In this document: positions 1-51,203 of the stretch, piece by piece
Numbering within the stretch: the first letter of the stretch is position 1
Layout: each line of letters starts with the position of its first letter
DNA from: a virus
Lineage: Duplodnaviria > Caudoviricetes
Length of the DNA stretch: 51,203 nucleotides
Virus record (IMG/VR): IMGVR_UViG_3300028840_000792
Span: 1-51,203 of that record
Strand: one strand, 5' to 3'
The notes under the pieces: generated by a model
Database searches by the model: none
The model's input: the letters and a program-made list of their open reading frames with translations, nothing else
What the model was told of the DNA's origin: nothing
Position numbers and translations under genes: made by a program

Positions 1-144
1 GAACGATCTTCTTGGGATGTCATGATGAGAACTGATTCTGTCATCACAGGAGTGCCTGTCGGTCTCATTCTTAAAGTAAACGGAGAAGGAACATACAAGC
101 AGTTGGGAAAACCAGATATAACGAGAGACTTAAGCATAGATTCA
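1..144. repeat. Terminal overlap identical to 51060-51203 (circular assembly overlap)
   Basis: GAACGATCTT...GCATAGATTCA occurs at both ends; one ORF reads through the junction in frame. Confidence 0.95.
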
Positions 145-153
145 ACAACATAA
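1..153 (+). CDS. 3' end of the putative neck/tail-terminator protein that starts at 50670
   Basis: Frame 1 is open from base 1 to TAA at 151-153 and continues the ORF from 50670. Confidence 0.8.
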   Translation, partial: ERSSWDVMMRTDSVITGVPVGLILKVNGEGTYKQLGKPDITRDLSIDSTT

Positions 154-168
154 CAAAAGGAGTATATC

Positions 169-1470
169 ATGTCTTTACAGGATATTGTCAATGTCCAAAT
201 CACAAGGGAAACCAAATCTGTAGCAAGAACTGGATTTGGAACTGCTTTGATACTCGGTATCAATAAAGCTTTTTCTCCACTCATTCAGTTCTACTCAGAC
301 ATCGATTCTGTTCTAAACGATTTTCGTTCAACAGACCCTGAAGCTGTTGCTGCAGCTTCTGTATTTTCTCAGAACCCCACTGTCACACAACTTGCCATCG
401 GAAGAAGAAAAACAGGTGACAATTCTGTTGTTACTGTTTCTGATGTAGTGGCTAACACAAACTACTCAGTTACTATCAACGGTACAAAATTCGAAGTAGA
501 CTCTGGTGGTACACCAACTGCTCCGTCAATAGCTGCTCTTCTCGTAGCTGACATCAATGGAGGCTCTGAACCTGTTACTGCTTCAGATAATCTGGATGGT
601 ACCTTCGACCTCGACCCTGATGTAGCAAGCACTTTCTACTCAGTGTTACTGAGTGCTGGTCTGACAATAGCATACACTACTTCTCAGACAATCGCAGAAG
701 ACCTGGCTGACATATCAGAAGCTGATGACACATGGTATGGCTTGGTCTACACATCACGTACTCAGGCTGATGTTGAGGCTGCTGCAGCATACATCGAAAC
801 CAAAAACAAAATCTTCCTTACTTCCAGTGCTGAAGCTGACATTGTGGATACAACTGTTTCAGCTGATACAACTACTGTTGCTGCAAAACTTAGAGCTTCT
901 GCTTATGCCAGGTCAGGAGTAATATATCATCCTGATGCCGCTACAATCTATCCTGAAGCTGCGTTATTCGGTGTTATTCTTCCTCTCGATCCTGGAAGTT
1001 ACACAGGAGCATTTAAGACATTGACTGGAATTGCAGTGACTGTTCTTACTGAAACTCAGAAGACAAATGCTCTGGCAAAGAACTGCAACATTTATCGTGA
1101 AGTTGGTGGTGTCAATATCACCAGAGAAGGTACTGTTGCAGAAGGTGAGTATATCGATACTATTATATTCATCGACTGGATGCAAGCTCGAATGATTGAA
1201 GGTATATATTCAGTCTTAGTTAATCAACCAAAAGTTCCGTACACTGATGCTGGTATAGCAGCTATTGAAGCTGAAATTACTGCTGTACTTCAGTTAGGGA
1301 TTGCACGTGGAGGAATTGCTATCGATCCTCCATTCTCTGTATCAGTTCCGAAAGCAGCTGATGTATCTGCTGCTGATAAAGCAAATCGTGAATTGAATGA
1401 TGTGACATTCCAGGCGACTTTGTCTGGTGCAATTCATGCTGTTACTGTACAGGGACGAGTGACTGTATAA
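169..1470 (+). CDS. Contractile tail sheath protein (DUF3383-like)
   Basis: N-terminal DIVNVQITR and F.QNP..QL.IGR; C-terminal YIDTIIFIDW, KVPYTDAG and GAIHAVTVQG; lies before the tail tube gene; AAGGAG RBS. Confidence 0.9.
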   Translation: MSLQDIVNVQITRETKSVARTGFGTALILGINKAFSPLIQFYSDIDSVLNDFRSTDPEAVAAASVFSQNPTVTQLAIGRRKTGDNSVVTVSDVVANTNYSVTINGTKFEVDSGGTPTAPSIAALLVADINGGSEPVTASDNLDGTFDLDPDVASTFYSVLLSAGLTIAYTTSQTIAEDLADISEADDTWYGLVYTSRTQADVEAAAAYIETKNKIFLTSSAEADIVDTTVSADTTTVAAKLRASAYARSGVIYHPDAATIYPEAALFGVILPLDPGSYTGAFKTLTGIAVTVLTETQKTNALAKNCNIYREVGGVNITREGTVAEGEYIDTIIFIDWMQARMIEGIYSVLVNQPKVPYTDAGIAAIEAEITAVLQLGIARGGIAIDPPFSVSVPKAADVSAADKANRELNDVTFQATLSGAIHAVTVQGRVTV

Positions 1471-1508
1471 CATACACAAAAACATAACTTGAATCAAAGG
1501 AGTAAATC

Positions 1509-1937
1509 ATGCCCGTAAAATCATACGACCCCAAGGAAGTTGTGGTCACCATTGGTGGTGTCCCGATGCAGGGATTTGCTGATGGTACATTCGTTACTAT
1601 CAATAGAATCAGTGACGCATTCACTTCTGTAGCTGGTGCTGATGGAGAAATAGCACGAGCAAAATCAAATGATAAGAGAGGAGAATTGACACTCACTCTT
1701 ATGCAGACATCTCTTTCAAATGATGTTCTGTCAGGAATTGCTGTCATTGATGAAAACACCAATGGCGGTGTAGTACCCGTTATCGTTAAAGACTTGTCAG
1801 GTACTACAACCTATTTTTCCGGTACCGGATGGATAAGGAAAGTTCCTGATTCTGAATTCGGTAAAGAAATCTCAAACAGAGAATGGGTTCTCGAACTTGC
1901 AGATATGGACGTTTTCGTAGGAGGCGTCTTAGTATAA
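1509..1937 (+). CDS. Tail tube protein (DUF3277-like)
   Basis: YDPKEV, GFADGTFV, VAGADGE, LMQTSLSN and REW motifs; follows the sheath gene. Confidence 0.88.
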   Translation: MPVKSYDPKEVVVTIGGVPMQGFADGTFVTINRISDAFTSVAGADGEIARAKSNDKRGELTLTLMQTSLSNDVLSGIAVIDENTNGGVVPVIVKDLSGTTTYFSGTGWIRKVPDSEFGKEISNREWVLELADMDVFVGGVLV

Positions 1938-1971
1938 CACTTGTTTCATTCCACACCACAGGAGGTAAACC

Positions 1972-2448
1972 ATGGGATTAGACACAAAAGAAAAGGAAAT
2001 TGACGGCATGAAGATTGCCGTTACTCAGTTTCCAGCCAGAAGTGGGTTCAAGCTTCAAGCTAAATTAGCTGGAATCTTTGGACCTGTCATTGGAGAAATT
2101 ATAGGAGGTCTTAATATCAAGGGTAAAACCAAGATATCTGAAGCTGACATAGATTTCTCCAAGGTATCAGACGCGTTAAGAGTGTTGTTTGAAAAGCTTG
2201 ATGAAGAAAGAGCTTATGCTCTTGTACTTGAAATTCTTCAGTTTACTAGAGCTGATGGGCATGAAATCAATGACAACACATTCGATCAGCTATTCCCTGG
2301 TAAATATTTAACCGTATATAAGACCGTAGGCTTTACACTGGAGGTGAACTACGGTTCTTTTTTCGGAGGGAGCGGTATTGGACAGGCGTTCAAAAAGATG
2401 ATGACGCAAACGCAGCCGATGCCGCCAGTCGACTCAGTCAAGAAATAA
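1972..2448 (+). CDS. Tail assembly chaperone (G-like)
   Basis: Lies between tube and tape measure genes; contains slippery T TTT TTC at 2358-2364. Confidence 0.8.
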   Translation: MGLDTKEKEIDGMKIAVTQFPARSGFKLQAKLAGIFGPVIGEIIGGLNIKGKTKISEADIDFSKVSDALRVLFEKLDEERAYALVLEILQFTRADGHEINDNTFDQLFPGKYLTVYKTVGFTLEVNYGSFFGGSGIGQAFKKMMTQTQPMPPVDSVKK

Positions 2449-2606
2449 AAGACGAGTATTCAATTTGGAGACTTGTCTTGTCCGATGTAGGACATGTCAC
2501 TTTAACTGAATTGGAATCTACGTGGAGTATTGATGATGTATTAAGAGCAAATGCTGTTCTTGATATGAATGACTACTACGCTAAAAAGACAATGCCTAAG
2601 AAATGA
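2358..2606 (+). CDS. -1 frameshift extension of the tail assembly chaperone (GT-like)
   Basis: The -1 frame is open from the slippery site to TGA 2604-2606, which overlaps the tape measure ATG. It encodes ...IWRLVLSDVGHVTLTELESTWSIDDVLRANAVLDM... and has no start/RBS of its own near its 5' end. Confidence 0.8.
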   Translation, partial: FFRRERYWTGVQKDDDANAADAASRLSQEIKDEYSIWRLVLSDVGHVTLTELESTWSIDDVLRANAVLDMNDYYAKKTMPKK

Positions 2607-4498
2607 TTGTACGTGAATTAACAACTGTTCTTGGATTTGACGTTGAAGAAGAAAAGATAAAACGTCTTGATTCTTTAGTCAGTCTTAGCATGAAGGGTGT
2701 TAGGTTATACACTAGTTCTTTAGAACGAGTTGGTGATGCGATCAAGGGCATAGGTTTTGGGATAACTGGTTTTGTGACTGTTCCATTCTTGTTGATGTCA
2801 CACGCAATGACTAAAGCTGCTTCTGATGCTGAAGAAACAAGAAACAAATTTGATGTAATATTCAGAGACATACGAGATGAAGCACATGCTACAGCTACTT
2901 CATTTGCTGAAGACTTTGGTCTTGCTCAAGACACTTCATTAGACTTATTAGCAGGTACTGCTGATTTAGCTGCTGGTTTTGGTTTCTCTCAAGAGAGAGC
3001 ACTTGAACTTGCTAACCAGACTCAAAGACTTGCTGGTGATTTAGCTTCATTTCAAAATATACAAGGAGGAGTACGTGAGGCAGGTGAACGTTTAACAAGA
3101 GGTATACTTGGTGAGACAGAAAACTTAAAACTTTTAGGTATAGCTGTCAATCAAGGAGACAAAGAATTTCGTGCTCTTGTAAAGTCTATTGCTGCAGCTG
3201 AAGGGCTTACTGAAAGACAAGCTAAAGTAATAGCAATACTTCAAATGGCTTATGAACAATCTGGTAATGCCATTGGAGACTTTCAAAGAACAATGGGAAG
3301 TCTTTCTAACCAGGTCAAGATACTGAGAGAGAATTTCAGGAAACTATTAGTGTCATTCGGTAAGATTCTTATTCCAGTGGCTCTACTCTTGACTAAGATA
3401 ATGAACAAGATGTTGGAAGTTCTTGAAGCTCTTCCTCAACCTCTTAAAGCGATAATACTTGCCTTCACTGCTCTTGTAGCTATAGTAGGTCCTATTTTAA
3501 TTGTTCTTGGTATCATTATTGCCAAGTTCGGTATGTTCATACTCCAATTTATACTGATAAAGAAACTTTTTCTTTTGTTATTTGGGGCAGGTCCACTGAC
3601 AATGATTCTTAAATGGTCTGCTGCCTTAACAAAAGCTGGACTAGGTCTTTCATTAGTAAAAGCTGGAGTCATAGCTATTGTAAAGTTTGTAGGTATACTA
3701 CTATTCAAAATTGTTTTAATAATAGCTGCCATACTTGCTGTTGCTGCTGCAATAGCATTAGTTATTCAAGACTTTAAGATATGGATGGAGGGTGGAGAGT
3801 CAGCCATCGGCATCATACTTGGAGGATTTGAAAGGCTGAGAGAACGAGTATTGTTTGTAGTTAGAACTATAAAGAGAGTATGGAAATCTTTCTGGTTAGC
3901 AATTACTACAGATAGTCGTGAAGCATGGGAAGAATTTAAAAATCAACTCGGTATACTTGGGAAGTCAATTGATAAGTTCGCTTTAATGGCAACAGCTAAG
4001 TTGTCTAAAATAATGGAGAAGGCGCAGCCAATTATTATCCAGGCTCTTACTAACTTAGCAATGATTATTTTAAAATTGTTGACGAGAATTTTTGTCATCA
4101 TTGCTAAGTCAATAGTCAATCTTATAGGATTTATTCTTGAAGATATTGGAAGAGCTGTAAGAGATAAGATAACAAAAGAATTTCCTAAGCTTTCTAAATT
4201 TTTACTCGGTGTTAGAGAAGCTACTAAGAATGCGCCTACTCCGTATACCCCATTCTATAATCCGATGGCAAGACAAAACCCAGAAACTAACTTAGCTGGA
4301 GGTGTTGGGGCAACAAGAAATAAGAATATCGAACAAAACATGAAACTTGAGACTAATGTCAGAATCGATATACCTCAAGGAACACCAGAAGAACAAGAAA
4401 GATTTCTTGAATCGAAGGCACAGTCAGTTGTTGAAAATGCATTAACAAATGCTATTAACCAATCGCTTGAAGCAAACCCGATAAGAGAAGAAGAATGA
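2603..4498 (+). CDS. Tape measure protein
   Basis: N-terminal MIVRELTTVLGF, helical Ala/Leu-rich body with several hydrophobic segments, position after the chaperones. Confidence 0.88.
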   Translation: MIVRELTTVLGFDVEEEKIKRLDSLVSLSMKGVRLYTSSLERVGDAIKGIGFGITGFVTVPFLLMSHAMTKAASDAEETRNKFDVIFRDIRDEAHATATSFAEDFGLAQDTSLDLLAGTADLAAGFGFSQERALELANQTQRLAGDLASFQNIQGGVREAGERLTRGILGETENLKLLGIAVNQGDKEFRALVKSIAAAEGLTERQAKVIAILQMAYEQSGNAIGDFQRTMGSLSNQVKILRENFRKLLVSFGKILIPVALLLTKIMNKMLEVLEALPQPLKAIILAFTALVAIVGPILIVLGIIIAKFGMFILQFILIKKLFLLLFGAGPLTMILKWSAALTKAGLGLSLVKAGVIAIVKFVGILLFKIVLIIAAILAVAAAIALVIQDFKIWMEGGESAIGIILGGFERLRERVLFVVRTIKRVWKSFWLAITTDSREAWEEFKNQLGILGKSIDKFALMATAKLSKIMEKAQPIIIQALTNLAMIILKLLTRIFVIIAKSIVNLIGFILEDIGRAVRDKITKEFPKLSKFLLGVREATKNAPTPYTPFYNPMARQNPETNLAGGVGATRNKNIEQNMKLETNVRIDIPQGTPEEQERFLESKAQSVVENALTNAINQSLEANPIREEE

Positions 4499-5151
4499 CA
4501 ATATCAGTTTTATTTGGTTCTCGTAAGGCTGGAAAAATTGGTGAACTCCAGTTAGATGCTGCTATACGTGAAATACATTCGTATAGAAATGATGTATCTC
4601 GTTTTCCTGTTGAAGAAGGTTCGGATATAACTGACAACATCAGAATTGAGCCTGATGAGATTTCTATAGTTGGTTTCGTTACCAACAGCCCTATTGATGT
4701 TCTTCAAGCAAACAATGCTGAAGTCATTGAAAAAGTTGATGGAGAAGTCGAAGTTAAAAATTTAAAACGAACTGAAGTAATTAATAAAGTTGAACTTGCT
4801 CAGGATATACTTCTTAGAATATCTGGAAGGAAAATTGAAGGAGAGAATCAAGACCCTCAGCTCGTTGATATAGTAACAGGTTTAAGAGTGTACAGACAGA
4901 TGGCTATGCAGACCTTAAGGATACCTCGTGATATATCTGTTGGTCAGGCAATGCGATTTGAAGCTACATTCATTGGAGTTCAAAAAGTTACTAGCGAATC
5001 TGTTGTTATACCTAATCCTACACCACTGGTGTCTGATTTGGCTCAGTCAACAAACAAGAAAGGAAAAAGGACTCCAAGCACATCTAAAACAAGTATATTA
5101 AGGAAAGCAGTTGACGCTGTTGTTGATTTTGGTTCAGCGAAGAGATTCTAA
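4495..5151 (+). CDS. Tail tube initiator / Dit-like baseplate protein
   Basis: LDAAIREIH...FPVEEGSDITD motif typical of the gene after the tape measure gene in this myovirus type. Confidence 0.75.
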   Translation: MTISVLFGSRKAGKIGELQLDAAIREIHSYRNDVSRFPVEEGSDITDNIRIEPDEISIVGFVTNSPIDVLQANNAEVIEKVDGEVEVKNLKRTEVINKVELAQDILLRISGRKIEGENQDPQLVDIVTGLRVYRQMAMQTLRIPRDISVGQAMRFEATFIGVQKVTSESVVIPNPTPLVSDLAQSTNKKGKRTPSTSKTSILRKAVDAVVDFGSAKRF

Positions 5152-5480
5152 TGTCACTAACAATTGATTTTTTTGATTTTGCTAGTTTTTCTCAAGAAAT
5201 AATTCTTGATGGTTCACCATATATATTCAGGTTTGATTGGAACATACGAGAAGAATTCTGGTCTATGTCTGTTTCAAAAATCGATGGGACAAGTATAATC
5301 AATGGAATCAAGCTTGTTTTAGGGTATGATTTATTTGACCAGTACAGAGCACTTGATTTACCTCCAGGGGTGATGATAGCTATTGACACAACTGACCTGA
5401 TTGATAAAATAGACAGGTACAATGTTCTTGATGAGGTTAAGCTTGTGTATTTAACAGAGGAAGAAGTTGACGCAATATAA
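5151..5480 (+). CDS. Small baseplate protein
   Basis: LDG..Y.F.F.WN.R...W and GIKLV.G.DL motifs; gene order. Confidence 0.7.
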   Translation: MSLTIDFFDFASFSQEIILDGSPYIFRFDWNIREEFWSMSVSKIDGTSIINGIKLVLGYDLFDQYRALDLPPGVMIAIDTTDLIDKIDRYNVLDEVKLVYLTEEEVDAI

Positions 5481-6321
5481 GAGACAAGTTTCAGTTGTTA
5501 TTGGAACACCTGGTCAAGAAGCTCTCTTGATTAAACTTCTTCGTGTGGTGTTTAATATACGAAAAGATGACAGTGAAGACCCAAATGATGCAACTATTAC
5601 AATATATAACTTAAGTGAAGAAAGTCGAAATCAAAAAATCGAAACAGGACAACTGGTGTATCTTTCTGCTGGTTATGAAGATGATGAAGGTCTTGATACT
5701 ATTTTTATCGGTAATATATCTAACATAAGTCATTCACTCGTTCCTCCTGATGTTGTTACTACAATAACAGCTAGAGATGGTTCTAAAGATATACTTGAAA
5801 AGAAAATTTCATTGTCGTATAAACCTGGAGTATCTGGAGAATTAATACTGACAAAAATTCTTGAATCATTTTCAATGTCTAGTAATTTTTCTTCAATTCA
5901 ATTTACTGATAAACAATATGCTAACGGTTTTACATTCGCTGGTCCATCATCTAAAGCTCTTACAAAAGTAGCAAGATTTCTTGACTTAAGCTGGTCAATA
6001 CAGGATAATGAAATACGTCTTGTAGAATTCGATGGTAGTGACCAAATCAGGTCTATACTTTTATCACCATCAACAGGATTAATAGGAAGTCCTGAGAAAC
6101 AATTATTTACTGATCGTAAAGCAAAGGGTCTATCAAGTGAAGATAATATACCTGGGTATAGACTATTGACGTTGTTGCAACCAAAGGTAGTACCGAACGG
6201 AAAAGTTGTTATTCAGTCTAAAGAGATACAAGAACAAACTGAATTCACTGTAATGAATATAGCACACAATGGTGACACACATGGTTCAGACTGGAATTCT
6301 GAAATTGAAGTAAAGGAATAA
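5467..6321 (+). CDS. Baseplate hub protein
   Basis: ITIYNLS, LSAGY, WSIQD, TGLIGSP and GDTHG.DW motifs; TTG start. Confidence 0.8.
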   Translation: MTQYKRQVSVVIGTPGQEALLIKLLRVVFNIRKDDSEDPNDATITIYNLSEESRNQKIETGQLVYLSAGYEDDEGLDTIFIGNISNISHSLVPPDVVTTITARDGSKDILEKKISLSYKPGVSGELILTKILESFSMSSNFSSIQFTDKQYANGFTFAGPSSKALTKVARFLDLSWSIQDNEIRLVEFDGSDQIRSILLSPSTGLIGSPEKQLFTDRKAKGLSSEDNIPGYRLLTLLQPKVVPNGKVVIQSKEIQEQTEFTVMNIAHNGDTHGSDWNSEIEVKE

Positions 6322-6980
6322 TGGGAACTAACACTCTAGCACAAGCTATTGTCACGACATTTAAGTCAATGATGGCTGACATACATACCTGTCTTCCTGG
6401 ACGTGTTGAAAAATATGAGTACAAGACTCAGAAAGCTGAAGTGAAACCATTGATTAAGAAAAAGTTTTTGAATGGAGATTCTTTAGATATACCTGTCATT
6501 CCAAATGTACCTGTTGTTTTTCCAAGAACTAAAAAAGCTGGATTCACATTTCCGTTGAACAAAGGAGATGGAGTTCTTTTAGTTTTTTCAGAAAGAAGTC
6601 TTGAAAGATGGCTTTCAAGTGGAGATGATGTTGAACCAGGTGACCCAAGGAAATTTGATTTAACTGATGCAATTGCCATTCCAGGGTTGTTTTCATTTTC
6701 TGATAGTAACATCGCTTCGAATAATAATGATGTTGAGATACATAATGAAGGACAGACAATAACTATTAAAAAGAATGGTGACATTGAAGTCGGTGGTAGC
6801 AGTTTAAAGAAACTAGTCATGGAAGATATGTTGGCTAAATTCAATTCTCATGTTCATACTGCAACATCATTCGGTACAGCTACATCTCCTCCACAGCAAG
6901 GTGCATCTGATGTTCCACCGTATCCTGCTCCAATGGTTTTAGGCAATACTGAATTAACTTCTAAAGTAAAGGCTCAATGA
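6321..6980 (+). CDS. Baseplate central spike (Gp138 N-terminal-like)
   Basis: VPVVFP, FPL.KGD..LLVFSER, FDLTDAIAIPG and a C-terminal HxH (HVH) metal-tip motif. Confidence 0.85.
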   Translation: MGTNTLAQAIVTTFKSMMADIHTCLPGRVEKYEYKTQKAEVKPLIKKKFLNGDSLDIPVIPNVPVVFPRTKKAGFTFPLNKGDGVLLVFSERSLERWLSSGDDVEPGDPRKFDLTDAIAIPGLFSFSDSNIASNNNDVEIHNEGQTITIKKNGDIEVGGSSLKKLVMEDMLAKFNSHVHTATSFGTATSPPQQGASDVPPYPAPMVLGNTELTSKVKAQ

Positions 6981-7342
6981 AAGACTTAGCTCTAGATAAA
7001 GATACTCACGACTTGTATTTCAATTCTAATGATATACATACAGTCGATGATATCGATCAAAATGAACAGCATTTAAAAGTAAGACTTTTGTTTTATTTAC
7101 GAGAATGGTTTCTTGATACTGCAGCAGGTCTTCCATTCTATACCGATATTCTTGTTAAGAATCCAAACGTTCCTGATATTGATAACATTATTAAATCAAA
7201 AATTCTTGACACTCCAGATGTTATCGAGATTCTTGAATTTCAATCTGAATATAACAACACAACACGAGAATACGATGTATCTTTTACAGTCAGATCGAAT
7301 TATGGGACATCTGATTTACAAATAAGTTTGTTTAGCAACTGA
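6977..7342 (+). CDS. Baseplate wedge / sheath initiator (gp25-like)
   Basis: EWFLDT..GLP motif; lies between spike and baseplate J genes. Confidence 0.75.
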   Translation: MKDLALDKDTHDLYFNSNDIHTVDDIDQNEQHLKVRLLFYLREWFLDTAAGLPFYTDILVKNPNVPDIDNIIKSKILDTPDVIEILEFQSEYNNTTREYDVSFTVRSNYGTSDLQISLFSN

Positions 7343-7350
7343 GGACTATT

Positions 7351-9015
7351 ATGACATTTGGAATGGATTCATCAGGATTTACTAAAAAGAAACTTTCAGA
7401 CATTAAGACTAGTCTTGAAGAATCTATTCAGTCTGTCTTCGGTGTTGCTAATGTCGATCCTGAATCTACGTTTGGACAAATAGTCGGTATCTGGGCTGAA
7501 GCTTCTGCTGAATTATGGGATTTGGCTGAGGATGTATATTATTCCCAGTATCCTATTTCAGCTGAAGGTGTAGCACTGGATAATGCTGTTGACTTAACAG
7601 GTATATCACGACTATCTTCTGGAACAGGTTTTGCTACTGTAATACTTGAAGGTGATGAAGGAACTGTTGTTCCTGCTCTTTCTCAGTTTAAACAATCTTC
7701 TACAAACGAATTGTTTGAATCAGAAGCTCCTGTTACTATAACAAAGATTGATGTTCTTCAAATAGTTCTTACTGTAAATAACTTACAAGATTCAGACCCT
7801 TATTCAGCAACTATTGATGGCACATTAAATGAGATACCTGCTTCAGCATATCCTAATGAATTATCTGTATTGACAGCATTAAAGACAGAAATAGACACAA
7901 ACATGCTTGACTATACAACTGTTCTTGATAGTGATGCTGTCACACTGACAGTGTTAATAACAGATAAAAGGACTCCATTCACTTCTGATAAATCTACAGA
8001 CCTTGACATGGAGATATGGACACCTACAATTGTCAATGCTGTTACAGCAGGTGATATATCTATTCCAGCGAATTCAATAGATACTATTGAGACTCCTGTT
8101 TCTGGTCTTAATCAAGTTGATAATCTTCTTTCAGGTGAACCTGGAAGAGCAGTTGAAACTGATGATGAATTAAGAATAAGAAGAAAGCAGTCATTAAGGG
8201 TTGCTGGCGCAGCAACTGTACCAGCAATTGAGTCAAGGATACTTCAAGAAGTTGATGAAGTTGTATCTTCAACTGTTGTTGAAAATAGAACTGATGTGAC
8301 TGACATCGATGGTAGACCACCACATAGTTTTGAAGCGATTGTATCTGGTGGTGCTGACCAGGCTATTGGAAATAAGATATGGGAAGTTAAGCCTGCTGGT
8401 ATACAGACATACGCTGATTTAACTGAAGGTGGTGTTGAAGTTGATGTAATAGATAGTCAGGGTCAGACACAAAAAATATACTTCAGTCGTCCAGTCAGTA
8501 AGTATGTTCATCTTAATGTGGAGATTACTCTATACGATGAAGAACAATTTCCTACTGATGGAATCACTGCAATTAAAAATGCTATCAAGGCATTTGGAGA
8601 TTTGTTTGAACCTGGTGACAACTTAATCACACAGAGATTTTACACGCCGATATATACTGTACCTGGTATATTAGATATACCGACACTTGAATTTGCTGTA
8701 ACTGCTGCACCAGGCGATCCAACAACTCCAATAACAGGAACAACTTCTGCTGTAGCTCTTAACAAACTTATTGATACTGTCGGTACCCCGTTTACAGATT
8801 CTGTTTCTGGTATGATTGTTAAGAATACAACTGATTCACTAATTACATCAGTCAATAGAAAAGATTCTAACACTCAACTTGATATTGTGTCAGATATTTT
8901 TGATGATGTGGGGGATGCATATAGTGTTGGTGGATTTGGTCAAGTAAATGTACCATTAGCTGCCAAAGAATTGGCTTTATTTGATGTAGCACGTATAGCT
9001 GTAGCAATTGTATAG
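7351..9015 (+). CDS. Baseplate J-like wedge protein
   Basis: AEGVALD, GR..ETDDELR.R, ENRTD..D.DGRPPHSFEAIV.GG and KPAGI motifs. Confidence 0.9.
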   Translation: MTFGMDSSGFTKKKLSDIKTSLEESIQSVFGVANVDPESTFGQIVGIWAEASAELWDLAEDVYYSQYPISAEGVALDNAVDLTGISRLSSGTGFATVILEGDEGTVVPALSQFKQSSTNELFESEAPVTITKIDVLQIVLTVNNLQDSDPYSATIDGTLNEIPASAYPNELSVLTALKTEIDTNMLDYTTVLDSDAVTLTVLITDKRTPFTSDKSTDLDMEIWTPTIVNAVTAGDISIPANSIDTIETPVSGLNQVDNLLSGEPGRAVETDDELRIRRKQSLRVAGAATVPAIESRILQEVDEVVSSTVVENRTDVTDIDGRPPHSFEAIVSGGADQAIGNKIWEVKPAGIQTYADLTEGGVEVDVIDSQGQTQKIYFSRPVSKYVHLNVEITLYDEEQFPTDGITAIKNAIKAFGDLFEPGDNLITQRFYTPIYTVPGILDIPTLEFAVTAAPGDPTTPITGTTSAVALNKLIDTVGTPFTDSVSGMIVKNTTDSLITSVNRKDSNTQLDIVSDIFDDVGDAYSVGGFGQVNVPLAAKELALFDVARIAVAIV

Positions 9016-9024
9016 GAGGAGAAA

Positions 9025-9234
9025 TTGACAGATGATATTAAGACAGACATCAACGGGCTTGGTAAACGAATAACTAAAACAGAAATTTGTATGGCTCAAC
9101 TTGAAACTAAGACTGTAAGGAATGAACAAGACATACAGAAAATCTATGACGCAATACAAAAGATACCTGTATGGATTGTTATATCTGTCGCAGTTCCAAC
9201 ACTTCTTTTAGCCTACCAGATATTTTTAAAATGA
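9025..9234 (+). CDS. Small coiled-coil plus C-terminal TM protein (XhlA/holin-like candidate)
   Basis: AGGAG RBS and TTG start; coiled-coil followed by one hydrophobic helix (IPVWIVISVAVPTLLLAYQIF). Confidence 0.55.
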   Translation: MTDDIKTDINGLGKRITKTEICMAQLETKTVRNEQDIQKIYDAIQKIPVWIVISVAVPTLLLAYQIFLK

Positions 9235-9509
9235 AGAAACACAACGAAAAAGACCAGTTAAAATTTATAGCTAATGCTGTGATGTATATCATAGTCAATT
9301 GGCGTAGTCTTCTTATTGTGTGGGGAGTGTTTGCAACTATATGGGCTACAATAGCTACCTTCAGTGTTCAAAGAATTTTTATTCCAGTGGCTAAGCCTAT
9401 TGTAAGACCTATATTTGATAACAGATTTCAGATTAAGATGAAACCATACGAAAATAGGCTTGATACATTGGAATCTAAAATTGACTTAATCTTTAAACCG
9501 ATAGAGTAA
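9231..9509 (+). CDS. Small membrane protein
   Basis: ATGA overlap with the previous gene (ORF track starts it at 9171); hydrophobic segment SLLIVWGVFATIWATIATF. Confidence 0.55.
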   Translation: MKKHNEKDQLKFIANAVMYIIVNWRSLLIVWGVFATIWATIATFSVQRIFIPVAKPIVRPIFDNRFQIKMKPYENRLDTLESKIDLIFKPIE

Positions 9510-9709
9510 TGTCAGATATTAAAGAAATAACTAAAGAAGAAGAATCAATTGTCAGTTATGTAGAATTATACGACGGTCGAACCATCGTGTCTAAGACAGA
9601 TGTAGATTTATCTCATACTTCTATTCAACGTATCAGACATTTTTCAAATCAGAAGTTTTCGATAGGTGAACTTAAAAGAGCATTAGGTCACTCAAAATAT
9701 AGGAAATAA
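9509..9709 (+). CDS. Hypothetical protein
   Basis: TAATG-coupled to the previous gene; fills the gap exactly. Confidence 0.55.
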   Translation: MSDIKEITKEEESIVSYVELYDGRTIVSKTDVDLSHTSIQRIRHFSNQKFSIGELKRALGHSKYRK

Positions 9710-9710
9710 T

Positions 9711-10862
9711 ATGGCGTTAACTGGATGGGGTAGAAGGTGTGAACTCACCATACAGGGAGCCGAGGTTACCGGCTCTCCTTCTGATATGATTGTCAAGCTG
9801 TGGTGGGACGGCAGTTCTCTTACTTCCAATGTTCCACAGGAGATGATGGATGGTGACGGTAGCTATCCTTGTTTGTCAGATGGTGGGGACATTAGGATAT
9901 CATCAGATATTGACGGAAACACTCTATTAAATCTGCATATCAGAAGTATAACCCTAGACAATAATCCTGCGAACTCTCGTCTGGAGGCTGCTTTTTCCAT
10001 AGACACAACCGGCTCTAATCAGGTTGTATACCTCTGGTATAACAAAGCTGGAGAAAGCCAGCCCGCTGCTTCCGCTGCTGGAGGGTATGAGGGAGTGTAT
10101 GATATATGCTATGCAGCCCTCCCACTGGATGAGACTGTAAGTCCATTTGAGGATTTTTCTGCCAACGGTAGTGATGCCACTGCCAATGGTTCTTTACCGA
10201 CAAGAGTGGCGGGTGAGGTCACTCGATATGAACAGGACTTTGATGGCAACGACTGGGCTAACTGGGACACTAATGAATTGACCACAGCAGCAGAGGATGT
10301 AGTAGTATTCTCTTGTTGGATTACTCCACGGGGGGTAGATTCTTATATGCCCATACTTGGGTCAGTAGGCGATGGTAACGATGGTGACTTCTCATTCTGG
10401 ATTGATAGTGAGTTTGATGAAATCGGGATGGTCATAATAGGTAATGATATTGATGAAGCACTTGAAGACCAGGTATGGAGCTTGGGTACACAGTATCATG
10501 TCGCTTTCAGATATCGGGCAGACTTGGACTTGGTGGAACTTTATGTAAATGGTGCTTCAAAAGGAACCACGAATTTTGATGTAAGTTATGCTTTAAGACT
10601 ACAGGAAGCTTGTAGGCTGGGAAGAGATAATTTCAGTGACTATTTTGATGGTGAGATAGATGAGGTTCTATTAATTGATGCCACCAAAGGTGACAGTTAT
10701 ATCGCAACCTATTATACATCGTGGGCTACACCAGAAGACTTTATAGATGTGGGAACACCTGTATCTCCTGGTGGAGACGGTGGTCTTTTGATGCACCCAG
10801 GAATGACAGGTCTGAATGGAAGATATTTTAACAGTGAACTCAACGGAGGAATGAACGGATGA
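9711..10862 (+). CDS. DUF2341-like plus LamG/ConA-like domain virion protein
   Basis: GW.RR..LTI, DGGDIR and YLWY in the N-terminus; FSCWI, YHVAF, LYVNG and FDGEIDEV in the C-terminus. Confidence 0.75.
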   Translation: MALTGWGRRCELTIQGAEVTGSPSDMIVKLWWDGSSLTSNVPQEMMDGDGSYPCLSDGGDIRISSDIDGNTLLNLHIRSITLDNNPANSRLEAAFSIDTTGSNQVVYLWYNKAGESQPAASAAGGYEGVYDICYAALPLDETVSPFEDFSANGSDATANGSLPTRVAGEVTRYEQDFDGNDWANWDTNELTTAAEDVVVFSCWITPRGVDSYMPILGSVGDGNDGDFSFWIDSEFDEIGMVIIGNDIDEALEDQVWSLGTQYHVAFRYRADLDLVELYVNGASKGTTNFDVSYALRLQEACRLGRDNFSDYFDGEIDEVLLIDATKGDSYIATYYTSWATPEDFIDVGTPVSPGGDGGLLMHPGMTGLNGRYFNSELNGGMNG

Positions 10863-13800
10863 AATTGTTCATTAAAAAGGGAACAACTAACAAGTCTATT
10901 GATATTTTTGTCCAAGACAGTTCAAAGACTGATGGCAGTGGTCTGACTGGTCTTGTATATAATTCATCTGGTTTAGTGTGTTATTATCACAGACCTGGTT
11001 CAGCTGCAGCAGCTTTAACACTGGCTACTCAAACAGTGACTGGTTCTCATAGTGACGGTGGTTTCGTGGAGATTTCCTCTGCTAACATGCCAGGGGTGTA
11101 TCGTCTCGATTTATCAGATGCTATACTTGCTTCTGGTGTAGACCAAGTTACTGTAATGTTGAAGGGTGCTTCAAACATGGCTCCTGTTCCTATTGAGATT
11201 CAATTAACTGGAATTGATGTAAATGATGCTACATCTGGTGGAATATCAAGGATTGATGCAAATGTCAGTTCACGTTCTTCTCATTCTGCTGCAGATGTCT
11301 GGACATCAGGAACACGTTCTCTTACTGATAAAGCCGGGTTCTCACTTTCATCCGCCGGTAATAATGCTGTTAGAGACGTTATACTGTCTGACTCTACAGC
11401 TTTCCCTGGGGCAAACATTAATGCTGCTATCAGTTCAAGGTCAAGTCATTCTGCTGCTGATGTATGGACTTCAGTAACAAGGTCACTAACAGATAAAGAT
11501 GGTTTTACTTTATCTGCTTCTGGTAACAATGCTGTTAGAGATGTAATTCTTTCTGATTCAACTGCATTTCCTGGGGCGAATATCAACGCATCTATTTCTT
11601 CACGTTCAAGCCACTCAGCAGCTGATGTTTGGACATCAGGTACTAGGTCATTAACTGATAAGGATGGATTTACTCTATCTGCTGCTGGTAATAACGCAGT
11701 ACGTGATGTGATTCTTTCAGACAGTACACCGTTTCCTGGTGCTAACATTGATGCAGCAATTACAACTAGAGCAACACCTACTCAAGTTAAGACTCAGGCT
11801 GACCAGGCTCTTGTTGATTACGATTCATCCAATGGGGTCGCTAAGGAAACTTCAGTTCAAAGTATACAAAACAACACAAGGTTTAATTGTGTTCCTGCTT
11901 CACCAATTCTTATTAAGGAAACCGGTAACAATATCTTTCCAGTGACTGTACAACTTCAAGATTCTGACGGTAATCCTGAAGACCCGGATATTCAAGAAAC
12001 TGTTCCTCTTTTAGCTGTTCTTTCCAGAGCTATCAACGGTGGTTCTGATAAGACAGCTTGGTTTGATGATGAAGCTGGTTCAACTCCGGCTACAGCTTCA
12101 AGTACATACGGTGGTAATTACGACAGAATGGTCAAGGTAAGCACTGGTCAATTCATTCTTTATTATAAGCTTCCTGATACAGAGACACCTGATGTATGGA
12201 AACTTACATTTAAGTACAAGGAGAACGGTGTTGAATTTGTTAAAGAAAGACAGTTTACTGTTGCCGATTCTAATCCTGCTACTGTGGTTCTTGCTTCAAC
12301 TGGAGTTGATGGTAATACTAATAAGGATGTGGTAGCTGGAGCTCTTAAAGAACGTGATGTATCTGGAATAAGTGATGTATCAGGTTCTATATATCAAGAT
12401 ATTGCTGGTTCAGGATATACACCAGCATCTGATAATCTTCAGGCAATACAGTCAGCTATTTCTGGAGTCCAGACTACTGCCGATAATATAGAAACTGATA
12501 CTCAAGATATACAGTCAAAGCTTGGAACACCTCCTAATCTTGGAAGTGGAGCTACGGTTGGAGACAACCTTGAAGATATTGCTGGTTCTGGCTTTACAGC
12601 TGCAGATGACCTTAGAAGTATTGGAACTACTGTAAGAGCCAACGGAGAAACTGCAGATGAAATTTACAATGATACAAAAATTGCAGTGTATCAGGGTGGC
12701 GTTTGGCTTGATTCTGGTTCAGGAAATACGGGACAGATAATAGGCGATGATGGTACACCTGATAATCCTGTGAACAACTGGACAGATGCAGTTGCATTAG
12801 CTGGAGATACAAAAACAGGATTTCATAAAATTTTTGTTATTAGTGCCCCAACACTTGATGTCAATTTAGATGTCATGGAAATAATCGGTATTAATAACAA
12901 CAATTCTGTTATTAATTTTACTGGAGGTACATATTCGTGTGATTCTGCAGTTTTTAGAAACATAACAGTCACAGGAACACCGGACAATGTAGCTCAAGCT
13001 ATATTTTATAACTGTAAAGTAAACGGATTAAAGGGAATTGAAGATGCAACTTTTTATGACTGCTATCTTGTAGGGTCATTTCAGTTCCGCAATGATTCTG
13101 CATCTGCGGCTTTCCACAACTGTTTTGATAATGTAGGACAGGGAGTTGGATTTGATGTAAATTCTCCTTCTGTTAACTGCGAATTAACATTCAGTTACTG
13201 CAGATTTTCTGAAGGAGCAATAGAAAATATAAATGGTAATTGTACTGTTGTTATCAGTGGTATTGGAAATCTTGATTTGAATTCACCATCAGGTGGTGAG
13301 ATAACTGTTCTAGGTAACTGGGATGTTATTAACACAGGAACAGCAGATGTTAAGACTTCGTTCAATATCGATCCGGTACAAAATTATCAAGGTGCTGTAT
13401 GGCTTAAATCAGGAGGCGCTTCTGGAACAACTGTAGGTTTTCATGGAGTTCCTGATAACCCATCAGGAAATTGGGCTGATGCTCTTACATTAGCTAGAGC
13501 TGGTAAAACAGGACTTAATAGAATATGTGTGGTTGGTAATGCTCCATCATTAACACAAGACATTGACAATGTCGAAATTTATGGGATAACACAATCTTCA
13601 TTTGTTGATTTCAGCACTAATCCTGGCAATTATGATGCAGCTAATACTAGATTTAGTGATATAGCTGTTTCTGGGAAATTAGGTTCTGGTGGAAGTGAAG
13701 AAATGTTTATCAGGTGTAATGCCGATGGGATAAATGGTTTTCAGGATACACGCTGGATTGATTGTGTACTATTTGGTCAGTTTACACCATTGTCTGGTGG

Positions 13801-15637
13801 AAAAGGTATTTTTTCACATTGTTGGGACGATCAGGCAAGTGGATTATCATATAATTTCAATAATCCTGGAAGTGGAACTGAAGTTGAATTTCAAGGGTGT
13901 AATTTTAGCCATATTGACATAACTAACGCAAACGCAAACTGCTCAGTAAGGCTTATAGGAGGTTCTGGAGAAATTGACTTGAATAATGTTTCAACAGCTA
14001 TGACCGTTGTAGTATCTGGAAATTGGAGAATATTAAACAAGGGATCTGCTACAATAACAGATCTTGCTAACATAACCGCTATACAAGGCAAAACTCCTGG
14101 AGCAGATACATTCGATAGAACAACTGACGCACTCGAAGCCATTGAAGAAACTGTTTCTGGAAGTTTAAATGGCTATGACAAGTATAACGGCGCTGTATGG
14201 TTAATCAACGGTGGTTCAAGCGGTCAGGTAGTTGGAACTAATGGTACAGCTGATAATCCTGTTGGAAATTGGACTGATGCTAAAGCATTGGCTGGGTCTT
14301 CTAAAACTGGATTCAGCAGAATAAATGTTATAGGAACAGTCATTCCTGTTGTTGATGTTTCACTTAGTGACTTACTCATAACTGGAATAGGGACACGATC
14401 TCCAATCAATGTAAACAGTCAAGTCATTCAGAACTGCGTGTTTGTCAATATCTGGGTATCTGGTATATATGGTGCAACAAGTTGGAGAAATAAATATGTT
14501 AATTGTTTCTTCAATGGTCTTGAAGAAATGAATGATGATATAGCCTATGATAGTGAGATTAACATCGCTAAAGTCAAGGATGGGTCTACTAACAGATTTG
14601 TTCACTGTCATGGAGAAGGAACTCTTAGTTTTGAAAATGCTACATTGTCTACAACTGTATATCTTGAAGATTTTTCAACTGATGTATTGTTGATTGATAA
14701 TTCAAACAGTAACTGCAATGTAAAAGCAACTGGTCGTGGAACACTGAATCTTGATAGTGGTGCATCAAACGTTTATCTTGCTGGTCATTTTAAAACAATC
14801 AATGATTCTTCTGCAAATGTGAATCATGTTTCTAATATTGGAGATAATGCTGCTGATGATTCAGTATTCGAAAAATTGGCAGAACTTAATACATACGCTT
14901 CTAGAGTTGATGGTCTTATTGAAGATTCGTCAGGTGACAGATTCACAGAAAAAGCTCTTGAAGAAGCTCCTACTGGTGGAGATGCTACTGAAGCAAAACA
15001 AGATTCTATTCTTGAAGACATTGTAGATATGAAAGGTACAGGATTCGCTAAGGACACTGATTCTCTTGTTAATCTTTCTCATAAGGCCGGTACAAAAGGA
15101 ACTGATGATATACATGACACTATGGCTCTTAATTCGACTGTTGCTAAGGATGCAACTGTTTCAAAGGCTACTGGAACAAAGGGTACTGATAATATACATG
15201 ATGACTTAGCAACACTGTCAGGAGTTGTTGCTCTTGAATCAACATTAATTACACTGGCTGGTGTAGTTGCATTAGATTCTACAGTTGCTAAGGAATCAAC
15301 ATTATCAGCATTAGCTGGAGTTGTTGCTCTTGATTCTACTGTTGCTAAGGAGTCAACACTTTCTGGAGTTGATACTAAGGTAGCTAATGTTCAAACAAGG
15401 ATACCTTCAGCACTTCAGGATGATAGGATGAAATCTAACGTTGATGCTATCGGAGGAAGTGCTACAATCGATGGTGTTGCTCTTACAGCATGGACTGAAC
15501 TTGTTCTTGCAATGGTCAATGGAAGATTCAAGAAAGACACACCTACAACTGGACAGGTAACTTTCTACAAGAGAGATAACACAACTCCGTTAACAATTGT
15601 TAATGTAACTGATACTGAAAGAACAAGAGTGTCATAA
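10859..15637 (+). CDS. Giant repeat-rich virion protein (adhesin / tail spike-like, probable beta-helix repeats)
   Basis: 1592 aa, rich in Gly/Ser/Thr/Asp/Asn. Contains three 55-aa tandem repeats, three Y.G.VWL...G..DNP..NW.DA..LA modules each followed by beta-helix-like sequence, and C-terminal GVVALDSTVAKESTL repeats. Confidence 0.7.
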   Translation: MKLFIKKGTTNKSIDIFVQDSSKTDGSGLTGLVYNSSGLVCYYHRPGSAAAALTLATQTVTGSHSDGGFVEISSANMPGVYRLDLSDAILASGVDQVTVMLKGASNMAPVPIEIQLTGIDVNDATSGGISRIDANVSSRSSHSAADVWTSGTRSLTDKAGFSLSSAGNNAVRDVILSDSTAFPGANINAAISSRSSHSAADVWTSVTRSLTDKDGFTLSASGNNAVRDVILSDSTAFPGANINASISSRSSHSAADVWTSGTRSLTDKDGFTLSAAGNNAVRDVILSDSTPFPGANIDAAITTRATPTQVKTQADQALVDYDSSNGVAKETSVQSIQNNTRFNCVPASPILIKETGNNIFPVTVQLQDSDGNPEDPDIQETVPLLAVLSRAINGGSDKTAWFDDEAGSTPATASSTYGGNYDRMVKVSTGQFILYYKLPDTETPDVWKLTFKYKENGVEFVKERQFTVADSNPATVVLASTGVDGNTNKDVVAGALKERDVSGISDVSGSIYQDIAGSGYTPASDNLQAIQSAISGVQTTADNIETDTQDIQSKLGTPPNLGSGATVGDNLEDIAGSGFTAADDLRSIGTTVRANGETADEIYNDTKIAVYQGGVWLDSGSGNTGQIIGDDGTPDNPVNNWTDAVALAGDTKTGFHKIFVISAPTLDVNLDVMEIIGINNNNSVINFTGGTYSCDSAVFRNITVTGTPDNVAQAIFYNCKVNGLKGIEDATFYDCYLVGSFQFRNDSASAAFHNCFDNVGQGVGFDVNSPSVNCELTFSYCRFSEGAIENINGNCTVVISGIGNLDLNSPSGGEITVLGNWDVINTGTADVKTSFNIDPVQNYQGAVWLKSGGASGTTVGFHGVPDNPSGNWADALTLARAGKTGLNRICVVGNAPSLTQDIDNVEIYGITQSSFVDFSTNPGNYDAANTRFSDIAVSGKLGSGGSEEMFIRCNADGINGFQDTRWIDCVLFGQFTPLSGGKGIFSHCWDDQASGLSYNFNNPGSGTEVEFQGCNFSHIDITNANANCSVRLIGGSGEIDLNNVSTAMTVVVSGNWRILNKGSATITDLANITAIQGKTPGADTFDRTTDALEAIEETVSGSLNGYDKYNGAVWLINGGSSGQVVGTNGTADNPVGNWTDAKALAGSSKTGFSRINVIGTVIPVVDVSLSDLLITGIGTRSPINVNSQVIQNCVFVNIWVSGIYGATSWRNKYVNCFFNGLEEMNDDIAYDSEINIAKVKDGSTNRFVHCHGEGTLSFENATLSTTVYLEDFSTDVLLIDNSNSNCNVKATGRGTLNLDSGASNVYLAGHFKTINDSSANVNHVSNIGDNAADDSVFEKLAELNTYASRVDGLIEDSSGDRFTEKALEEAPTGGDATEAKQDSILEDIVDMKGTGFAKDTDSLVNLSHKAGTKGTDDIHDTMALNSTVAKDATVSKATGTKGTDNIHDDLATLSGVVALESTLITLAGVVALDSTVAKESTLSALAGVVALDSTVAKESTLSGVDTKVANVQTRIPSALQDDRMKSNVDAIGGSATIDGVALTAWTELVLAMVNGRFKKDTPTTGQVTFYKRDNTTPLTIVNVTDTERTRVS
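11267..11761 (+). repeat. Three tandem 165-nt (55-aa) intragenic repeats
   Basis: SSRSSHSAADVWTS.TRSLTDK.GF.LS..GNNAVRDVILSDST.FPGANI.A.I units start at about 11267, 11432 and 11597. Confidence 0.92.
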
Positions 15638-16320
15638 TGGCTATTGATGTAGAAAATATATCACTGTTTGGTTACGATGACCAAGGTGTTCTATCTATTT
15701 CTTCATTTGGGTATCTGACTGGTGCTCAATTTCCTGAAGTCATAAACTATTGTGCTAATTCTAGATTAAGGCTTGCTGAACAATTCAAGCCAGCTGTCCT
15801 TCTCCAGGGTTTAATCTGTTCTCTTCTTGAAGAGATACAAGACCTTGATTATGTGTTTCAGGATATGAGACTTAATCGAGCAATTGATACAGCTACGGGA
15901 GTTCAACTAGAACAGATAGCTGAAATAGTTGGTGCTGATATATCTGGTCTAACAGTACCGGCTGAAATAAGAGCACAGATAAGATTTCAAATTGGAATTA
16001 ATGTATCTAATGGAGAACCTGAAACAGTCATTGCTTTCGTTAAAGAATCAACAGACGCTGACTTTGTTCAGTATGTTGAGGTCTATCCAGCCAAGATATA
16101 TATCTTTACTGACGGTCAAACAGTTCCTCCAGGACTAAACAACTTAATTCAGGGAGTAGCACCAGCTGGTGTTGGAGTTGAAGTTGTTTCAAGTTTTGGC
16201 GATCCAACACCTTTTGCTTTTGCTCCAGAGGGTGGTATACCTGACCCTGATGGATTAGGTTTTGGAGAAACGACATATCCGTTAGAGGGTGGTCAGATAT
16301 CAGAGAAAATTACAACTTAA
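15637..16320 (+). CDS. Baseplate wedge protein (DUF2612-like)
   Basis: IDTATGVQLEQIAEIVG and PAGVGV motifs; precedes the tail fibre gene. Confidence 0.75.
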   Translation: MAIDVENISLFGYDDQGVLSISSFGYLTGAQFPEVINYCANSRLRLAEQFKPAVLLQGLICSLLEEIQDLDYVFQDMRLNRAIDTATGVQLEQIAEIVGADISGLTVPAEIRAQIRFQIGINVSNGEPETVIAFVKESTDADFVQYVEVYPAKIYIFTDGQTVPPGLNNLIQGVAPAGVGVEVVSSFGDPTPFAFAPEGGIPDPDGLGFGETTYPLEGGQISEKITT

Positions 16321-16330
16321 GGAGAAACTA

Positions 16331-17530
16331 ATGGGTGTACCTGAACCTTCAAAAGAACCTGAATGGGCATCAGTTCCTGGTGTCGATCCAGTGAGTGGTC
16401 AACCGAATATTGTAGAACCATCAGAGTCTAAAAAAGATTCTGGTTTTAATTTTAAAGAAAGACCTCCACGACAAGATTTCAACTGGTGGATGAATCTAGT
16501 CTGGGACTGGGTAAAGCATTTCAAGAGTCGTATCGCTGGTCTGTATACTAACTTATCAGCTGTTGTTGTTGCTGGTGGATTAACTCCAGACCTTGAAGAT
16601 ACTAATCAGCTTTACCCTGCTCTTCTTAGGGTATTCAATGGCAACTACATTGAAGGTTTTCGATTGATGAGTGTAGCTGTTAATTCTCCAGCAGACGGTA
16701 AGTCTATCATCGTTGTTAGTGATGGAATTGCATCTAACATGGATATGAATTTCAGATTTGATTCACAACAACAGGCTGAAACCCCGTGGCCATCAACTGG
16801 TTATCGAAAAATATGGGATGTCACAAGTGGATATACGTATGGAGAGAATCAACCAGGTATAGCTCCAGGTTCTAATCTTAGTGCGTTATGGTGGTATGTA
16901 TTCGTGTTTTATAACAGTGATACTCCTACACTTGATATCGCTTTTGATAGTGACCCGGAAGGATCGAATGTAGCTGCCATGAGTGATGTTTTAGCTTACA
17001 GAAGAATTTTCTGTTGTTTAAATGGTCTTGAACCTGGAGAAACTTTCAGTTGTCTCAGAAGAGTAACACAGTATGGTGATTATTTTATGTTCAGCCAGCC
17101 TGAGGAATTTGAAGTTGTCTCTGGTTTAAATAGCGGCGTGTTTTCTCTTCCTATTAATAACAGCAGGGCTCCAGACAAAGTGACCACCATCGGCATCATA
17201 AAAGCCGGAGCTTATTTTAAAAATATCGGAGGAACCCGGCGATATTTTCGGTGGTACAATTTTTTTGGAGACGCGAGAGCCCCCAGCTCCAGCTTGTACG
17301 ATCTGAACAAAATCAACACCCCGGACGAGTTCGTCGATTTAGGCCAGAGGCTTATCCAGCACCGCGCTCAATCTCCGACTAACAATAACTCCGTGTTCGC
17401 CGTAGACACCTTAGCGGTAGGAGAAACCATTGACATTCGATGGAGTCCTCAAGGCTGGATTGATTTACGTAACAGGGACTGGATATCTGGTCAAGGTGTA
17501 ACTAACAATTACCCAGGGATATATCTGTAA
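16331..17530 (+). CDS. Tail fibre / receptor-binding protein
   Basis: AAGGAG RBS before ATG 16331; N-terminal PEWA...EP...K..G...ERPPRQDFNW anchor and GLTPD..D.NQL motif; last gene of the tail operon. Confidence 0.75.
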   Translation: MGVPEPSKEPEWASVPGVDPVSGQPNIVEPSESKKDSGFNFKERPPRQDFNWWMNLVWDWVKHFKSRIAGLYTNLSAVVVAGGLTPDLEDTNQLYPALLRVFNGNYIEGFRLMSVAVNSPADGKSIIVVSDGIASNMDMNFRFDSQQQAETPWPSTGYRKIWDVTSGYTYGENQPGIAPGSNLSALWWYVFVFYNSDTPTLDIAFDSDPEGSNVAAMSDVLAYRRIFCCLNGLEPGETFSCLRRVTQYGDYFMFSQPEEFEVVSGLNSGVFSLPINNSRAPDKVTTIGIIKAGAYFKNIGGTRRYFRWYNFFGDARAPSSSLYDLNKINTPDEFVDLGQRLIQHRAQSPTNNNSVFAVDTLAVGETIDIRWSPQGWIDLRNRDWISGQGVTNNYPGIYL

Positions 17531-17536
17531 ACAATT

Positions 17537-17566
17537 GAGAAGTAGATTATTTCTACTTCTCTTTTT
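17537..17566 (+). terminator. Rho-independent terminator ending the late operon
   Basis: GAGAAGTAGA / TCTACTTCTC 10-bp stem followed by TTTTT. Confidence 0.85.
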
Positions 17567-17577
17567 GTCTATATTTT

Positions 17578-17731
17578 AAAACGTATACAATCGTATCCAT
17601 GAACTGGAATAGTATATCTTATTCGTTAAGGTAGTATTTAGTAGTATATAGTAATAGAAGAAGAAGTTCTATACTTAATGAATATGGTATTCCAGTACTA
17701 CAATACGATTGAATACATCAGTATACGTTTT
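17578..17731. repeat. Long nested inverted repeat (candidate origin or structured RNA)
   Basis: Four nested arms: 17578-88/17721-31, 17588-96/17703-11, 17603-11/17688-96, 17620-30/17674-84. Confidence 0.8.
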
Positions 17732-17820
17732 TATACATAGCTATTGTCAAATATTTTAGGCATAAGTAGTTATATTTTAATAACTTATAGCAAATTCAGA
17801 TTATTTTTTGAAAAATAATT

Positions 17821-17860
17821 AAAAAATCCTTTACAATGTTTGGTTTTTTGGGTATATATT
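17821..17860 (+). promoter_or_regulatory. Sigma70-type promoter for the replication operon
   Basis: A-tract, then CC-TTTACA (17830-35), 17-19 nt, then TATATA/TATATT. Confidence 0.6.
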
Positions 17861-17891
17861 ATATACATTTTCATTCCACACCAGCATAAGG

Positions 17892-18524
17892 ATGAAGCAG
17901 GGACAAATCGTATATGTACCACATGACACACTCGAAACAGTCGAGGGTAAGAGACCTGTCAAGGGAGGCTGGGCTAAGCTTGAACAATTTATGCGTGAAG
18001 ATGCAGAAGTTGAAGTTTGGCTTGTGTATTATCTTGACCACAGATACGAGTTGCCCACGCAAGAAGTATTCTGGAAAGACAACATGCCATTAATCAAAAA
18101 CGAAAAGGAGGTTATAATGGCGACAAGAAAGACCCCGAAAAAAGCTGCTAAAAAAGCTGCTAAGAAAAAAGCTGCCAAAAAGGTAGTCAAGAAAACCGCC
18201 ACCAAGGCTGCTCCGAAGAAGGATGGTAAACTTCCTCTGAGTAAGTTTGTTGCTGGTCTCATCGTCAAGGGTGGGATGAGTGACGAAAAGATGGTCGAGA
18301 AGGTTCAGTCTGAATACCCCAAGTATAAACATACAGACCTCAAGACCATCGCGTACTATCGTCGTTTCATCAACGAGGGTCGTATGGAAAATTCTGGTTT
18401 TCCTAAACCGAAGAAACCGTATGAACCCATTGGCGGTTCAAAGAAAACAGCTGAAAAGAAAACAGCTGCCAAAAAAGCCCCGACCAAGTCTGCTAAGAAG
18501 AAAGTGGCAAAGCGCAAAAGGTAA
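17892..18524 (+). CDS. Lys/Ala-rich histone H1-like DNA-binding protein (likely main start at 18117)
   Basis: KKAAKKAAKKKAAKK-type tracts flank a small globular domain; strong AAGGAGG before the in-frame ATG 18117. Confidence 0.7.
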   Translation: MKQGQIVYVPHDTLETVEGKRPVKGGWAKLEQFMREDAEVEVWLVYYLDHRYELPTQEVFWKDNMPLIKNEKEVIMATRKTPKKAAKKAAKKKAAKKVVKKTATKAAPKKDGKLPLSKFVAGLIVKGGMSDEKMVEKVQSEYPKYKHTDLKTIAYYRRFINEGRMENSGFPKPKKPYEPIGGSKKTAEKKTAAKKAPTKSAKKKVAKRKR

Positions 18525-19858
18525 TGCCACCACTTCTTAAGAGACTACGAAAATCTCAACTGGATGCTCTACGTTGGAGTGACGACGTAGAGCATCCGGG
18601 GTTTTTCATTGATATGAGAGTTGGGAAGACCAAGCTCTCAATTCGACGTGTTAAAAAATGGAAATGTACCGGACCATTTTTAATTGTTTGTCCTGAGCCT
18701 GCTATCCAGGGCTGGATAGACGAACTTGAAGAAGAACTTGGAGTATCTCCTATTGAGTTAACTGGTTCAGCAAAACAGAGAAAAGATAAGCTTGAAAACG
18801 CTAACATCTTTGGATGGTATATAATAAACAAAGAAGGGCACCGTGCTCTTCCTGAACTGCGTTTAATTGACTGGGATGTAGTTATATTTGATGAATCGAG
18901 ATTCTTAGCGAATCCTAAATCGAAAATGAGTAAATTTTATGTGGACAATTTTAGAAATGTACGACACAGAATCATTCTCACAGGGACACCTGACTACAGA
19001 GAGAAATTGGATTTTTACCAGCAACTTAGATTTCTCGACTACAAATCCCTTCCATATAAAAACTATTGGGACTTTAGAGCCAAGGCATTTCACCATGTTG
19101 GATATGATTTCGTTATTAAAAAAGAACATGCTGAAATTCTTAAGACGGCGTTAAATAAATACTGTTACTTTGTTCGAAGAGAAGATATACAGGGAGGACG
19201 AACACAAGACCCTATAAAGAGAGTGTTTAAACTTCCAAGAAAAATTCGAAGAGAATATGATATAGTCGAAAAGGAATTTGTTCTTGAACATCAGAACATG
19301 AAGACTATATTTGCTACTGAAGCACATAAGTGGATGATGCGAATGTGTGGAGGTATGAGAGAAACTTCAGATGGTATCAAACTTGAGTGGGATCATAAAA
19401 TTAAAGAAGTAAGAAATATCATTGAATCACAACACGATGAAAGCATAGTTATATTCTGTAGATTTAAAGCTGAAGTATATGCTATAGCAGACCATCTCAG
19501 TGCTTGGGGATATGACACAATGCCGTTTACTGGTGATATACCTAAGAAAAATCGTAGAGAAATTATCACAGCATTTAAGAAAAAAAAGTTTAAAATATTG
19601 CCGGCACATCCTGCTGCTATATCTCACGGAACAGATTTATCAGCAGCAACAACAGTTGTATTTTATTCTCAACCAGCTGGTGGAGAATTACGTGACCAGT
19701 CTGAAAAGCGTATATTCACATTTAATGATGAAAAACACATGCTGATTATAGACTTGTTAGTCAAGGATACAGTTGACGAGGATGCACGTATCGGACACTT
19801 GGAAGGTGATTCACGAAGAAAACTATTTGAAAGAGCAGTTAAGCGATGGAAAAATTAG
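18524..19858 (+). CDS. SNF2-like (SF2) helicase
   Basis: DMRVGKT (Walker A), DESR (Walker B), LTGTP, HGTDL and Q...RI motifs. Confidence 0.85.
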   Translation: MPPLLKRLRKSQLDALRWSDDVEHPGFFIDMRVGKTKLSIRRVKKWKCTGPFLIVCPEPAIQGWIDELEEELGVSPIELTGSAKQRKDKLENANIFGWYIINKEGHRALPELRLIDWDVVIFDESRFLANPKSKMSKFYVDNFRNVRHRIILTGTPDYREKLDFYQQLRFLDYKSLPYKNYWDFRAKAFHHVGYDFVIKKEHAEILKTALNKYCYFVRREDIQGGRTQDPIKRVFKLPRKIRREYDIVEKEFVLEHQNMKTIFATEAHKWMMRMCGGMRETSDGIKLEWDHKIKEVRNIIESQHDESIVIFCRFKAEVYAIADHLSAWGYDTMPFTGDIPKKNRREIITAFKKKKFKILPAHPAAISHGTDLSAATTVVFYSQPAGGELRDQSEKRIFTFNDEKHMLIIDLLVKDTVDEDARIGHLEGDSRRKLFERAVKRWKN

Positions 19859-20352
19859 ATAATGTAATGACTGTTGACCCTGGATGGAATACCGGTATAG
19901 CATACTGGACAGGTGATAATGACCCAGTTACTTATGTTATCAAAGAGCCTCCTCGTAGGAAAAAAATTAAGATTGAACCAGCAAGACTTAAATTCATGTA
20001 TACATCATTCAGAAAAATTATTGAGACACTTCCTACAGTTCCTGATATCTGTATTATCGAAGGTGTTGAGATGTGGACAGGAAATGTCAGAAGTCTTACA
20101 GCAGCACAAAGAGGAAACTTATTTGCTCTTGCTTATTTGGTAGGAGGGTATATTAATATATGCCACATGTTCTGTATGACAGTGAAGCTTGTGTATCCTC
20201 GTGGAAATAAAGCAAAGGGTCAAATAATGTGGAAGGGTCAGTTGACTCCTGAAATGGTTGCTAAAAGAATTTATCGTATAAACAAAACAAAGTATCCAGA
20301 GCATATCAGAGAAGCTGTGGGTATAGGATTCAGTGTGATGGGAGTGTTATAA
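19846..20352 (+). CDS. RuvC-like Holliday junction resolvase
   Basis: VDPG..TGIA, IIEG, WKG and a C-terminal H.REA.GIG. Confidence 0.7.
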   Translation: MEKLDNVMTVDPGWNTGIAYWTGDNDPVTYVIKEPPRRKKIKIEPARLKFMYTSFRKIIETLPTVPDICIIEGVEMWTGNVRSLTAAQRGNLFALAYLVGGYINICHMFCMTVKLVYPRGNKAKGQIMWKGQLTPEMVAKRIYRINKTKYPEHIREAVGIGFSVMGVL

Positions 20353-21449
20353 TGCCTAGGAAGAAATCTGTAAAAAAGAAAGTTGCTAAACAACCAGTAA
20401 GACAGAAAAAAATTATCAGACCATCTGACTTGCCATGGCCTGATGACTGGGATATAATCAACATCGGATTAAGTCAAAGCCTTATATACCAGTGGAAGAC
20501 TTGTAAACGAAGATTCTTATTCATACTCAATGGGTACAGGAATCCGGCAAAAGATATTTCAACAAACTTTGGGAGTATATGTCATGAAGTCATGGACAAA
20601 GTTTTTTCTAATAATACGCCTCCTGGGAATAAGGGTGTGGTTAATATTATTGATAGATACTGTGACAAAAAACTTAAAGACGGAACTGGGGTTTCTCTCC
20701 AACAAATGGAAGTTGATGCTGCAAAAGCTGAAGCTACAATGATACCGTATTTTGAATTTTACAAAGATGATTTCAAGACAAAAAAATACTTTGATGTTGA
20801 ATCTCTTTTTCAGGCTAGATACAGCGGTGCAACTATCAGAGGGAAGATAGACGCTAAGTACAGAACTAAGAATGGAAAGAAGTGGCTGAAGGAACATAAA
20901 ACAAAAGGTCAAATAGACGAAGACGGCTTGTTGAAATACCTGCCTCTTGATTTTCAAAACCAATTTTATTTAACTGCTGATAGATACATGACAGGTGAAC
21001 TTGCTATCGGTGTGTTATACAATGTTGTTAGGAACTCAAGAGCGAGACCGTTGAAGAATGAAACTCTTATGGCATTTAAAAAGAAAGTCATGAATGAATG
21101 CAGAAAGAATCCTGAACATTTCTATAAGAGATGGGAATCTACATACAGTGAACATGACTTAGAAATATTTGGAAGAGACTTAGGCTTCGTCTTTGATGAA
21201 ATAAAGTTTAAAAACAAAATGCACGTATGGCCTAACACTTGGGCTTGTTTAAATCCATGGAGGTGTGAATTCCTCAGTGCTTGTTCATCAGACTCTTGTA
21301 AGTCTCTTGTTCAAATTGAAGGAGGAATCCATGATAAATTATTTCCAGAGCTAAAGGAGGATTCAGATGGTGGTAAAAAGAGTGTCAGCAAAAAGAAGAC
21401 AGCAGAAAGAAAGACCGCTAAGAGGGTCGCGAAAAAAAGAAAAGCTTGA
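20352..21449 (+). CDS. PD-(D/E)XK Cas4/AddB-like exonuclease
   Basis: S.S....W..C.RR, FGS..H, RGKID...EHKT, Q..FY and a C-terminal C....C....C cluster. Confidence 0.8.
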   Translation: MPRKKSVKKKVAKQPVRQKKIIRPSDLPWPDDWDIINIGLSQSLIYQWKTCKRRFLFILNGYRNPAKDISTNFGSICHEVMDKVFSNNTPPGNKGVVNIIDRYCDKKLKDGTGVSLQQMEVDAAKAEATMIPYFEFYKDDFKTKKYFDVESLFQARYSGATIRGKIDAKYRTKNGKKWLKEHKTKGQIDEDGLLKYLPLDFQNQFYLTADRYMTGELAIGVLYNVVRNSRARPLKNETLMAFKKKVMNECRKNPEHFYKRWESTYSEHDLEIFGRDLGFVFDEIKFKNKMHVWPNTWACLNPWRCEFLSACSSDSCKSLVQIEGGIHDKLFPELKEDSDGGKKSVSKKKTAERKTAKRVAKKRKA

Positions 21450-22248
21450 TTTGTCATTTCCTTCACAGGCAAATAAACCTTCAGGAAAACTGTCTGAAGC
21501 TGTTATTATGCTTTACGGAGAAAAGAAGATAGGGAAGACATCTCTTGCCGGTCAATTCAGTAAGAACATGCTTCATATAATGTGTGAACCAATGGCGCGT
21601 GAATTGCCTATACATCAGGTTGATGCTCCTGATTACGAACACTTCAAAGAATGGTGCAGAATGATTGTGGAAGAAAAACACAACTATGATTCTGTGTCTG
21701 TTGATACACTTCCTATTGTGTATAAATATGCAATGAAGTATACAGGAAAAGTCAGAGGATTTGAACATCCTCATGACGAAAAAGATTATGGGAAGTCATG
21801 GGGCTTTGTTGCTGATGACTTCAATGTTCCTCTTCAATTACTTTTACATTCAAAATTCGGTATTATATTTCACGCTCACGAAGTAACTGAAGACATTGAA
21901 ACAAGAGCTGGTGATACATTCACTAGAAGGAAACCTGAAGGTTCAGGTCAAGTCTGGGAATTTGTTAACGCTAACATCGAAAACATCTGGTATTTTCATA
22001 AAAGAGGAAGCCAGAGATTTCTTCAAGTGAGAGGAGATGATTATGCTTTTGCGTGTACCGCTTTTACTGATAAATTTTTTACTCCATCAGGTGAACAGAT
22101 TTTTGCAGTACCTATGGGAAACTCACCGACGGAAGGATACAAAAATCTGGTTAAGGCTTTTAAGAATCAACAGAAAGAAACTTATGAGGACTTTAGAGAA
22201 ACTAAAGAAGTAAGAACTCCAAGACGAACTGCAAGGAGACGTAAATAA
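21367..22248 (+). CDS. Sak4/AAA_24-like ATPase (recombination/annealing)
   Basis: YGEKKIGKT, VDT and F.AHE motifs; lies between the nuclease and SSB genes. Confidence 0.8.
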   Translation: MVVKRVSAKRRQQKERPLRGSRKKEKLDLSFPSQANKPSGKLSEAVIMLYGEKKIGKTSLAGQFSKNMLHIMCEPMARELPIHQVDAPDYEHFKEWCRMIVEEKHNYDSVSVDTLPIVYKYAMKYTGKVRGFEHPHDEKDYGKSWGFVADDFNVPLQLLLHSKFGIIFHAHEVTEDIETRAGDTFTRRKPEGSGQVWEFVNANIENIWYFHKRGSQRFLQVRGDDYAFACTAFTDKFFTPSGEQIFAVPMGNSPTEGYKNLVKAFKNQQKETYEDFRETKEVRTPRRTARRRK

Positions 22249-22277
22249 ACCAATCAACAATTAACAAGGAGAATACA

Positions 22278-23153
22278 ATGGCAATTAAATCAAAACTCGG
22301 TCAGCTCGATAAGAACTGGGGAGATGTCAAGGAAGAATTCGGGGACTCGACAGGTGGGTTTTCAACCGTACCTTCAGGTAACTATGTTCTTCATAAAGTC
22401 ACTGCAAAACTGGATGAGAGTGCCAGTTCAGGAAAACTCATGGTCAAGCGTTCTGCTGAAGTCAAAGAAGGCGACTATGAGGGAGAAACGATTTACGACA
22501 ATCTCAATATTGAGACAGATCGTGGTCCTGAATTTCTGCTCAAGTGGCTGAACTTGATGGGCTATCAGGTCGATTCACTGAAGGATGACCTCGAATCTGC
22601 CCTTGAAGCAATCACAAACAATCCTGATGCCACATACCAGTGTTCTGTCAAGGAAGCTGATGGATACAACAACATCTACTTCAACAAGTGTATTGATGAA
22701 GGCGATCCCGATGGCTCCGGAGATGAAGGTGGTTCTGATGACCCCGGAGATGGAGGTGATGGTATCGAACTTCCAGACCTCGATGAACTGACACGTCGTC
22801 AGTTAAAGAAGCTCATCAAGGAAAACAGCCTCAAGGTCGATGCTGATGAGCATGAAGATGATGACGATCTTCGTGATGCCATCGAAACTGCCGCGAAAGA
22901 AGCAAAACCCAAGAAAGAACCCAAATCTTCTGGTCGGTCTGCTTCACGGCGTTCTGCTTCTAAGTCTGGTGACAGTGAGATACTCAAGAAACTCACTAGC
23001 CTGAGTGAAGCTTTCGGTATTCAGTTTGAAGAAGGATGCAGTCTTTCTGAACTGAAGAAAACCCTTAAGGAATATACATTCAAGCCGAAGGACCTGGAGG
23101 ACGAGGAAGCACAAGCACTCAAAGACGCTGGTCTCGGAAGCATAATCAAATAA
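22278..23153 (+). CDS. Single-stranded DNA-binding protein (DUF669-like) with acidic linker and helical C-terminal domains
   Basis: VPSGNY, SSGKLMV and EGDYEG..IYD motifs; follows the Sak4-like gene; strong RBS. Confidence 0.7.
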   Translation: MAIKSKLGQLDKNWGDVKEEFGDSTGGFSTVPSGNYVLHKVTAKLDESASSGKLMVKRSAEVKEGDYEGETIYDNLNIETDRGPEFLLKWLNLMGYQVDSLKDDLESALEAITNNPDATYQCSVKEADGYNNIYFNKCIDEGDPDGSGDEGGSDDPGDGGDGIELPDLDELTRRQLKKLIKENSLKVDADEHEDDDDLRDAIETAAKEAKPKKEPKSSGRSASRRSASKSGDSEILKKLTSLSEAFGIQFEEGCSLSELKKTLKEYTFKPKDLEDEEAQALKDAGLGSIIK

Positions 23154-23168
23154 ATCACATTCAACATG

Positions 23169-23195
23169 GAAGGGAGCCTCTTGGCTCCCTTCTTT
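23169..23195 (+). terminator. GC-rich hairpin / weak terminator between SSB and polymerase genes
   Basis: GAAGGGAGCC-TCTT-GGCTCCCTTC followed by TTT. Confidence 0.7.
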
Positions 23196-23202
23196 AATCA
23201 TT

Positions 23203-25167
23203 ATGTTTAAAACATTTTTAGAAGAAAATAACACTGTAGCAATTGACTACGAAACAACCGGTTTCAATCCGTATAAGGGTGATAGGATATTTGCCTTTGT
23301 AGTTACTAATTGGAACTGCGAGTCTAAGATATACAGATTCGATCATACATCAGCAGTAAAGAAAAGAGTTGCTCAGGAAGTATTCGAATTTTTTCATAAA
23401 GACGATATAAAAAAAGTAGCGCACAATGCTAAGTTTGAAATGGGATTTACTTCAATGTACTTTGATGGGGTTCTGCCAAAGTCATTCTGGCATGACACAT
23501 ACATCATGTCAAAAATTTTAAAGAATATTCTACCAAGACATAAGCTTGAGACTCTTGCTGACAGATACTTCAGAGACATGATGCCAGAAGATGCTGAGAT
23601 GTGGGAATTTTATGACAAGCAAGTTAAGAAACACATGACTACTCAGAAGAGACTAATGAACAATTATCCAAAGAGAGTTGAACCTGAAATACTCCAACCA
23701 TTGTGGGACAATGGTATAACACCACTTATAACTGACAGACCAAACTATGGTTTGATTCCAGTGTCTATCATGAAGGGATATCAGGATGCTGATGGTGTTA
23801 GATGTATGCTACTGTTCAGACTAATGCTGTCAAAAATAAAAGAAGATGAAAGAATATGGGAGGATTATCTTAACGAACTTCATTTGTTGAAAGTTACTCA
23901 AAAAATGGAGCAACGTGGGATGATGATACATAAACGAAATTCTGATGAACTGATACGAAAACTTCAAAACGATCTTAAAGATATTGAAAAACAAAAGAAG
24001 AAAATTTTTGGATTTGATATAAACCTTGACAGTTGCGATCAGTTACAGAAACATTTGTTTGGATACATTAATCCAAAGAAACACGAGACATTAAACGAAG
24101 AGTGGAAAAGACATAGACCAGTATTTAATCTTACACCAAATGAAATGACTGCTGGTGGTGCTCCGTCAGCTTCAAAGGAAAATATACTTGCTCTTCAAAA
24201 ACATTATCCGAATAATCGTGTTCTTGATATGATACTAAGATATCGTGCCTGGGCTAAGGGTCAGACAATGATATATTCATATCAGGAAAACGCTGGTGAA
24301 AACCATATTATACATCCAACTACAAACACGAATGAAGCCAAGACAGGAAGACAGTCAGTGTCTAATCCTAATCTACAAAATGTAGCCAAGGAATTTTCTG
24401 TTAACACAGTGTATGGAATACCGGCCAGGAGATGTTTCAGACCAAGACCAGGTTATGTATACATGCTTGGTGACTATGCTGGAATAGAAATGAGATTAAT
24501 TATTGCTGCCAGTGGTCAGGAAGATTTAATCGAGGCTATGAATAATGACCCAGATTATGATGTTCATTCTGATAACGCTACAGTAATACTTGCTAAGGAT
24601 TTTACTGGTATCACTGACAGTAAGAAGATTAAGAGTGTTAGAGCTGATGTAAAGAATGCTACATTCGGTAGATGTTATGGCGCTAACTTGCCCACATGGT
24701 CTTCAGCATTAAGACAGACTGTAGAAGAAGCTAAACCTGGATGGGAGAGGTTTGCTGAAAAAAGAAATGAGTTATTTAACTTCACTAAAAATATGATGAT
24801 TGAAGTGAAAGAACATGGTTTCATTACATCAGCGTTTGGTCGTAAGTTAAGAGTTGACAAGGAATATTATGCAGCTAACTACAGGATTCAAGGTGATGCT
24901 GCTGGTATATTAAAGAGAGCACAGAATAACGTTGATGATTATATTCTTGGAGTTCATGACGGAGACTATGATAAGCTGGCTATGCTTTTAACAGTACATG
25001 ATGAAATTATTTTTGAAATGCATCGTTCTTGTCTTGAAGATAAAAATTATATACTTCATGATTTAGCATACTGTATGACTGACGTTGAAGAAATTAAGGT
25101 GCCTCTTGGTGTTGAATGGAAAATATCAACAACAAACTGGCAAGACGCTAAGGACTACATGCCATGA
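23203..25167 (+). CDS. polA: Family A DNA polymerase with 3'-5' exonuclease
   Basis: Exo motifs DYETTG, HNAKFE and Y...D; TGRQS..PNLQN; motif A DYAGIEMR; motif B R...K...FG..YG; motif C VHDEI. Confidence 0.93.
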   Translation: MFKTFLEENNTVAIDYETTGFNPYKGDRIFAFVVTNWNCESKIYRFDHTSAVKKRVAQEVFEFFHKDDIKKVAHNAKFEMGFTSMYFDGVLPKSFWHDTYIMSKILKNILPRHKLETLADRYFRDMMPEDAEMWEFYDKQVKKHMTTQKRLMNNYPKRVEPEILQPLWDNGITPLITDRPNYGLIPVSIMKGYQDADGVRCMLLFRLMLSKIKEDERIWEDYLNELHLLKVTQKMEQRGMMIHKRNSDELIRKLQNDLKDIEKQKKKIFGFDINLDSCDQLQKHLFGYINPKKHETLNEEWKRHRPVFNLTPNEMTAGGAPSASKENILALQKHYPNNRVLDMILRYRAWAKGQTMIYSYQENAGENHIIHPTTNTNEAKTGRQSVSNPNLQNVAKEFSVNTVYGIPARRCFRPRPGYVYMLGDYAGIEMRLIIAASGQEDLIEAMNNDPDYDVHSDNATVILAKDFTGITDSKKIKSVRADVKNATFGRCYGANLPTWSSALRQTVEEAKPGWERFAEKRNELFNFTKNMMIEVKEHGFITSAFGRKLRVDKEYYAANYRIQGDAAGILKRAQNNVDDYILGVHDGDYDKLAMLLTVHDEIIFEMHRSCLEDKNYILHDLAYCMTDVEEIKVPLGVEWKISTTNWQDAKDYMP

Positions 25168-25415
25168 TGGATAGAAAAAAGATGAGAGATAAGTTGGGTC
25201 ATCTTGATAAAAAACTTAAGATGTCTCTTGAATCTCAAATAACATTTGGAAAATATAAGGGTTGGTCTATCGAAGCCATCATTCAGGTTAACCCATCATA
25301 TATATCATGGTTGATATCTGAAAATCTTGTGGAGCTTGATAATGAAACTTATAGTGAATATATGTACCAGCTGGAGTCTCAGGGCGACAGACAATATAGA
25401 GAGGATAAGTCATGA
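25164..25415 (+). CDS. Small FGKYKG-motif protein (DUF3820 / ExoX C-terminal-like)
   Basis: ITFGKYKG.SI......PSYISWL. Confidence 0.7.
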   Translation: MMDRKKMRDKLGHLDKKLKMSLESQITFGKYKGWSIEAIIQVNPSYISWLISENLVELDNETYSEYMYQLESQGDRQYREDKS

Positions 25416-25633
25416 CTAAAATGGACATGCCAACTCTGATAAAGAGAATAATAAAGGAGGCAGCTCTTCCACCGACTGAGGAAGAGATGCTTTACAAATT
25501 TAACCGCCATCAGCTTCTTGAGCTATATGTATACATAACAGAACTCAAGAAGACTAATGAAGAATTGATTAAGAAAATACAGAAGATGAATCAATCAAGT
25601 GGTGGTGGGGATGTCAGAACTAGCGAGTCATAA
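25412..25633 (+). CDS. Hypothetical protein
   Basis: ATGA-coupled; GAGGA RBS. Confidence 0.6.
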   Translation: MTKMDMPTLIKRIIKEAALPPTEEEMLYKFNRHQLLELYVYITELKKTNEELIKKIQKMNQSSGGGDVRTSES

Positions 25634-27671
25634 AAACCTAACAACATTCAAGCAACACGGATTCATATACAAGGGTGAATCAGGCACTCAAGTGTATGGT
25701 CATTCAGTGTTCAGTGGTAAGGATAACTTCTGGATAAATCCTGATACAAAAATGTGGGACTGTAAAAACACTGGTGAATCAGGTGGATTTCAGCAGTTTC
25801 TAAAACGTGTTCATAACATGTCTCTTGACCACATTAAGGGTGAGAGACTTGGGTGGTTAAAAAAGAAGAGGGGCTTTTTAAGAGCTACAGTAAAACATCA
25901 CCAAGTTGGTTTTAATCCACATAATGATACGTATCTTATTCCAGTGTATGATGGTAAAGAAGATACTATGTGGGACTTGCGTATATACAATCCAAAGCTT
26001 AAGAAGATAATGGGCACTGCTGGATGCAATGTAGGTTTATACGGATGGGAGGAACTACAGAAATTTAAGAATGTTTGGGTTGTTGAAGGTGAGTGGGATA
26101 AGATGGCGATGTGGGAAATACTATATCGTACTGATAGATTGAAGGATGAAACTGTTGTTGCTGTTCCTGGTGCTAATACATTCAAGTCTGACTGGTGCCA
26201 GTTGTTCAAAGAAAAGAATGTTACTGTTGTTTATGACCACGATCTTCCAAAATCTGTAGGAGGAGTTGTTAGACCTGGAGCCGGACCAGCTGGAACAGTC
26301 AAGGTATACAAGGCACTTAAAAATATTTGCAAGTCAATCAAGTTTGTTAACTGGCCTGAAGATTTATCTGATGGTTACGATGTAAATGATTTACTGCGTG
26401 ATGTAAGAAATCATAAGAGATGTTATGACAAACTTGTAAGTTATTCTAGTCGTAATATACCAATTGAAGAACAGTATCTCAATGAAGTACTTGAAGAGAA
26501 TAAGACTGATGAGGAAATATTTGTAGGAGAATTTATTAAACCGGAAGATGTATACAAGGAATATCAAAAATGGTTTTATTTACCAGACACGACTGTGATT
26601 GATGTAGTATATGGAACTATAATTGCTAATCGTCTTGAGGGGGATCCTCTTTGGTTGTTTTTAATCGCGCCTTCAGGCGCCACTAAGACTGAAATATGTC
26701 TTAGTATATCGGAGGCACCCAGAGTGGTGTCTGTCACAACCATGACTCCGCATAGCCTGGTTTCCGGAGCCAATTTTGCTGGAGGAGGGGATCCCTCTCT
26801 CATTCCTTTGCTTGATGGTAAGGTTCTTATCATTAAAGACTTCACTACAATACTTAACATGAATAGCACAGCACGTGATGAAATTTTTGGTATACTTCGT
26901 GATGCGTACGATGGTAAGATTGAAAAGATGTTTGGCAACGGAGTATTTAGAAGTTATCTTTCTAAATTCGGAATCGTAGCGGGAGTGACGCCCGCTATCG
27001 AACTGTATATAACTGGTAACACTGCATTTGGTGAAAGATTTCTTGGGTACAAGATACCTGTATCAACTTCTCATAAAGAACGTATACATTATCTCAAACA
27101 GGCAATGAAGAATGTAAACAAAGAAGATAAGTTGAGGGAAGGTCTTAGGGAATTCGGTAAGAAAGTTTTATCATATAACTATACAAAAAATTCTGTTGAT
27201 ATACCAGAATCTCTTACAAACAAGTTGATGGTTCTTGCTGAATGGACAGCAACAATGAGGGGAACAGTAACACGAGACCAATATTCAAAAGAAGTGATAG
27301 CAAAACCATTTATTGAATTAGCTACTCGTTTAGTTAAGCAGTACAAAAAGTTTTTAATAGGCACAACTCTATTCAGAGGAAAAAGAAAAGCAACACGTAA
27401 TGAGTACTCTATAATAAGAGACATAGCAGTCAGCTCAGTGGCAAATGACTTGAATGATATTACAAAATACCTATACGAACGTGGTTTGGGAAAGTGGTCT
27501 GAGTATAAACAGATACTCGAAGCAACAGGTCTTCCTTCAGAGAACCTACGACGAAAAATTGAAAACTTAATTCTACTTAAAGTAATTCATAAACAAAAAA
27601 CCGGTATGACACTATACTATTCAATTGATGAGGAGATACATGACCTCATTAAGACAGGAGGTATATACTAA
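25611..27671 (+). CDS. Primase-helicase fusion (TOPRIM plus MCM-like AAA+ plus wHTH)
   Basis: TOPRIM VVEGEWD, VPGA, YDHD and D.ND; P-loop APSGATKT, IIKDFTT, LRDAYDG and GERFL; C-terminal HTH-like segment. Confidence 0.82.
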   Translation: MSELASHKNLTTFKQHGFIYKGESGTQVYGHSVFSGKDNFWINPDTKMWDCKNTGESGGFQQFLKRVHNMSLDHIKGERLGWLKKKRGFLRATVKHHQVGFNPHNDTYLIPVYDGKEDTMWDLRIYNPKLKKIMGTAGCNVGLYGWEELQKFKNVWVVEGEWDKMAMWEILYRTDRLKDETVVAVPGANTFKSDWCQLFKEKNVTVVYDHDLPKSVGGVVRPGAGPAGTVKVYKALKNICKSIKFVNWPEDLSDGYDVNDLLRDVRNHKRCYDKLVSYSSRNIPIEEQYLNEVLEENKTDEEIFVGEFIKPEDVYKEYQKWFYLPDTTVIDVVYGTIIANRLEGDPLWLFLIAPSGATKTEICLSISEAPRVVSVTTMTPHSLVSGANFAGGGDPSLIPLLDGKVLIIKDFTTILNMNSTARDEIFGILRDAYDGKIEKMFGNGVFRSYLSKFGIVAGVTPAIELYITGNTAFGERFLGYKIPVSTSHKERIHYLKQAMKNVNKEDKLREGLREFGKKVLSYNYTKNSVDIPESLTNKLMVLAEWTATMRGTVTRDQYSKEVIAKPFIELATRLVKQYKKFLIGTTLFRGKRKATRNEYSIIRDIAVSSVANDLNDITKYLYERGLGKWSEYKQILEATGLPSENLRRKIENLILLKVIHKQKTGMTLYYSIDEEIHDLIKTGGIY

Positions 27672-27982
27672 TGTTGACACAAATGTTTGAACTGCAAGAA
27701 AGTTTACAAGAAGTAGTTGGGAGTGACGTTCAGTCTCAAGAATTCAGAAACATGACAGCTCTGGCTCTTTCATCCGAGATACACGAAGCTCTTGGTGAAA
27801 CACCATGGAAACCCTGGAAGAAGAAACAGAAACTAAACGTGGAAAGATACAAGGGTGAGATTGTTGACTGTTGGGCTTTCCTTATTAATCTTACATTTCC
27901 AGTGATGGACGCTAAGGAATTGTTCGATAGATTTGTAGAGAAAAATGAAATCAATGTACGAAGACAAATGACTGGGTATTGA
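27671..27982 (+). CDS. Dimeric all-alpha dUTPase/dCTPase (MazG superfamily)
   Basis: E..E...E.PWKPWK...E.VD..F and EKNEIN..RQ..GY motifs. Confidence 0.82.
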   Translation: MLTQMFELQESLQEVVGSDVQSQEFRNMTALALSSEIHEALGETPWKPWKKKQKLNVERYKGEIVDCWAFLINLTFPVMDAKELFDRFVEKNEINVRRQMTGY

Positions 27983-27983
27983 T

Positions 27984-28157
27984 ATGCACATGTCACACTG
28001 GCGCGTTACTTATATCGATGATCGACTTAATTTCTACACAGCTAGAACACGTTATCCTGTTGATTTGGACAAGTTTCTTCAGATATTGCACGGCCACAAG
28101 CTTATTGACAATATTATAAAGATAGAAAGAATTCCACACGAAATGGAGATACACTGA
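27984..28157 (+). CDS. Hypothetical 57-aa protein (not in ORF track)
   Basis: MHMSHWRVTYIDD...EMEIH; fills the gap and is TGATG-coupled to the next gene. Confidence 0.55.
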   Translation: MHMSHWRVTYIDDRLNFYTARTRYPVDLDKFLQILHGHKLIDNIIKIERIPHEMEIH

Positions 28158-28342
28158 TGCCATATTATGTATGTGACCATAGAAAATCGTGTGATTGTAC
28201 ACAAGCTGATTGTATACATCATGACACACATAAGCTCAGAATGGTTATAAGTAACTTATGTAATCATGAGTCATACTGTCCTGAAGTTGGAGAGACTACT
28301 AGGTGCAGAAAGTCAACATCTAGTTTTGGGAGGACGGAATGA
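28157..28342 (+). CDS. Small Cys/His-rich protein
   Basis: 7 Cys in 61 aa; coupled to both neighbours. Confidence 0.6.
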   Translation: MPYYVCDHRKSCDCTQADCIHHDTHKLRMVISNLCNHESYCPEVGETTRCRKSTSSFGRTE

Positions 28343-28776
28343 AGATAGTTGCTTTCTTACAGAACTGTTGGTTTCCACCAGGAACTAGTCTTTATCATAT
28401 TCGTAGGTATCTTATCAATGACGATTTTAGGAGAAAGGTTTTAAAAAAGGGATGGTCAGGTAAGAGATTGATGAACGCATTCGGTGAAGAATTGTTTGAT
28501 AAAATTATTTGGGACAATGCTTCACTTGAAGTTGGAGCTACGCCAGGTCATCGTGCTGATGCTGACAGAAACCATATTGCTAATGTTATATACAATCACA
28601 GTCCTGATTTAATATTGACATTCGGTACAGTTGCTAGAGACGCTGTACGGATAGTTAACAGGACGTGTGGGGATGGGGCATGTGTACTATCAACTAAACA
28701 CCCAAATGCAAGAGGATTTACAAACGAAGAACTGTCTCATTTTGTCAAACAAGTAAAGGAGTGGATAAATGAATAA
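28339..28776 (+). CDS. Uracil-DNA glycosylase superfamily fold protein
   Basis: LQN.W (motif-1-like), SGKRL, WDNAS, PDLILTFG..A and HPNAR (motif-2-like). Confidence 0.65.
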   Translation: MKIVAFLQNCWFPPGTSLYHIRRYLINDDFRRKVLKKGWSGKRLMNAFGEELFDKIIWDNASLEVGATPGHRADADRNHIANVIYNHSPDLILTFGTVARDAVRIVNRTCGDGACVLSTKHPNARGFTNEELSHFVKQVKEWINE

Positions 28777-29203
28777 TGCATACATCGCGTCCGGCTGGTT
28801 CAATCCTGACCAGGCAGAGGATTTAGGTTTGATTAAGGGATGTCTCAAGGCTTATGGCATAAATTTCTTCAGCCCTAAGGATGAATGCCTGTGTCCTCCT
28901 GATGCTCCTGAGGAAGACAAGATTCATACATTCAGACTCAATCTTAGAGCGATTGAAAACGCAGACTTCATTGTATGTAATACACGCAACAAGGATATGG
29001 GTTCTATCTTTGAAGCTGGTTACGCATACAAGTGTAAAAAACCAATAATCTATTTCTGTCGAGGACTTCAGGGACAATTCAACTTAATGTTGGCCAAGTC
29101 AGGAATCGCAGTTGCGACAGATTCTCACAAGCTGGCTTACTATGTAGGTCAGTTAAAAATGAATGCTAAATTTTCAGAACCGTACACGGAGGATATACAA
29201 TGA
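28769..29203 (+). CDS. Nucleoside 2-deoxyribosyltransferase / MilB-DNPH1-like N-glycosidase
   Basis: YIASGWF, FFSP, AIENAD and D.GSIFEAGYAY..KPII (catalytic Glu motif). Confidence 0.85.
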   Translation: MNNAYIASGWFNPDQAEDLGLIKGCLKAYGINFFSPKDECLCPPDAPEEDKIHTFRLNLRAIENADFIVCNTRNKDMGSIFEAGYAYKCKKPIIYFCRGLQGQFNLMLAKSGIAVATDSHKLAYYVGQLKMNAKFSEPYTEDIQ

Positions 29204-29709
29204 CAAGAACTCAAATGATGAAGTTTCTATCTGAGACTTATAAGCTTAAGACTCTGATAAGATACAACAACACTCCGAGACTGGTCAAAGAATCAGTTGC
29301 TGAACACTCATATTTTGTTACATTAACAGTTTACAAACTGTATGATGTATATAAGTTCGATCTTCTCATCGCGTTAAAAATGGCTTTGTTCCATGATGTA
29401 CCTGAAATATACTTGTCTGACATGCCAAATAACACAAAGATTACATTTCCAGAGATCGCAGCAGCTGTCAAGAATAGTTATCCATCTGCCTCAGATATGT
29501 TAGACCCTACAATGACTCCTCTTATTGATGACTATGAGAACCAAAAAACTCTTGAAGCTAAGATAGTAAAGTTAGCTGATATACTTTCTATACTTCAATA
29601 TACAAGACAGGAAGTCAAGCTCGGAAATCAGTACATGAAAACGATATATGATGGCACTCAAAAAATCGCTAACAAGATTTACAAACAACTTGAGGAATAT
29701 CAGAGATGA
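29200..29709 (+). CDS. HD-domain deoxynucleotide hydrolase (YfbR/DatZ-like)
   Basis: RY......ESVAEHS, ALFHD..E...SD.P and IVKLAD motifs. Confidence 0.88.
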   Translation: MTRTQMMKFLSETYKLKTLIRYNNTPRLVKESVAEHSYFVTLTVYKLYDVYKFDLLIALKMALFHDVPEIYLSDMPNNTKITFPEIAAAVKNSYPSASDMLDPTMTPLIDDYENQKTLEAKIVKLADILSILQYTRQEVKLGNQYMKTIYDGTQKIANKIYKQLEEYQR

Positions 29710-29879
29710 ATGACTACGAAGTAGAAATTCAGATGAAGATGCGTGTCAAGGCTAAGGATTCTAGAGCTGCTGCTGAAGTTGCTGAGACACATCCTCCTGG
29801 TGTATACATTGATGCAGTAAGTTTCTTAATACAGACACCAAAACAAGTTCCAACAATTATTAGCGTGAGGAAGTTATGA
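29706..29879 (+). CDS. Hypothetical 57-aa protein (not in ORF track)
   Basis: MNDYEVEIQMKMRVKAKDSRAAAE...; GAGGA RBS and ATGA overlap. Confidence 0.6.
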   Translation: MNDYEVEIQMKMRVKAKDSRAAAEVAETHPPGVYIDAVSFLIQTPKQVPTIISVRKL

Positions 29880-29916
29880 CTCTGGAAGAAGAAAATACTA
29901 CTCCAGGAGGAACCCC

Positions 29917-30084
29917 ATGAATAAGTCAGATGAGATAAAAAAATGCCCGTTTTGCGGAGCAATACCAAAATATTATAACGGTGACTATGTTGTCCTCCAT
30001 AAAGATGATTGTTTTTTAGCGGGTGAGCAAGAGCATTGGATAGTAGGAAAGTGGATTAAAGCCTGGAACAGGAGGTCAGCATGA
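29917..30084 (+). CDS. Lar-family (restriction alleviation-like) zinc-binding protein, 55 aa (not in ORF track)
   Basis: IKKCPFCG...H...C...AWNRR signature; AGGAGG RBS. Confidence 0.72.
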   Translation: MNKSDEIKKCPFCGAIPKYYNGDYVVLHKDDCFLAGEQEHWIVGKWIKAWNRRSA

Positions 30085-30257
30085 TTGAACCAGAGAATAA
30101 ATGTAAATGTGTACACTCGCCGGTTTGTTTTGTTGAGGGTAAATTCCGTGACCTTTTGAGAAACATGCTTGAATTAAGGTTTGGTGGGCCAAGGGACGGA
30201 AGTGCAGAATTCTATGAATGGGTAAGGAAATATTGTAAGCACAGGAGGTCAGAATGA
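30081..30257 (+). CDS. Small Cys-containing hypothetical protein, 58 aa (not in ORF track)
   Basis: MIEPENKCKCVHSPVC...YCKHRRSE; AGGAGG RBS; ATGA overlaps at both ends. Confidence 0.6.
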   Translation: MIEPENKCKCVHSPVCFVEGKFRDLLRNMLELRFGGPRDGSAEFYEWVRKYCKHRRSE

Positions 30258-30445
30258 GCATAAACCCTGAAATACTGAACTATACATTTCTCTTAATTTG
30301 GATGTTGGGAGCACTGGCTATCATAAGCCACTATGAACTTCAGTACAGACAGAGATGTCTGCACAACGAAAAGTGGAGTAACGGAGCAATGTGGCTTTAC
30401 GGATTTGGTGCTTTTTTATTTTTAATAATAGGAGTAATACTATGA
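30254..30445 (+). CDS. Small two-TM membrane protein
   Basis: Two hydrophobic helices; AGGAGG RBS. Confidence 0.6.
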   Translation: MSINPEILNYTFLLIWMLGALAIISHYELQYRQRCLHNEKWSNGAMWLYGFGAFLFLIIGVIL

Positions 30446-30870
30446 ATAAGATAATCTTCTTTGAAGGTGTAGACTGTGTTGGCAAGACAACAGTCATGAA
30501 GGAATTTAATAAGATAACTGACTTCAGGTATATGTGTCTTGACAGAGGCATAATCAGTTACTTCACGTATGCTGAGATATTCCAGCGTAAGGTTCTGAAG
30601 TATCCTGAATTCATGCTTCAGAGAATCGAGCCTATTTCTATAGTTGTGTATCTTTACGCTGATGAACGTGTATTGACAAAGAGAATGAAAGACACCGGCC
30701 ATCCAGACTATCCGGTTCACACTCATCTAGCCATGTTTGAAAAGAATATAGCCAACGCTGAATTAGGTGGTTTCAGAATCATCAGACAGGATACATCACT
30801 ACTTCAACCAGACAGAATAGCAGACATCATTTATCAAAAGGTTCTAGAGATATGCAACGACGACCAGTAA
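30442..30870 (+). CDS. dNMP / thymidylate kinase-like P-loop kinase
   Basis: IIFFEGVDCVGKTT, DRG..S...Y and VVYL.A....L..R motifs; AGGAG before ATG 30442. Confidence 0.85.
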   Translation: MNKIIFFEGVDCVGKTTVMKEFNKITDFRYMCLDRGIISYFTYAEIFQRKVLKYPEFMLQRIEPISIVVYLYADERVLTKRMKDTGHPDYPVHTHLAMFEKNIANAELGGFRIIRQDTSLLQPDRIADIIYQKVLEICNDDQ

Positions 30871-31097
30871 ATGTGATACACGGTAAGAAGGGCAGACGGC
30901 TTGTAGTTGTCTGTCAGTCTTGCCCACTCGATCTCAGAAATCTGAAAAGCAATCAAAAAACTTCCTGTCTGTATCTCATCGTAAAAGATAAGAAGGGAAA
31001 CCCAACGATGAAGAAGGAACAGGAGTGCCAGTGGTATGCTAAGGATTCAATACTGCGTGGAGAGTCTGGCGTTGCAAATGTCTTGTGTCTTTATTAA
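30852..31097 (+). CDS. Small Cys-rich protein upstream of the radical SAM gene
   Basis: CQSCP...C...C...C in 81 aa. Confidence 0.6.
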   Translation: MQRRPVNVIHGKKGRRLVVVCQSCPLDLRNLKSNQKTSCLYLIVKDKKGNPTMKKEQECQWYAKDSILRGESGVANVLCLY

Positions 31098-31108
31098 AGG
31101 AGGATTCC

Positions 31109-32032
31109 ATGAAGAAAGCTTATGTCGAAGTCGGTAACTCTTGTTTCTGTCACTGTGTGACGTGTGATATACTTAAGAAACCACATCCAAAAATGTCTAT
31201 AGACATATTCAGGTATGTCATAAAAGAACTTTATTCAAACGGTTTTAGAAAAATAAGACTGGCTGGCATGGAGCCACTAACGATTCTTTCTATAGACAGT
31301 TACTTAAGTGCAGTTCGTATGTTGAGGATGGAGTCTGAAATGACTACGACTCTACTGTCTCCAAACATAGGCGTGATTAATGATGTAACTATCGTTGATG
31401 ACCTGAACATCTCTCTGTCAGCGGTTGGGAAGGGAAGATACAAGTCATTCTACAAAGTAGATAAATGGAACTTGTTTGACAAGAACTTCAGATTCCTCCT
31501 GAAAGAGAGAAAGAAACCTGTCACTGTAGTGTACACCATTTCTAAAATCAATTGTGGATTCGAAGACTTTAAAGAATTTATAAGATATATCAACTCTATG
31601 CTTCATCTAAAGCATGACTTACATGTTGTCTTCTTTCCAGAGATTCGTTACGACAATCCATGGACTCAAGACATGATAGATTATGTTGAAAATTTATTTG
31701 AAGCAGCAGCATTAGACTCAGTCAGATTCAGTTATGAATATATACATGACTATACGGGTAAGTGTATACATCAGTGTTTCATACCAAGAGAGGAAGTCTA
31801 CATTAAGTGGAACTGCGATGTATATCCTTGTTGTCTGTCTGGTGGAGAAATTGGACAGCCTCTTCTTGAAGAATTATACATCGGTAATCTAGTAAAGGAT
31901 GGCACAAAGCATGTCATGGAGAGATGCGAAACATTCAGCACCAGGTATCTGGACAACCTGATATGTGATAGGTGTTCCAATAAATATGTTAATAAATTAT
32001 CCAAGTATCCATCTGAGGCTAACCAGGATTGA
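31109..32032 (+). CDS. Radical SAM enzyme with SPASM/twitch domain
   Basis: CX3CX2C (CFCHCVTC), GMEP, and C-terminal C..P...YI....DVYPCC...IGNL...CDRC; AAGGAGG before ATG 31109. Confidence 0.88.
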   Translation: MKKAYVEVGNSCFCHCVTCDILKKPHPKMSIDIFRYVIKELYSNGFRKIRLAGMEPLTILSIDSYLSAVRMLRMESEMTTTLLSPNIGVINDVTIVDDLNISLSAVGKGRYKSFYKVDKWNLFDKNFRFLLKERKKPVTVVYTISKINCGFEDFKEFIRYINSMLHLKHDLHVVFFPEIRYDNPWTQDMIDYVENLFEAAALDSVRFSYEYIHDYTGKCIHQCFIPREEVYIKWNCDVYPCCLSGGEIGQPLLEELYIGNLVKDGTKHVMERCETFSTRYLDNLICDRCSNKYVNKLSKYPSEANQD

Positions 32033-32204
32033 TACAGTAGCCGTTTAACCTATGTCAGAAGTGACTTTGTTTAAAATGTATAGGTATATATGGTCGGGTC
32101 GGATCGTCCCAAACGGCGCGATTCGATGGTCTAGACGGTATAATAATGTATAACAATGTATACGTATGTATACAATCAATAACAATTAATATAAGGAGGA
32201 AGAA

Positions 32205-33113
32205 ATGAATGATTTTCCTATGAAAGTAAGATTCGGTGAGAAGCCAGAGACTGAATGGTATACATCGGGTAGAAACTTAAGACTGGCGATGATGGACTAC
32301 CCACGTGGCGATTTTCGTTCAAGGTGTGTTGAAATGATGAAGGCTACATGGAGTGATGAGCCATTTGATAAGGCAACTATGTATGTCGACAAAGACATAA
32401 ACATCGGTAAAGAATTTCTTAACATACTTAAGATGAAGGTTCTACCCAACTCACTGGAAAGTCTGAACTTCACGTTCAGGATGGAAGGCCTGACACTCAT
32501 TGAGGTGACACACCTGCTCAGGCATCGAATGCTTAAGAGTATACATGCCCAGTGTTCTGCTGACAGGTTTCTTCAGAAGGACTCATGCTTTATTCCATCT
32601 TCTATTGTCGGAACAGAGTTTGAAAAGTCGTATAAGTCTCTGACTTATCAGTGCAAAGAGCTATACGCTAATATGATCGACTCAGGTGATGTATCTATTC
32701 TCGATGCTAGATACATACTCACCCGAAACCATCGTTACTTCTACTACTTCACCATCGATCTCAAGACAGCCATTCAGTTTATTCACCAGCGTAAGTGTAC
32801 TCAGATACAACCTGAGATGGATAACTACATGGCGCACTATATGCACGACGCTATTTCTTCCATCATACCAGAATTTAAAGATGTGGTATCGCTGGAATGT
32901 AACGAGAGGTGTGTGTATATACAGTCATCACCAGAACATTCCTCCAGGGTTTATATGCCGGATGATGTTCATTCAAAGGTTCTTCATAGGATGGAGGACA
33001 AGATGATGATATCTTCAGATGAGGCGAATTCCAGAAGGGAGAAGAATTACTATTTACACCAGAAAACTAGAAAACAGATGGGTGTAAAGTTCTGTCCTCA
33101 GGATCTCCCATAA
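32205..33113 (+). CDS. Divergent ThyX-like flavoprotein
   Basis: FTF..EG, RHR..S, DARYIL and F...R....Q.E fit the ThyX fold; several canonical substrate and folate residues differ. Confidence 0.82.
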   Translation: MNDFPMKVRFGEKPETEWYTSGRNLRLAMMDYPRGDFRSRCVEMMKATWSDEPFDKATMYVDKDINIGKEFLNILKMKVLPNSLESLNFTFRMEGLTLIEVTHLLRHRMLKSIHAQCSADRFLQKDSCFIPSSIVGTEFEKSYKSLTYQCKELYANMIDSGDVSILDARYILTRNHRYFYYFTIDLKTAIQFIHQRKCTQIQPEMDNYMAHYMHDAISSIIPEFKDVVSLECNERCVYIQSSPEHSSRVYMPDDVHSKVLHRMEDKMMISSDEANSRREKNYYLHQKTRKQMGVKFCPQDLP

Positions 33114-33342
33114 CGGTAACGATCTGACATCCGAACTGGAATACTATACCAGAAGCCGTTTAGCGCTGTCTAAGGAGTTCTTTTTCTCCTTATATTATTA
33201 TATATAAGATATTAAAATATTACCTCTACGATAGAGAGACGGCCATCCCATTCCTGGATACGTTTGTATCAGTTTTGATACAAAAGTCTTCAGAAACGGC
33301 GAAAAATGCGACTCTCCTGGTTCGTAAAATAATGAATTATTT

Positions 33343-33373
33343 CCTTTACATTTGACCCAAATATTGGTAGATT
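33343..33373 (+). promoter_or_regulatory. Sigma70-type promoter (likely early)
   Basis: CC-TTTACA (33345-50), 17 nt ending TGG, then TAGATT (33368-73). Confidence 0.72.
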
Positions 33374-33409
33374 ATAAATATAAGGATTCACAAACGAAAG
33401 GAGAACGAG

Positions 33410-33658
33410 ATGATTCGAGGTCAGAAAGTAGAAATATCTGGAAGAATAAATTCTGGTATCTGCAGTAAATATTTTTCTGGTAATAAAATATCTGGAGTTA
33501 TTTCTAAAGTTCTGGATAATAATAATTTCCAGATTCGGGTCGATTCAAAATATTTTGTAGTAAGAAAAATTGGTGGTGTCTATTCAGATTTAAATCTCTG
33601 GAGGGTCCATTACAGAAGTCATTTCCTGTTGAATAATTGTAGTATTAGTTTTAGTTAA
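33410..33658 (+). CDS. Hypothetical early protein (very AT-rich)
   Basis: GAAAGGAGA RBS; first ORF after the promoter. Confidence 0.55.
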   Translation: MIRGQKVEISGRINSGICSKYFSGNKISGVISKVLDNNNFQIRVDSKYFVVRKIGGVYSDLNLWRVHYRSHFLLNNCSISFS

Positions 33659-33710
33659 TTTTTTTTTTAATTAGTTTTTTCTTAATTAAATTTCTTGAAA
33701 GGAGAATAGT

Positions 33711-33941
33711 ATGTCAATGAATAAAGAACAAATGAAGGAGCTGGTCGGTCAGCTTATTGAGGAAGAGTCAATTGCCAATATTACTCTTGGGTATGTTGAC
33801 AAAGACCATTTCTGCCATCATGACATGGTGGTGATTCATGAATGTTCAGCTGCAACTACAGAGAGACTTATCAGGAAGGGATACAGCCTCTTCATAGAAA
33901 AAGATGGAGTTCACGTAGACGTAATTGGCAAGCTGAATTAA
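33711..33941 (+). CDS. Hypothetical protein
   Basis: GAAAGGAGA RBS. Confidence 0.7.
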   Translation: MSMNKEQMKELVGQLIEEESIANITLGYVDKDHFCHHDMVVIHECSAATTERLIRKGYSLFIEKDGVHVDVIGKLN

Positions 33942-34000
33942 ACCTGGGACGGGCGCCTCTCCGTCAATAAATAATCAGGGGCACAGAAAAAAACCCAGGT
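33942..34000 (+). promoter_or_regulatory. Intergenic structured element (pseudoknot enclosed by a stem)
   Basis: ACCTGGG/CCCAGGT, GACGG/CCGTC, and loop GCCTCT complementary to AGGGGC. Confidence 0.45.
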
Positions 34001-34020
34001 AACTAAACGAAAGGAGAAAC

Positions 34021-34305
34021 ATGGCAGTTAAACTTAATAAGAAACAGGCCGAAAAGGTGGAGAAGATACGGCAGTATCTGGCCACTGAGATTGGTCAGGG
34101 TGGAGCATTGATTGATGACTGTGAGTATACTTACATATTCAATCTCAGGAATGTATGGGTTGACGCTTGTGGAATCAGGCTCTTTGGTTCTGATGTCCAT
34201 AATAAGAGTACCCGTGACCTGATTTACCCAACTGAAATTCATAACCTCTTTTCAGCTATCAAGAGAGGGGATGAGGATTTTGTCAATTTCTTGAAAGGAG
34301 AATAA
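34021..34305 (+). CDS. Hypothetical protein
   Basis: GAAAGGAGA RBS. Confidence 0.7.
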   Translation: MAVKLNKKQAEKVEKIRQYLATEIGQGGALIDDCEYTYIFNLRNVWVDACGIRLFGSDVHNKSTRDLIYPTEIHNLFSAIKRGDEDFVNFLKGE

Positions 34306-34306
34306 C

Positions 34307-34675
34307 ATGGCAGATATAGTAAATGTAGTGGTTCTGGTTGATAAGAGAGACGTTAAATACTTCGCCTCTTTCGATCGGAGTAATAAAAGAATTGGATGGA
34401 CCACAGAGTTCATCGGAGCAAAGGTATTTAAGGATATCAAGGATGCTCACGATTATGTCGAGAGGCGTCAGATTCCTAGAGGAAAAGTTGGAATCAAAGT
34501 AGTGAACGCGTATGAATGTCACGATGTAATGAAGTCTGACGGCTCTTACTTCATCGGTAAGTTCTATACTCGGAATCAGGAACAGGCTTGCTCAATTCAG
34601 GAAGCCAAGGACAAATTCATTCTCACTCTCGCCAGTCAAATTGCTGAAGTTCAGAATATTACTGAGGTGATATAA
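34307..34675 (+). CDS. Hypothetical protein
   Basis: GAAAGGAGA RBS. Confidence 0.7.
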   Translation: MADIVNVVVLVDKRDVKYFASFDRSNKRIGWTTEFIGAKVFKDIKDAHDYVERRQIPRGKVGIKVVNAYECHDVMKSDGSYFIGKFYTRNQEQACSIQEAKDKFILTLASQIAEVQNITEVI

Positions 34676-34899
34676 TGATACACGAAGGAGAAAAAAGATT
34701 AGGTGAATGGTTAACAGGAGAAGGAGGAATTATTACATTTAATAAGCACAGTCTGGTGTGGCAGGTATGTATAAAGGCTATCTGCAATCAGAACTGGGTG
34801 AAGGAAAAATTTGGATTCATCAACCCTCAGAATGTCATGGACTACATCCATAACAAACTGAATTATCAACCCAAAACCAAAGGAGGCCATAATGGCTAA
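34675..34899 (+). CDS. Hypothetical protein
   Basis: GAGGTG RBS; TAATG coupling. Confidence 0.6.
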   Translation: MIHEGEKRLGEWLTGEGGIITFNKHSLVWQVCIKAICNQNWVKEKFGFINPQNVMDYIHNKLNYQPKTKGGHNG

Positions 34900-35197
34900 G
34901 AATGAAAAAAATGAACTCACCCCCACCATCAATAAGGACAAGAATGGGGTACCCATCTACAGAAGTAAAGATGGAAAACTGAACATGAAACTCAAGAGGA
35001 CGGATTTCATCCCTCTCGAGATGGAGAAAAAGAGAGACGAGAACTACAAGAAAATGCTGAGTGAGTGGCACAAGTACAAGGCAGCCGTTCACACTCAGCT
35101 TTCTTCTGATGTTCTCAAGGAAAAAACTCCTCTTGAAAAAGTGGATGACCAGATCGCCAGACTTCTTGAAAAGAAAAAGAAACTTCAGGCAGGGTGA
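34892..35197 (+). CDS. Basic hypothetical protein
   Basis: AAGGAGG RBS. Confidence 0.7.
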   Translation: MAKNEKNELTPTINKDKNGVPIYRSKDGKLNMKLKRTDFIPLEMEKKRDENYKKMLSEWHKYKAAVHTQLSSDVLKEKTPLEKVDDQIARLLEKKKKLQAG

Positions 35198-35275
35198 CTC
35201 TTAAGCCCTGTGCGTTGAGTGGTGGTGCCATGGATGGCGCCACTACCAGGTGAGTCAAAAAGGAAAGGAGAATTT

Positions 35276-35566
35276 ATGAATATTAAGGAGGCTACTCTGA
35301 TACTGGAAGATGCCGGTACTGAGAGACAAGCCAGGAAAAATCTGAGAGACACTGAACAGCGGATAGAATTTTTGACCAAGTGGATAGGTAAGTATACTCA
35401 GGAACTATCAGAGATGCGGTCTATCCACTCCCAGGAGCGTGCTATAGTAAAGGCACTACCTTCTGCACAGAAAATTAAGGAAGCTCAGGAAGTTGTCAAG
35501 GAATGGCAGGTCATTGAGATGGAACTCAGTTTACTCAAGAAGAAAAAGAGGAGGATGACCAGATGA
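35276..35566 (+). CDS. Coiled-coil hypothetical protein
   Basis: GAAAGGAGA before ATG 35276; the ORF track's 35219 start lies inside a hairpin. Confidence 0.65.
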   Translation: MNIKEATLILEDAGTERQARKNLRDTEQRIEFLTKWIGKYTQELSEMRSIHSQERAIVKALPSAQKIKEAQEVVKEWQVIEMELSLLKKKKRRMTR

Positions 35567-35751
35567 ACAGATTTCTCCCAGTAGATGTCAAGGTGAGATG
35601 TCTGGAGTTACAGGCTGACTTCATGATGAAATCAAGCTCAATGGTCAGGAATGGCTATGGGGCAGAGCATCTTAACTACAAAGGTGAGCTCATACTTTTT
35701 CCTGATGAGTTCATGAAACTATTAGATACATACCTGAAGGAGGTAAGATAA
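35563..35751 (+). CDS. Hypothetical protein
   Basis: GGAGG RBS; ATGA overlap. Confidence 0.6.
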   Translation: MNRFLPVDVKVRCLELQADFMMKSSSMVRNGYGAEHLNYKGELILFPDEFMKLLDTYLKEVR

Positions 35752-36041
35752 TGTTCGTTAAATACGTCGTCAAGAAAGGCGAAGAAGCAGTGGTCGTGAA
35801 ATTCGATTTACGAATTAAGCGAGTATTTTTTGGAGGCTATGTCAAGTTCATAGGTCTCATTAATTCACTGATGCAGCCTCAATACTTTGGTGGTAAGGTT
35901 GAAGAAAAAAACTACCACAGCCAAAGGAACAAGATTCGATACGAGGCTGACATGGAAACTACAATCTTCCTTGAAATCATGGATAAAATCATGGAAGACT
36001 TTGACACCAAGAGAGTTCAGCGAGTGGACAGGCTGATATGA
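35751..36041 (+). CDS. Hypothetical protein
   Basis: AAGGAGG RBS; TAATG coupling. Confidence 0.65.
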   Translation: MFVKYVVKKGEEAVVVKFDLRIKRVFFGGYVKFIGLINSLMQPQYFGGKVEEKNYHSQRNKIRYEADMETTIFLEIMDKIMEDFDTKRVQRVDRLI

Positions 36042-36226
36042 AGACGGTCAGGATTTATACCAATATATACATCATGGACGGGTCAAAAACCATGTCTCAG
36101 AGAAAGACTGAAGTTGTGGTTCCGATGGAACATGGTTACATTGATGACGTTCAGATTCGAGTTGCTGAGAAGTCTGCACTGAATCAAATGGCTGACAGGC
36201 TCAGGAATTTCGCTGCACTCCTATAA
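36038..36226 (+). CDS. Hypothetical protein
   Basis: ATGA overlap. Confidence 0.6.
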   Translation: MKTVRIYTNIYIMDGSKTMSQRKTEVVVPMEHGYIDDVQIRVAEKSALNQMADRLRNFAALL

Positions 36227-36261
36227 ATAATTAATCAAATTCGGACAATTTAAGGACTTGT

Positions 36262-36301
36262 AAAAAAAGTCCTTTTATTGTGCCCTCCAGTGTGATATAT
36301 T
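36262..36301 (+). promoter_or_regulatory. Promoter for the packaging operon (probably leaderless TerS mRNA)
   Basis: A-tract, CC-TTTTAT (36273-78), 17 nt ending TGA, then TATATT (36296-301); ATG follows at 36308. Confidence 0.6.
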
Positions 36302-36307
36302 TAATAT

Positions 36308-37003
36308 ATGGCAAGGAAAAAATATAGTCCCTCCAGACGTGACCTTTCGAAGGCCTGGACTGTAAAGAAGAACGGTGGTCAGAAGAAAGATATATGTTCT
36401 AGGCTGGGTATTACTATAAGAAACTATGAAGACAATGCGCAGAAGTTTAATGCGTACTTTAGACAGAAGAGGTCTAAAGAACAGCACGACATTAGCACTC
36501 TCGATCCGGCAATCGAAGCCACAAAAATAAAACCTCCTGATATGAAGAAGGGAGAAACTAAACTTACTCCCAACAACATAGACTATAATGCTCTTCAAAG
36601 TTATGCTGTTCTTGGTTATACTCAAGAGAAGATAGCTGGTCTTCTTGGAGTAACACGTTCTACATTCTTTACATTCTTAAAGAAACATCCTGAAATAAAG
36701 GAATGGATGGATAATGCTGTAGAGCGTGCCATGGATGATATATATCGAAATGGATTGTTGCTTCTATGTAAACAACACTCATTACCTGATACTCACTTTG
36801 CTAGTTATATGGGTGAGATAGTTTCTCAGAGAACAACAAGACACTTCAATCCAAATTTAGGTGCAATCAAGTATATGTTTGCTAATAAACTGGGTTGGGC
36901 AACTGAACCAAAACCTGAACAGTCTAACAACAAGGGAGCGATCCTTAAGATGTTGGATGAAATCAATAACGGAGAGGAGCATAAAGATGAAGAAAAAAAT
37001 TAG
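36308..37003 (+). CDS. terS: Terminase small subunit
   Basis: HTH segment G.TQEKIA..LGVTRSTF....K.HPE and P...AIKY...N...W; lies upstream of TerL. Confidence 0.72.
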   Translation: MARKKYSPSRRDLSKAWTVKKNGGQKKDICSRLGITIRNYEDNAQKFNAYFRQKRSKEQHDISTLDPAIEATKIKPPDMKKGETKLTPNNIDYNALQSYAVLGYTQEKIAGLLGVTRSTFFTFLKKHPEIKEWMDNAVERAMDDIYRNGLLLLCKQHSLPDTHFASYMGEIVSQRTTRHFNPNLGAIKYMFANKLGWATEPKPEQSNNKGAILKMLDEINNGEEHKDEEKN

Positions 37004-37172
37004 TATCTGGAAGATACTTAAATTAATCTGGTCAAACAAAGAAGCACGTGAATTAATCACGTATATCTTTTATGCAGTCAGTGACTTCAAACTTACTGAT
37101 GATGAAAAGACTGGAATCAAGACGAGGTCTAAACAGTTACTCGATTCTCTACTTCAACCAATATACAAGTAA
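36987..37172 (+). CDS. Hypothetical protein
   Basis: GAGGAG before ATG 36987. Confidence 0.55.
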   Translation: MKKKISIWKILKLIWSNKEARELITYIFYAVSDFKLTDDEKTGIKTRSKQLLDSLLQPIYK

Positions 37173-37204
37173 CACAGTTCACACCAGCAGAAAGGAGACA
37201 ATGA

Positions 37205-37510
37205 ATGAATCCAGAAGAATCAAAAAAACAAAAAGAGTTAGCTGATACTCTTATCGAAAAAAAGCAATGGAAAGTTTTTTTATTGATGGAAAGAGACATA
37301 CTTCTATCGATAAAAGGATACATCACAGCGACAAACATACCAGAAGAGACTATATTCGTTCGAGCCGGCTATCGTCTTGAACTGAGTGGTATTGCTATGC
37401 TGGGTGTTAATCCTGATTATGAACCAATGAAAGATGGGGAGACTCCTGAAGTCATTCCTGTCCAGTGGAAGACAACACGTAAGTATAATAATCAGGATGT
37501 TCCAGGATAA
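37205..37510 (+). CDS. Hypothetical protein
   Basis: AAGGAG RBS. Confidence 0.6.
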   Translation: MNPEESKKQKELADTLIEKKQWKVFLLMERDILLSIKGYITATNIPEETIFVRAGYRLELSGIAMLGVNPDYEPMKDGETPEVIPVQWKTTRKYNNQDVPG

Positions 37511-38747
37511 AGTTAGAACATTTAAACAACAGAAATTTTCCTATAGGAATTCCAATAGGAGAATAAATCTGTGGGAAGGTCCTGTCCGTAGTGGCAAGAC
37601 TGTTAGTTCTATCTTTCGGTGGATTAAGTATATAGGCAACGCTCCTGATGGCGATCTTATCATGACCGGCAAAACGAACGGTACGTTATACCGAAACATA
37701 ATTCGACCAATGCAAGAGTTGCTGGGTGATGATATGTATTACCATCAGGAGTTAGATTCACGTGTCATTGATATGTGGGACAGGAAGATATACTGTTTTG
37801 GTGCTAATGATGAAAGAGCAGAAGCCAAGATACGTGGAATGACTGCAGCTGGTGGTTATGGTGATGAAATTACTCTATGGCCTGAGAGTTACTTCATGAT
37901 GCATTTGTCTAGGATGTCTGTAGCCGGTGCTAAATTCTTTGGTTCTACAAATCCAGATAATCCACAACATTGGCTTAAGACAATGATAAATCGTAAGAAT
38001 GATTTAGACATGAATGTTTTTCACTGGCCTTTAGAAGCTAACATGCTTTCCAATGGTGGTTTCTTACCTGATGAATTTGTTGAACAGTTAAAAAAAGAAT
38101 ACGTCGGTCTATGGTACCGGCGTTTTATCTTAGGAGAATGGTGTGTAGCTGAAGGAGCTATATACGATTTCTTTGATGAATTAATACATGTATTACGAGA
38201 TGCTCCAAGTGCTGCCAGGTTTTATCAAGTATCAATAGACTATGGCACCAATAATCCTACATCATTTGGTCTATATGGGTTTAATCCTCATACTAAACCA
38301 AGGGTATGGAGAGAAAGAGGTTATTTCTGGGACAGTAAGAAAGAAGGACGACAAAAGACTGACAGAGAATTCTCTAAAGACCTAAGAAGGTTTTTAGGAA
38401 CAATAAAGCCACGTAAGATTATTATAGACCCCAGCGCTGCTTCATTTAAATTACAGTTAAAGAAAGACGGTTTCTTAAATGTTGTTGATGCTGAGAATGA
38501 AGTTGTTGATGGTATACGTACTCAGGCTCGTATGCTTCAGTCTGGTGAATATGCCATAATAAACCATCCTACAAATCAACCGTGCATCAATGAATACTAT
38601 GGCTATGTATGGGATGAGAAGGCGTCTAAACGTGGTGAAGACAAGCCATTAAAAGAAGGAGACCATACCAAAGATGATGAGAGGTATCTATTACATACCA
38701 ACTTTGGTCAGGAGTCTTTAGACCTTTCAATTTTAACGAGGATGTAA
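37434..38747 (+). CDS. terL: Terminase large subunit (PBSX-like; start may be 37497)
   Basis: GPVRSGKT, YGDE, STNP, RRFILGEW, IDYG..NP, DPSAASF and DH..D..RY motifs. Confidence 0.93.
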   Translation: MGRLLKSFLSSGRQHVSIIIRMFQDKVRTFKQQKFSYRNSNRRINLWEGPVRSGKTVSSIFRWIKYIGNAPDGDLIMTGKTNGTLYRNIIRPMQELLGDDMYYHQELDSRVIDMWDRKIYCFGANDERAEAKIRGMTAAGGYGDEITLWPESYFMMHLSRMSVAGAKFFGSTNPDNPQHWLKTMINRKNDLDMNVFHWPLEANMLSNGGFLPDEFVEQLKKEYVGLWYRRFILGEWCVAEGAIYDFFDELIHVLRDAPSAARFYQVSIDYGTNNPTSFGLYGFNPHTKPRVWRERGYFWDSKKEGRQKTDREFSKDLRRFLGTIKPRKIIIDPSAASFKLQLKKDGFLNVVDAENEVVDGIRTQARMLQSGEYAIINHPTNQPCINEYYGYVWDEKASKRGEDKPLKEGDHTKDDERYLLHTNFGQESLDLSILTRM

Positions 38748-38749
38748 CA

Positions 38750-39298
38750 ATGAAAATCGCAATATTTCCAGGACATATAGGTAAAGACAGCGGAGCATTA
38801 GACAGAGTCAGTGGTCATGAAAGCGATCATTTAATGACAATAGAATCTGTAATCAATGGTCAGGTTGCTGTTCTATTAAAAACAAAATTAGACCAGATGG
38901 AGATTAACAATGAGATATACATTGGTTCTTTTCAAAAGAGGATTGACAAGAGTCAGGGATGTGACCTTGGCATTAGTCTTCATTGTGATTCTTTCACTGA
39001 TAGTTCCGCTAATGGTTGGACTGTCTTCCATTACCCGGGGAGTAATAATGGCGTTAAATTCTCCAGCACACTCAGGTTCGAGCTTGAAAATTTTGTGGGG
39101 AAGTATATTAGAGGACGTGGAATAAAACCACATAGTTACTATATACTTGCTAAGACTAAGTTTCCATGTGTTCTACTTGAAATGGGATTTCTTACGAATG
39201 TAGATGATGAAATTAACTTAAATACGTATGAGGTTCAGAATCTCATTGCTCATAGTATATATTGTTCTATATTAAATTTCGTTCAAATGAAAGGGTAA
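38750..39298 (+). CDS. N-acetylmuramoyl-L-alanine amidase (Amidase_3) endolysin
   Basis: PGH.G.D.GA, E...N, SLHCD and LLEMGFLTN..D zinc-amidase motifs. Confidence 0.88.
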   Translation: MKIAIFPGHIGKDSGALDRVSGHESDHLMTIESVINGQVAVLLKTKLDQMEINNEIYIGSFQKRIDKSQGCDLGISLHCDSFTDSSANGWTVFHYPGSNNGVKFSSTLRFELENFVGKYIRGRGIKPHSYYILAKTKFPCVLLEMGFLTNVDDEINLNTYEVQNLIAHSIYCSILNFVQMKG

Positions 39299-39302
39299 AA
39301 CC

Positions 39303-40718
39303 ATGACAAAGAAAAAACCAGCAGCACTACATCACAAACGTAGTGATTCTGCCATAGTCCGTGCCAGGAAACAATTAAACACAGATGGCTGGAGTAACAT
39401 ATACACTGGTCAGGGCATTGAAGGAAAGGACAAATTTTTAGGCACATCGTTTGGAAGAGTAGCTAGATTCACAGAACAACAGTTGTCTGACCTCTATCGT
39501 GGCGATGGTTTTGCTAAAAGGATTATTGACTTTCCAACTGGGGAAATGATTAGAGAATGGTTTGAAGTCAATGGTGATACTGACGGTGATATAAATAAGT
39601 ATCTAGCAACAATACGAACAAGACAGGCTGTACTGATGGCACTACGGTGGGCAAGGTTACATGGTGGTGCTATTGTTGTAATGATTATCAACGATGGTGG
39701 TTCTTTAGATACTCCTCTTAATGAAGCAAACGTTAGAGGTATAGAGGCTTTCCACATATACGAAAGATGGAGAATCACATGGACTACTGCTGACCTGTAC
39801 CAAGACCCAAATGACCCCAAGTTTGGTACCCTTGAGTATTACCATGTATCTCCAGTGTCTGAAGGAGGGATATCACCATTCACTGTTCATGAAACAAGAA
39901 TCTTAAAGTTTGATGGCATGCCTGTGTCAAACAAGGTGAGGCAGGAAAACAATGGTTGGGGTGATTCATACATTCAGTCTGTGTATAATGAACTGGCAAA
40001 CTTAACTGGTAGTTTCTATGCTGCTAGGAATGTATTGGATGATTTTGTTCAAATCTTAATCAAGATAGAGAATCTTCAGGAATTGATTGCTGCAGGTAAT
40101 GAAGCACTCGTTCGTAAGCGTCTTGAAATCATAGATATGGGTAGACATATGATGAATACAATCATGCTTGATGCTAGAGAGGATTATGAAAAACATTCAT
40201 CATCTATTGCCGGTATGTCTGATGTATTACAAAAGATGGGTGAAGCGTTATCTACTGTTACCGAGATACCAATGACACTCCTATTCGGTCAGTCTCCTAA
40301 GGGGTTTAATGCTAAGGATGATGGTAGTCTACGTAAGTGGTATGACAAGGTAGCTCAAGACCAAGAGGATGAATTAAGACCTAACTTAGAGAGACTTGTA
40401 TATCTCTCAATGATATCTAAAGAAGGTCCTACATCAGGGTCTGAAATTAAAGACTGGTCTATCACGTTTAATCCATTGTGGCAGCCTACTGAACAAGAGA
40501 TTGTTGATATGAGAAACAAGCAGGCTGAGACTGATAAGATATACATCGATTCCGGAGTCTTATTTCCAGAAGAGGTCGCTACATCACGATTTGGTGGCGA
40601 TGAATACTCTATAGAAACAAAACTGACAAGTACAGAATCAAGAGAAAGACCACAGAAAATTCCTTTCGGTATGGAACCAGAACCAGAACCTGATGATGAC
40701 GATGAAGATGAAGAGTAG
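39303..40718 (+). CDS. Portal protein (DUF1073-like)
   Basis: DGW.N, RIID, WARLHGG, HETR, GWGDS, IPMTLLFGQSP.G.NA and FNPLWQ motifs. Confidence 0.9.
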   Translation: MTKKKPAALHHKRSDSAIVRARKQLNTDGWSNIYTGQGIEGKDKFLGTSFGRVARFTEQQLSDLYRGDGFAKRIIDFPTGEMIREWFEVNGDTDGDINKYLATIRTRQAVLMALRWARLHGGAIVVMIINDGGSLDTPLNEANVRGIEAFHIYERWRITWTTADLYQDPNDPKFGTLEYYHVSPVSEGGISPFTVHETRILKFDGMPVSNKVRQENNGWGDSYIQSVYNELANLTGSFYAARNVLDDFVQILIKIENLQELIAAGNEALVRKRLEIIDMGRHMMNTIMLDAREDYEKHSSSIAGMSDVLQKMGEALSTVTEIPMTLLFGQSPKGFNAKDDGSLRKWYDKVAQDQEDELRPNLERLVYLSMISKEGPTSGSEIKDWSITFNPLWQPTEQEIVDMRNKQAETDKIYIDSGVLFPEEVATSRFGGDEYSIETKLTSTESRERPQKIPFGMEPEPEPDDDDEDEE

Positions 40719-40726
40719 GATGAATC

Positions 40727-43700
40727 ATGCCAGTAATGAGATGCCAGATAAATGGTAAGAAGGGATGGAAGTATGGCGCTTCAGGAAAGTGTTATACTGG
40801 ACCTGATTCCAAGTCTAAGGCTGCTGCTCAGGGTAGAGCAATAAAGGCAAGCCAGTCAAGGGGTGATGCAGCGTCTCCTGATGCTGTAATGCAGATTGAA
40901 ATGAGACGACAACAGATGGCTGGTCGTAAACCAAGAAAGTTTGTTGTACAAAAGAGACTTCCTAAGTGGCTGTTTCCTATGCCGATGGAAATGGAATATG
41001 AAGCTAAGTTAGTCAAGTACGTAGAGGCAATCGAAGGAAAGATTGAAAAGATACTTATTCCACACATACCTAGTCTTATAGAACAGAGAAACGCTTTTGT
41101 TCCTGAGTCTTCTGAAGGTAAAACTGATACACGTTCTGATGACTGGGCTGATGATGGCGAAAGACTGATGGAGTCTGTCGTCCTGTCACTGGAAGATATA
41201 CCATTCAGTAAACCAGCACTGGCTGCCGATATAGCAAACAAGACCAATGCATGGAATGATAAGGAATGGAAGAAGATTCTTAATGCTGCATTTGGTGTCG
41301 ATGTATATCAAAGGGAACCATGGCTCAACCAAGAATTAAATTCATTCTCTAAAGAGAATGTTACTCTAATCACTAAGATGGAACAGGATTTACTTGATGA
41401 TGTCAGTTCCACTCTACAAAGAAGTATTAAGCAGGGTAATTCAGCCAGTACTGTTGCTGAAGAAATAAGACAAAGAACTAACGTATCAAAATCACGTGCT
41501 AGACTTATAGCGAGAGACCAGGTAGGAAAATTAAATGGTCAATTGACTGAATTACGCCAGACTAACATAGGTGTTACACACTATCTATGGAGAGACTCTG
41601 ATGACAAGAGGGTAAGACCCACACATCAGAAGAACGATGGCAAACGGTTTTCCTGGGAAAAACCACCAGCTGGTACCGGACATCCTGGACAGGACATACA
41701 GTGCCGGTGCTGGGCTGAACCTGATTTTACACCAGTGTATCGAGAGATACAACCTGAACCTGTTGCTCCATTAATAGAAGAAGGCAAGCTTAATGATGCT
41801 CAGAAAGAATTACTGAAACAGTATGATTCTGTTCAGGCTACAGATAATTTCGTTATTGCAATGTCAATGTTTGCTCAGAGATTCGGAACTACTTCAATGT
41901 TAAGAAATTCTAGAATCATGTCTGTGTTTAATGTCAGTAAACTTAAAAAATATATTTCATTAAGAAATCTTGTCAATTTAAGTAAGTTTACAGGCTCTAA
42001 CTCCTTGGTAATTGAAAATCTTCTTAACACTGCGTTACAATCTCAGACAGGATTAAGGATACCTAAGGGTATGGTTCCAGCAGCTACCAAGATTCTTAAA
42101 GGAGTTAAAGTTTCTAAGACAGCTAGTGCATACATCGTAGGTGCAGATGAAGTTGTTGATGCTCTTGGTAAAGTTCGTAGATTTATAAAGACTAATAAGG
42201 TTTCTAAAAAGGGAGTGACGTTTAATCAAATAAAGAAAGGAAAGTTTGCTAAGCCACTGCCACCGTCAAAGACTGGCACAATAATAAGTAAAGAAAAATT
42301 GACAAAAGAAAAACGATCTAAAATTCTTGATGAAATTGGTCAAATATATTCTGATAAACTAGATACTGATAGACTTATTTTTATGAGGGATGCTATTGCT
42401 GAACCACATACTAGCGCTGTGTATATTGCTAGAGATGTGAATACTGGTATGATTAAAGGAGCTATGTCAATTGTTGATGAGAAAGATGCTTTGTATATCA
42501 GTAACTTAGGTTCTATGTTTGAAAAAGAAGCTATTGGCACTCAGTTAATTCAAGAAGTATTGTTATTAGCTAAAAAAAGAAATATTCCTGTCTGGCTTAA
42601 TTCCACACCTAATTCAGCATCTTTTTATGAATGGTTGGGTTTTAAACAACCGAAAAAAAATTATTTTGTTGCTAGAGTCAATGAACTGGATAAGATACTT
42701 GGTATAGTCGATCTTAGAATAGGTCAAGCAATTCTTCCTAAGTTTCCTCCTACAGTGACTAAACCTCCAAAACCTACAGCAGTTAAGAAAAGGAAACCTA
42801 AGGCTCCTGTTAAGCCTAAGAAAAAGATTGCTGATGTACCTGAAACACCAAAGCCATTTAAACCAGTTGAATTTGAACCATATCTTCCAGAGAAGAACAT
42901 TCATTTTGATACTGAAGTTGATATTGTACAGCATCAGAATTTAGCTAAAAATAGACAGGTTATATCTGAGTCACTGAAAGAAACATACACTCTTGAAAGG
43001 AGAAAGAGGCTTTCTAAGAGAGGTCAACAGGGTCTAATGGCTATTGAAGATGCTGCTGACAGTAAACTTTCTAGTGATATATTTGTCGCTAGAGATGCTA
43101 ACTCTGGTGATATAATCGGAGCATTGGCTGTAGATTTTGGAAAGACTGAAGGCATACAGATACATTCATTAGGGACTATCTATCCTGACGAAGCCATAGG
43201 AACTGAATTAATGGAAAGAGTTTTTTGGCATGCTAAGAATTCTAATAGATCGATTCTTGTAAGTGCTACAAAAGATTCTGTTCCATTTTATCAGAGGTAT
43301 GGCTTTAACGTAGGAAAGGTAGTCAAAGATACTGACATAAGAATGCGCTTGTTTCCTGAAGCACTTCCTTCAGCTTATGCTCGTGTTGCTACTGACATGA
43401 TGAATGCACATGGAACAATAGGTGTATTTCCAGCTGGTAATAGACCACAGATATTAAAGAAGGGTGCTGGTAACAGAGCCACTAAGGTAGCTTCTCTTGG
43501 TAATGAGATACGATACGTTTCTAGACAGGAACTGGGTATCTTTATTGATGCTAGAACAGGAACAACAATAAGTAGATTTCGTGGTGGTGATTCAGAAATA
43601 TCTATAGACGATCTTGACTTAGCTAGATTTGAAGATAACATATTCATACATAACCATTCTAATAACACATCATTCAGTCCTCCTGACTTGATTAATGCTT

Positions 43701-44629
43701 TCGCAACTAATCTTTCTAAGTCTATTGCTGTATCTCCAAAGTATACATACACAATATCTAGAAAGAGTGGTAAGAAAGAATGGGTTCCTGAAATGAATCA
43801 GGCTGAGGTTGAATCTTTTAAGAAAGAATGGCAGGACTCATTTCTTACAGAATATCGTAAGTTAAACAATAAACTTCTATCAAAACAAACATTTCTTGAC
43901 CAGGCTGATTCAGACATAATGATGGCTGAGGCTACTCACACAGTTAACAAGAAGTTTGCTAGTAAGTATGGTTTTAATTATGTTAGACATCCTCACATAG
44001 AAGTTAAAGACATACCTAAGACTAGCACTATTCCCAAGGGAACATCAGACATAACTAAGTTACGTTCAGAAGCTAAGAAGTTTAAAGACACAATAAAGAG
44101 TCAGAGATATTGGACTACAAGACAAGGTATTGATGACTATGTTCAAGATGCTGGTGAATCTGTAAATAATTATCTTCTTAATCCAGACGAGATTAGACGT
44201 AAGGCGTCTGATAAATACATAGATGAACTTGAAACAATAATAGATGGTCTTGACTTTATGTTTGATTCTCTCCCATATCCACGGTATGCTGGTGAATCAT
44301 TTCGTGGTATGAACTTTTCACCTACTCAGTTTGATGATTTTCTTGACATACTTGATGATGCTGGAAGAGATGGAACAATCTCATTTCCTACATTCGTGTC
44401 TTCAACAAGACAGTCATCTAAAGCTGTTCATTTTATGAATAGAACTAGTGGATACAATGTGTACATGACTATCAAGGGGAAGAATGGTTTCTTTATCGAT
44501 GACATATTCAGTACATTTGATGAGAAGGAAATATTGTTTAGAAGAGATACTAAATGGAAAATCTTATCAATGGAAGAACAGGATGTATACGGTAGACCTG
44601 GCTTAGTACTTGAACTGGAGGAACTATAA
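40727..44629 (+). CDS. MuF (SPP1 gp7-like) minor head protein fused to two GNAT domains, a JAB-like domain and an ADP-ribosyltransferase
   Basis: MuF: RARLIARDQ, W....D.RVR..H, HPG....CRC. Two GNAT copies: AIGT.L...FY...GF. JAB-like: HNH...SFS..D. ART: FRG...FVSST...EKEILF. Confidence 0.85.
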   Translation: MPVMRCQINGKKGWKYGASGKCYTGPDSKSKAAAQGRAIKASQSRGDAASPDAVMQIEMRRQQMAGRKPRKFVVQKRLPKWLFPMPMEMEYEAKLVKYVEAIEGKIEKILIPHIPSLIEQRNAFVPESSEGKTDTRSDDWADDGERLMESVVLSLEDIPFSKPALAADIANKTNAWNDKEWKKILNAAFGVDVYQREPWLNQELNSFSKENVTLITKMEQDLLDDVSSTLQRSIKQGNSASTVAEEIRQRTNVSKSRARLIARDQVGKLNGQLTELRQTNIGVTHYLWRDSDDKRVRPTHQKNDGKRFSWEKPPAGTGHPGQDIQCRCWAEPDFTPVYREIQPEPVAPLIEEGKLNDAQKELLKQYDSVQATDNFVIAMSMFAQRFGTTSMLRNSRIMSVFNVSKLKKYISLRNLVNLSKFTGSNSLVIENLLNTALQSQTGLRIPKGMVPAATKILKGVKVSKTASAYIVGADEVVDALGKVRRFIKTNKVSKKGVTFNQIKKGKFAKPLPPSKTGTIISKEKLTKEKRSKILDEIGQIYSDKLDTDRLIFMRDAIAEPHTSAVYIARDVNTGMIKGAMSIVDEKDALYISNLGSMFEKEAIGTQLIQEVLLLAKKRNIPVWLNSTPNSASFYEWLGFKQPKKNYFVARVNELDKILGIVDLRIGQAILPKFPPTVTKPPKPTAVKKRKPKAPVKPKKKIADVPETPKPFKPVEFEPYLPEKNIHFDTEVDIVQHQNLAKNRQVISESLKETYTLERRKRLSKRGQQGLMAIEDAADSKLSSDIFVARDANSGDIIGALAVDFGKTEGIQIHSLGTIYPDEAIGTELMERVFWHAKNSNRSILVSATKDSVPFYQRYGFNVGKVVKDTDIRMRLFPEALPSAYARVATDMMNAHGTIGVFPAGNRPQILKKGAGNRATKVASLGNEIRYVSRQELGIFIDARTGTTISRFRGGDSEISIDDLDLARFEDNIFIHNHSNNTSFSPPDLINAFATNLSKSIAVSPKYTYTISRKSGKKEWVPEMNQAEVESFKKEWQDSFLTEYRKLNNKLLSKQTFLDQADSDIMMAEATHTVNKKFASKYGFNYVRHPHIEVKDIPKTSTIPKGTSDITKLRSEAKKFKDTIKSQRYWTTRQGIDDYVQDAGESVNNYLLNPDEIRRKASDKYIDELETIIDGLDFMFDSLPYPRYAGESFRGMNFSPTQFDDFLDILDDAGRDGTISFPTFVSSTRQSSKAVHFMNRTSGYNVYMTIKGKNGFFIDDIFSTFDEKEILFRRDTKWKILSMEEQDVYGRPGLVLELEEL

Positions 44630-44772
44630 TGGCTGAAGATAGAAAGAGGAGATGGAGACAACCTATGATGCCTGCTCTGATTAAGAGAGGCAAAAAAAGG
44701 TCTGATGAAGAATCATCATTCATAAACCTTCGTAAAAAAATAAAGGAGGAAAAAGATGCCGGGGATCGATGA
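44629..44772 (+). CDS. Small basic 47-aa protein (not in ORF track)
   Basis: TAATG-coupled to MuF with GGAGG RBS; MAEDRKRRWRQPMM... Confidence 0.5.
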   Translation: MAEDRKRRWRQPMMPALIKRGKKRSDEESSFINLRKKIKEEKDAGDR

Positions 44773-45001
44773 CAGATTTGTTGATGGTGACTATTTTTCT
44801 CCAGTGTGTAGTAACTGTAACAATCTACTTGATATGGTTAAGCATACATGTCGTGCTTTTCCTGAACCTGACAGGATACCTGATGAGATATGGGGAAATT
44901 CTAACAAGCATACAAAACCAGTCAAGGGAGACATGGGGATAATATTTCAACCAATTAAAAAGACCACACCAAATCAGAAGGCAGTAGAGAATGTACAGTA
45001 A
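44756..45001 (+). CDS. Small Cys/His metal-binding protein downstream of MuF-ART
   Basis: C..C........C.AFP....IP.EI......H..P..GD.GI.F.P; AAGGAGG RBS. Confidence 0.7.
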   Translation: MPGIDDRFVDGDYFSPVCSNCNNLLDMVKHTCRAFPEPDRIPDEIWGNSNKHTKPVKGDMGIIFQPIKKTTPNQKAVENVQ

Positions 45002-45227
45002 CATTGATGAATACATCGAATTAATAAGAGACCAGATACATCGTGTCTCTAGAGAAAAATTCACAGGTAACATTAAAGTAAATATATCAATGCGTCAGGG
45101 AGGTATTGGACGTGTCAACCTAAACATGGATACCAACCTGGAATTAAAAAATTTATCAAAATCGGCCGAAAATGCGACATTTAAAAAAAAGCCTTTACGC
45201 GTCCATCCCGGCATGATAGATTATTAA
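44991..45227 (+). CDS. Small protein, YezD/DUF2292-like pattern
   Basis: Helix followed by KFTG.I.V.I....GGI..V beta-hairpin pattern; lies directly before a structured leader. Confidence 0.5.
   Translation: MYSNIDEYIELIRDQIHRVSREKFTGNIKVNISMRQGGIGRVNLNMDTNLELKNLSKSAENATFKKKPLRVHPGMIDY
45183..45222 (+). promoter_or_regulatory. Promoter for the capsid/late operon
   Basis: A8 tract, CC-TTTACG (45194-99), 17 nt ending TGA, then TAGATT (45217-22). Confidence 0.68.
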
Positions 45228-45240
45228 CAGGTATTTTACC

Positions 45241-45362
45241 AGGCCGTCTCGTGGCCTTTTGAATTAAAGAAAAGAAGTTAACGAGACCCTGGGCAATGGT
45301 CGCTATTCTCCTTTCAAAGATTAGCTACCTAGCTCAGGGTCTTTTCTTTTTGTAGAAAGGGG
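45241..45362 (+). promoter_or_regulatory. Structured 5' leader: pseudoknot, terminator-like hairpin and anti-SD
   Basis: Pairings are listed in the corresponding finding. Confidence 0.6.
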
Positions 45363-45371
45363 ATGTATATT

Positions 45372-45887
45372 ATGGGTGTTCCTTCAGGGTATGTATCACC
45401 AGCTAAAAATCTATATCAGTTCCTGGATACTGATGGTGATGAATCAGGCACCATCAATGCTGTCGGTGACTACAGTTCAGAAGCAGAAGACTTCTTCATT
45501 CAACCTCCATCAGGATATATATACGAGATTTCAAGACTGATTGTTAACATACAGTCGGATTCTGTAATTGCTTCTGGAAAGTATGGCAGTGTCGCTGCTC
45601 TTACTAACGGTGTAAAAGCAATTGTTTCTCTTGATGGAGTAGAAACTCAAATTAATAAAGAAGCTATCAAGTCTCACGATGACTGGGCTGGAATCTGTCA
45701 TGATTCAGTTGCATTGAATTACGGTGCTTCTGCTGGTAAGTCAGTTTCAGTAAGATGGTCATTCTTCAAATCAGGAGCAAACATCTGGTTGAGAGACACT
45801 GATAAGTTTATCATGCGCCTTAATGACGATCTTCAAGGATTATCAAAGCATCGTTTCTTTGTTAACGGAATAAAACATACTGAATAA
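45372..45887 (+). CDS. Hypothetical protein, first gene of the head operon (possibly virion-associated)
   Basis: GAAAGGGG 9 nt before ATG 45372; beta-rich composition. Confidence 0.65.
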   Translation: MGVPSGYVSPAKNLYQFLDTDGDESGTINAVGDYSSEAEDFFIQPPSGYIYEISRLIVNIQSDSVIASGKYGSVAALTNGVKAIVSLDGVETQINKEAIKSHDDWAGICHDSVALNYGASAGKSVSVRWSFFKSGANIWLRDTDKFIMRLNDDLQGLSKHRFFVNGIKHTE

Positions 45888-45902
45888 GAAAGTGTACACA
45901 TT

Positions 45903-47159
45903 ATGACAGTTTATCGCTATGACAAGGGCGAAATTCGTTCAGCCCATTTTACTCCTGAGGGTTTTCTCGTTGTAGATGCCATAGTAACTCGTACTGGCGT
46001 GTTTATGTATAGGAACCAGGATGGTTCTCTAAGGAGAGAATTAAGACATCCTGATGATATACTTAAGAAAGACTCGCTTAAGTCGATGGAAATGTTACCC
46101 ATCACCCTGCTACATCCGAAAGAGAAGTCAGTGGATTCTTTGAACGCTTCCCGGTTGTCCAAAGGATTCACTGGCCAATCTGTCACAGTGGATGGTAAGT
46201 ATATAAAGAATCGTCTCGTTATAACACACCAAGACGCCATTGATGCTGTAATGAGCGGCATGGACGAACTTTCTCTTGGATATACAGTAAAGCTGGTTGA
46301 TGACGGTGGTGGTCAGTATGACGATCAGAGGTATGACTATAAACAAACTGAAGTATACTACAATCATCTTGCCATTGTACCAGCTGCTAGAGCTGGAAAA
46401 GAAGCCAAAATAAAACTTGACCAGGAAGATGCTTTCCAGTGTGTCATGCCTGCTGATGGTAAATGTTCTGGTAGTTGTTATACTTGTAGTTATTCTATTA
46501 AGCATCGTGGTGATTTACATATCGATAACACTGAACTACGAAAGAAAACAGACAAGAAAACTGATTCCAAACACCAAACAAAGGAGAAAAAAATGGAAAA
46601 AATCAGAATCGACGGAATCGAATACGAAGCGGCTCCTGAGGTAATCAACAAGCTCAAGAAGGAGACTGATCGTGCCGATACGGCTGAAAAGAGTCTGGAA
46701 AGTGCCACTAAAGAGAAATCAACTCTTCAGGCAAATCTGGATGAAGCCAACGACAAGCTGAAGAAAGCAGAAGAAACCAACAATGACGAAGCCATCCAAA
46801 CTGCAGTGAAGGCTCGTCTTGATTTGGTCGCTTTAGCTACTCCTCATCTCGATGAAGAGACTGTCAAGAAAATCGATCAGATGTCTGATAACGAAATCAA
46901 ACTGGCCGTTATCAAAGCTCACTTTCCTGAATTCAAGGAAGATGGCAGGGATGATGTATACATCCAGGCTCGTTTCGACGGTGCTGTCGAAATGAAAAAG
47001 GAAGAGAACAATGACGGAATTCGTTCTCAACGTCAGGCAACTTCAGGAAGAGAAGACAAAGATGACAAGAGCAATCGTGTCGATCAGGGTGCTTCTCGTA
47101 AGGACTACATCGACAATCTGAAGAACGGATGGAAGAAAACAGGCACAGACGACAAATAA
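45903..47159 (+). CDS. Prohead protease-scaffold (DUF2213-like)
   Basis: TPEGFL, RTGV..Y, PITL.HP, ELSLGY, NHLAIV..ARAG; coiled-coil C-terminus. Confidence 0.9.
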   Translation: MTVYRYDKGEIRSAHFTPEGFLVVDAIVTRTGVFMYRNQDGSLRRELRHPDDILKKDSLKSMEMLPITLLHPKEKSVDSLNASRLSKGFTGQSVTVDGKYIKNRLVITHQDAIDAVMSGMDELSLGYTVKLVDDGGGQYDDQRYDYKQTEVYYNHLAIVPAARAGKEAKIKLDQEDAFQCVMPADGKCSGSCYTCSYSIKHRGDLHIDNTELRKKTDKKTDSKHQTKEKKMEKIRIDGIEYEAAPEVINKLKKETDRADTAEKSLESATKEKSTLQANLDEANDKLKKAEETNNDEAIQTAVKARLDLVALATPHLDEETVKKIDQMSDNEIKLAVIKAHFPEFKEDGRDDVYIQARFDGAVEMKKEENNDGIRSQRQATSGREDKDDKSNRVDQGASRKDYIDNLKNGWKKTGTDDK

Positions 47160-47210
47160 ACTTCAACTAGTGTATACAACAATCGATTAACTCAAACAAG
47201 GAGAAATAAA

Positions 47211-47975
47211 ATGTCTCAAACATCTTACAACATTGAACAGGGCGAGGCGTACGCTGGTATGAAAGTGGACTCTCGTTTTGATACTGTTGAGAGTAAGCTG
47301 ATGGAAGCACCGGCTAACGCTGCAGTTCCCTTCGGTATCGGGCTTATGTCTGGTAATGAAGACGCTGTAAATCAGGTCAGGCGCCCAGCTAAGACTAAGT
47401 CAGTACTTACAGCAAGTACTGATTTGGTTACTTCCAACTCAACAATAGTTACTATCAACGGAACTGCTCTCGATCCGGTTGTGTATGCAGACAGTCATGC
47501 AGATACCATGGCTGCTATCGCTGCTGCCATTGAAGCAGATGATGCTGTACTTACAGCTACATATCCTGGTTCAGGTGATGATATAACTATCATTGGTGCT
47601 GATGGCGTTGCCATAGACGCTTCTGCAGTAACCACTGGTGGGGCAGGCCAGCCGACCTGGACTCAGGTTCAGTCAGACCCCGGCGTTGTTCGTGGTATTC
47701 TGGTACACAGGCACGTTGAGAAAGCCCAGACTACTGGAGTAGCGGCTCTCTATGATACCGATTCAGCTGATGTACTTCGTGTCGGTGAAATCTGGATGCC
47801 CTACACCGATACTCCTGAAGTTGATGCAGCCCTTTATTTTGAACTCGGTGCTGCTGGTTCTGAAGGATATGCTACTGACGAATCATCCGGAAACATCGCA
47901 GTACCTGGCGGAAAAATCAGGGAAGTAAACGCTACACTCGGACTTCTCAAAGCCAACATCAATCTGCCTCAGTAA
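47211..47975 (+). CDS. Capsid decoration / cement protein
   Basis: MSQTSY...AYAG, VPFG and VLR.G.IW motifs; lies between scaffold and major capsid genes. Confidence 0.75.
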   Translation: MSQTSYNIEQGEAYAGMKVDSRFDTVESKLMEAPANAAVPFGIGLMSGNEDAVNQVRRPAKTKSVLTASTDLVTSNSTIVTINGTALDPVVYADSHADTMAAIAAAIEADDAVLTATYPGSGDDITIIGADGVAIDASAVTTGGAGQPTWTQVQSDPGVVRGILVHRHVEKAQTTGVAALYDTDSADVLRVGEIWMPYTDTPEVDAALYFELGAAGSEGYATDESSGNIAVPGGKIREVNATLGLLKANINLPQ

Positions 47976-48021
47976 GCTATAAGCACAGGACAAATTTCAA
48001 CATAAACAAGGAGTAACAACA

Positions 48022-48963
48022 ATGGAAACAATCATAAGTCAAAATCTCGATGCGAATGAATCAGCATTCTTCGCTAGAGAGCTTGAGTATATCAAGGCCA
48101 AAACCTATGATATCAAGTACCCTGCGCTTAAGGCTACTATGCTGATTCCTCCGTCGACTGACGCTGGACCTGGCGCAGAAACAATCACTTATCAGCAGTT
48201 CGATCAGGTCGGTATAATGAAGATTATATCGAACTATGCTGACGATCTTCCTCGTTCTGATGTATTCGGAGTGGAATATACATCCAAGGTGAAATCCCTC
48301 GGTGGTTCCTATGGATACAACATTCAGGAAATCAGGAATGCCAACATGGCTGGTCGTCCTCTCAATTCTCGTAAGGCTGCCTCTGTAAGGAAAGCAAATG
48401 ACCTTCGAGTAGACAGGATCGCCTGGTACGGCAATGCAAAAGCCGGTCTTCTCGGTCTCTTCAATCAGCCCAACGTACCAGCAGGTGCTGTAGTTAACCC
48501 GGGTTCAGGAACTGAGTGGGTGAATAAAAACGCCCAGCAGATGCTGGATGACCTCAACACTTCAGTCACTTCAATCGAAGAGACTACAAAAGGTGTTGAA
48601 GTACCGGACACCATTCTTCTGCCTATTGCACAGAATCGTAGAATTTCTACGACTGTCATGGGTACCGGCACCGACACTACAGTCAAGGAATTTTTCCTTA
48701 AGAACAACCCCGAAATCAAGATGATCGAGTGGGTCAATGAACTTAAGGATGTGACTCCTCTCCCCTCTGGAGATGCAGGGACGAAAGATATCGGTGTTAC
48801 TTACAAGAGAGACCCCGATATTCTTACTCTCGAAATTCCTCAGCCTTTTGAGCAGTTCCCGGCTCAGGAAAGAAACCTTGAGTTCGTGGTGCCTGCTCAT
48901 TCCCGTATTGGCGGAGTAATAGTTTATTACCCGCTTGCCATCGATATTTTCGAAGGCATCTGA
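48022..48963 (+). CDS. Major capsid protein (DUF2184-like, HK97 fold)
   Basis: FFARELEYI, GL.N.P and GGV..YYP motifs; C3-rich codon usage consistent with high expression; strong RBS. Confidence 0.92.
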   Translation: METIISQNLDANESAFFARELEYIKAKTYDIKYPALKATMLIPPSTDAGPGAETITYQQFDQVGIMKIISNYADDLPRSDVFGVEYTSKVKSLGGSYGYNIQEIRNANMAGRPLNSRKAASVRKANDLRVDRIAWYGNAKAGLLGLFNQPNVPAGAVVNPGSGTEWVNKNAQQMLDDLNTSVTSIEETTKGVEVPDTILLPIAQNRRISTTVMGTGTDTTVKEFFLKNNPEIKMIEWVNELKDVTPLPSGDAGTKDIGVTYKRDPDILTLEIPQPFEQFPAQERNLEFVVPAHSRIGGVIVYYPLAIDIFEGI

Positions 48964-49062
48964 TTTCTTCTGCTGGTGTGGAAGGAAGCCACGCTGGTAT
49001 ACCGTGGTCAAGCCTCGCTAGGGGTGTATACCATCTAAACTCAACCAGCAGGAGGCATCATG
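48961..49062 (+). promoter_or_regulatory. Stem pairing the MCP stop region with the SD/start of the next gene
   Basis: CTTCTGCTGGT (48967-77) / ACCAGCAGGAG (49044-54); inner TGGTATAC/GTATACCA. Confidence 0.55.
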
Positions 49063-49440
49063 CTCATTAAAAGAACAAAGGTCAACATTTTCAGGATAGG
49101 TAACATACGTATCTATCCTGGTGTGACCGAAATTACTGATGAGGAACAGATACAAATCCTCACCAATCATCCATCGTGGCAACCGATGATTGACAATGGC
49201 ACTCACATCATCATTGAGAAAGAATCATCAGGCAAGTCTGAAGAACCTACTGCAGACATTGCTGAGATGAAAGCCAATGACGCTATTGCTGTTATCCGTG
49301 AGACTCTGGCCATACCTATTCTGGAGAATATGTATAACAGAGAGATGGATGACAAGGGCAGAAAATCTGTCCTATCCGCCATAACAGACCAGATAGAAGA
49401 AATCAGGAAACCACCTGAAGCTCCGAAAGACGAGGAGTAG
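49060..49440 (+). CDS. Hypothetical head-associated protein
   Basis: Follows MCP; I.PG and E....GRKSV..AI..QI pattern. Confidence 0.65.
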   Translation: MLIKRTKVNIFRIGNIRIYPGVTEITDEEQIQILTNHPSWQPMIDNGTHIIIEKESSGKSEEPTADIAEMKANDAIAVIRETLAIPILENMYNREMDDKGRKSVLSAITDQIEEIRKPPEAPKDEE

Positions 49441-49446
49441 TCTTCG

Positions 49447-49860
49447 ATGGCTGTTAACACTGTAGCAGAAATTGTCGCTGTGAAGAGTCCCAGTCATGCT
49501 GGTGACTCTCGCATCGGCGATTTTGACACTCTTGCCAAGCATCACATAGCTCAAGCACCATTTGGAGACAAGTGGGTTTATGCCAGAGCTCTGCTAGTTT
49601 TACACTGGCTTACACTTGATGCTCAGGGTGGTGGCTCTTCGTCAACATCAGGAAGTGGTGTTGTAGGTGGAATTAAGTCTGAGAAAGAAGGAGACCTTGC
49701 TCGTTCTTACGGAACAATAGGAGGAGGGATTAACGAAAAAAATGCTTATCTAATGAGTACATCATTTGGAGCTGAACTGGTACAGTTATGGAAGGCTTGC
49801 TTGATACTTCCACAGACACGGAGAGTTGGTGCTCTTAATGCATCGATCATTACAAGGTAA
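49447..49860 (+). CDS. Head-tail connector (DUF4054-like)
   Basis: ALLVLHWL, SEKEGDLARSY and STSFG motifs. Confidence 0.8.
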   Translation: MAVNTVAEIVAVKSPSHAGDSRIGDFDTLAKHHIAQAPFGDKWVYARALLVLHWLTLDAQGGGSSSTSGSGVVGGIKSEKEGDLARSYGTIGGGINEKNAYLMSTSFGAELVQLWKACLILPQTRRVGALNASIITR

Positions 49861-50339
49861 TGGCAAAACGAAGAATCAAAGATGTTGACAAGGGCTGGGG
49901 TAGAATCAAGAAAGACCTTAGGGAACTTGATTACAGCCATACTAAAGTTGGCATACAGCAGTCTTCTAATCTTGGTGATCGTAGTCTTGGTGAAATGGCT
50001 ACAATAGGTGCAGTACACGAATTTGGAGCGCCAAAAAGAAGTATACCGACACGTTCCTATATGAGGACAACATTCGATGAACAGCAACGTGAAATAAGGA
50101 AGCTGACAGAACAATTAAAAAGCAAAGTAATGCAGGGAAAAATCAGCACAGAAAGAGGTCTTGCTATCCTTGGTGAATTTATGGCTACCAAAATAAAACA
50201 AAAAATTACGGATTTAAAATTTCCTCCTCTTAAGAATCCTTCGTTAAGAAGAAGAGGAAGTCCGGGTGCTGTCCCTAATCCATTGGTAGATACTGGCCAG
50301 TTAAGAGCATCAATAACACACAGTGAAGTAATTAAATGA
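49860..50339 (+). CDS. Neck / tail completion protein (HK97 gp10-like)
   Basis: KVGI, HEFG....IP.RS..R and PLVDTGQLR.SI motifs. Confidence 0.8.
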   Translation: MAKRRIKDVDKGWGRIKKDLRELDYSHTKVGIQQSSNLGDRSLGEMATIGAVHEFGAPKRSIPTRSYMRTTFDEQQREIRKLTEQLKSKVMQGKISTERGLAILGEFMATKIKQKITDLKFPPLKNPSLRRRGSPGAVPNPLVDTGQLRASITHSEVIK

Positions 50340-50683
50340 GTTCATTCAGAACATACACACTTGACGCTAAAAGGTACGATGGCAGCACAAACACAAAAGG
50401 CCGGTGGTCTCCTGGAGCTGAAACACCATTTACTTTTATTGCCAGTGTTCAACCATTAAGAGGTAGCGAATTACTGACACTACCAGAAGGTCAGAGAGAA
50501 AGAGAAACATACAAGCTATACACGAGTACTAAGTTAAACGGGGCTAACGAATCAAACAAAACAAAGCCAGATAAAATTCAATTATTCGATAAGACTTTTG
50601 AAGTGTTAATAGTGGAGATATGGCAGAATAAAGTTATACCACACTATAAAGTAATTGTGAGTAAAATAGATGCCGACTTTTGA
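50336..50683 (+). CDS. Head closure / stopper protein
   Basis: ASVQP....L..LPEG.R and K.YT motifs; gene order. Confidence 0.72.
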   Translation: MSSFRTYTLDAKRYDGSTNTKGRWSPGAETPFTFIASVQPLRGSELLTLPEGQRERETYKLYTSTKLNGANESNKTKPDKIQLFDKTFEVLIVEIWQNKVIPHYKVIVSKIDADF

Positions 50684-51203
50684 CCAAATGAAAGATACAA
50701 TTTATGATGTAATCAATGGTCTTACATTGGTTGCTGTAGATTCTATTGAATATCAGTTTCAAAATTCTCCGCATCCTGATAAACCATACTTTGCTCTGTT
50801 GCTTACATCATTTCTTAAAATTGGAAGAGATGGGTTCACTGACCCTGATGAATCAGGTGTATCATCAATGATTGGTAACAGAGATTTTACTCTTCAGATT
50901 TTAGGATTTGGAAGTGGGATTGTTGAAAAGACAACACAGCTTCAAACATCTTTTGAGAGACCTGATATACACGAATTGTTCAGAGATGGAGGAATATTCC
51001 CCTATAATATTGACCAGCCCGTTCAAGATATATCAGGTCTCGATGATTCTGAAAATGAAGAACGATCTTCTTGGGATGTCATGATGAGAACTGATTCTGT
51101 CATCACAGGAGTGCCTGTCGGTCTCATTCTTAAAGTAAACGGAGAAGGAACATACAAGCAGTTGGGAAAACCAGATATAACGAGAGACTTAAGCATAGAT
51201 TCA
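50670..51203 (+). CDS. Putative neck/tail terminator protein (180 aa across the circular junction, ending at 153)
   Basis: ATG 50670 is open to the end of the window and continues through the overlap to TAA 151-153; it sits directly before the sheath gene. Confidence 0.75.
   Translation, partial: MPTFDQMKDTIYDVINGLTLVAVDSIEYQFQNSPHPDKPYFALLLTSFLKIGRDGFTDPDESGVSSMIGNRDFTLQILGFGSGIVEKTTQLQTSFERPDIHELFRDGGIFPYNIDQPVQDISGLDDSENEERSSWDVMMRTDSVITGVPVGLILKVNGEGTYKQLGKPDITRDLSIDS
51060..51203. repeat. Terminal overlap identical to 1-144
   Basis: 144-nt exact match read by eye. Confidence 0.95.

Follow-up and report, generated by a model that had tools for sequence, protein, structure and literature searches.

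The window analysed here, 51,203 nucleotides in all, is the complete genome of a 51-kb myophage from marine sediment (positions 1–51203; record class direct terminal repeats, completeness 100), made up of 51,059 bp of unique sequence and a 144-bp terminal repeat. The phage has double-stranded DNA and a non-temperate appearance, its structural genes resemble those of phages of Gram-negative hosts, and it encodes an Amidase_3 endolysin. Scans of genome contigs for a close relative found none. The identical sequence occurs in contigs of runs from several studies, so a one-off assembly error is not the cause of the pattern described below. The terminal repeats and a cluster of nucleotide-metabolism genes are laid out as follows.

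1–144, + strand: left copy of the direct terminal repeat, 100% identical to 51060–51203; its CGATCT at position 5 is counted once
51060–51203, + strand: right copy of the repeat; the GATC at 51064 is the second copy of that at 5
27671–33110, + strand: nucleotide-metabolism cluster, regarded in an earlier note on this DNA as a candidate source of DNA protection
27671–27979, + strand: dUTPase_2/MazG-like protein, in the cluster
28769–29200, + strand: nucleoside deoxyribosyltransferase, in the cluster
29200–29706, + strand: HD YfbR-like nucleotidase, in the cluster
29917–30081, + strand: Lar-like protein, in the cluster
30391–30867, + strand: YorR-like P-loop kinase, matching SPbeta YorR (2axp, 4.4e-7)
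31085–32029, + strand: radical-SAM/SPASM protein; the atlas clusters closest to it are mostly viral
32205–33110, + strand: divergent ThyX (Pfam, 1.2e-15), with an RHR motif at residue 106

The earlier note had seen no methyltransferase in this genome, and that observation stands: none of the 71 phage ORFs carries such a domain or catalytic-motif evidence for one, and searches with PHROGs, Pfam and NCBIfam recognised no glycosyltransferase, DpdA or other DNA-acting transferase among them. The cluster looks like a set of genes for dNTP-pool metabolism, and its gene content, with no recognisable DNA methyltransferase or other transferase acting at the DNA level, speaks against the suggestion that it protects the phage DNA.

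The sequence GATC is distributed in an unusual way. Reading by eye, the earlier note had estimated about 55 GATC sites with a 5′ C or a 3′ G and about six without either; exactly counted, the window holds 62, of which 56 are flanked in this way and six are not, and all six unflanked positions that it gave are matched exactly. In the unique genome, the 61 sites comprise 39 CGATCH, 15 DGATCG, one CGATCG and six DGATCH, making 55 CG-flanked sites (CGATC or GATCG). The six DGATCH sites lie in four genes.

14043–14063, + strand: GGATCT at 14043 and AGATCT at 14060, 17 bp apart, in a 1592-aa tail-fibre-like gene
19391–19394, + strand: GGATCA in an SNF2 helicase gene (TGG GAT CAT), preceded by a Trp codon, which has no form ending in C
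26643–26793, + strand: two GGGGATCC sites of the primase gene, 147 bp apart at 26643 and 26790, each encoding Gly-Asp-Pro
33102–33105, + strand: GGATCT at the end of the ThyX gene (CAG GAT CTC), following a Gln codon, for which a final C is impossible

Comparison of NGATCN sites with Markov and codon-shuffled expectations, as the earlier note had proposed, places DGATCH far below expectation; a value near expectation would have meant that the manual scan had missed many sites. In 1000 per-gene synonymous-codon shuffles, which preserve every protein and the codon usage of each gene, 129.1 ± 8.5 DGATCH sites are expected (minimum 105), against six observed; base composition predicts 114.9 and a dinucleotide chain 176.5. 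The palindrome is depleted about 20-fold genome-wide relative to the codon-aware expectation, no other tetramer is avoided as strongly as GATC (z = −11.8), and with an expected share of 0.746 the binomial probability of six or fewer DGATCH among 61 sites is 1.7e-26. Depletion extends to each of the nine DGATCH hexamers (0, 0, 1, 1, 2, 2, 0, 0 and 0 observed, against 5–20 expected for each) and to every 10-kb block (0, 3, 2, 1 and 0, against 20–31). By contrast, CG-flanked sites number 55 against about 44 in the codon shuffles, and coding-strand CGATCH is in clear excess (39 versus 20.1 ± 3.9, maximum 36).

Codon choice reveals how sharply the flank matters. Asp codons followed by a base other than C are GAT in 695 of 1011 cases; before C[H], the share falls to 5 of 77 if the preceding base is A, G or T, but is 32 of 36 if the preceding codon ends in C (Fisher 1.4e-18). 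The switch from GAT to GAC before C that the earlier note had described is borne out by these counts and by an excess of GACC (120 versus 90.2 expected). Similarly, Ile ATC is used in 0 of 139 cases where a DG-ending codon precedes and H follows, compared with 243 of 973 at baseline, and Ser TCH in 1 of 28 cases after AGA or GGA, against 787 of 1103 genome-wide. The rule holds in all three reading frames and in the 2222 bases of non-coding DNA, where all three GATC sites are CG-flanked. The 5′-C exemption (1.4e-18 and 3e-4) and the 3′-G exemption (1.2e-6 and 5.8e-4) are each significant separately, and they are reverse complements of one another. This mirror symmetry indicates that a palindrome is recognised in double-stranded DNA, and it is the pattern that a homodimer bound to such a site would give. 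The exemption is complete: where C flanks it, GAT reaches 89%, compared with 69% at baseline; with 55 exempt sites per genome, completeness of this kind requires essentially zero cleavage there. When the search for rescue by CpG was extended to other tetramers, as also proposed earlier, GATC alone of the 16 G..C tetramers showed the effect. This genome directly shows the rule itself, how symmetric and complete it is, and that it is confined to GATC; there is strong support for selection against GATC that acts on double-stranded DNA and exempts sites according to their flanks.

We favour a model, to which we assign a probability of roughly 45%, in which a host nuclease reads the outer base pair and has the effective specificity DGATCH. 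A host endonuclease would have purged the phage of GATC by cutting double-stranded DNA only where neither outer pair is C:G in the CGATC/GATCG orientation, so that the palindromic hexamer DGATCH would be the effective target. Both a restriction-type nuclease as the agent and an intrinsic ability of this nuclease to discriminate between flanks are inferred: the enzyme itself would read a relaxed ‘anything but C’ outer position, and a single bad half-site would suffice to spare a site. Targets could be lost by two routes, either by GAT to GAC, ATC to ATT or ATA, and TCH to AGY replacements, or by a switch to C at the wobble position of the codon before; the latter route would account for the two-fold excess of coding-strand CGATCH. 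A host enzyme recognising DGATCH was the alternative offered in the earlier note, and we find it the more economical reading; selection against GATC, on which that note's own proposal builds, is upheld, whereas chemical protection of CG-overlapping sites is possible but not favoured. The DGATCH-nuclease model needs one host component, not two.

Enzymes of related design are documented. BamHI (GGATCC), BglII (AGATCT) and BstYI (RGATCY) combine a GATC core with a symmetric outer pair, and a pair of this kind defines the avoided set here; as PMC2731914 describes, GATC-core enzymes differ in outer-pair specificity, and the outer position of BstYI is degenerate. The specificity implied here differs from these in being ‘not C’ outside (D...H) and in covering nine hexamers. 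A text search of 8.4 million papers found no enzyme or methylation motif written DGATCH. Among the six surviving sites, the outer pair is G:C in five (P = 0.07), a weak hint that the outer pair is read in a graded manner. Beyond the immediate flank, no position has a significant effect after correction. CCGATC is nearly absent (1 of 56 oriented instances, against an expected share of 13%; 0 of 18 wobble-C escapes in xCN codon boxes), which a simple DGATCH rule does not predict, although this shortage fails correction over 12 positions and NCC codons are rare regardless (5.8%).

Intrinsic specificity and a protective mark predict the same set of sites, and so phage sequence by itself cannot separate them. 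The second route would pair a plain GATC endonuclease blocked by 5mC (Sau3AI/DpnIII type) with a methyltransferase acting on CpG or on a CGATC-internal motif throughout the host species; phage DNA would leave every host carrying GAT(m5C)G, CG-flanked sites would be invisible, and selection would fall on DGATCH only. We regard this combination as unlikely, though it is the main rival to the DGATCH-nuclease model. Sau3AI is sensitive to overlapping CpG methylation according to supplier tables. The MutH-family enzymes Sau3AI, DpnIII and LlaKR2I cleave GATC wherever it is unmodified but are blocked where it carries 5mC, such that overlapping CpG methylation would exempt exactly CGATC/GATCG; PMC4471560 and PMC12707154 report that cytosine methylation within GATC inhibits Sau3AI, BamHI and BglII and that 5mC blocks DpnIII. 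In one organism, Mycoplasma hyorhinis, the CG-specific methyltransferases Mhy1 and Mhy2 occur together with a 5mC methyltransferase for GATC and a nuclease of the Sau3AI family (PMC13736764). At 54 of the 55 exempt sites, however, the GATC cytosine of only one strand lies in a CpG and could be no more than hemimethylated, and purified DpnIII, of the Sau3AI family, ‘partially cleaved hemimethylated dsDNA’ (PMC4471560), which weakens the shield given that the exemption here is complete. Moreover, two host components are needed, with the methyltransferase present in essentially every host passed through, and the phage itself encodes none. The CpG methyltransferase hosts found in the literature are wall-less mollicutes, whereas the Amidase_3 endolysin implies a host with peptidoglycan, for which no CpG methyltransferase is in evidence.

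Genome-wide dinucleotide and palindrome statistics bear on the same question. CpG is scarce in the phage and TpG/CpA is in excess (rho 0.58 and 1.18), as expected under CpG methylation, but such a combination is common without methylation too. Four-letter palindromes are less depleted when they contain CpG (0.90 versus 0.82), whereas six-letter palindromes show no CpG shield (0.75 versus 0.87), leaving no clear general CpG shield across other palindromes. GGCC lacks CpG rescue (0.55 versus 0.59), which would be uninformative if the enzyme concerned were insensitive to outer-C methylation. The earlier note had called other palindromes plentiful; GAATTC (20 versus 20.2 expected), AAGCTT (21 versus 26.7) and ATCGAT (21 versus 17.9) do occur at expectation, but AGCT (224 versus 266) and TGCA (119 versus 161) are mildly depleted.

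The remaining explanations fare worse. Dam-like or GATC-5mC methylation in some hosts and DpnI-like or Type IV cutting in others, with CG-flanked sites escaping modification or cutting, would yield the observed site set, and GATC is the one Type IIM site avoided in all 46 phages whose hosts carry enzymes of that type (PMC6286503). Alternation between two host kinds and an unreported flank restriction in a GATC methyltransferase or DpnI-like nuclease would both be required, and with no direct sequence support we think this route improbable.

A phage enzyme from the 27.7–33.1 kb cluster, such as the radical-SAM/SPASM protein acting with the ThyX-like and kinase-like proteins, might modify a base in ATCG/CGAT after replication and so protect CG-flanked GATC. 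Phages that hypermodify thymidine use kinases and radical-SAM enzymes, and the cluster has a divergent ThyX, a YorR-like P-loop kinase and a radical-SAM/SPASM protein. Nevertheless, the dUTPase, ThyX, HD nucleotidase and kinase are ordinary dNTP-pool enzymes, a pool-level change cannot be specific to sequence context, and the ORF searches found no DNA-acting transferase. Modifying all GATC sites would also be a simpler solution than avoiding them elsewhere, and we give this idea very little credence.

Equally far-fetched is coincidental coverage of the nine hexamers by several separate host enzymes (BglII-, BamHI-, BclI- and BstYI-like, among others). Related phages do show hexamer-specific patterns, two (L007 and L009) lacking AGATCT, GGATCC and TGATCA and another (L015) lacking GGATC, CGATCG and RGATCY. 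Here, though, the non-palindromic pairs AGATCA/TGATCT (0 and 0 versus 18.6 and 18.5 expected in codon shuffles) and GGATCA/TGATCC (1 and 0 versus 13.4 and 10.7) match the palindromes in depletion, and we know of no specificity that covers these pairs while leaving out CG-flanked sites. GGATC-type (AlwI-like) enzymes are excluded by the tolerated GGATCG (4) and CGATCC (11).

Finally, counter-selection of the Dam/MutH type known from enterobacterial phages is already largely refuted, as is an artefact of RNA-level or compositional origin: T7 is depleted of GATC to a similar depth (6 versus 154.6 expected), reportedly through mismatch-repair components, and the structural genes would suit a Gram-negative host, but T7 survivors lack CG bias (2 CG-flanked and 4 not, versus 66 and 89 expected), an RNA motif would not yield mirror-image exemptions on one transcribed strand, the codon-preserving shuffles rule out composition and codon usage, and contigs from several studies contain the same sequence.

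More broadly, virulent double-stranded DNA phages avoid orthodox Type II sites, GATC, as in T7, being the classic case, and the genome-wide depletion of a short palindrome seen here is of that kind. Several relatives avoid all GATC (L018, 3 versus 80; L020, 1 versus 37; L030, 1 versus 63; L060, 0 versus 38), whereas flank-dependent exemption occurs in none of 90 related loci and is absent from T7; in the available text of a systematic avoidance survey (PMC6286503), the words ‘flank’, ‘context’ and ‘overlap’ do not occur. In contrast to ordinary restriction-site avoidance, loss of GATC in this phage is conditional on the immediate flank, with CGATC/GATCG fully exempt and even enriched. This pattern points to a DNA-cutting defence in the host that spares CG-flanked sites, whether by its own specificity or because those sites are shielded.

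GATC is nearly absent from this phage genome unless the site overlaps a CpG. An exact count gives 62 GATC sites in the window, 56 of them CG-flanked (CGATC or GATCG) and six with neither flank (DGATCH, at positions 14043, 14060, 19391, 26643, 26790 and 33102), in agreement with the site classes and unflanked positions that the earlier note had counted by hand. Bases 1-144 recur at 51060-51203 as a 144-bp direct terminal repeat, in keeping with the record's classification as a complete genome of the direct-terminal-repeat type, and 51,059 bp of unique sequence remain, at 38.9% G+C. Every sizeable ORF lies on the + strand, and a simple ORF model places 69 ORFs over 95.6% of the genome. With the terminal repeat counted once, there are 61 GATC sites: 39 CGATCH, 15 DGATCG, 1 CGATCG and 6 DGATCH.

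Expected numbers of GATC sites under each null model
Base composition: DGATCH 115; CG-flanked 62
Dinucleotide chain: DGATCH 176; CG-flanked 48
Per-gene synonymous-codon shuffle (1000 runs, 94% of genome): DGATCH 129.1 +/- 8.5 (minimum 105); CG-flanked ~44

The codon shuffles preserve all proteins and per-gene codon usage. When all 16 NGATCN hexamers are set against them, the avoidance suspected in the earlier note stands: DGATCH falls far below expectation, at 6 sites versus 129.1 +/- 8.5, a depletion of ~20-fold (z ~ -14). Each of the nine D..H hexamers occurs zero to two times where the shuffles predict 5-20 sites. CG-flanked sites are at or above expectation (CGATCH 20.1 +/- 3.9, DGATCG 20.9 +/- 3.8 and CGATCG 2.9 in the shuffles); the 39 coding-strand CGATCH sites exceed the maximum of 36 in 1000 shuffles, and the seven CG-flanked hexamers stand at 0.6-2.7 times expectation, except CGATCG (1 versus 2.9). 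Depletion is seen in every 10-kb block and in all three reading frames, and an unbiased tetramer scan ranks GATC as the most avoided tetramer (z = -11.8). A G:C pair occupies the outer position in five of the six DGATCH sites that survive (P = 0.07), which hints weakly that the outer pair is read in a graded way. Two of the survivors, at 26643 and 26790 on the + strand, sit in the primase gene 147 bp from each other, within GGGGATCC words that are almost identical and each encode Gly-Asp-Pro; this pair could reflect a protein motif that recurs or a functional DNA element that is tolerated despite the avoidance.

Among the 16 G..C tetramers, the effect is confined to GATC. Relative to expectation, D-GATC-H stands at 0.05 (z = -16.3) and GATC with a CG flank at 1.26 (z = +2.2), and the CG-flanked forms of the other fifteen tetramers range from 0.45 to 1.05. 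The earlier note had raised the prospect of a similar CpG rescue in other 4-mers, which is absent from these fifteen; GGCC, for example, is low to the same degree whether CG-flanked (0.55) or not (0.59). Its description of other palindromes as plentiful applies to GAATTC, AAGCTT and ATCGAT, which are at expectation, and not to AGCT and TGCA, which are mildly low. CpG is avoided at codon junctions (1115 versus 1302 +/- 18 expected). Codon shuffling also flags secondary avoided words, namely CCTGCA/TGCAGG (4 versus 23, z = -4.4), CATATG (1 versus 10.6, z = -3.5), GGCC (29 versus 52, z = -4.2) and CGTC/GACG (149 versus 234, z = -8), which may stem from additional defences of the host or from effects at the dinucleotide level.

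The rule can be read in the choice of codons. GAT makes up 69% of Asp codons (695 of 1011) when the next base is not C. Before a C[A/C/T] codon, GAT is used in 32/36 cases after a codon ending in C and in 5/77 cases after one ending in A, G or T (Fisher 1.4e-18), which bears out the switch to GAC before C that had been noticed by eye; before CGN codons, GAT is used in 7/7. The codon ahead of GAT-C[H] ends in C in 86% of cases, compared with 10% ahead of other GAT codons, and 32 of the 39 CGATCH sites read NNC GAT CHN. Isoleucine and serine codons behave similarly. After a codon ending in DG, ATC is used for isoleucine in 0/139 cases with H as the next base and in 6/59 with G, the corresponding values being 3/11 after.CG and 243/973 at baseline; after AGA or GGA, serine is encoded by TCH once in 28 cases, versus 787/1103 genome-wide. 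The 2222 bases of non-coding DNA hold three GATC sites, all CG-flanked, and no DGATCH where ~4.9 would be expected.

Each of the 5′-C and 3′-G exemptions is significant alone (P 6e-4 to 1e-18), and the two are reverse complements of each other. This mirror symmetry argues for a palindromic site read on double-stranded DNA; a motif in RNA, with only one strand transcribed, would not produce it. Exemption of CG-flanked sites is complete, because GAT use in the C-flanked context (89%) is not under baseline. The excess over baseline amounts to ~24 wobble-C cases and ~41 GAC cases, as would fit two single-base changes that are equally open to the phage for escape from a DGATCH target. With these two routes, positive selection need not be invoked for CGATC as a functional motif. 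A mutational origin by deamination of GAT(m5C) is rejected on two grounds: a CGATCH site has just one of its two cytosines in a CpG, which means that repair directed at CpG would be unable to maintain such a site, and codon usage reveals directed compensation.

As a separate observation, CCGATC is nearly missing among the exempt sites (such as those at 988, 1324 and 2284), accounting for 1 of 56 oriented instances versus an expected share of 13% (0/40 on the + strand and 1/16 on the - strand), with CCGAT itself at expectation (44 versus 43.4). Wobble-C escape occurs in 0/18 cases after xCN-box codons (Ser, Pro, Thr, Ala) and in 32/73 after other boxes (Fisher 1.9e-4); NCC codons are rare, however (5.8%), and the comparison of xCN with xGN boxes yields only 0/18 versus 6/20. 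Across positions -6 to +6 around oriented CGATC, none is significant after twelve tests, and the CCGATC effect loses significance with this correction. If real, the gap would narrow the exempt context to DCGATC, which we regard as a lead.

What agent could impose such a rule? Most simply, judging from one uncultured genome, it would be a host restriction-type endonuclease. Our leading proposal, to which we assign a probability of roughly 0.45, is that flank discrimination is intrinsic to this nuclease. By contacting the outer base pair, the enzyme would acquire the specificity DGATCH, and a homodimer would refuse a site with one bad half-site, matching the observation that a single C or G flank confers exemption. 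One host component would suffice, and intrinsic specificity would account for complete exemption at 55 sites per genome. Outer-pair reading by GATC-core enzymes has precedents in BamHI, BglII and BstYI, and this position can be degenerate, according to an excerpt of PMC2731914. A full-text literature search for ‘DGATCH’, matched anywhere, returned no paper and thus no described enzyme or methylation motif, which counts against this model. Sites with D/H degeneracy do exist, as for Bsp1286I.

Alternatively, a plain 5mC-sensitive GATC nuclease could be paired with a ubiquitous host methyltransferase acting in CpG (or CGATC) context, whose overlapping methylation would shield CG-flanked sites. 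This arrangement predicts the same set of sites as intrinsic DGATCH specificity, and phage sequence alone therefore cannot separate the two. Supplier tables give the response of Sau3AI, MboI and DpnI to overlapping CpG methylation, with Sau3AI as sensitive. The phage is also CpG-poor (observed/expected 0.58) with TpG/CpA in excess, a composition compatible with CpG methylation but not specific to it. Excerpts of PMC4471560 and PMC12707154 describe blocking of Sau3AI and DpnIII by cytosine methylation, and an excerpt of PMC13736764 describes Mycoplasma hyorhinis as pairing CG methyltransferases with a Sau3AI-family GATC system. However, at 54 of the 55 exempt sites the GATC cytosine of only one strand lies within a CpG, and hemimethylated double-stranded DNA is partly cut by DpnIII, the family member considered here (PMC4471560). 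A shield of this type would also need two host components, one of them in every host that the phage passed through; the Amidase_3 endolysin implies that the host is walled; and other palindromes give no clear sign of a general CpG shield, with CpG-containing and CpG-free words at 0.90 versus 0.82 of expectation for 4-mers and 0.75 versus 0.87 for 6-mers. We consider overlapping methylation possible but doubtful. Unlikely, too, is the more specific proposal that the phage exploits the host methyltransferase, placing a C before GATC, mostly at synonymous wobble positions, or keeping a G behind it, so that the site falls under a CpG-context mark and is hidden from the 5mC-sensitive nuclease. If this proposal were true, the possible CCGATC gap would reflect the methyltransferase's own context preference (DCG).

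Methyl-directed restriction, in which either the methyltransferase or the nuclease is limited by flanking sequence, strikes us as improbable, and a coincidence of several enzymes as very improbable.

It is similarly hard to credit a modification made by the phage itself, given that 0/71 ORFs carry a methyltransferase or other DNA-modifying domain by PHROGs and by Pfam (applied to 43 + 28 ORFs). NCBIfam models likewise detect no DNA-modifying enzyme among 14 selected ORFs, and DpdA, glycosyltransferases and an hmU-kinase/transferase set are not found among the phage ORFs by PHROGs, Pfam and NCBIfam. A regular-expression search for methyltransferase catalytic motifs finds a single DPPF, within the tail sheath, plus two ENV tripeptides, one in a 1300-aa head protein and the other in an 81-aa ORF; Pfam support and a SAM-binding motif are lacking in each case. 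The earlier remark that no methyltransferase is seen in the genome is thereby upheld. Its suggestion that protection might come from the cluster at 27.7-33.1 kb fares less well. This cluster encodes a dUTPase_2, a nucleoside deoxyribosyltransferase, a Lar-like peptide, an HD YfbR-like nucleotidase (labelled dATP triphosphohydrolase in PHROGs), a kinase resembling SPbeta YorR (2axp, 4.4e-7) and a divergent ThyX with an RHR motif. The recognised enzymes act on nucleotide pools and would therefore leave no sequence-context-specific mark, and no DNA-acting transferase is found among them. Thymidine hypermodification uses kinases and radical-SAM enzymes, and what keeps a small probability of a phage-made mark alive is a radical-SAM/SPASM protein (31085-32029, + strand) encoded between the YorR-like kinase and ThyX. 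It has CX3CX2C at residues 20-27 and eight more cysteines at 227-297, and its nearest atlas clusters are 86-100% viral. PDB sequence searches with the radical-SAM and ThyX proteins gave no match at E <= 0.1. A 210-aa orphan protein (17892-18521) has a low-confidence AlphaFold model consisting of helices only, with a mean pLDDT of 50.4.

The remaining gene content, by PHROGs and Pfam, is that of a contractile-tailed phage, with sheath, tube, tape measure, baseplate, portal, MuF-like head protein, protease, major capsid and terminase, together with a replication module of SNF2 helicase, PD-(D/E)XK exonuclease, Sak4-like protein, family-A DNA polymerase and primase. The 1300-aa head protein (40727-44626, + strand) joins a Mu-F-like morphogenesis domain at residues 225-329 to regions resembling GNAT acetyltransferases and, at its C terminus (residues 1131-1296), to a domain of the ADP-ribosyltransferase exoenzyme type (Pfam PF03496, 5.8e-8); it is probably ejected from the virion, with enzymatic domains as cargo. 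Within a 1592-aa tail-fibre-like gene, three tandem 165-nt (55-aa) repeats (11247-11741, + strand; 100%, 73% and 66% identity to the first copy) are likely to be repeated Ig-like or adhesin modules. DNA of the window is also found in contigs of sediment and seawater metagenome runs (X1-X6), with a word depth of about 168x in X3. A diverged strain is rejected as the reason for the small word shares in X4-X6, which stem from low coverage, the fragments there being low-depth and identical to the window. One low-depth X5 fragment, corresponding to 48179-48333, differs at 28 positions over 155 bp and comes from a diverged relative; as a single anecdote, it has T for the flanking C at 48243, so that the CGATCT of the window becomes TGATCT there.

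Dam/MutH-type, RNA-level or artefactual causes are the least credible. Older reports attribute GATC counter-selection in enterophages to Dam and mismatch repair, but a Dam/MutH-type cause would deplete GATC independently of its flanks, and 55 of 61 sites here are CG-flanked. T7, the classic GATC-poor phage, has 6 GATC sites versus 155 expected, of which 2 are CG-flanked, and thus displays depletion without flank exemption, unlike the window.

Relatives of the phage provide a broader comparison. Megablast of window positions 1-25000 against isolate phages found no match, and the nearest isolate by capsid protein, Faecalibacterium phage FP_Brigit, is at 41% identity too distant for naming a host. 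Scanning viral and metagenome contigs with the capsid and terminase proteins yielded 90 loci (L002-L091; at least 7 are the same contigs in two collections), with full-length capsid identity of at most 78%. None of the 90 has the DGATCH-only pattern, the lowest binomial P values being 0.02-0.05 among 46 loci. Several show GATC depletion of the unconditional kind.

GATC sites in related phage loci
L018: 3 observed versus 80 expected, no CG exemption
L020: 1 observed versus 37 expected, no CG exemption
L024: 0 observed versus 23 expected, no CG exemption
L030: 1 observed versus 63 expected, no CG exemption
L060: 0 observed versus 38 expected, no CG exemption
L071: 3 observed versus 42 expected, no CG exemption

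Two capsid-region loci, L007 and L009, retain many GATC sites and lack palindromic hexamers (in L007, AGATCT 0 versus 8.7, GGATCC 0 versus 5.5 and TGATCA 0 versus 9.1; in L009, also CGATCG 0 versus 6.0), which suggests hosts with several hexamer-specific GATC-core enzymes. One phage present in two collections (L015/L035; 55% G+C) was rejected as a sharer of the pattern because its per-hexamer counts differ; it avoids GGATC (3 versus 38 expected as GGATCN), CGATCG (0 versus 20) and RGATCY and retains WGATCG, CGATCW and AGATCA, a multi-enzyme-looking pattern. GATC-core restriction thus seems common among hosts of this phage group. As the related loci lack the flank-conditional form, its occurrence in the window genome alone points to a property of this phage's own host rather than of the phage lineage. 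Direct pointers to that host were sought without success: a tail-sheath scan of genome contigs and scans of viral contigs with the endolysin and a 413-aa tail protein gave no match, and seven MAG contigs from the capsid-alignment scan were not taken as pointing to a host, at no more than 53% identity and from unrelated phyla (Bacillota, Selenomonadales, Bdellovibrionales, Nanoarchaeota and others). A MAG contig labelled Nanoarchaeota (L046) carries a 13.6-kb phage-like locus that is extremely poor in CpG (observed/expected 0.08) and has normal GATC content.

Avoidance of GATC by phages is well known (PMC6286503; PMC12707154, both as excerpted), and the words ‘flank’, ‘context’ and ‘overlap’ do not occur in the excerpted text of the survey PMC6286503. 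Literature searches found no account of flank-conditional exemption with compensating wobble-C use. Avoidance of restriction sites is usually ascribed to the recognition word itself. In this genome, one flanking base pair takes a site from ~20-fold depleted to fully tolerated, and the phage visibly uses synonymous wobble positions for that switch. If overlapping methylation were the cause, this would be a natural case of a virus using one host methylation system against another, implying CpG-context methylation in a walled marine-sediment bacterium, and a borrowed mark would amount to epigenetic camouflage encoded through codon choice. If the cause is intrinsic, the pattern predicts a GATC-core nuclease with the specificity DGATCH, absent from the literature searched, and phage genomes would serve as high-resolution footprints of unknown host enzymes.

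Follow-up and report, generated by a model that had tools for sequence, protein, structure and literature searches.

Hypermodified thymidine is carried by the phages YerA41, Carin-5 and SP-15, as described in the available parts of PMC12686479 and PMC13697223, and the latter describes, in the part available, a UDG in such thymine-modified phages either in trans or fused to the family A DNA polymerase (PolA). SP-15 encodes two Thy1 proteins, and its genome authors hypothesised, in the available part of PMC5977210, that one is a thymidylate synthase (TS) and the other a hydroxymethyluridylate (hydroxymethyl-dUMP) synthase. In the present study, we analysed a comparable gene block in IMGVR_UViG_3300028840_000792, a myovirus genome that is complete and bears terminal repeats, whose 51,203 nt are called the window here. 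An earlier note on this DNA had claimed seven co-oriented enzyme genes directly after the polymerase and primase genes. The coordinates and strand agree, with ORFs starting at 27671, 28339, 28769, 29200, 30442, 31109 and 32205, all on the + strand and directly 3' of the PolA and primase-helicase genes. The features are as follows.

23203..25167, + strand: PolA with 3'-5' exonuclease, context (PF00476 E 4e-55; PF01612 E 9e-7)
25599..27671, + strand: primase-helicase, context (phrog_47 DNA primase E 4e-14; phrog_239 primase/helicase E 1e-12)
27671..27982, + strand: short all-alpha NTP pyrophosphatase, dimeric dUTPase (dUTPase_2) type (PF08761 E 2e-17; phrog_173 E 5e-17)
28339..28776, + strand: probable UDG-superfamily protein, in trans to PolA, lineage-specific (Atlas leads and an annotated phage homologue)
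28769..29203, + strand: nucleoside 2'-deoxyribosyltransferase, true NDT type (PF05014 E 8e-14; phrog_7995 E 3e-22)
29200..29709, + strand: HD-domain 5'-deoxynucleotidase, YfbR/OxsA type (PF12917 E 8e-18; NF003009 E 1e-10, below cut-off)
29917..30084, + strand: Lar-like restriction-alleviation protein, small ORF within the block (phrog_599 E 2e-6; PF14354 E 7e-4, below cut-off)
30442..30870, + strand: thymidylate-kinase-like P-loop dNMP kinase (phrog_761 E 1e-9, weak by single sequence)
30852..31097, + strand: 81-aa ORF, at the same position in the closest relative, L003
31109..32032, + strand: radical SAM enzyme with SPASM domain (CxxxCxxC near the N-terminus; PF13186 E 4e-6)
32205..33113, + strand: long-form divergent ThyX-like flavoenzyme (Thy1 58.3 bits against a cut-off of 24.8)

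We found that five of these genes, encoding the pyrophosphatase, NDT, HD 5'-deoxynucleotidase, Tmk-like kinase and long divergent ThyX-like protein, form a conserved module, which is supported by gene identities, synteny, fusions and co-occurrence. NDT, HD and ThyX-like genes were present by tblastn in all 14 of the first loci. Among 29 non-redundant phage loci of at least 5.5 kb each, HMMs built from subsets of these same loci detected NDT in 28, HD in 25, the kinase in 25, the pyrophosphatase in 21 and ThyX-like ORFs in 27. The order of the five genes is kept across these diverged loci, whose ThyX-like proteins can be as little as about 35% identical, and three kinds of fusion occur. Kinase and NDT are fused in 10 loci; in L052, which is without the HD gene, one protein joins the pyrophosphatase to an NT5C-like pyrimidine 5'-nucleotidase; and P0085 combines, in frame, a GT-A-like protein and a ThyX-like domain, its GT-A-like part sharing 37% identity with the gene that lies upstream of the ThyX-like gene in L005. 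The clustering of the five core genes is far beyond chance, which does not hold for the radical SAM gene (2 of the 29 loci) or the UDG-like gene (0 of 14 related loci by tblastn). Thus, the co-occurrence search proposed in the earlier note showed five genes travelling together and two that are lineage-specific. It is very improbable that seven unrelated early genes, sharing no pathway, lie together merely by chance. The two lineage-specific genes and six small unrelated ORFs interspersed in the block, one of them Lar-like, would fit such a chance grouping, but for the five-gene core it is contradicted by the conserved co-occurrence in 14 and 29 loci, the kept order and the fusions. The 81-aa ORF has a 30% identical match at L003:8610, in a cluster that holds the window and L003 only, and gave no family match in Pfam and PHROGs profile searches. 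The primase-helicase has a 63% identical counterpart in L003, and PolA, in which a fused UDG domain is absent, is less than 28% identical to its nearest isolates.

Six of the seven enzyme genes named in the earlier note have profile support, while the UDG fold at 28339 has none. The pyrophosphatase scored 64.5 bits with dUTPase_2 (cut-off 22.9), its 103 aa matching the first half of the model only, and its PDB matches to dimeric dUTPases are weak. The NDT scored 52.3 bits with PF05014 (cut-off 28.8), and its top PDB match is the NDT 6evs (E 4e-5). Y5, D76, E82, N105 and a C-terminal E/Q are invariant in this family. DNPH1 has Ser at the position where this protein carries the NDT-type Asp, and the label MilB/DNPH1-like was therefore not retained. 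The HD protein reached 65 bits with YfbR-like/HD_3 and matched 1xx7, 2cqz, YfbR, HDDC2 and OxsA in the PDB; its description as DatZ-like did not hold, since no DatZ chain occurs among the PDB matches to E 1 and a PurZ gene was not found in the genome. For the kinase, the family profile A2 matched SPbeta YorR (2axp, 8e-16) and yeast Tmk and other thymidylate kinases (3e-10), and the GK and DR...Y motifs are invariant.

The ThyX-like protein is non-canonical, as had been proposed: it failed the thyX equivalog cut-off (34.2 bits against 87.9), and in the tree it falls in a clade of 59 rows (support 96) apart from 15 canonical ThyX rows (support 99). In its family the RHR motif is invariant, the Ser of the ThyX motif is replaced by Cys, and an invariant Asp lies in an insertion of two residues. 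The residues corresponding to the substrate arginines are also conserved. The roles of RHR and of the dUMP-binding and uracil-O4-binding arginines are ones that we assume for this protein from ThyX work. A canonical ThyX (Thy1 E 2e-47) lies beside the ThyX-like gene within the same module in L010, and in L011 a ThyA-type gene adjoins a dCMP deaminase. Together with the equivalog failure and the separate clade, these loci speak against a role of the ThyX-like protein as a redundant thymidylate synthase. Uracil is the favoured substrate, because RHR and the dUMP-binding arginine counterparts are kept and the kinase is Tmk-like.

The UDG-like product of 28339 is probably a UDG-superfamily protein. 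Pfam, PHROGs and NCBIfam gave no match, and its family profile found no UDG in the PDB. The Atlas linked it to a cluster in which 32% of members carry PF03167 (feature score 0.91) and to UDG and PolA-UDG clusters (TM 0.72), and a 40% identical phage homologue was named G:T/U glycosylase by its depositors. WDN and HHPNAR motifs are invariant among its 43 homologues. The radical SAM protein scored 27.6 bits with SPASM (cut-off 21.5), and every NCBIfam match was far under cut-off. It has only 3 homologues besides itself, one more adjoins the ThyX-like gene in L036, and no match was found among 50,697 phage records. Being lineage-specific, the radical SAM and UDG-like genes do not make a flavin- and radical-SAM-made pyrimidine, as suggested in the earlier note, a property of the module. 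In the relatives, DNA-type glycosyltransferases fill the slot taken here by the radical SAM gene. The closest relative, L003 (ThyX-like 60% identical), has in this slot a transferase with matches to PF20691 TAGT (E 8e-5, below cut-off) and phrog_842 (E 3e-7), and phage GR1 carries an alpha-glucosyltransferase within the module (phrog_2888, E 6e-53). Glycosyltransferases in or on the module imply a hydroxyl acceptor.

It is suggested, at about an even chance, that the module replaces part or all of thymine with a 5-substituted uracil, namely 5-hydroxymethyl-dU or a derivative. The ThyX-like protein would convert dUMP and a folate one-carbon unit to 5-hydroxymethyl-dUMP, or possibly another 5-substituted dUMP, and not to dTMP; the Tmk-like kinase would phosphorylate this product, host kinases would form the triphosphate and the phage PolA would incorporate it. 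The short pyrophosphatase may return dUTP and dTTP to monophosphates, the HD protein may dephosphorylate dTMP, and the NDT may strip or swap thymine on the resulting deoxynucleoside, so that the competing canonical nucleotide would be drained and the deoxyribose would be reusable. The UDG-like protein with the polymerase would clear misincorporated uracil, and in this lineage the radical SAM/SPASM enzyme may further alter the hydroxymethyl group. Strong avoidance of restriction sites (GATC 62 observed against 224 expected, CGATCG 1 against 13, GGCC 29 against 57.5) argues against a fully protective modification, and complete assembly from ordinary metagenome data would argue against a bulky polymerase-blocking group.

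The same window could be read as ordinary deoxynucleotide salvage and dTMP supply for an RNR-less phage with canonical DNA, since RNR, ThyA, a second ThyX, dCMP deaminase and glycosyltransferase were all not found in the complete genome. The HD and NDT proteins would then recycle deoxynucleotides from the host and adjust the balance of the bases, with a divergent TS, a dTMP kinase and a dUTPase as the remaining enzymes. The ThyX-like protein keeps every mappable residue that a thymidylate synthase needs, including RHR and the substrate arginines, and is the sole full-length TS-family gene in 12 of 14 related records; the Tmk-like kinase and the avoidance of GATC and CGATCG, expected of unprotected DNA, also agree with salvage. 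We regard this reading as rather unlikely, however, in view of the additional synthase genes in L010 and L011, the failed equivalog cut-off and separate clade, the DNA-type glycosyltransferases in the module, one of them fused to the ThyX-like domain, and the concentration of other NDT homologues in thymine-hypermodified phages.

Alternatively, the modified base could be cytosine, because a small protein related to T4 dCMP hydroxymethylase is encoded beside the ThyX-like gene in 18 of the 29 loci and the glycosyltransferase families matched in relatives are those named for hydroxymethylcytosine and its phages. The small protein has the cytosine-type Asp (the N177D rule is stated in the available part of PMC13326640), and its top PDB match is T4 dCMP hydroxymethylase (E 5e-7), a D-to-N mutant chain scoring lower. 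By such T4-type logic, the ThyX-like enzyme would add a hydroxymethyl, methyl or hydroxyl group to C5 of dCMP, the Cys and Asp that are invariant in its substrate loop serving as nucleophile and as ligand of N3/N4; the pyrophosphatase would be a dCTPase, and thymidylate would come from the host or a separate TS. Canonical TS genes and dCMP deaminases do co-occur, as in T4. We consider cytosine replacement distinctly improbable all the same. The counterpart of the arginine that we take to bind uracil O4 is nearly invariant; the kinase resembles dTMP kinases, with no T4 gp1 chain among the best 60 PDB rows for its profile; the 5'-nucleotidase and NDT would deprive the enzyme of its dCMP by destroying it; and the small hydroxymethylase is missing from the window and its lineage. 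Moreover, those related isolates for which chemical data exist are thymine-modified and not cytosine-modified in the available parts of the sources.

Replacement of thymine also agrees with related NDT/HD/ThyX-like sets in or near thymine-hypermodified phages (YerA41, Carin-5 and the SP-15 group). A search of 50,697 phage records gave NDT homologues in just 6, namely GR1, on which no paper was found in the literature, GXN1, Carin-5, YerA41, GN1 and LIS04. In YerA41, a 10-kb stretch encodes a weak-Thy1 protein and an NDT as well as a MazG-like protein and a 5'(3')-deoxyribonucleotidase; LIS04 (Thornevirus SP15) has PolA, HD and NDT together with a 371-aa Thy1 protein; and in GXN1 the NDT, HD and weak-Thy1 genes are consecutive. 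The ThyX-like protein bears only a very weak likeness to the Thy1-like proteins of YerA41, LIS04 and GXN1 (hhalign E 0.46, 0.002 and 0.05). In MW202897, an HD homologue adjoins a ThyA-type 'pyrimidine hmase' and a glucosyltransferase. Overall, the base-replacement logic of the earlier note gains from the five-gene module, the inserted and fused glycosyltransferases, the canonical ThyX of L010 and these phages, but not in its seven-gene scope. It is right that PurZ and ThyA are absent; among known enzymes, however, a divergent Thy1 has already been hypothesised as the SP-15 hydroxymethyl-dUMP synthase (available part of PMC5977210). The chemistry need not be new, as the simplest product, 5-hydroxymethyl-dUMP, is a known phage nucleotide.

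Directly behind the replication genes of this phage lies a module of five nucleotide-enzyme genes that is real and conserved, has a ThyX-fold enzyme at its centre and is apparently undescribed. We found no description of the ThyX-like/NDT/HD module in the main texts of the open full-text literature. The window is a whole virus record of 51,203 bases bearing direct terminal repeats, and all its large ORFs lie on the + strand. Among 40 further ORFs, the PHROG matches are to structural proteins such as a myovirus carries (tail sheath, baseplate, portal, major head protein). The replication block encodes a helicase, a resolvase, an exonuclease, a Sak4-like annealing protein and an SSB, and the genes after it are as follows.

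23203-25167, +, PolA, after the replication block
25599-27671, +, primase-helicase, with the nucleotide-enzyme block directly after it
27671 (start), +, dUTPase_2-type pyrophosphatase
28339 (start), +, UDG-like protein
28769 (start), +, NDT
29200 (start), +, HD protein
30442 (start), +, Tmk-like kinase
31109 (start), +, radical SAM/SPASM protein
32205-33113, +, ThyX-like protein (long-form, divergent Thy1 domain)

All seven ORFs of the block are present at the starts claimed in the earlier note, and six of them are backed by profile searches; the UDG-like protein had no profile match. Two small ORFs were also observed in this region: a 61-aa Cys/His-rich ORF, possibly a zinc binder, immediately upstream of the UDG-like gene (28157-28342; no family match), and, within the block, a 55-aa Lar-like restriction-alleviation protein (29917-30084; phrog_599 E 2e-6). 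No tRNA gene was found in the window, and its genome yielded no RNR, ThyA, dCMP deaminase, PurZ or second Thy1 gene. The 5-hmdU DNA kinase and aGPT-Pplase were not among its matches to general family profiles. Compared with 50,697 phage records, window positions 27000-34000 had no nucleotide match, and the PolA was without a close relative.

Gene identities, synteny, fusions and co-occurrence define the module across related loci. The ThyX-like protein had 37 homologues by word search, and its profile retrieved 60 representatives at E <= 1e-30 and 285 at E <= 1e-10 from a library clustered at 50% identity. The ThyX-like clade is sizeable and almost purely viral. Pattern scans gathered 13 IMG/VR loci, 45 metagenome loci and one match in 185,579 species genomes, the last being a 44-kb phage-like contig in a Clostridia MAG; among phage isolates, the protein search had a single strong match, Geobacillus phage GR1. 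After removal of duplicates there were 46 distinct loci, 29 of them of at least 5.5 kb.

Module genes in the 29 loci of at least 5.5 kb, by HMMs built from subsets of those very loci
NDT: 28 of 29 loci
HD: 25 of 29 loci
Kinase: 25 of 29 loci
Pyrophosphatase: 21 of 29 loci
Intact ThyX-like ORF: 27 of 29 loci (the other two were retrieved via a ThyX-like tblastn match, and no ORF passed the filter)

The order is mostly pyrophosphatase, kinase/NDT, HD and ThyX-like, adjoining a PolA or PolIII-alpha gene. The kinase and NDT are fused in 10 loci, and in two others the kinase is fused to a mini ThyA-like protein (L029:9064-9978, L030:9346-10245). In the related locus L052, which is without an HD gene, one ORF joins a dUTPase_2-like pyrophosphatase to an NT5C-like pyrimidine 5'-deoxynucleotidase (L052:3042-4001; 24.1 bits vs 24.8), a putative non-orthologous replacement of the HD step. 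The module fusions tie the pathway steps together. A dCMP deaminase was found in several related loci.

The window pyrophosphatase matched PF08761 at 64.5 bits (cut-off 22.9), over model positions 2-80 of 162 only. It is predicted to be a half-length NTP pyrophosphatase of the dUTPase_2 type (dimeric dUTPase/all-alpha), acting on dUTP, dTTP or dCTP. The kinase is a weak match when taken singly (TIGR00041, 22.9 vs a cut-off of 83). A profile of ten family members matched SPbeta YorR (8e-16) and thymidylate kinase (Tmk) chains (3e-10) in the PDB, and the GK and DR...Y motifs are invariant in the family. The gene at 28769 had been labelled NDT/MilB/DNPH1-like, of which the NDT part holds: it reached 52.3 bits with PF05014 (cut-off 28.8), aligns with the genuine NDT 6evs, and has a catalytic set (Y5, D76, E82, N105 and a terminal E/Q) invariant in 15 sequences. 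As test residues for an NDT we took the catalytic Glu, the Asp at the 5'-OH site and the conserved C-terminal residue; in DNPH1/MilB, a Ser replaces that Asp and binds the 5'-phosphate. A DNPH1/MilB-type N-glycosidase was rejected, as DNPH1 (4fyh) aligned at E 0.34 with its Ser opposite Asp76. The HD protein scored 65.2 bits with PF12917/HD_3 (cut-off 25.9), E 2e-23 with phrog_7076 (labelled 'dATP triphosphohydrolase') and 41.6 with the NCBIfam equivalog NF003009, below its cut-off of 122. In the PDB it matched 1xx7 (4e-8) and YfbR (7e-4), and of the former 'YfbR/DatZ-like' label the likeness to YfbR, together with OxsA and HDDC2, was retained. The phrog_7076 match notwithstanding, the Z-genome (DatZ/PurZ) reading was set aside, with no DatZ among the 15 PDB matches to E 1 and PF00709 (PurZ) not found in the genome.

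The window ThyX-like protein matched Pfam Thy1 over residues 70-222 with 58.3 bits (cut-off 24.8), and did not reach the thyX equivalog TIGR02170 (34.2, cut-off 87.9). It fails the full ThyX signature, which we take to be RHRxxSxxxxSxR(Y), and keeps the RHR triplet. Residues were compared in alignments of 19 and 17 sequences and by profile against T. maritima ThyX chains, with roles as in the ThyX literature. Throughout the window clade a Cys stands in place of the motif's second Ser. Two inserted residues follow it, the last an invariant Asp (RHRMLKSIHAQCSADRF) that is conserved far outside this clade; the best ThyX chain in the PDB for the profile was 3g4c, a Ser-to-Cys mutant. The residues corresponding to the substrate arginines (Arg169, Arg196 and mostly Arg121) are conserved, and the flavin-side Asn/Lys positions are retained. 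Asp206 was considered as a substitute for the uracil-binding Arg and rejected, as the T. maritima alignment puts the conserved Arg196 there. The ThyX-like protein retains what a TS needs, as far as residues could be mapped, and may simply make dTMP. The window subgroup also has a conserved Cys198, Cys232, Cys236 and His256 set in a C-terminal extension, which the GR1 subgroup does not have.

A quick maximum-likelihood tree was made from 109 rows; 15 canonical ThyX rows lay on one side (support 99), and the window fell within a 16-row clade (support 97) nested in a 59-row long-form clade (support 96) that also holds GR1. Rows from the library homologues P0086-P0175 were restricted to proteins of 265-360 aa. 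To these were added 12 close homologues, 14 canonical-type proteins chosen by motif, and translations from eight loci (GR1, LIS04, YerA41, GXN1, the L010 canonical ThyX, and the ThyX-like proteins of L011, L012 and L017). The YerA41, GXN1 and LIS04 rows sat on long branches and their placement is unreliable. Many long-form proteins (about 300-350 aa, among P0096-P0176) were seen to miss the RHR triplet, which points to additional functional divergence within the viral superfamily. In single homologues the ThyX-like gene is broken up or lengthened by a mobile element: P0112 carries an HNH/His-Me endonuclease domain and P0200 an intein (Hint).

Related loci encode, among others, these TS-family proteins.

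L010:7808-8467, canonical ThyX of L010
L010:9935-10867, ThyX-like protein of L010
L007:10764-11228, mini ThyA-fold protein
L009:7273-7773, mini ThyA-fold protein
L013:10903-11514, mini ThyA-fold protein
L002:12936-13391, mini ThyA-fold protein of phage GR1

Plain nucleotide salvage with dTMP supply would fit the retained TS requirements of the ThyX-like protein and a window which itself is without a glycosyltransferase; we regard it as unlikely, while giving it some weight. Coexistence with real TS genes argues instead for a modifying enzyme: in L010 a canonical ThyX (Thy1 E 2e-47, 162 bits, RHRIASYSQESTRY) stands inside the module beside the ThyX-like gene, and in L011 a ThyA-type gene with a dUMP-type Asn adjoins a dCMP deaminase. 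In or on the module there are also glycosyltransferases of a type that acts on hydroxymethyl bases in DNA, and they argue in the same direction. In the closest relative (L003), the gene between a shared 81-aa ORF and the ThyX-like gene, the exact position of the window's radical SAM gene, had a sub-threshold match to TAGT (E 8e-5) and one at E 3e-7 to the T-even beta-glucosyl-HMC alpha-glucosyltransferase PHROG, and a GT25-like gene lies upstream. In GR1 the module includes an alpha-glucosyltransferase (phrog_2888, E 6e-53), and the ThyX-like gene is adjoined by a nitroreductase-type flavin reductase. In L005 an FkbM methyltransferase is present, and a 242-aa GT-A-like gene (L005:9268-9996) abuts the ThyX-like gene upstream. 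In the second-best profile match, P0085 (551 aa), a GT-A-like domain is fused in frame to a ThyX-like domain; this part is 37% identical to its L005 homologue (E 4e-41) and weakly matched Glycos_transf_2 (22.1 vs 23.3); as a single gene call, the fusion may be an artefact of assembly. About 10 kb downstream of the GR1 module (23273-24505) we also observed amidoligase and gamma-glutamylcyclotransferase genes, which are predicted players in base hypermodification.

Cytosine modification, which we consider quite unlikely for the module, draws on a 150-200-aa mini ThyA-fold protein encoded directly downstream of the ThyX-like gene in 18 of the 29 loci; the window and its subgroup are not among them. 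This protein shows no variation at its Cys, RS, Asp and His, and among PDB chains it matches T4 dCMP hydroxymethylase best (E 5e-7); by the rule stated in PMC13326640, the position where its Asp aligns is the one that specifies cytosine. Loci with this protein may modify cytosine or both pyrimidines. For the module as a whole, we put the chances of thymine replacement at about even, on the strength of sequence comparison. In a thymine-replacing pathway, the ThyX-like product would be a modified dUMP, the pyrophosphatase, HD and NDT steps would be directed against thymidine nucleotides, and the UDG-like protein may act in uracil repair. Of the base-replacement pathway proposed earlier there remains a conserved module that follows known thymine-replacement logic, to which the radical SAM and UDG-like genes are accessories. 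The earlier observation was largely right and its interpretation partly so.

The five module genes do occur together, as the earlier note would have expected of related phages, and this does not extend to the two accessory genes: the UDG-like gene was absent by tblastn from 14 of the first 14 loci, and the radical SAM gene turned up only in the window and L036, in L036 directly after the ThyX-like gene. The UDG-like protein had no match in Pfam, PHROG or NCBIfam, and when a profile of 20 homologues was run against the PDB, its matches were spurious MepR-type ones and included no UDG. In the Atlas it had a feature score of 0.91 to a cluster with PF03167 on 32% of members, and a TM of 0.72 to UDG and PolA-UDG clusters. 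It carries QN[PC]W and HHPNAR, which we take to be UDG-like motifs, and a 40%-identical homologue from an uncultured phage was annotated by its depositor as a G:T/U glycosylase. These Atlas matches, the motif resemblance and one homologue's annotation are leads only to a UDG identity. A contig of 51,602 bases carries a copy with 55% identity, and a 67%-identical ThyX-like protein comes from a contig of equal size and source.

The radical SAM protein has the motif CFCHCVTC (CxxxCxxC) and matched PF13186 (SPASM) at 27.6 (cut-off 21.5); no NCBIfam subfamily was reached (best 34 bits vs 380). It has just three homologues in the protein database, P0039-P0041, on which PF04055 is annotated. One of them comes from a contig that agrees in length and source with that of a ThyX-like homologue, so that the two may share a contig. 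No match was found in the collection of 50,697 phage records. A Pfam search of five isolate genomes found no radical SAM protein either, and has little weight because the window's own protein also misses PF04055. SPASM/twitch enzymes include alcohol dehydrogenases, e.g. anSME and BtrN, so oxidation of a hydroxymethyl group is one possibility among the roles that this protein might have.

Taken jointly, the Cys-loop ThyX-fold flavoenzyme would be a new type of dUMP C5-hydroxymethylase, the radical SAM/SPASM enzyme would make an undescribed thymine surrogate in this lineage, e.g. by oxidising or carbon-extending the hydroxymethyl group, and HD with NDT would perform a 'thymine-out' swap returning the deoxyribose of dTMP to the modified-nucleotide pathway. 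This full combination we consider improbable. To our knowledge, every phage enzyme characterised as a pyrimidine hydroxymethylase or hydroxylase has the ThyA fold, and a ThyX-fold enzyme in this role has been proposed once (SP-15 gp130) and never shown. If the thymine-replacement reading holds, it would add a second enzymatic origin of hydroxymethyl-pyrimidine DNA, assign a function to widespread phage NDT genes and provide a sequence marker for T-modified phages in metagenomes. Together with the ThyX-like gene, the fixed partners (NDT, HD nucleotidase, Tmk-like kinase and NTP pyrophosphatase) make a concrete five-gene set for expression and assay, and GR1 is the one cultured clade member, with DNA directly accessible to analysis.

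In the window, GATC is avoided (O/E 0.28, z -10.8), CGATCG occurs a single time where 13 are expected, and GGCC has an O/E of 0.5. These deficits indicate that the DNA evolved under restriction pressure, with which a fully protective modification is hard to reconcile; hmU on its own is poor protection. Together with the ThyX-like homologue P0010, whose source is a Scytonema MAG, the site avoidance gives a hint of a filamentous cyanobacterial host.

A kinase-NDT fusion query matched six of the 50,697 phage records, namely GR1, vB_SagM-GXN1, Carin-5, YerA41, vB_Yru_GN1 and LIS04. Within 10 kb, YerA41 encodes a MazG-like protein, a 5'(3')-deoxyribonucleotidase, an NDT wrongly annotated as mannosyltransferase (YerA41_086, L065:5001-5537; PF05014 E 8e-14) and a 387-aa weak-Thy1 protein (YerA41_081, L065:1541-2704; E 3.5e-5, 24.1 bits vs 24.8). 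The last is named 'hypothetical protein' and is given as the YerA41 thymidylate synthase in the Carin-5 paper. In LIS04, a phage assigned to Thornevirus SP15, there are genes for PolA, a small P-loop ATPase, HD, a tandem NDT and a Thy1 protein of 371 aa (E 3e-12); in GXN1 the genes for NDT, HD (E 6e-36 to one of the module HD proteins) and a weak-Thy1 protein stand side by side. With the window-clade profile, hhalign gave weak or no signal (YerA41 E 0.46, LIS04 E 0.002, GXN1 E 0.05), so the parallel with these isolates is one of gene sets more than orthology. In MW202897 an HD homologue adjoins a 'pyrimidine hmase' and a glucosyltransferase; this hmase was rejected as ThyX-like, being ThyA-type. 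Published work describes glycosylated, linker-attached thymidine modifications in YerA41, Carin-5 and SP-15 (PMC12686479, PMC13697223), whose PolA has an active N-terminal UDG domain that removes uracil and passes modified T; UDG 'in trans' is called common among phages (PMC13697223).

Compared with known systems, SP-15, whose DNA contains dihydroxypentyluracil, pairs a canonical-like ThyX with a divergent Thy1 protein as L010 does, and its relative LIS04 likewise groups PolA, HD, NDT and a Thy1 protein. The authors of PMC5977210 hypothesise that of the two Thy1 proteins gp9 is the thymidylate synthase and gp130 a hydroxymethyluridylate synthase, with about half of the thymine replaced; this arrangement would explain how a canonical ThyX and a ThyX-like protein can stand together in L010. 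The SP-15-type Thy1 is, however, only remotely similar to ThyX-like (LIS04_124, hhalign E 0.002) and has lost the RHR, and the SP-15 group are jumbo phages with sugar-nucleotide gene clusters, whereas the 51-kb window is without such clusters and has a radical SAM gene instead. YerA41 and Carin-5 share NDT homologues, a weak-Thy1 protein (YerA41_081), a MazG-like pyrophosphatase, a 5'(3')-deoxyribonucleotidase and a UDG associated with PolA. They differ in being large phages whose glycosylated linker-phosphate modifications block sequencing, in a UDG fused to PolA where the window has a separate UDG-like gene, and in Thy1-like proteins barely alignable with the window's.

In SPO1/SP8 and PhiW-14, hmdUMP is made from dUMP and methylene-tetrahydrofolate and dTTP is destroyed, and by analogy the same logic is proposed for the window. 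A dCMP deaminase is likewise present in several related loci, but the hydroxymethylases of SPO1/SP8 and PhiW-14 are ThyA-fold, while the window candidate is ThyX-fold and flavin-dependent. We know of no described 5-hydroxymethyluracil phage pathway with NDT and an HD nucleotidase. For PhiW-14, the dTTPase and hmdUTP are described in PMC5977210. The T4 hydroxymethylcytosine pathway also combines a modifying enzyme (gp42), a dNMP kinase (gp1), an all-alpha dNTP pyrophosphatase (gp56) and its own polymerase, and relatives of the window carry T-even-type glucosyltransferase families and a gp42-like mini protein; T4 is without NDT or 5'-nucleotidase, whereas the window has no gp42-like gene and its kinase is Tmk-like. 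Phages such as M6 and ViI decorate 5-hmdU after replication (Lee et al.), with radical SAM enzymes in some pathways (PMC8989533, in which ThyX appears as a mechanistic analogy only). Unlike the window, they start from a ThyA-type hydroxymethylase and require 5-hmdU DNA kinase and aGPT-Pplase. PolB of polyoxin biosynthesis is likewise a ThyX paralogue that has neofunctionalised, its substrate loops being altered (PMC5954106), but it is bacterial, methylates UMP/dUMP and has no NDT, HD or kinase partners. Lastly, the 5-hydroxy-dCMP synthase of RB69/DLP3 is a flavin-using TS-family enzyme that adds a hydroxyl-bearing group to a pyrimidine dNMP and has a dNMP kinase and DNA glycosyltransferases as partners (PMC13326640). 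That enzyme is ThyA-fold, oxygen-dependent and acts on dCMP, whereas the window enzyme is ThyX-fold and probably acts on dUMP.

Follow-up and report, generated by a model that had tools for sequence, protein, structure and literature searches.

A ThyX-fold protein with replaced active-site residues

We found that the gene at positions 32205..33113 (+ strand) of the window, meaning the whole 51,203-nucleotide stretch of viral DNA that was analyzed, encodes a ThyX-fold, ThyX-homologous protein. That this protein is not an ordinary dUMP methylase is the likelier reading of its sequence because His53, Ser88, and Tyr91 of ThyX are replaced, because it scores far below the cut-off of the NCBIfam thyX equivalog (TIGR02170; 34.2 bits against 87.9), and because a canonical ThyX is also encoded in three of the 23 related records. 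This agrees with the latter half of the preliminary description, which had proposed an FAD enzyme that is probably not an ordinary dUMP methylase. We tentatively favor, at slightly less than an even chance, a flavin enzyme that would add a one-carbon unit to a deoxyuridine nucleotide but omit the usual reduction, yielding for example 5-hydroxymethyl-dUMP for modified DNA.

The open reading frame was confirmed and encodes 302 amino acids, with the stop codon inside these coordinates. The upstream ATG was taken as the start in place of M6 because homologues conserve F4-P5-M6. It was noted that the DNA stretch also occurs in assembled contigs of three metagenome runs.

The proposed homology to ThyX was upheld by profile and structure comparisons. 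Pfam Thy1 (PF02511) matched residues 70-222 (E=1.2e-15; 58.3 bits against a cut-off of 24.8), and hhalign aligned the family with canonical ThyX, represented by 15 canonical-motif sequences, at a probability of 99.87% (E=8e-32). The AF2 model had a mean pLDDT of 92.3, and the top PDB matches listed by Foldseek were all ThyX or PolB. By VIA, the model matched M. tuberculosis ThyX (3gwc) with a Z of 17.1 and an rmsd of 2.6 A over 211 residues, and 1o26 with a Z of 15.7. The single protein found no match among PDB sequences by phmmer, whereas the family profile reached ThyX PDB chains at an E of about 0.005. The best PDB match of that profile, CroV588 (6nyr), aligned only copies of a repeated LPNSLxxLxF-like motif and was judged to be due to chance, as was a weak Pfam FNIP match of the protein to the same short motif. 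The ThyA fold (PF00303) gave no match in the protein or in its genome, and no DNA-binding domain was detected in the protein with Pfam.

We also assessed the flanking DNA, since the gene had been described as having its own intergenic regulatory region and a strong ribosome-binding site. The latter was confirmed as a Shine-Dalgarno AAGGAGG read off the sequence at 32193..32199 (+), with the ATG 5 bases further on. The 172-base spacer (32033..32204, +) is real, as is its local repeat (family D1), with AATGTATA-type copies about 10 bases apart; AATGTATA occurs nine times in the window, where 2.9 occurrences would be expected, and three of the nine copies lie inside the spacer. No sigma-70-like site or promoter consensus was found in the spacer, and the regulatory region described earlier comes down to a spacer with a strong ribosome-binding site and a local repeat. 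Rfam gave no match around the gene, and a terminator-like hairpin of seven pairs followed by a T-rich tail lies 3' of it (33171..33192, +; a consensus match only).

Active-site residues

The sequence was aligned to T. maritima ThyX, whose numbering here is that of the PDB chain minus the 12-residue tag by our own count. In the HMMER profile alignment, R78-H79-R80 correspond to R106-H107-R108 (32520..32528), R147 to R169 (32709..32711), and R174 to R196 (32790..32798, a segment that also holds Cys198), all on the + strand. The same pairs were obtained with hhalign, the RHR motif can be read in the sequence itself, and the earlier statement that these residues are kept was borne out; ThyX Glu58 is also kept. 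As the ThyX fold, the RHR arginines, Arg147, and Arg174 are retained, the binding of a flavin and of a stacked deoxyuridine-type pyrimidine is most likely retained as well.

His53, the folate-stacking residue of ThyX, aligns to Leu80 (32442..32444, +) within VLPNSLES, and R74 and Q75 align to T102 and H103, all as previously described; hhalign places Val79, still not a histidine, opposite His53. The sequence also contains RHR-x8-C-S-A-D, as had been reported, and the HMMER alignment agrees with the earlier register, pairing S88 with C117, G89 with S118, R90 with A119, and Y91 with D120 (Cys117 to Arg121, 32553..32567, +). An alternative hhalign register instead pairs A119 with S88, R121 with R90, and F122 with Y91, and the loss of Arg90 is therefore uncertain. 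More distant family members read RHR-x7-C-S-G-D-K, which has the canonical spacing and so favors the C117/S88 register of the preliminary description. The positions of His53, Ser88, and Tyr91 were found to be replaced in both registers. A crystal structure exists for the S88C mutant of T. maritima ThyX (3g4c), and this mutant is said to be still active, so a cysteine in place of the serine need not alter the reaction.

The flavin motif had been called intact. This stands for the RHR motif of the protein itself, but His107 is found in only 81 of 148 non-canonical relatives, and hhalign and family counts place Asn82 at a FAD-contacting serine and Lys187 at Arg165 (residue roles from section 3.1 of PMC6514825). 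The same section lists five dUMP contacts in M. tuberculosis ThyX, three of which, Arg87, Ser105, and Arg107, correspond to L98, C117, and A119 here; it counts the serine and arginine of the lid loop among these contacts and describes a tyrosine lid that keeps solvent from uracil C5 and flavin N5. According to the introduction of PMC11940539, Ser88 and Tyr91 are strictly conserved, critical for activity, and located near the flavin carbinolamine, with Arg90 adjoining Tyr91.

Extensions at both ends had also been described, and the hhalign match to canonical ThyX indeed leaves out about 20 residues at the N-terminus and residues 235-302 at the C-terminus. The CxxxC motif reported for the C-terminal extension is present at its start as C232-N-E-R-C236 (Cys232-x3-Cys236; 32898..32912, +), and Cys198, Cys232, and Cys236 are invariant in the near clade of 31 sequences, where Cys232 and Cys236 may form a putative metal site. 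The cysteine pattern is not special to this protein, however, because some canonical-motif ThyX share R-x-C ... C-x3-5-C.

A large family outside canonical ThyX

The family was found to comprise 56 clusters at E<=1e-30 and 271 clusters at E<=1e-10, with members almost solely from viral and metagenomic sequence. We divided 168 sequences, all of them matches to the family's own profile, by the motif S-x-R-[YF] into 148 non-canonical sequences without it and 20 canonical sequences with it. Arg106 is kept in 147 of the 148, Arg108 in 143, Arg169 in 145, and Arg196 in 146; these four arginines and Glu85 are each found in 140-147 of the non-canonical relatives. At the Ser88 place, cysteine is found in 111/148 and serine in 15/148 of the non-canonical sequences against serine in 20/20 canonical ones; the Arg90 place holds Gly/Ala in 126/148 against Arg in 20/20, and the Tyr91 place (position 120) holds Asp/Glu in 127/148 against Tyr in 19/20, a contrast at the three columns that is partly built in by the split. 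The Leu80 column is leucine in 135 non-canonical sequences, with histidine in 18 of the 20 canonical ones located one column earlier. Judged from these alignments, Cys, Gly/Ala, and Asp/Glu at the Ser, Arg, and Tyr places of ThyX are the hallmark of the family. Ten residues (T48, W49, L80, P81, C117, D120, Q195, Q202, D206, and N207) are invariant among the 31 near-clade sequences.

A FastTree phylogeny of the 168 sequences united the 20 canonical members and 13 intermediates in one clade (support 0.878), and the other 135, including the ThyX-like protein, fell outside it. We place the protein in a large branch of paralogues within the ThyX (Thy1) superfamily. No relative was found when near-clade patterns were run against 185,579 species genomes, a search specific to the near clade that distant cellular members could escape. 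No published description of the clade was encountered in the literature search.

The three related records that also encode a canonical ThyX (G012, G013, and G019) carry it with GHxS and RHR-x7-S-T-R-Y, and in G013 it lies 2 kb from the ThyX-like gene, within the same module. This coexistence argues for a different job for the ThyX-like protein. Eight records, with G000 among them, have a completeness rating of at least 90%; in 8/8 the sole Thy1 match is the ThyX-like gene, and no ThyA match was found above the cut-off; a sole Thy1 match is also expected of a phage with one ordinary thymidylate synthase.

A conserved nucleotide-metabolism module

The genes upstream on the + strand were then characterized. 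A dUTPase_2/MazG-like nucleotide pyrophosphatase lies at 27671..27982 (Pfam PF08761, 64.5 bits; PHROG 173), followed by a nucleoside 2-deoxyribosyltransferase-like protein at 28769..29203 (PF05014, 52 bits). The latter is nearer to true nucleoside transferases, its best PDB relative being the N-deoxyribosyltransferase 6evs (E=4e-5), than to the dNMP hydrolase DNPH1 (E=0.34). A YfbR/OxsA-like HD phosphohydrolase is encoded at 29200..29709 (Pfam YfbR-like, 65 bits), with 1xx7, YfbR, HDDC2, and OxsA as PDB relatives. Its best PHROG match is PHROG 7076, "dATP triphosphohydrolase" (E=1.5e-23), and because of this label a Z-genome (PurZ/MazZ/DatZ) was considered and rejected, with PurZ (PF00709) above the cut-off in 0/24 records, its own genome included. 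At 30391..30870 lies a thymidylate-kinase-like P-loop kinase (PHROG 761 "thymidylate kinase", E=1.4e-9 over the P-loop region only; weak TIGR00041). Directly upstream of the ThyX-like gene, 31085..32032 encodes a 315-aa radical SAM/SPASM protein with CxxxCxxC near its N-terminus (Pfam SPASM, E=3.6e-6) and weak NCBIfam matches to radical SAM maturase and MoaA.

By tblastn, the HD gene is found beside the ThyX-like gene in 22/22 related viral loci, and the deoxyribosyltransferase-like gene in 21/22, the remaining locus ending at that point; these loci represent about 16 distinct ones, as L004, L009/L010, and L018/L019 nearly duplicate others. Kinase homologues were detected in 6/22 loci, further loci gave weak matches to Pfam Thymidylate_kin, most of them under the cut-off, and kinase-deoxyribosyltransferase fusions occur in L008, L011, and L022. 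The dUTPase_2-type pyrophosphatase was found in 9/22 loci by tblastn and additionally in L022 by Pfam.

Other neighbors vary between loci and, by our own comparison, are of a kind seen in DNA-hypermodification clusters. The radical SAM protein has three homologues besides itself, all with precomputed PF04055, and none was found in the 22 related viral loci or in the phage collection. A GT25 match (33 bits) was found in L001 and an FkbM methyltransferase in L003. The module of Geobacillus phage GR1 includes an annotated glycosyltransferase, for which Pfam gave no match, and a nitroreductase. A 551-aa protein fuses a weak GT2-like half with a near-clade ThyX-like half, and the GT2 match of P0038 is sub-threshold (22.1 bits against a cut-off of 23.3). 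A TAGT glycosyltransferase in L001 (23.1 bits against a cut-off of 27.5; 0/24 in a profile search of 24 records) was given little weight.

Proposed reaction and alternative explanations

The synteny of the module is observed, and we infer the order of its steps. The HD phosphohydrolase, deoxyribosyltransferase, P-loop kinase, and dUTPase_2-type pyrophosphatase would re-route deoxyribonucleotides to one pyrimidine nucleotide, which the ThyX-like enzyme would then modify at C5. A methylene group from methylene-tetrahydrofolate would be carried to C5 by the reduced flavin, as in ThyX. The loop that a neighboring ThyX subunit lays over the reacting atoms appears rebuilt, with Cys117 for Ser88, Asp120 for the Tyr91 lid, and Ala119 for Arg90 with a basic residue two places on; Leu80 stands for His53. 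With the tyrosine lid replaced by an acidic residue, the exocyclic methylene could be attacked by water or a different nucleophile instead of being reduced by the flavin, and the product would be 5-hydroxymethyl-dUMP or a related non-thymine nucleotide. An acid-trapped intermediate in ThyX catalysis is 5-hydroxymethyl-dUMP (PMC3498832, introduction). The kinase would phosphorylate the product for incorporation into phage DNA, and variable neighbors may decorate it further, here the radical SAM protein and in relatives the glycosyltransferase-like or methyltransferase genes. The preliminary description had also raised reduction or hydroxylation, and the gene context lent neither any support; a one-carbon transfer minus the final reduction seems to fit better than either.

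Several observations weigh against a hydroxymethyl product. Most arginines that contact the nucleotide and flavin are kept, and the phosphate clamp may be intact if Arg121 occupies the Arg90 place as in hhalign. A dUTPase, a dCMP deaminase, and a thymidylate-kinase-like kinase commonly accompany dTMP synthesis. The glycosyltransferase matches are weak evidence (TAGT in L001, GT2 in P0038, and GR1), and the radical SAM neighbor is rare. An ordinary but divergent flavin-dependent dTMP synthase is an explanation that we consider plausible though less likely than not; the HD, deoxyribosyltransferase, and kinase proteins would salvage deoxyribose from host nucleotides into dUMP, and the enzyme would methylate dUMP to dTMP for an AT-rich phage genome. 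The window has a G+C content of 38.9%, the relatives are publicly annotated as "FAD-dependent thymidylate synthase", and the usual dTMP-pathway partners include dUTPase_2, thymidylate-kinase-like genes, and dCMP deaminase, a dUMP supplier present in 9/24 records. The ThyX fold with R106, R108, R169, and R196, the option of Arg121 at Arg90, and the status as sole thymidylate-synthase-like gene in all eight records rated at least 90% complete also agree with dTMP synthesis. However, Ser88 and Tyr91, critical according to the introduction of PMC11940539, are replaced family-wide, as is His53; the score is far under the equivalog cut-off, and a canonical ThyX is still encoded, close by or at another place in the genome, in three of the 23 related records.

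A same-fold flavoenzyme that has another substrate or chemistry appears less probable still. Its substrate could be a nucleoside (deoxyuridine produced by the deoxyribosyltransferase), dCMP, or a DNA base, or the enzyme could reduce C5=C6 with Cys117 as proton donor. Such a change would suit the constant nucleoside-level neighbors (HD and deoxyribosyltransferase), a deoxyribosyltransferase-like protein closer to nucleoside transferases than to DNPH1, the conserved N- and C-terminal extensions, and the aliphatic residue at His53, which may affect how folate binds. Of the five dUMP contacts given for M. tuberculosis ThyX in section 3.1 of PMC6514825, three are changed (L98, C117, and A119), with Arg in only 41/148 non-canonical relatives at the Arg87 column. 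Yet a phosphate could still be bound by the conserved Arg169 (Arg147) and the conserved basic residue at 121, Arg196 (Arg174) would suit uracil over cytosine, dCMP deaminase in 9/24 records points to dUMP, a DNA-binding domain was not detected, and the literature search gave no precedent for a ThyX-fold reductase. A catalytically dead relative that only binds nucleotide or flavin, perhaps to regulate the nucleotide module or to serve as its scaffold, is highly improbable. The loss of residues critical for ThyX activity (PMC11940539, introduction) and the variable His107 would allow for it, but the new motif set is under strong purifying conservation (ten residues invariant in 31 sequences; Asp/Glu in 127/148 at position 120) and the ligand-binding arginines are retained, a pattern typical of a changed and not of a decayed active site.

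If the flavin-dependent hydroxymethyl transfer that we favor is correct, the protein could be the first ThyX-fold enzyme with a non-methylated natural product, a flavin-dependent synthase of 5-hydroxymethyl (or other C5-substituted) deoxyuridylate, and with the HD, deoxyribosyltransferase, and kinase proteins it could form a widespread, so far unseen route of non-canonical thymidine replacement in the DNA of uncultured phages. We give this broader proposal well under an even chance. To our knowledge, every phage enzyme known to produce 5-hydroxymethyl pyrimidines for DNA modification is a relative of ThyA. A ThyX-fold hydroxymethylase would be a second, independent invention with which ideas on the resolution of the flavin carbinolamine could be tested, and lineage-specific decorating enzymes such as the adjoining radical SAM protein would act on its product next. 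Annotations everywhere treat the family as plain thymidylate synthase; if they are wrong, many phage genomes hide an unrecognized DNA-modification or nucleotide-salvage pathway, which would bear on restriction evasion and sequencing bias. If dTMP is made after all, Ser88, Tyr91, and His53 would be dispensable, which bears on the ThyX mechanism and inhibitor design.

Comparison with known systems

ThyX/FDTS enzymes (EC 2.1.1.148; T. maritima TM0449 and M. tuberculosis ThyX) share with the protein the fold, the RHR arginines, Arg147, Arg174, and Glu58. The ThyX-like protein differs in having Leu (or Val) at His53, Cys at Ser88, Ala at Arg90, and Asp at Tyr91, one more residue between RHR and the cysteine, and about 20 more N-terminal and 68 more C-terminal residues. 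PolB (4p5a, 4p5b), the C5-methylase for UMP and dUMP in the polyoxin pathway of Streptomyces cacaoi, is likewise a ThyX-fold enzyme in a non-housekeeping job (VIA Z 15.4; rmsd 2.6 A over 201 residues). However, PolB still methylates and matches the canonical ThyX profile strongly (E=2.4e-25), whereas the ThyX-like family found no PDB chain by phmmer.

The likeness to the ThyA-family dUMP/dCMP hydroxymethylases of SPO1, PhiW-14, and T4 would lie in pathway logic only, with a diverted one-carbon transfer and a pyrophosphatase, nucleotidase, and kinase proposed to shape the pool. The hydroxymethylases adopt the ThyA fold, unrelated to that of ThyX, and use a covalent Cys mechanism; the ThyX-like protein has no PF00303 match. 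PhiW-14 encodes a dTTPase alongside a hydroxymethyl-dUMP synthase (PMC5977210, section 1.1), and in SPO1 a ThyA homologue makes the hmdUMP (PMC3498832, introduction).

Geobacillus phage GR1 encodes the sole cultured-phage member found (UDY80709.1; 36% identity over 84% of the protein), and no paper on this phage was found in the literature search. Its loop is of the same kind, C-T-G-D-R, and it lies in the same module, next to deoxyribosyltransferase, HD, and P-loop genes; it differs in that its sub-clade has RHR-x7-Cys and lacks Cys198, Cys232, and Cys236.

A published precedent for a divergent second Thy1 protein making hmdUMP is gp130 of Bacillus phage SP-15, hypothesized in section 3.2 of PMC5977210 to be a hydroxymethyluridylate synthase, with a canonical Thy1 making dTMP. 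As a possible relative, gp130 (413 aa) was rejected, as SP-15 was absent from tblastn at E<=5 and gp130 lacks the family motifs by eye. It ranks 22nd in a BFVD fold search, with a TM of 0.48.

A ThyX relative encoded in the replication block

The virus record of 51,203 bases has direct terminal repeats and is rated 100% complete; the window represents a complete phage genome, containing tail, baseplate, portal, capsid and terminase genes together with a replication block. Inside this block lies the ThyX-like gene (32205..33113, plus strand), an open frame of 302 codons whose ATG was accepted as the true start because residues 4-6 are kept in homologues. The preliminary description had credited the gene with its own regulatory region and a strong ribosome-binding site. 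The binding site was recovered as AAGGAGG, 5 bases ahead of the ATG, while the dedicated promoter could not be upheld, as no sigma-70-like consensus was found in the 172-base spacer before the gene; an Rfam search of the spacer also gave no match. Within the spacer (32075-32172), 18-mers of the AATGTATA type occur four times at a spacing of about 10 bases, and exact AATGTATA copies number nine in the window compared to 2.9 expected by chance, three of the nine being in the spacer. These repeats may form a site for binding of a phage regulator. A terminator-like hairpin is located 3' of the gene (33171-33192).

The gene product is a ThyX relative. It was matched by Pfam Thy1 over residues 70-222 (E=1.2e-15, 58.3 bits), and the 31-sequence family alignment containing it was paired with an alignment of 15 canonical-motif ThyX proteins at an hhalign probability of 99.87%. 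The AF2 model was confident (pLDDT 92.3), and its best solved neighbours among the Foldseek matches listed were all ThyX or the ThyX-fold methylase PolB, with VIA Z values of 17.1 for M. tuberculosis ThyX, 15.7 for T. maritima ThyX and 15.4 for PolB. The single sequence gave no match when searched against PDB chains, and it scored 34.2 bits with the NCBIfam thyX equivalog model, below the cut-off of 87.9.

Remodelling of the active-site loop

The family profile was aligned with HMMER to T. maritima ThyX chains, with the 12-residue tag subtracted from the chain numbers, and this alignment reproduced the residue pairs previously drawn by hand. His53, which we take to be the folate-stacking residue, pairs with Leu80, Arg74-Gln75 with Thr102-His103, Arg78-His79-Arg80 with Arg106-His107-Arg108, Ser88-Gly-Arg90-Tyr91 with Cys117-Ser-Ala119-Asp120, Arg147 with Arg169, and Arg174 with Arg196. 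The loop register from hhalign differs, setting Ala119 against Ser88, Arg121 against Arg90 and Phe122 against Tyr91. We favoured the HMMER register because distant members show the canonical spacing RHR-x7-C-S-G-D-K and because fewer gaps are needed. A basic residue at position 121 is nearly invariant in the family and could replace Arg90 in its role. Under both registers Ser, Tyr and His53 are never all present at their canonical positions.

In PMC11940539, strict conservation and a critical part in activity are reported for Ser88 and Tyr91 of ThyX, which adjoin the flavin carbinolamine, with Arg90 beside Tyr91. According to PMC6514825, the Tyr covers uracil C5 and flavin N5 as a lid. There dUMP is contacted by the loop Ser and Arg, by one more Arg that comes from the neighbouring subunit, by the leading Arg of RHR and by the Arg174 equivalent, and FAD is held by RHR and by a Ser and an Arg of another subunit. 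The additional Arg that contacts dUMP aligns with Leu98 of the phage protein in the profiles, and the Ser and Arg that contact FAD align with Asn82 and Lys187, respectively.

It was also observed that the near clade, the VRxRIG clade and some canonical-motif ThyX proteins share Arg174-x-Cys and a C-x3-5-C after the core (32796-32798 and 32898-32912), a pattern that the GR1-type clade lacks. Such a pattern may mark a metal site that is ancestral in some ThyX proteins.

Extent and diversity of the family

The ThyX-like protein is a member of a family and not an oddity. A word-indexed search returned 37 proteins at E<=0.001 including the window's own, the other 36 having 38-68% identity to the query, and an exhaustive profile search of cluster representatives returned 1432 at E<=1e-3, 271 at E<=1e-10 and 56 at E<=1e-30. 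We aligned 182 sequences of 190-420 aa, comprising the near clade, proteins from 17 of the 22 loci, Geobacillus phage GR1, three canonical ThyX of phages and the representatives listed, with fragments below and fusions above this length range left out. The set was split by S-x-R-[YF] after RHR into 20 canonical and 148 non-canonical sequences (at least 250 aa; 14 shorter non-canonical rows were dropped), so the absence of Ser-x-Arg-Tyr in the 148 is built in, whereas the consistent replacements by Cys, a small residue and an acid are not.

Among the 148, the Ser88 place is occupied by Cys in 111, Ser in 15, Gly in 11 and Thr in 8 (canonical: Ser 20), the Arg90 place by Gly in 86, Ala in 40 and Arg in 11 (canonical: Arg 20), and the Tyr91 place by Asp in 118 and Glu in 9 (canonical: Tyr 19). 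At the His53 place, 135 have Leu (Leu80), compared to His in 18 of the 20. Retention was nearly complete for Arg106 (147/148), Arg108 (143/148), Arg169 (145/148), Arg196 (146/148) and Glu85 (140/148), with His107 kept in only 81. In a FastTree phylogeny of the 168 sequences, a sample biased like the counts because it consists only of matches to the family's own profile, the 20 canonical sequences and 13 intermediates formed one clade (support 0.878). The other 135 fell outside it, in three visible groups: the near clade, the GR1-type clade and a VRxRIGVTFSQQC[ST]G[DE] clade.

No source gave an informative name for the 10 family clusters looked up. ESM Atlas look-alikes were 86-97% viral, a scan of 185,579 species genomes with the near-clade pattern found no relative, and phage GR1 was the only cultured phage found with a member. 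Long forms were also encountered (P0038, 551 aa; P0150, 700 aa; P0065, 515 aa), among them one intein form with Hint and intein-splicing domains and one with an HNH/His-Me endonuclease domain; P0038 joins a weak GT2-like N-terminal half to a near-clade ThyX-like half.

The neighbouring nucleotide module

Synteny was counted by tblastn searches with proteins of the window in 22 IMG/VR loci that encode relatives; about 16 of the loci are distinct, as L004, L009/L010 and L018/L019 nearly duplicate others. The HD phosphohydrolase was found in all 22 and the deoxyribosyltransferase-like gene in 21, the remaining locus ending at that point. The dUTPase_2 pyrophosphatase occurred in nine, with one more by Pfam, and the kinase in six, others having weak thymidylate-kinase-like Pfam matches mostly under cut-off. 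The HD protein resembles YfbR, HDDC2 and OxsA, and the deoxyribosyltransferase-like protein is nearer the true N-deoxyribosyltransferase 6evs (E=4e-5) than the dNMP hydrolase DNPH1 (E=0.34). Three loci encode a thymidylate-kinase-like P-loop domain fused to the deoxyribosyltransferase domain (L008:2069-3046, L011:4516-5448, L022:4358-5401), which suggests that the two work sequentially. Phage GR1 has the same module genes plus a thioredoxin, an annotated glycosyltransferase and a nitroreductase.

The slot adjoining the ThyX-like gene varies between loci. In the window it holds a radical SAM/SPASM gene directly upstream (31085-32032; CxxxCxxC near the N-terminus), for which a search of 5.8 billion proteins gave only three homologues and the phage collection gave none; one of the three lies on a 12,778-base contig that agrees in length and source with the contig of the ThyX-like relative P0005, so the two probably share one contig. 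The slot contains GT25 and a sub-threshold TAGT-like glycosyltransferase in L001, and an FkbM methyltransferase in L003.

Directly after the ThyX-like gene, the GR1-type sub-clade encodes a 170-300 aa protein with partial ThyA-fold similarity (L007, L011, L012, L014, L015 and L017-L022; e.g. L012:7006-7911, L014:6969-7562). These proteins are mutually related by BLASTP and match PF00303 at 53.8 bits in L012 and weakly elsewhere; the window has no counterpart. L012 also has a dATP/dGTP diphosphohydrolase N-terminal domain (L012:2213-2584; PF18909, E=6e-28), in a record that encodes canonical ThyX, a ThyA-like gene and the ThyX-like gene.

Proposed function

The chemistry that we infer is a flavin-dependent transfer of one carbon to C5 that stops short of the final reduction, a reading we put forward tentatively, at a little under an even chance. 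The enzyme would retain the step in which flavin mediates transfer of the methylene to C5 of a deoxyuridine nucleotide and, with the solvent-excluding Tyr lost and an acid gained, the exocyclic methylene would be trapped by water or another nucleophile instead of being reduced. Such capture makes chemical sense, as the intermediate that acid traps in ThyX catalysis is 5-hydroxymethyl-dUMP (PMC3498832). The surrounding genes fit the logic of thymidine-replacing phages (PMC5977210 for PhiW-14), in which a modified-dUMP synthase is accompanied by a pyrophosphatase, a nucleotidase and a kinase. The same paper offers a similar idea, as a hypothesis only, for a divergent Thy1 protein of phage SP-15 that is unrelated to this family. 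A full-text literature search found no description of the clade, its motif or its module.

Less likely, though plausible, is that the enzyme is an ordinary but divergent dTMP synthase supplied by a deoxyribose-salvage module. Databases label the family thymidylate synthase, and in each of the eight records with a completeness rating of at least 90%, one of them the window's genome, it is the sole thymidylate-synthase-like gene. A canonical ThyX coexists with it in three of 23 related records (G012, G013, G019; 161-182 bits, GHxS and RHR-x7-S-T-R-Y). Two of the 23 have a ThyA-like gene above cut-off (G012 and G015). Across the 24 records, dCMP deaminase was found in nine and PurZ in none. Another substrate or chemistry, involving a nucleoside, dCMP, DNA or ring reduction, appears unlikely. 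An inactive binding protein would be very improbable.

Additional genes of the window

A small ORF in the nucleotide-metabolism block (29917-30084) has a weak match, under cut-off, to the restriction-alleviation family Lar (PF14354, E=7e-4). After the portal gene, a 1300-aa protein (40727-44629) combines a Mu F-like head domain, GNAT acetyltransferase domains and a C-terminal ADP-ribosyltransferase exoenzyme-type domain (PF03496, 32.7 bits), and resembles a multi-enzyme protein that is packaged in the head and injected.

Follow-up and report, generated by a model that had tools for sequence, protein, structure and literature searches.

The window analysed here, a complete 51-kb contig (51,203 bp) of an uncultured marine myophage, encodes a minor head protein of the MuF type, 1300 aa long, that carries a cargo array. 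Its gene spans 40727..44629 on the plus strand, stop codon included, begins with ATG 6 nt downstream of an AGGA Shine-Dalgarno motif and codes for a protein of approximately 145 kDa by our own arithmetic from the residue count. As the earlier note had read it, this is a single plus-strand ORF, and its translation contains every peptide quoted there. The gene is located in the head module, where the order is small terminase, large terminase, endolysin, portal, the 1300-aa gene, head protease, cement protein and major capsid protein. The portal gene lies directly upstream (39303..40718, plus strand; Phage_portal_3, E 1.5e-87), its stop at 40718 being followed by the start at 40727, while a head maturation protease gene, whose product is a possible processing enzyme, is found downstream (45903..47159, plus strand; DUF2213, E 1.2e-39; phrog_530, E 1.1e-84).

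An ORF of this kind might arise when a chimeric contig or an overlooked stop codon merges separate genes, and the protein cluster is indeed known from one contig only. However, the region 40000-45300 is unbroken and shows 0 differences on 50-51 kb Logan contigs of three runs, each possibly the source of the DNA, at a depth of 97-174, and six fragments from a fourth run also show 0 differences. The 3.9-kb frame contains neither an internal stop nor a frameshift, and relatives have fused MuF-cargo ORFs as well. The ORF is not an assembly chimera, and the chance of an artefact is negligible in our estimation.

The N-terminal conserved region and the MuF/SPP1-gp7 domain together make up residues 1-340 (40727..41746, plus strand). 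Pfam Phage_Mu_F (PF04233) matches residues 225-329 (41399-41713) with E 4.4e-23 and 82.6 bits against a cutoff of 29.6, in agreement with the MuF core that had been placed at 41490-41722, i.e. residues 255-332. TIGR01641 phageSPP1_gp7 (E 4.3e-23, 81.8 bits against a cutoff of 39.65) and phrog_324 head morphogenesis (E 2.3e-74) match as well, and the region shares 42% identity over 341 aa with the MuF protein of the related contig L002. MuF proteins are described as DNA-binding head components present in few copies (PMC5512222), and residues 1-340 are presumed to be the capsid or portal anchor. The approximately 960 residues that follow would form four enzyme-like modules on flexible basic or proline-rich linkers, beginning with a basic segment of 195 residues (341-535; 41747..42331, plus strand) that contains 18% Lys+Arg and 7% Asp+Glu. 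This segment gave a best Pfam E of 0.14, no homologue in word-index searches and no atlas match, and single-sequence AlphaFold prediction, with residues 340-558 as the modelled piece, yielded a pLDDT of 39.

Two acetyltransferase-like domains come next. GNAT-1 extends over residues 536-660 (42332..42706, plus strand) and its paralogue GNAT-2 over residues 751-875 (42977..43351, plus strand), with a Pro/Lys-rich linker recognised by composition at residues 671-721 (42737..42889, plus strand); the surrounding segment 661-750 contains 17% Pro and 20% Lys+Arg. Pfam Acetyltransf_10 matches the whole protein in two stretches with 41.2 bits against a cutoff of 23.6, and the excised pieces pass the same cutoff by narrow margins: 24.0 bits at residues 575-644 for GNAT-1 (excised as residues 548-668) and 26.3 bits at residues 784-862 for GNAT-2. 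The GNAT-1 piece additionally matches Acetyltransf_7 (E 1.3e-5), and phrog_1917, annotated as virion structural protein, covers residues 561-659. These matches recover both domains that the earlier note had located at 42415-42643 (residues 563-639) and 43075-43306 (residues 783-860), as well as its linker at about 42735-42890, and the proposed paralogy holds with 34% identity over 95 aa in BLASTP (E 8e-19). Canonical GNAT domains bind the acetyl-CoA pyrophosphate by a Q/RxxGxG/A loop, from which both putative loops depart, as they read E-K-E-A-I-G in GNAT-1 and P-D-E-A-I-G in GNAT-2, so that Ala replaces the first Gly and Q/R is lacking. Together with the narrow margins, the unusual loops could indicate that activity is confined to some of the four modules, the others being decaying or structural passengers, as would be the case if one GNAT served as a non-catalytic partner of the other. 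Against this, both copies have preserved the EAIGT loop as well as the FY motif, although they share just 34% overall identity.

The third module (residues 916-1096; 43472..44014, plus strand) resembles a RadC-like metallohydrolase of the JAB/MPN+ type, an assignment that draws on homologues, AlphaFold and hhalign. Its catalytic-type residues are E935, H975, H977, S984 and D987, and E935-D987 lie within 43523-43690, inside the stretch 43520-43765 for which a JAB-like domain had been suggested. No Pfam or NCBIfam model matched the domain, RadC included, for which Pfam gave nothing at E<=10. We collected 98 homologues at E<=1e-3 as cluster representatives at 50% identity; in their alignment the H, H, S and D positions never vary and the E position hardly does, and the pentad is complete in 115 of 120 family copies, those in tandem arrays included, which argues for selection on enzyme activity. 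The AlphaFold model of the domain (pLDDT 86.2, pTM 0.82) retrieves JAB/MPN entries at the top of both fold searches, and the family profile (A1) aligns with E. coli YicR in hhalign with 82% probability and E 1e-5, the 60 aligned columns including E, HNH and S..D. Family conservation, model and profile alignment together uphold what was the only speculative domain call of the earlier note, a guess from the motif alone, and the structural check proposed there, carried out for this domain, turned out in its favour. On model and sequence grounds we therefore assign to this module a predicted fold of the JAB/cytidine-deaminase-like kind with the JAB/MPN+ catalytic motif, with the RadC-type clade as its apparent closest neighbour.

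With RadC/YicR, archaeal JAMM1, CBASS Cap3 and Rpn11/CSN5/AMSH the module has the E...HxH...S..D residues and the fold in common, the HNHP wording being its particular likeness to RadC. It differs from known JAB/MPN+ domains by a family-specific C-terminal extension of two helices plus a strand with conserved H and Y.R, and by the spacing from HxH to S. Canonical JAB domains have 7 residues at this position, one more than the 6 found here, and a one-residue gap closes the difference in the alignment to YicR. Across the family, the NCBIfam cutoff was reached by none of six scanned members, with P0003 alone giving weak RadC-model matches, and P0005 reached 28.8 bits against the RadC cutoff of 22.1 (PF04002) as a sum over its copies. 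JAB domains (Tox-JAB-1 as well as Tox-JAB-2) have already been listed as polymorphic-toxin modules by Zhang 2012 (PMC3482391), and Tox-JAB-2 (DUF4329) was considered and dismissed, as Pfam, searched with residues 872-1131 at E<=10, gave nothing beyond one weak match of an unrelated kind. Of 72 family members scanned with Pfam, 24 have the module on the C-terminal side of MuF-type domains; in P0007 it is fused to portal plus MuF, in P0087 as well as P0091 to a prohead protease of the XkdF type, and it often occurs in 2-4 tandem copies. Judged by these architectures, it recurs on capsid-interior anchors and is new as a family that neither Pfam nor NCBIfam models.

At the C-terminus, a basic linker (residues 1097-1130; 44015..44116, plus strand) with 26% Lys+Arg leads into an R-S-ExE ADP-ribosyltransferase (ART) domain at residues 1131-1300 (44117..44626, plus strand). 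The excised domain matches Pfam ADPrib_exo_Tox (PF03496) over residues 1131-1296 with E 3.6e-9 and 36.7 bits against a cutoff of 23.4, in line with the R-S-E transferase with an EKE motif that had been proposed. Its motifs are R1193 (S.RGM.F), S1225-S1226-T1227 and E1266-K-E1268, and R, SS and ExE are invariant in an alignment with four cultured-phage MuF-ART proteins. Weak PDB sequence matches comprise CdtA, Vip2 and related ADP-ribosyltransferase chains; ExE and SS(T) also align with CdtA. As the HMMER alignment to CdtA puts the Arg seven residues earlier, R1193 was assigned from the four-phage alignment.

A comparison of cargo among related MuF proteins, also proposed in the earlier note, revealed varied C-terminal modules. 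Of 73 related MuF genes that run to a stop codon at their 3' end, 47 have an extension shorter than 100 aa and 26 one of 100-455 aa, the longest thus having 455 aa compared to 960 aa in the 1300-aa protein. These extensions carry an ART, a glutamine-deamidase toxin, a PI3/4-kinase-like, an LPD1 or a JAB-like module. Domains of the GNAT-1/GNAT-2 type were found in none of 80 MuF relatives and the JAB module in one of them; in L002, the MuF domain is followed by a Pro-rich linker comparable to 671-721, an extra segment and a JAB-like module. Since the searched databases contain no full-length relative, the array may be of recent origin and need not be functional throughout. The uniqueness of the array in these databases, along with a GC content of 33-38% in the cargo part compared to 39-43% in the flanking head genes, favours activity of only some modules, but neither the ART triad nor the JAB pentad has lost a residue, and the long frame is undamaged and identical on all contigs. 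We thus consider it unlikely that part of the cargo is idle.

The polyvalent proteins described by Iyer 2017 unite at least two domains of differing biochemical activity in a single polypeptide of a phage or conjugative element, encoded among virion or transfer genes, and the 1300-aa protein fits this description, as it combines three kinds of enzyme domain with a virion structural domain within the head module. According to Iyer 2017 (PMC5512222), a RimI-like GNAT neighbours an ART in phage polyvalent proteins such as BAR32501.1 of an uncultured Mediterranean phage, and RadC-type JAB domains are listed among the modules of polyvalent proteins, for which injection with the DNA is predicted. 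Compared by description with this GNAT-ART example, the ART studied here differs in being of the R-S-ExE type. T4 Alt is described as an ART of the R-S-E clade that is packaged in the head, injected with the DNA and modifies host RNA polymerase and other proteins (PMC5512222). Unlike the 1300-aa protein, Alt is neither fused to MuF nor equipped with further enzymatic domains, and it was absent among the matches of the ART domain in phage tblastn.

Further architectural counterparts are the minor head or morphogenesis proteins of cultured Pamexvirus and Bradleyvirinae phages, namely PaMx28 gp10, that of PA_LZ02, Xanthomonas phage Elanor gp19 and Stenotrophomonas phage QDWS359 gp34, with which we count AXL1 gp16 as described in PMC9206674. 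These proteins of 1193-1202 aa are likewise encoded directly after the portal gene; MuF sits close to the N-terminus, and the extreme C-terminus is occupied by an R-S-ExE ART that shares 28-29% identity with ours over the ART domain. They differ in that neither a GNAT nor a JAB-like module is recognisable by sequence in their middle part of approximately 780 aa, and in that their ART also matches the Pfam 'NAD:arginine ART' family, which the ART of the 1300-aa protein does not. The metagenomic protein P0005 (1232 aa) combines MuF, an ART with a DRAT-type Pfam match and the same JAB-like module, but has four tandem JAB-like copies, no GNAT and an ART of a different Pfam family.

Jamet 2017 reported 191 MuF toxins, 14% of them ARTs, exclusively from temperate phages and hypothesised their delivery with the DNA (PMC5576092). 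Like the EFV toxin of Enterococcus faecalis V583, the 1300-aa protein has an N-terminal MuF domain and a C-terminal toxin-type domain (ADPrib_exo_Tox), and could accordingly act as a polymorphic toxin in this sense, its particles killing or inhibiting non-immune competitors of a lysogen that is protected by a cognate immunity gene nearby. Two small ORFs, 44756-45001 and 44991-45227, do follow the gene and are absent from L002, in which the first listed ORF of at least 100 aa behind MuF is the orthologue of 45363-45887. Neither of the two has a Pfam or PHROG match, however, and the phage bears little sign of a temperate lifestyle: no tyrosine or serine recombinase (PF00589, PF00239) or integrase was detected in the complete 51,203-bp record, although these models matched 14 and 12 of 14 control genomes, respectively; no PHROG lysogeny match occurred among 30 scanned ORFs; and the phage codes for its own DNA polymerase, primase and helicase. 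In this respect the protein departs from the MuF toxins of Jamet 2017, as it does by its four cargo domains, and we regard a role in competition between lysogens as very improbable.

The reading we prefer, and consider probable, is that of a MuF-type minor head protein with a four-module cargo (GNAT, GNAT, RadC-like JAB, Alt/VIP2-type ART) that is injected and modifies the host. Virion incorporation, ejection, activity, targets and a purpose in takeover or counter-defence are all inferred here. The MuF part would bring a few copies to the portal region of the prohead, and the cargo would be carried inside the capsid. At infection, the protein, either whole or cut by the head protease, would leave the particle alongside the DNA by way of portal and tail channel, so that its catalytic modules could modify host macromolecules before any phage gene expression. 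A protein of this mass would need to be unfolded in order to pass the tail channel, which counts against injection. Further points against this reading are the departing GNAT loops, the 195-residue segment without a domain assignment and the lack of a full-length relative in the searched databases. By analogy, delivery is supported as the standard published interpretation of such architectures (PMC5512222, PMC9503650, PMC5576092), and it fits the position of the gene between portal and protease.

The cargo could instead act in the producing cell or prohead, as a late modification of phage or host, or be removed by the head protease before packaging. The gene for such a protease lies two to three genes further downstream, the basic or Pro-rich linkers are exposed, and cleavage before packaging is described for P1 DdrB by Iyer 2017 (PMC5512222). 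On the other hand, enzymes needed late could be free proteins, and many Alt/VIP2 ARTs are described as fused to MuF (PMC9503650). The recurrent fusion of such ARTs to MuF, and of the JAB module to MuF, portal or prohead protease, makes a discarded cargo hard to sustain, and we deem it improbable that the cargo never reaches the host.

Once injected, the ART would attach ADP-ribose to protein, with arginine as the probable acceptor in view of its ExE motif, and acetyl or acyl transfer would fall to the two GNATs. As the Aravind group argues that the RadC-type clade has no groove for a ubiquitin tail and might have nucleic acids as its substrates (PMC5512222; PMC3482391), de-conjugation is just one of several possible roles for the JAB module. 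RadC-type action on nucleic acid is our foremost, though tentative, candidate for the predicted hydrolysis; a Cap3- or DUB-like isopeptidase activity appears possible with somewhat less confidence, and self-processing of the polyprotein or some other reaction are both doubtful. A bolder and rather speculative proposal, which we hold to be unlikely, views the JAB family as widespread capsid-delivered zinc hydrolases for injected counter-defence, combined here with two acetyltransferases and an arginine-type ART into a single-molecule four-enzyme takeover kit of a virulent phage. Mimicking Cap3, JAB might then remove conjugates of the ubiquitin-like or CD-NTase type; alternatively, it might process nucleic acid during entry.

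The concept itself has already been published: Iyer 2017 described polyvalent proteins and Jamet 2017 MuF toxins, and MuF-ART fusions are on record from cultured Pamexvirus phages. What is new, as far as can be read from the sequences, is the size of the array with its 960-aa extension, the mix of its predicted cargo and a JAB module without a family model. The 1300-aa protein thereby represents an unusually large case of a described class of presumably injected phage proteins.

The 51,203-bp record is a complete virus with direct terminal repeats, and translation of positions 40727–44629 (+) gives a single ORF of 1300 aa, as the earlier note had proposed. The gene starts 8 nt past the portal stop codon, with an AGGA 6 nt before its ATG. 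Region 40000–45300 is present in one piece with 0 differences in 50–51 kb Logan contigs of three runs, which are marine sediment or seawater metagenomes with contig depths of 97–174 and each possibly the source of the record; a fourth run holds six fragments, again with 0 differences. Owing to this identity, the ORF is not an assembly chimera. No RNA run is listed among the runs holding the window DNA.

Upstream of the cargo gene lie the small terminase (36308–37003), the large terminase (37434–38747), an Amidase_3 endolysin (38750–39298, +) and the portal (39303–40718), and downstream follow the head maturation protease (45903–47159), a cement protein (47211–47975) and the major capsid protein (48022–48963). 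Tail sheath, tape measure and baseplate genes are found at the opposite end of the record, and the genes around the cargo gene make up, as judged from their sequences, a myophage morphogenesis module. The position of the endolysin between large terminase and portal is an unusual spot for a lysis gene. In the tail/baseplate region, a 1592-aa ORF (10859–15637, +) has no PHROG match at E≤1e-5 and is probably a tail fibre or receptor-binding protein devoid of recognisable relatives. Neighbouring genes at 28769–29709 (+) match PHROGs for a nucleoside deoxyribosyltransferase and a dATP triphosphohydrolase, a pair that hints at nucleotide-pool manipulation or a modified base. The phage has DNA polymerase, primase and helicase genes of its own, and no recombinase was detectable in its genome.

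The N-terminal part of the protein is a MuF head protein, with the MuF/SPP1-gp7 domain recovered by Pfam and NCBIfam at residues 225–329 (E about 4e-23) and PHROG head-morphogenesis profiles covering residues 48–342. For residues 341–535 we obtained no Pfam match better than E 0.14, no shorter homologue and no atlas match, and a single-sequence AlphaFold model was uninformative (pLDDT 39). The following two domains, at about residues 536–660 and 751–875, had been described as paralogous GNATs, which the searches bear out: excised, they reach 24.0 bits (GNAT-1) and 26.3 bits (GNAT-2) against the Acetyltransf_10 cutoff of 23.6 bits, and they share 34% identity over 95 aa (E 8e-19). Both copies contain an EAIGT loop and an FY motif, which correspond to the acetyl-CoA pyrophosphate loop of GNATs and the usual catalytic tyrosine, respectively; the loop lacks the canonical Q/R and the first Gly. 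They are separated by the expected Pro/Lys linker, which measures 51 residues, and a tblastn search of cultured phages with GNAT-2 gave no match at E≤0.01. The C-terminal 170 residues score 36.7 bits against ADPrib_exo_Tox (cutoff 23.4), and a PDB sequence search returned weak matches to CdtA, Vip2 and related ADP-ribosyltransferase (ART) chains. When the window ART was aligned with the C-terminal ends of MuF-ART proteins from four cultured phages, R1193 (in S.RGM.F), S1225-S1226 and E1266-x-E1268 were invariant, in line with the previously proposed R-S-E ART carrying an ExE (EKE) motif, and the domain is predicted to be an R-S-ExE enzyme. The ExE form of ART goes with an arginine acceptor.

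Least secure in the earlier note was the assignment of a JAB-like domain between GNAT-2 and the ART. Residues 872–1131 gave nothing useful in Pfam or PDB sequences by phmmer and profile searches and nothing in the atlas, and the family matches no database model. An exhaustive phmmer search of 1.84 billion cluster representatives retrieved 98 homologues (E≤1e-3). Alignment with 47 short members shows no change at H975, H977, S984 or D987 and hardly any at E935; all five catalytic residues are kept in 115 of 120 copies from 100 proteins, and three of the five exceptions are fragments cut at the N-terminus. An AlphaFold model built with the family alignment (pLDDT 86.2, pTM 0.82) had no Foldseek match in the PDB at E≤1e-3, its best rows being RadC (2qlc, E 8e-3), then Rpn11, CSN5, AMSH and JAMM1. 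In a viral structure library, 29 matches were found at E≤1e-3, the top ones being uncultured-phage proteins that are either uncharacterised or labelled 'minor capsid', with some other entries labelled RadC or MPN. A RadC search of the control genomes yielded no loci; the RadC-like JAB protein YicR of E. coli was taken from an annotated record, and the family profile aligned to it with a probability of 82% (E 1e-5) and with E, HNH and S..D in register. From residue conservation, the fold model and the YicR profile alignment we conclude that residues 872–1131 contain a JAB/MPN+ domain nearest the RadC type, so that the call stands. Its HxH-to-S spacing is one residue shorter than in the canonical motif, and a two-helix C-terminal extension is specific to the family.

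As for the role of the domain, RadC-type action on nucleic acid is our tentative first choice, and Zhang 2012 (PMC3482391), which described JAB toxin domains, argues in its discussion of RadC-like and toxin JABs that these have no ubiquitin-tail groove and are possibly nucleases. A Cap3/DUB-like isopeptidase, which would fit the de-conjugating activity suggested before, appears somewhat unlikely, and the fold scores are not decisive, since those for RadC, Cap3 and JAMM1 differ by no more than one Z unit. Self-processing is improbable, as is, to the same degree, any other role.

The best, if indirect, evidence that the module may be capsid cargo comes from its fusion partners. In a Pfam scan of 72 of the 98 members (the 26 omitted all being ≤249 aa), 24 proteins have the JAB-like module preceded by a MuF-type domain (PF04233 or PF06152). 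One metagenomic member (P0007) is a portal-MuF-JAB fusion, and two others (P0087, P0091) combine two JAB-like copies with an XkdF-type prohead protease, so the module has repeatedly been joined to proteins of the capsid interior. Tandem arrays of 2–4 copies occur in 15 proteins. P0005 comprises MuF, a DRAT-type ART and four JAB-like copies, and as a whole protein passes the Pfam RadC cutoff. Other members carry a type IB topoisomerase (P0053), a DnaJ domain with three copies (P0004) or a PI3/PI4-kinase-like domain alongside three copies (P0080). Searched by phmmer, the 98 family proteins showed no similarity to the window ART, GNATs or residues 341–535.

Comparison of cargo arrays across related MuF proteins, proposed in the earlier note as a check, revealed a polymorphic C-terminus with the window array as the longest. 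Two IMG/VR contigs encode a related portal. In the first (L002; portal 45% identical), the MuF protein is 811 aa long and shares 42% identity with the window protein over the first 341 aa; next come a Pro-rich linker, some 200 residues without assignment and a JAB-like module. An FYRG-like motif had suggested an ART at its residues 386–600, but with neither a Pfam match at E≤0.5 nor phmmer similarity to the window ART we leave this segment without assignment. The second (L003) has a plain MuF protein of 293 aa. A metagenome scan with window residues 1–340 gave 80 loci, 73 of which include the 3' stop of the ORF; fewer than 100 residues follow the MuF match in 47 of these and 100–455 in 26, compared with 960 in the window protein. 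The five best-matching loci (43–52% identity) are plain MuF. Pfam was run on 26 extended ORFs (24 of the 26 complete ones, two apparent duplicates being omitted, plus two that are cut) and found a glutamine-deamidase toxin domain in five, a PI3/4-kinase-like domain in two, ADPrib_exo_Tox, LPD1 and an odd FAD-oxidase/GatB match in one each, and no match in 16. The JAB-like profile matched one of the 80 loci (L016), and phmmer found none similar to the window GNATs, ART or residues 341–535. Given these differing extensions, MuF proteins of this lineage have a polymorphic cargo site at their C-terminus, and the window protein is the extreme case.

Among individual loci, a papain-fold glutamine-deamidase (Gln_amidase) is the single cargo on MuF in L064, L065, L066, L081 and L087, and PI3/PI4-kinase-like cargo is carried by the MuF relatives L076:1275–3398 and L085:5440–7719. 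The MuF ORF L086:382–1593 ends in fragments matching FAD-oxidase_C and GatB; chimerism of the contig or capture of part of a host gene could account for this.

No full-length relative of the protein was found in a 5.8-billion-protein word index (715–2275 aa; queries residues 340–1300 or 540–875) or by pattern scan in IMG/VR, and megablast found no close DNA relative among cultured phages. GC content across the cargo (41900–44600) is 33–38% versus 39–43% in the portal, MuF core and protease genes on either side, a difference that would fit a later arrival of the cargo. Two small ORFs on the same strand, 44756–45001 (81 aa, with a CxxC...C pattern) and 44991–45227 (78 aa), neither with a Pfam or PHROG match, lie between the cargo gene and 45363–45887. 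In L002 the first listed ORF of at least 100 aa past MuF is the orthologue of 45363–45887 (37% identity, E 2e-32), and hence the two small ORFs may have come with the cargo and encode, for instance, immunity proteins, chaperones or regulators.

The window ART also matches 28 records of cultured Xanthomonas, Pseudomonas and Stenotrophomonas phages with 24–31% identity, in every case within a gene annotated as 'minor head' or 'morphogenesis'. MuF-ART proteins of about 1200 aa are carried by, among others, PaMx28, PA_LZ02, AXL1 and Elanor. Like the window gene, the four examined (L005–L008) lie directly behind the portal, with MuF N-terminal and the ART at the extreme C-terminus of 1193–1202 aa (window: 1300 aa), whereas by sequence they have neither the JAB-like module nor window-type GNATs. 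A conserved ORF of 90–95 aa, 81–94% identical among the four, starts 1 nt past the end of the MuF-ART gene and is a candidate partner of the ART; it is unrelated to the window small ORFs, which showed no similarity to any small ORF behind these genes. The same MuF-VIP2 fusion is reported in the AXL1 paper (PMC9206674), where its function is called unknown.

The concept itself is already known from Iyer 2017, Iyer 2022, Jamet 2017 and Zhang 2012. Iyer 2017 (PMC5512222) defined polyvalent proteins, listed ARTs, GNATs and RadC as modules, noted a phage GNAT family typically adjoining an ART and proposed injection with the DNA; its section on polyvalent ARTs assigns these to the H-Y-D type and places Alt/VIP2 ARTs outside genuine polyvalent proteins. 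Many Alt/VIP2 ARTs are fused to MuF (Iyer 2022, PMC9503650), and ARTs account for 14% of MuF toxins, which the survey of Jamet 2017 (PMC5576092) located in temperate phages only. Together with the cultured Pamexvirus examples, the window case indicates that MuF-toxin fusions are not restricted to temperate phages. New here is the combination of two GNATs, a RadC-like JAB and an R-S-ExE ART on MuF, in a phage with its own replication genes and no detectable recombinase. For the MuF-linked JAB family, searches of the open-access literature turned up only Zhang 2012 and Iyer 2017, and it may already be catalogued in the supplements of Iyer 2017 or Jamet 2017. This unnamed, MuF-associated family of putative capsid cargo is the most useful by-product and the best follow-up target; whether its members have nuclease or isopeptidase activity would also bear on the long-standing question of what RadC-type JAB domains do.

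With architecture, catalytic-residue conservation, genomic context and the polymorphic cargo of relatives as its footing, the earlier interpretation as a virion-delivered effector is supported as far as comparative evidence reaches; packaging in the capsid and exit with the DNA we infer. MuF/gp7 has been described as a DNA-binding head component present in 2–3 copies. The MuF part would bring a small number of protein molecules to the prohead, near the portal, and the linked modules, as beads on a string, would be stored in the capsid interior, possibly be trimmed by the downstream-encoded head protease, leave with the DNA like T4 Alt and then act catalytically on host targets. So few copies are easier to reconcile with enzymes than with inhibitors that act stoichiometrically. 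Were the cargo delivered and active, it would bring ADP-ribosylation, acetylation and metal-dependent hydrolysis into the cell ahead of all phage gene expression, and the window protein, with few copies per virion, would allow a compact test of the 'polyvalent effector' hypothesis, so far mostly a matter of comparative genomics.
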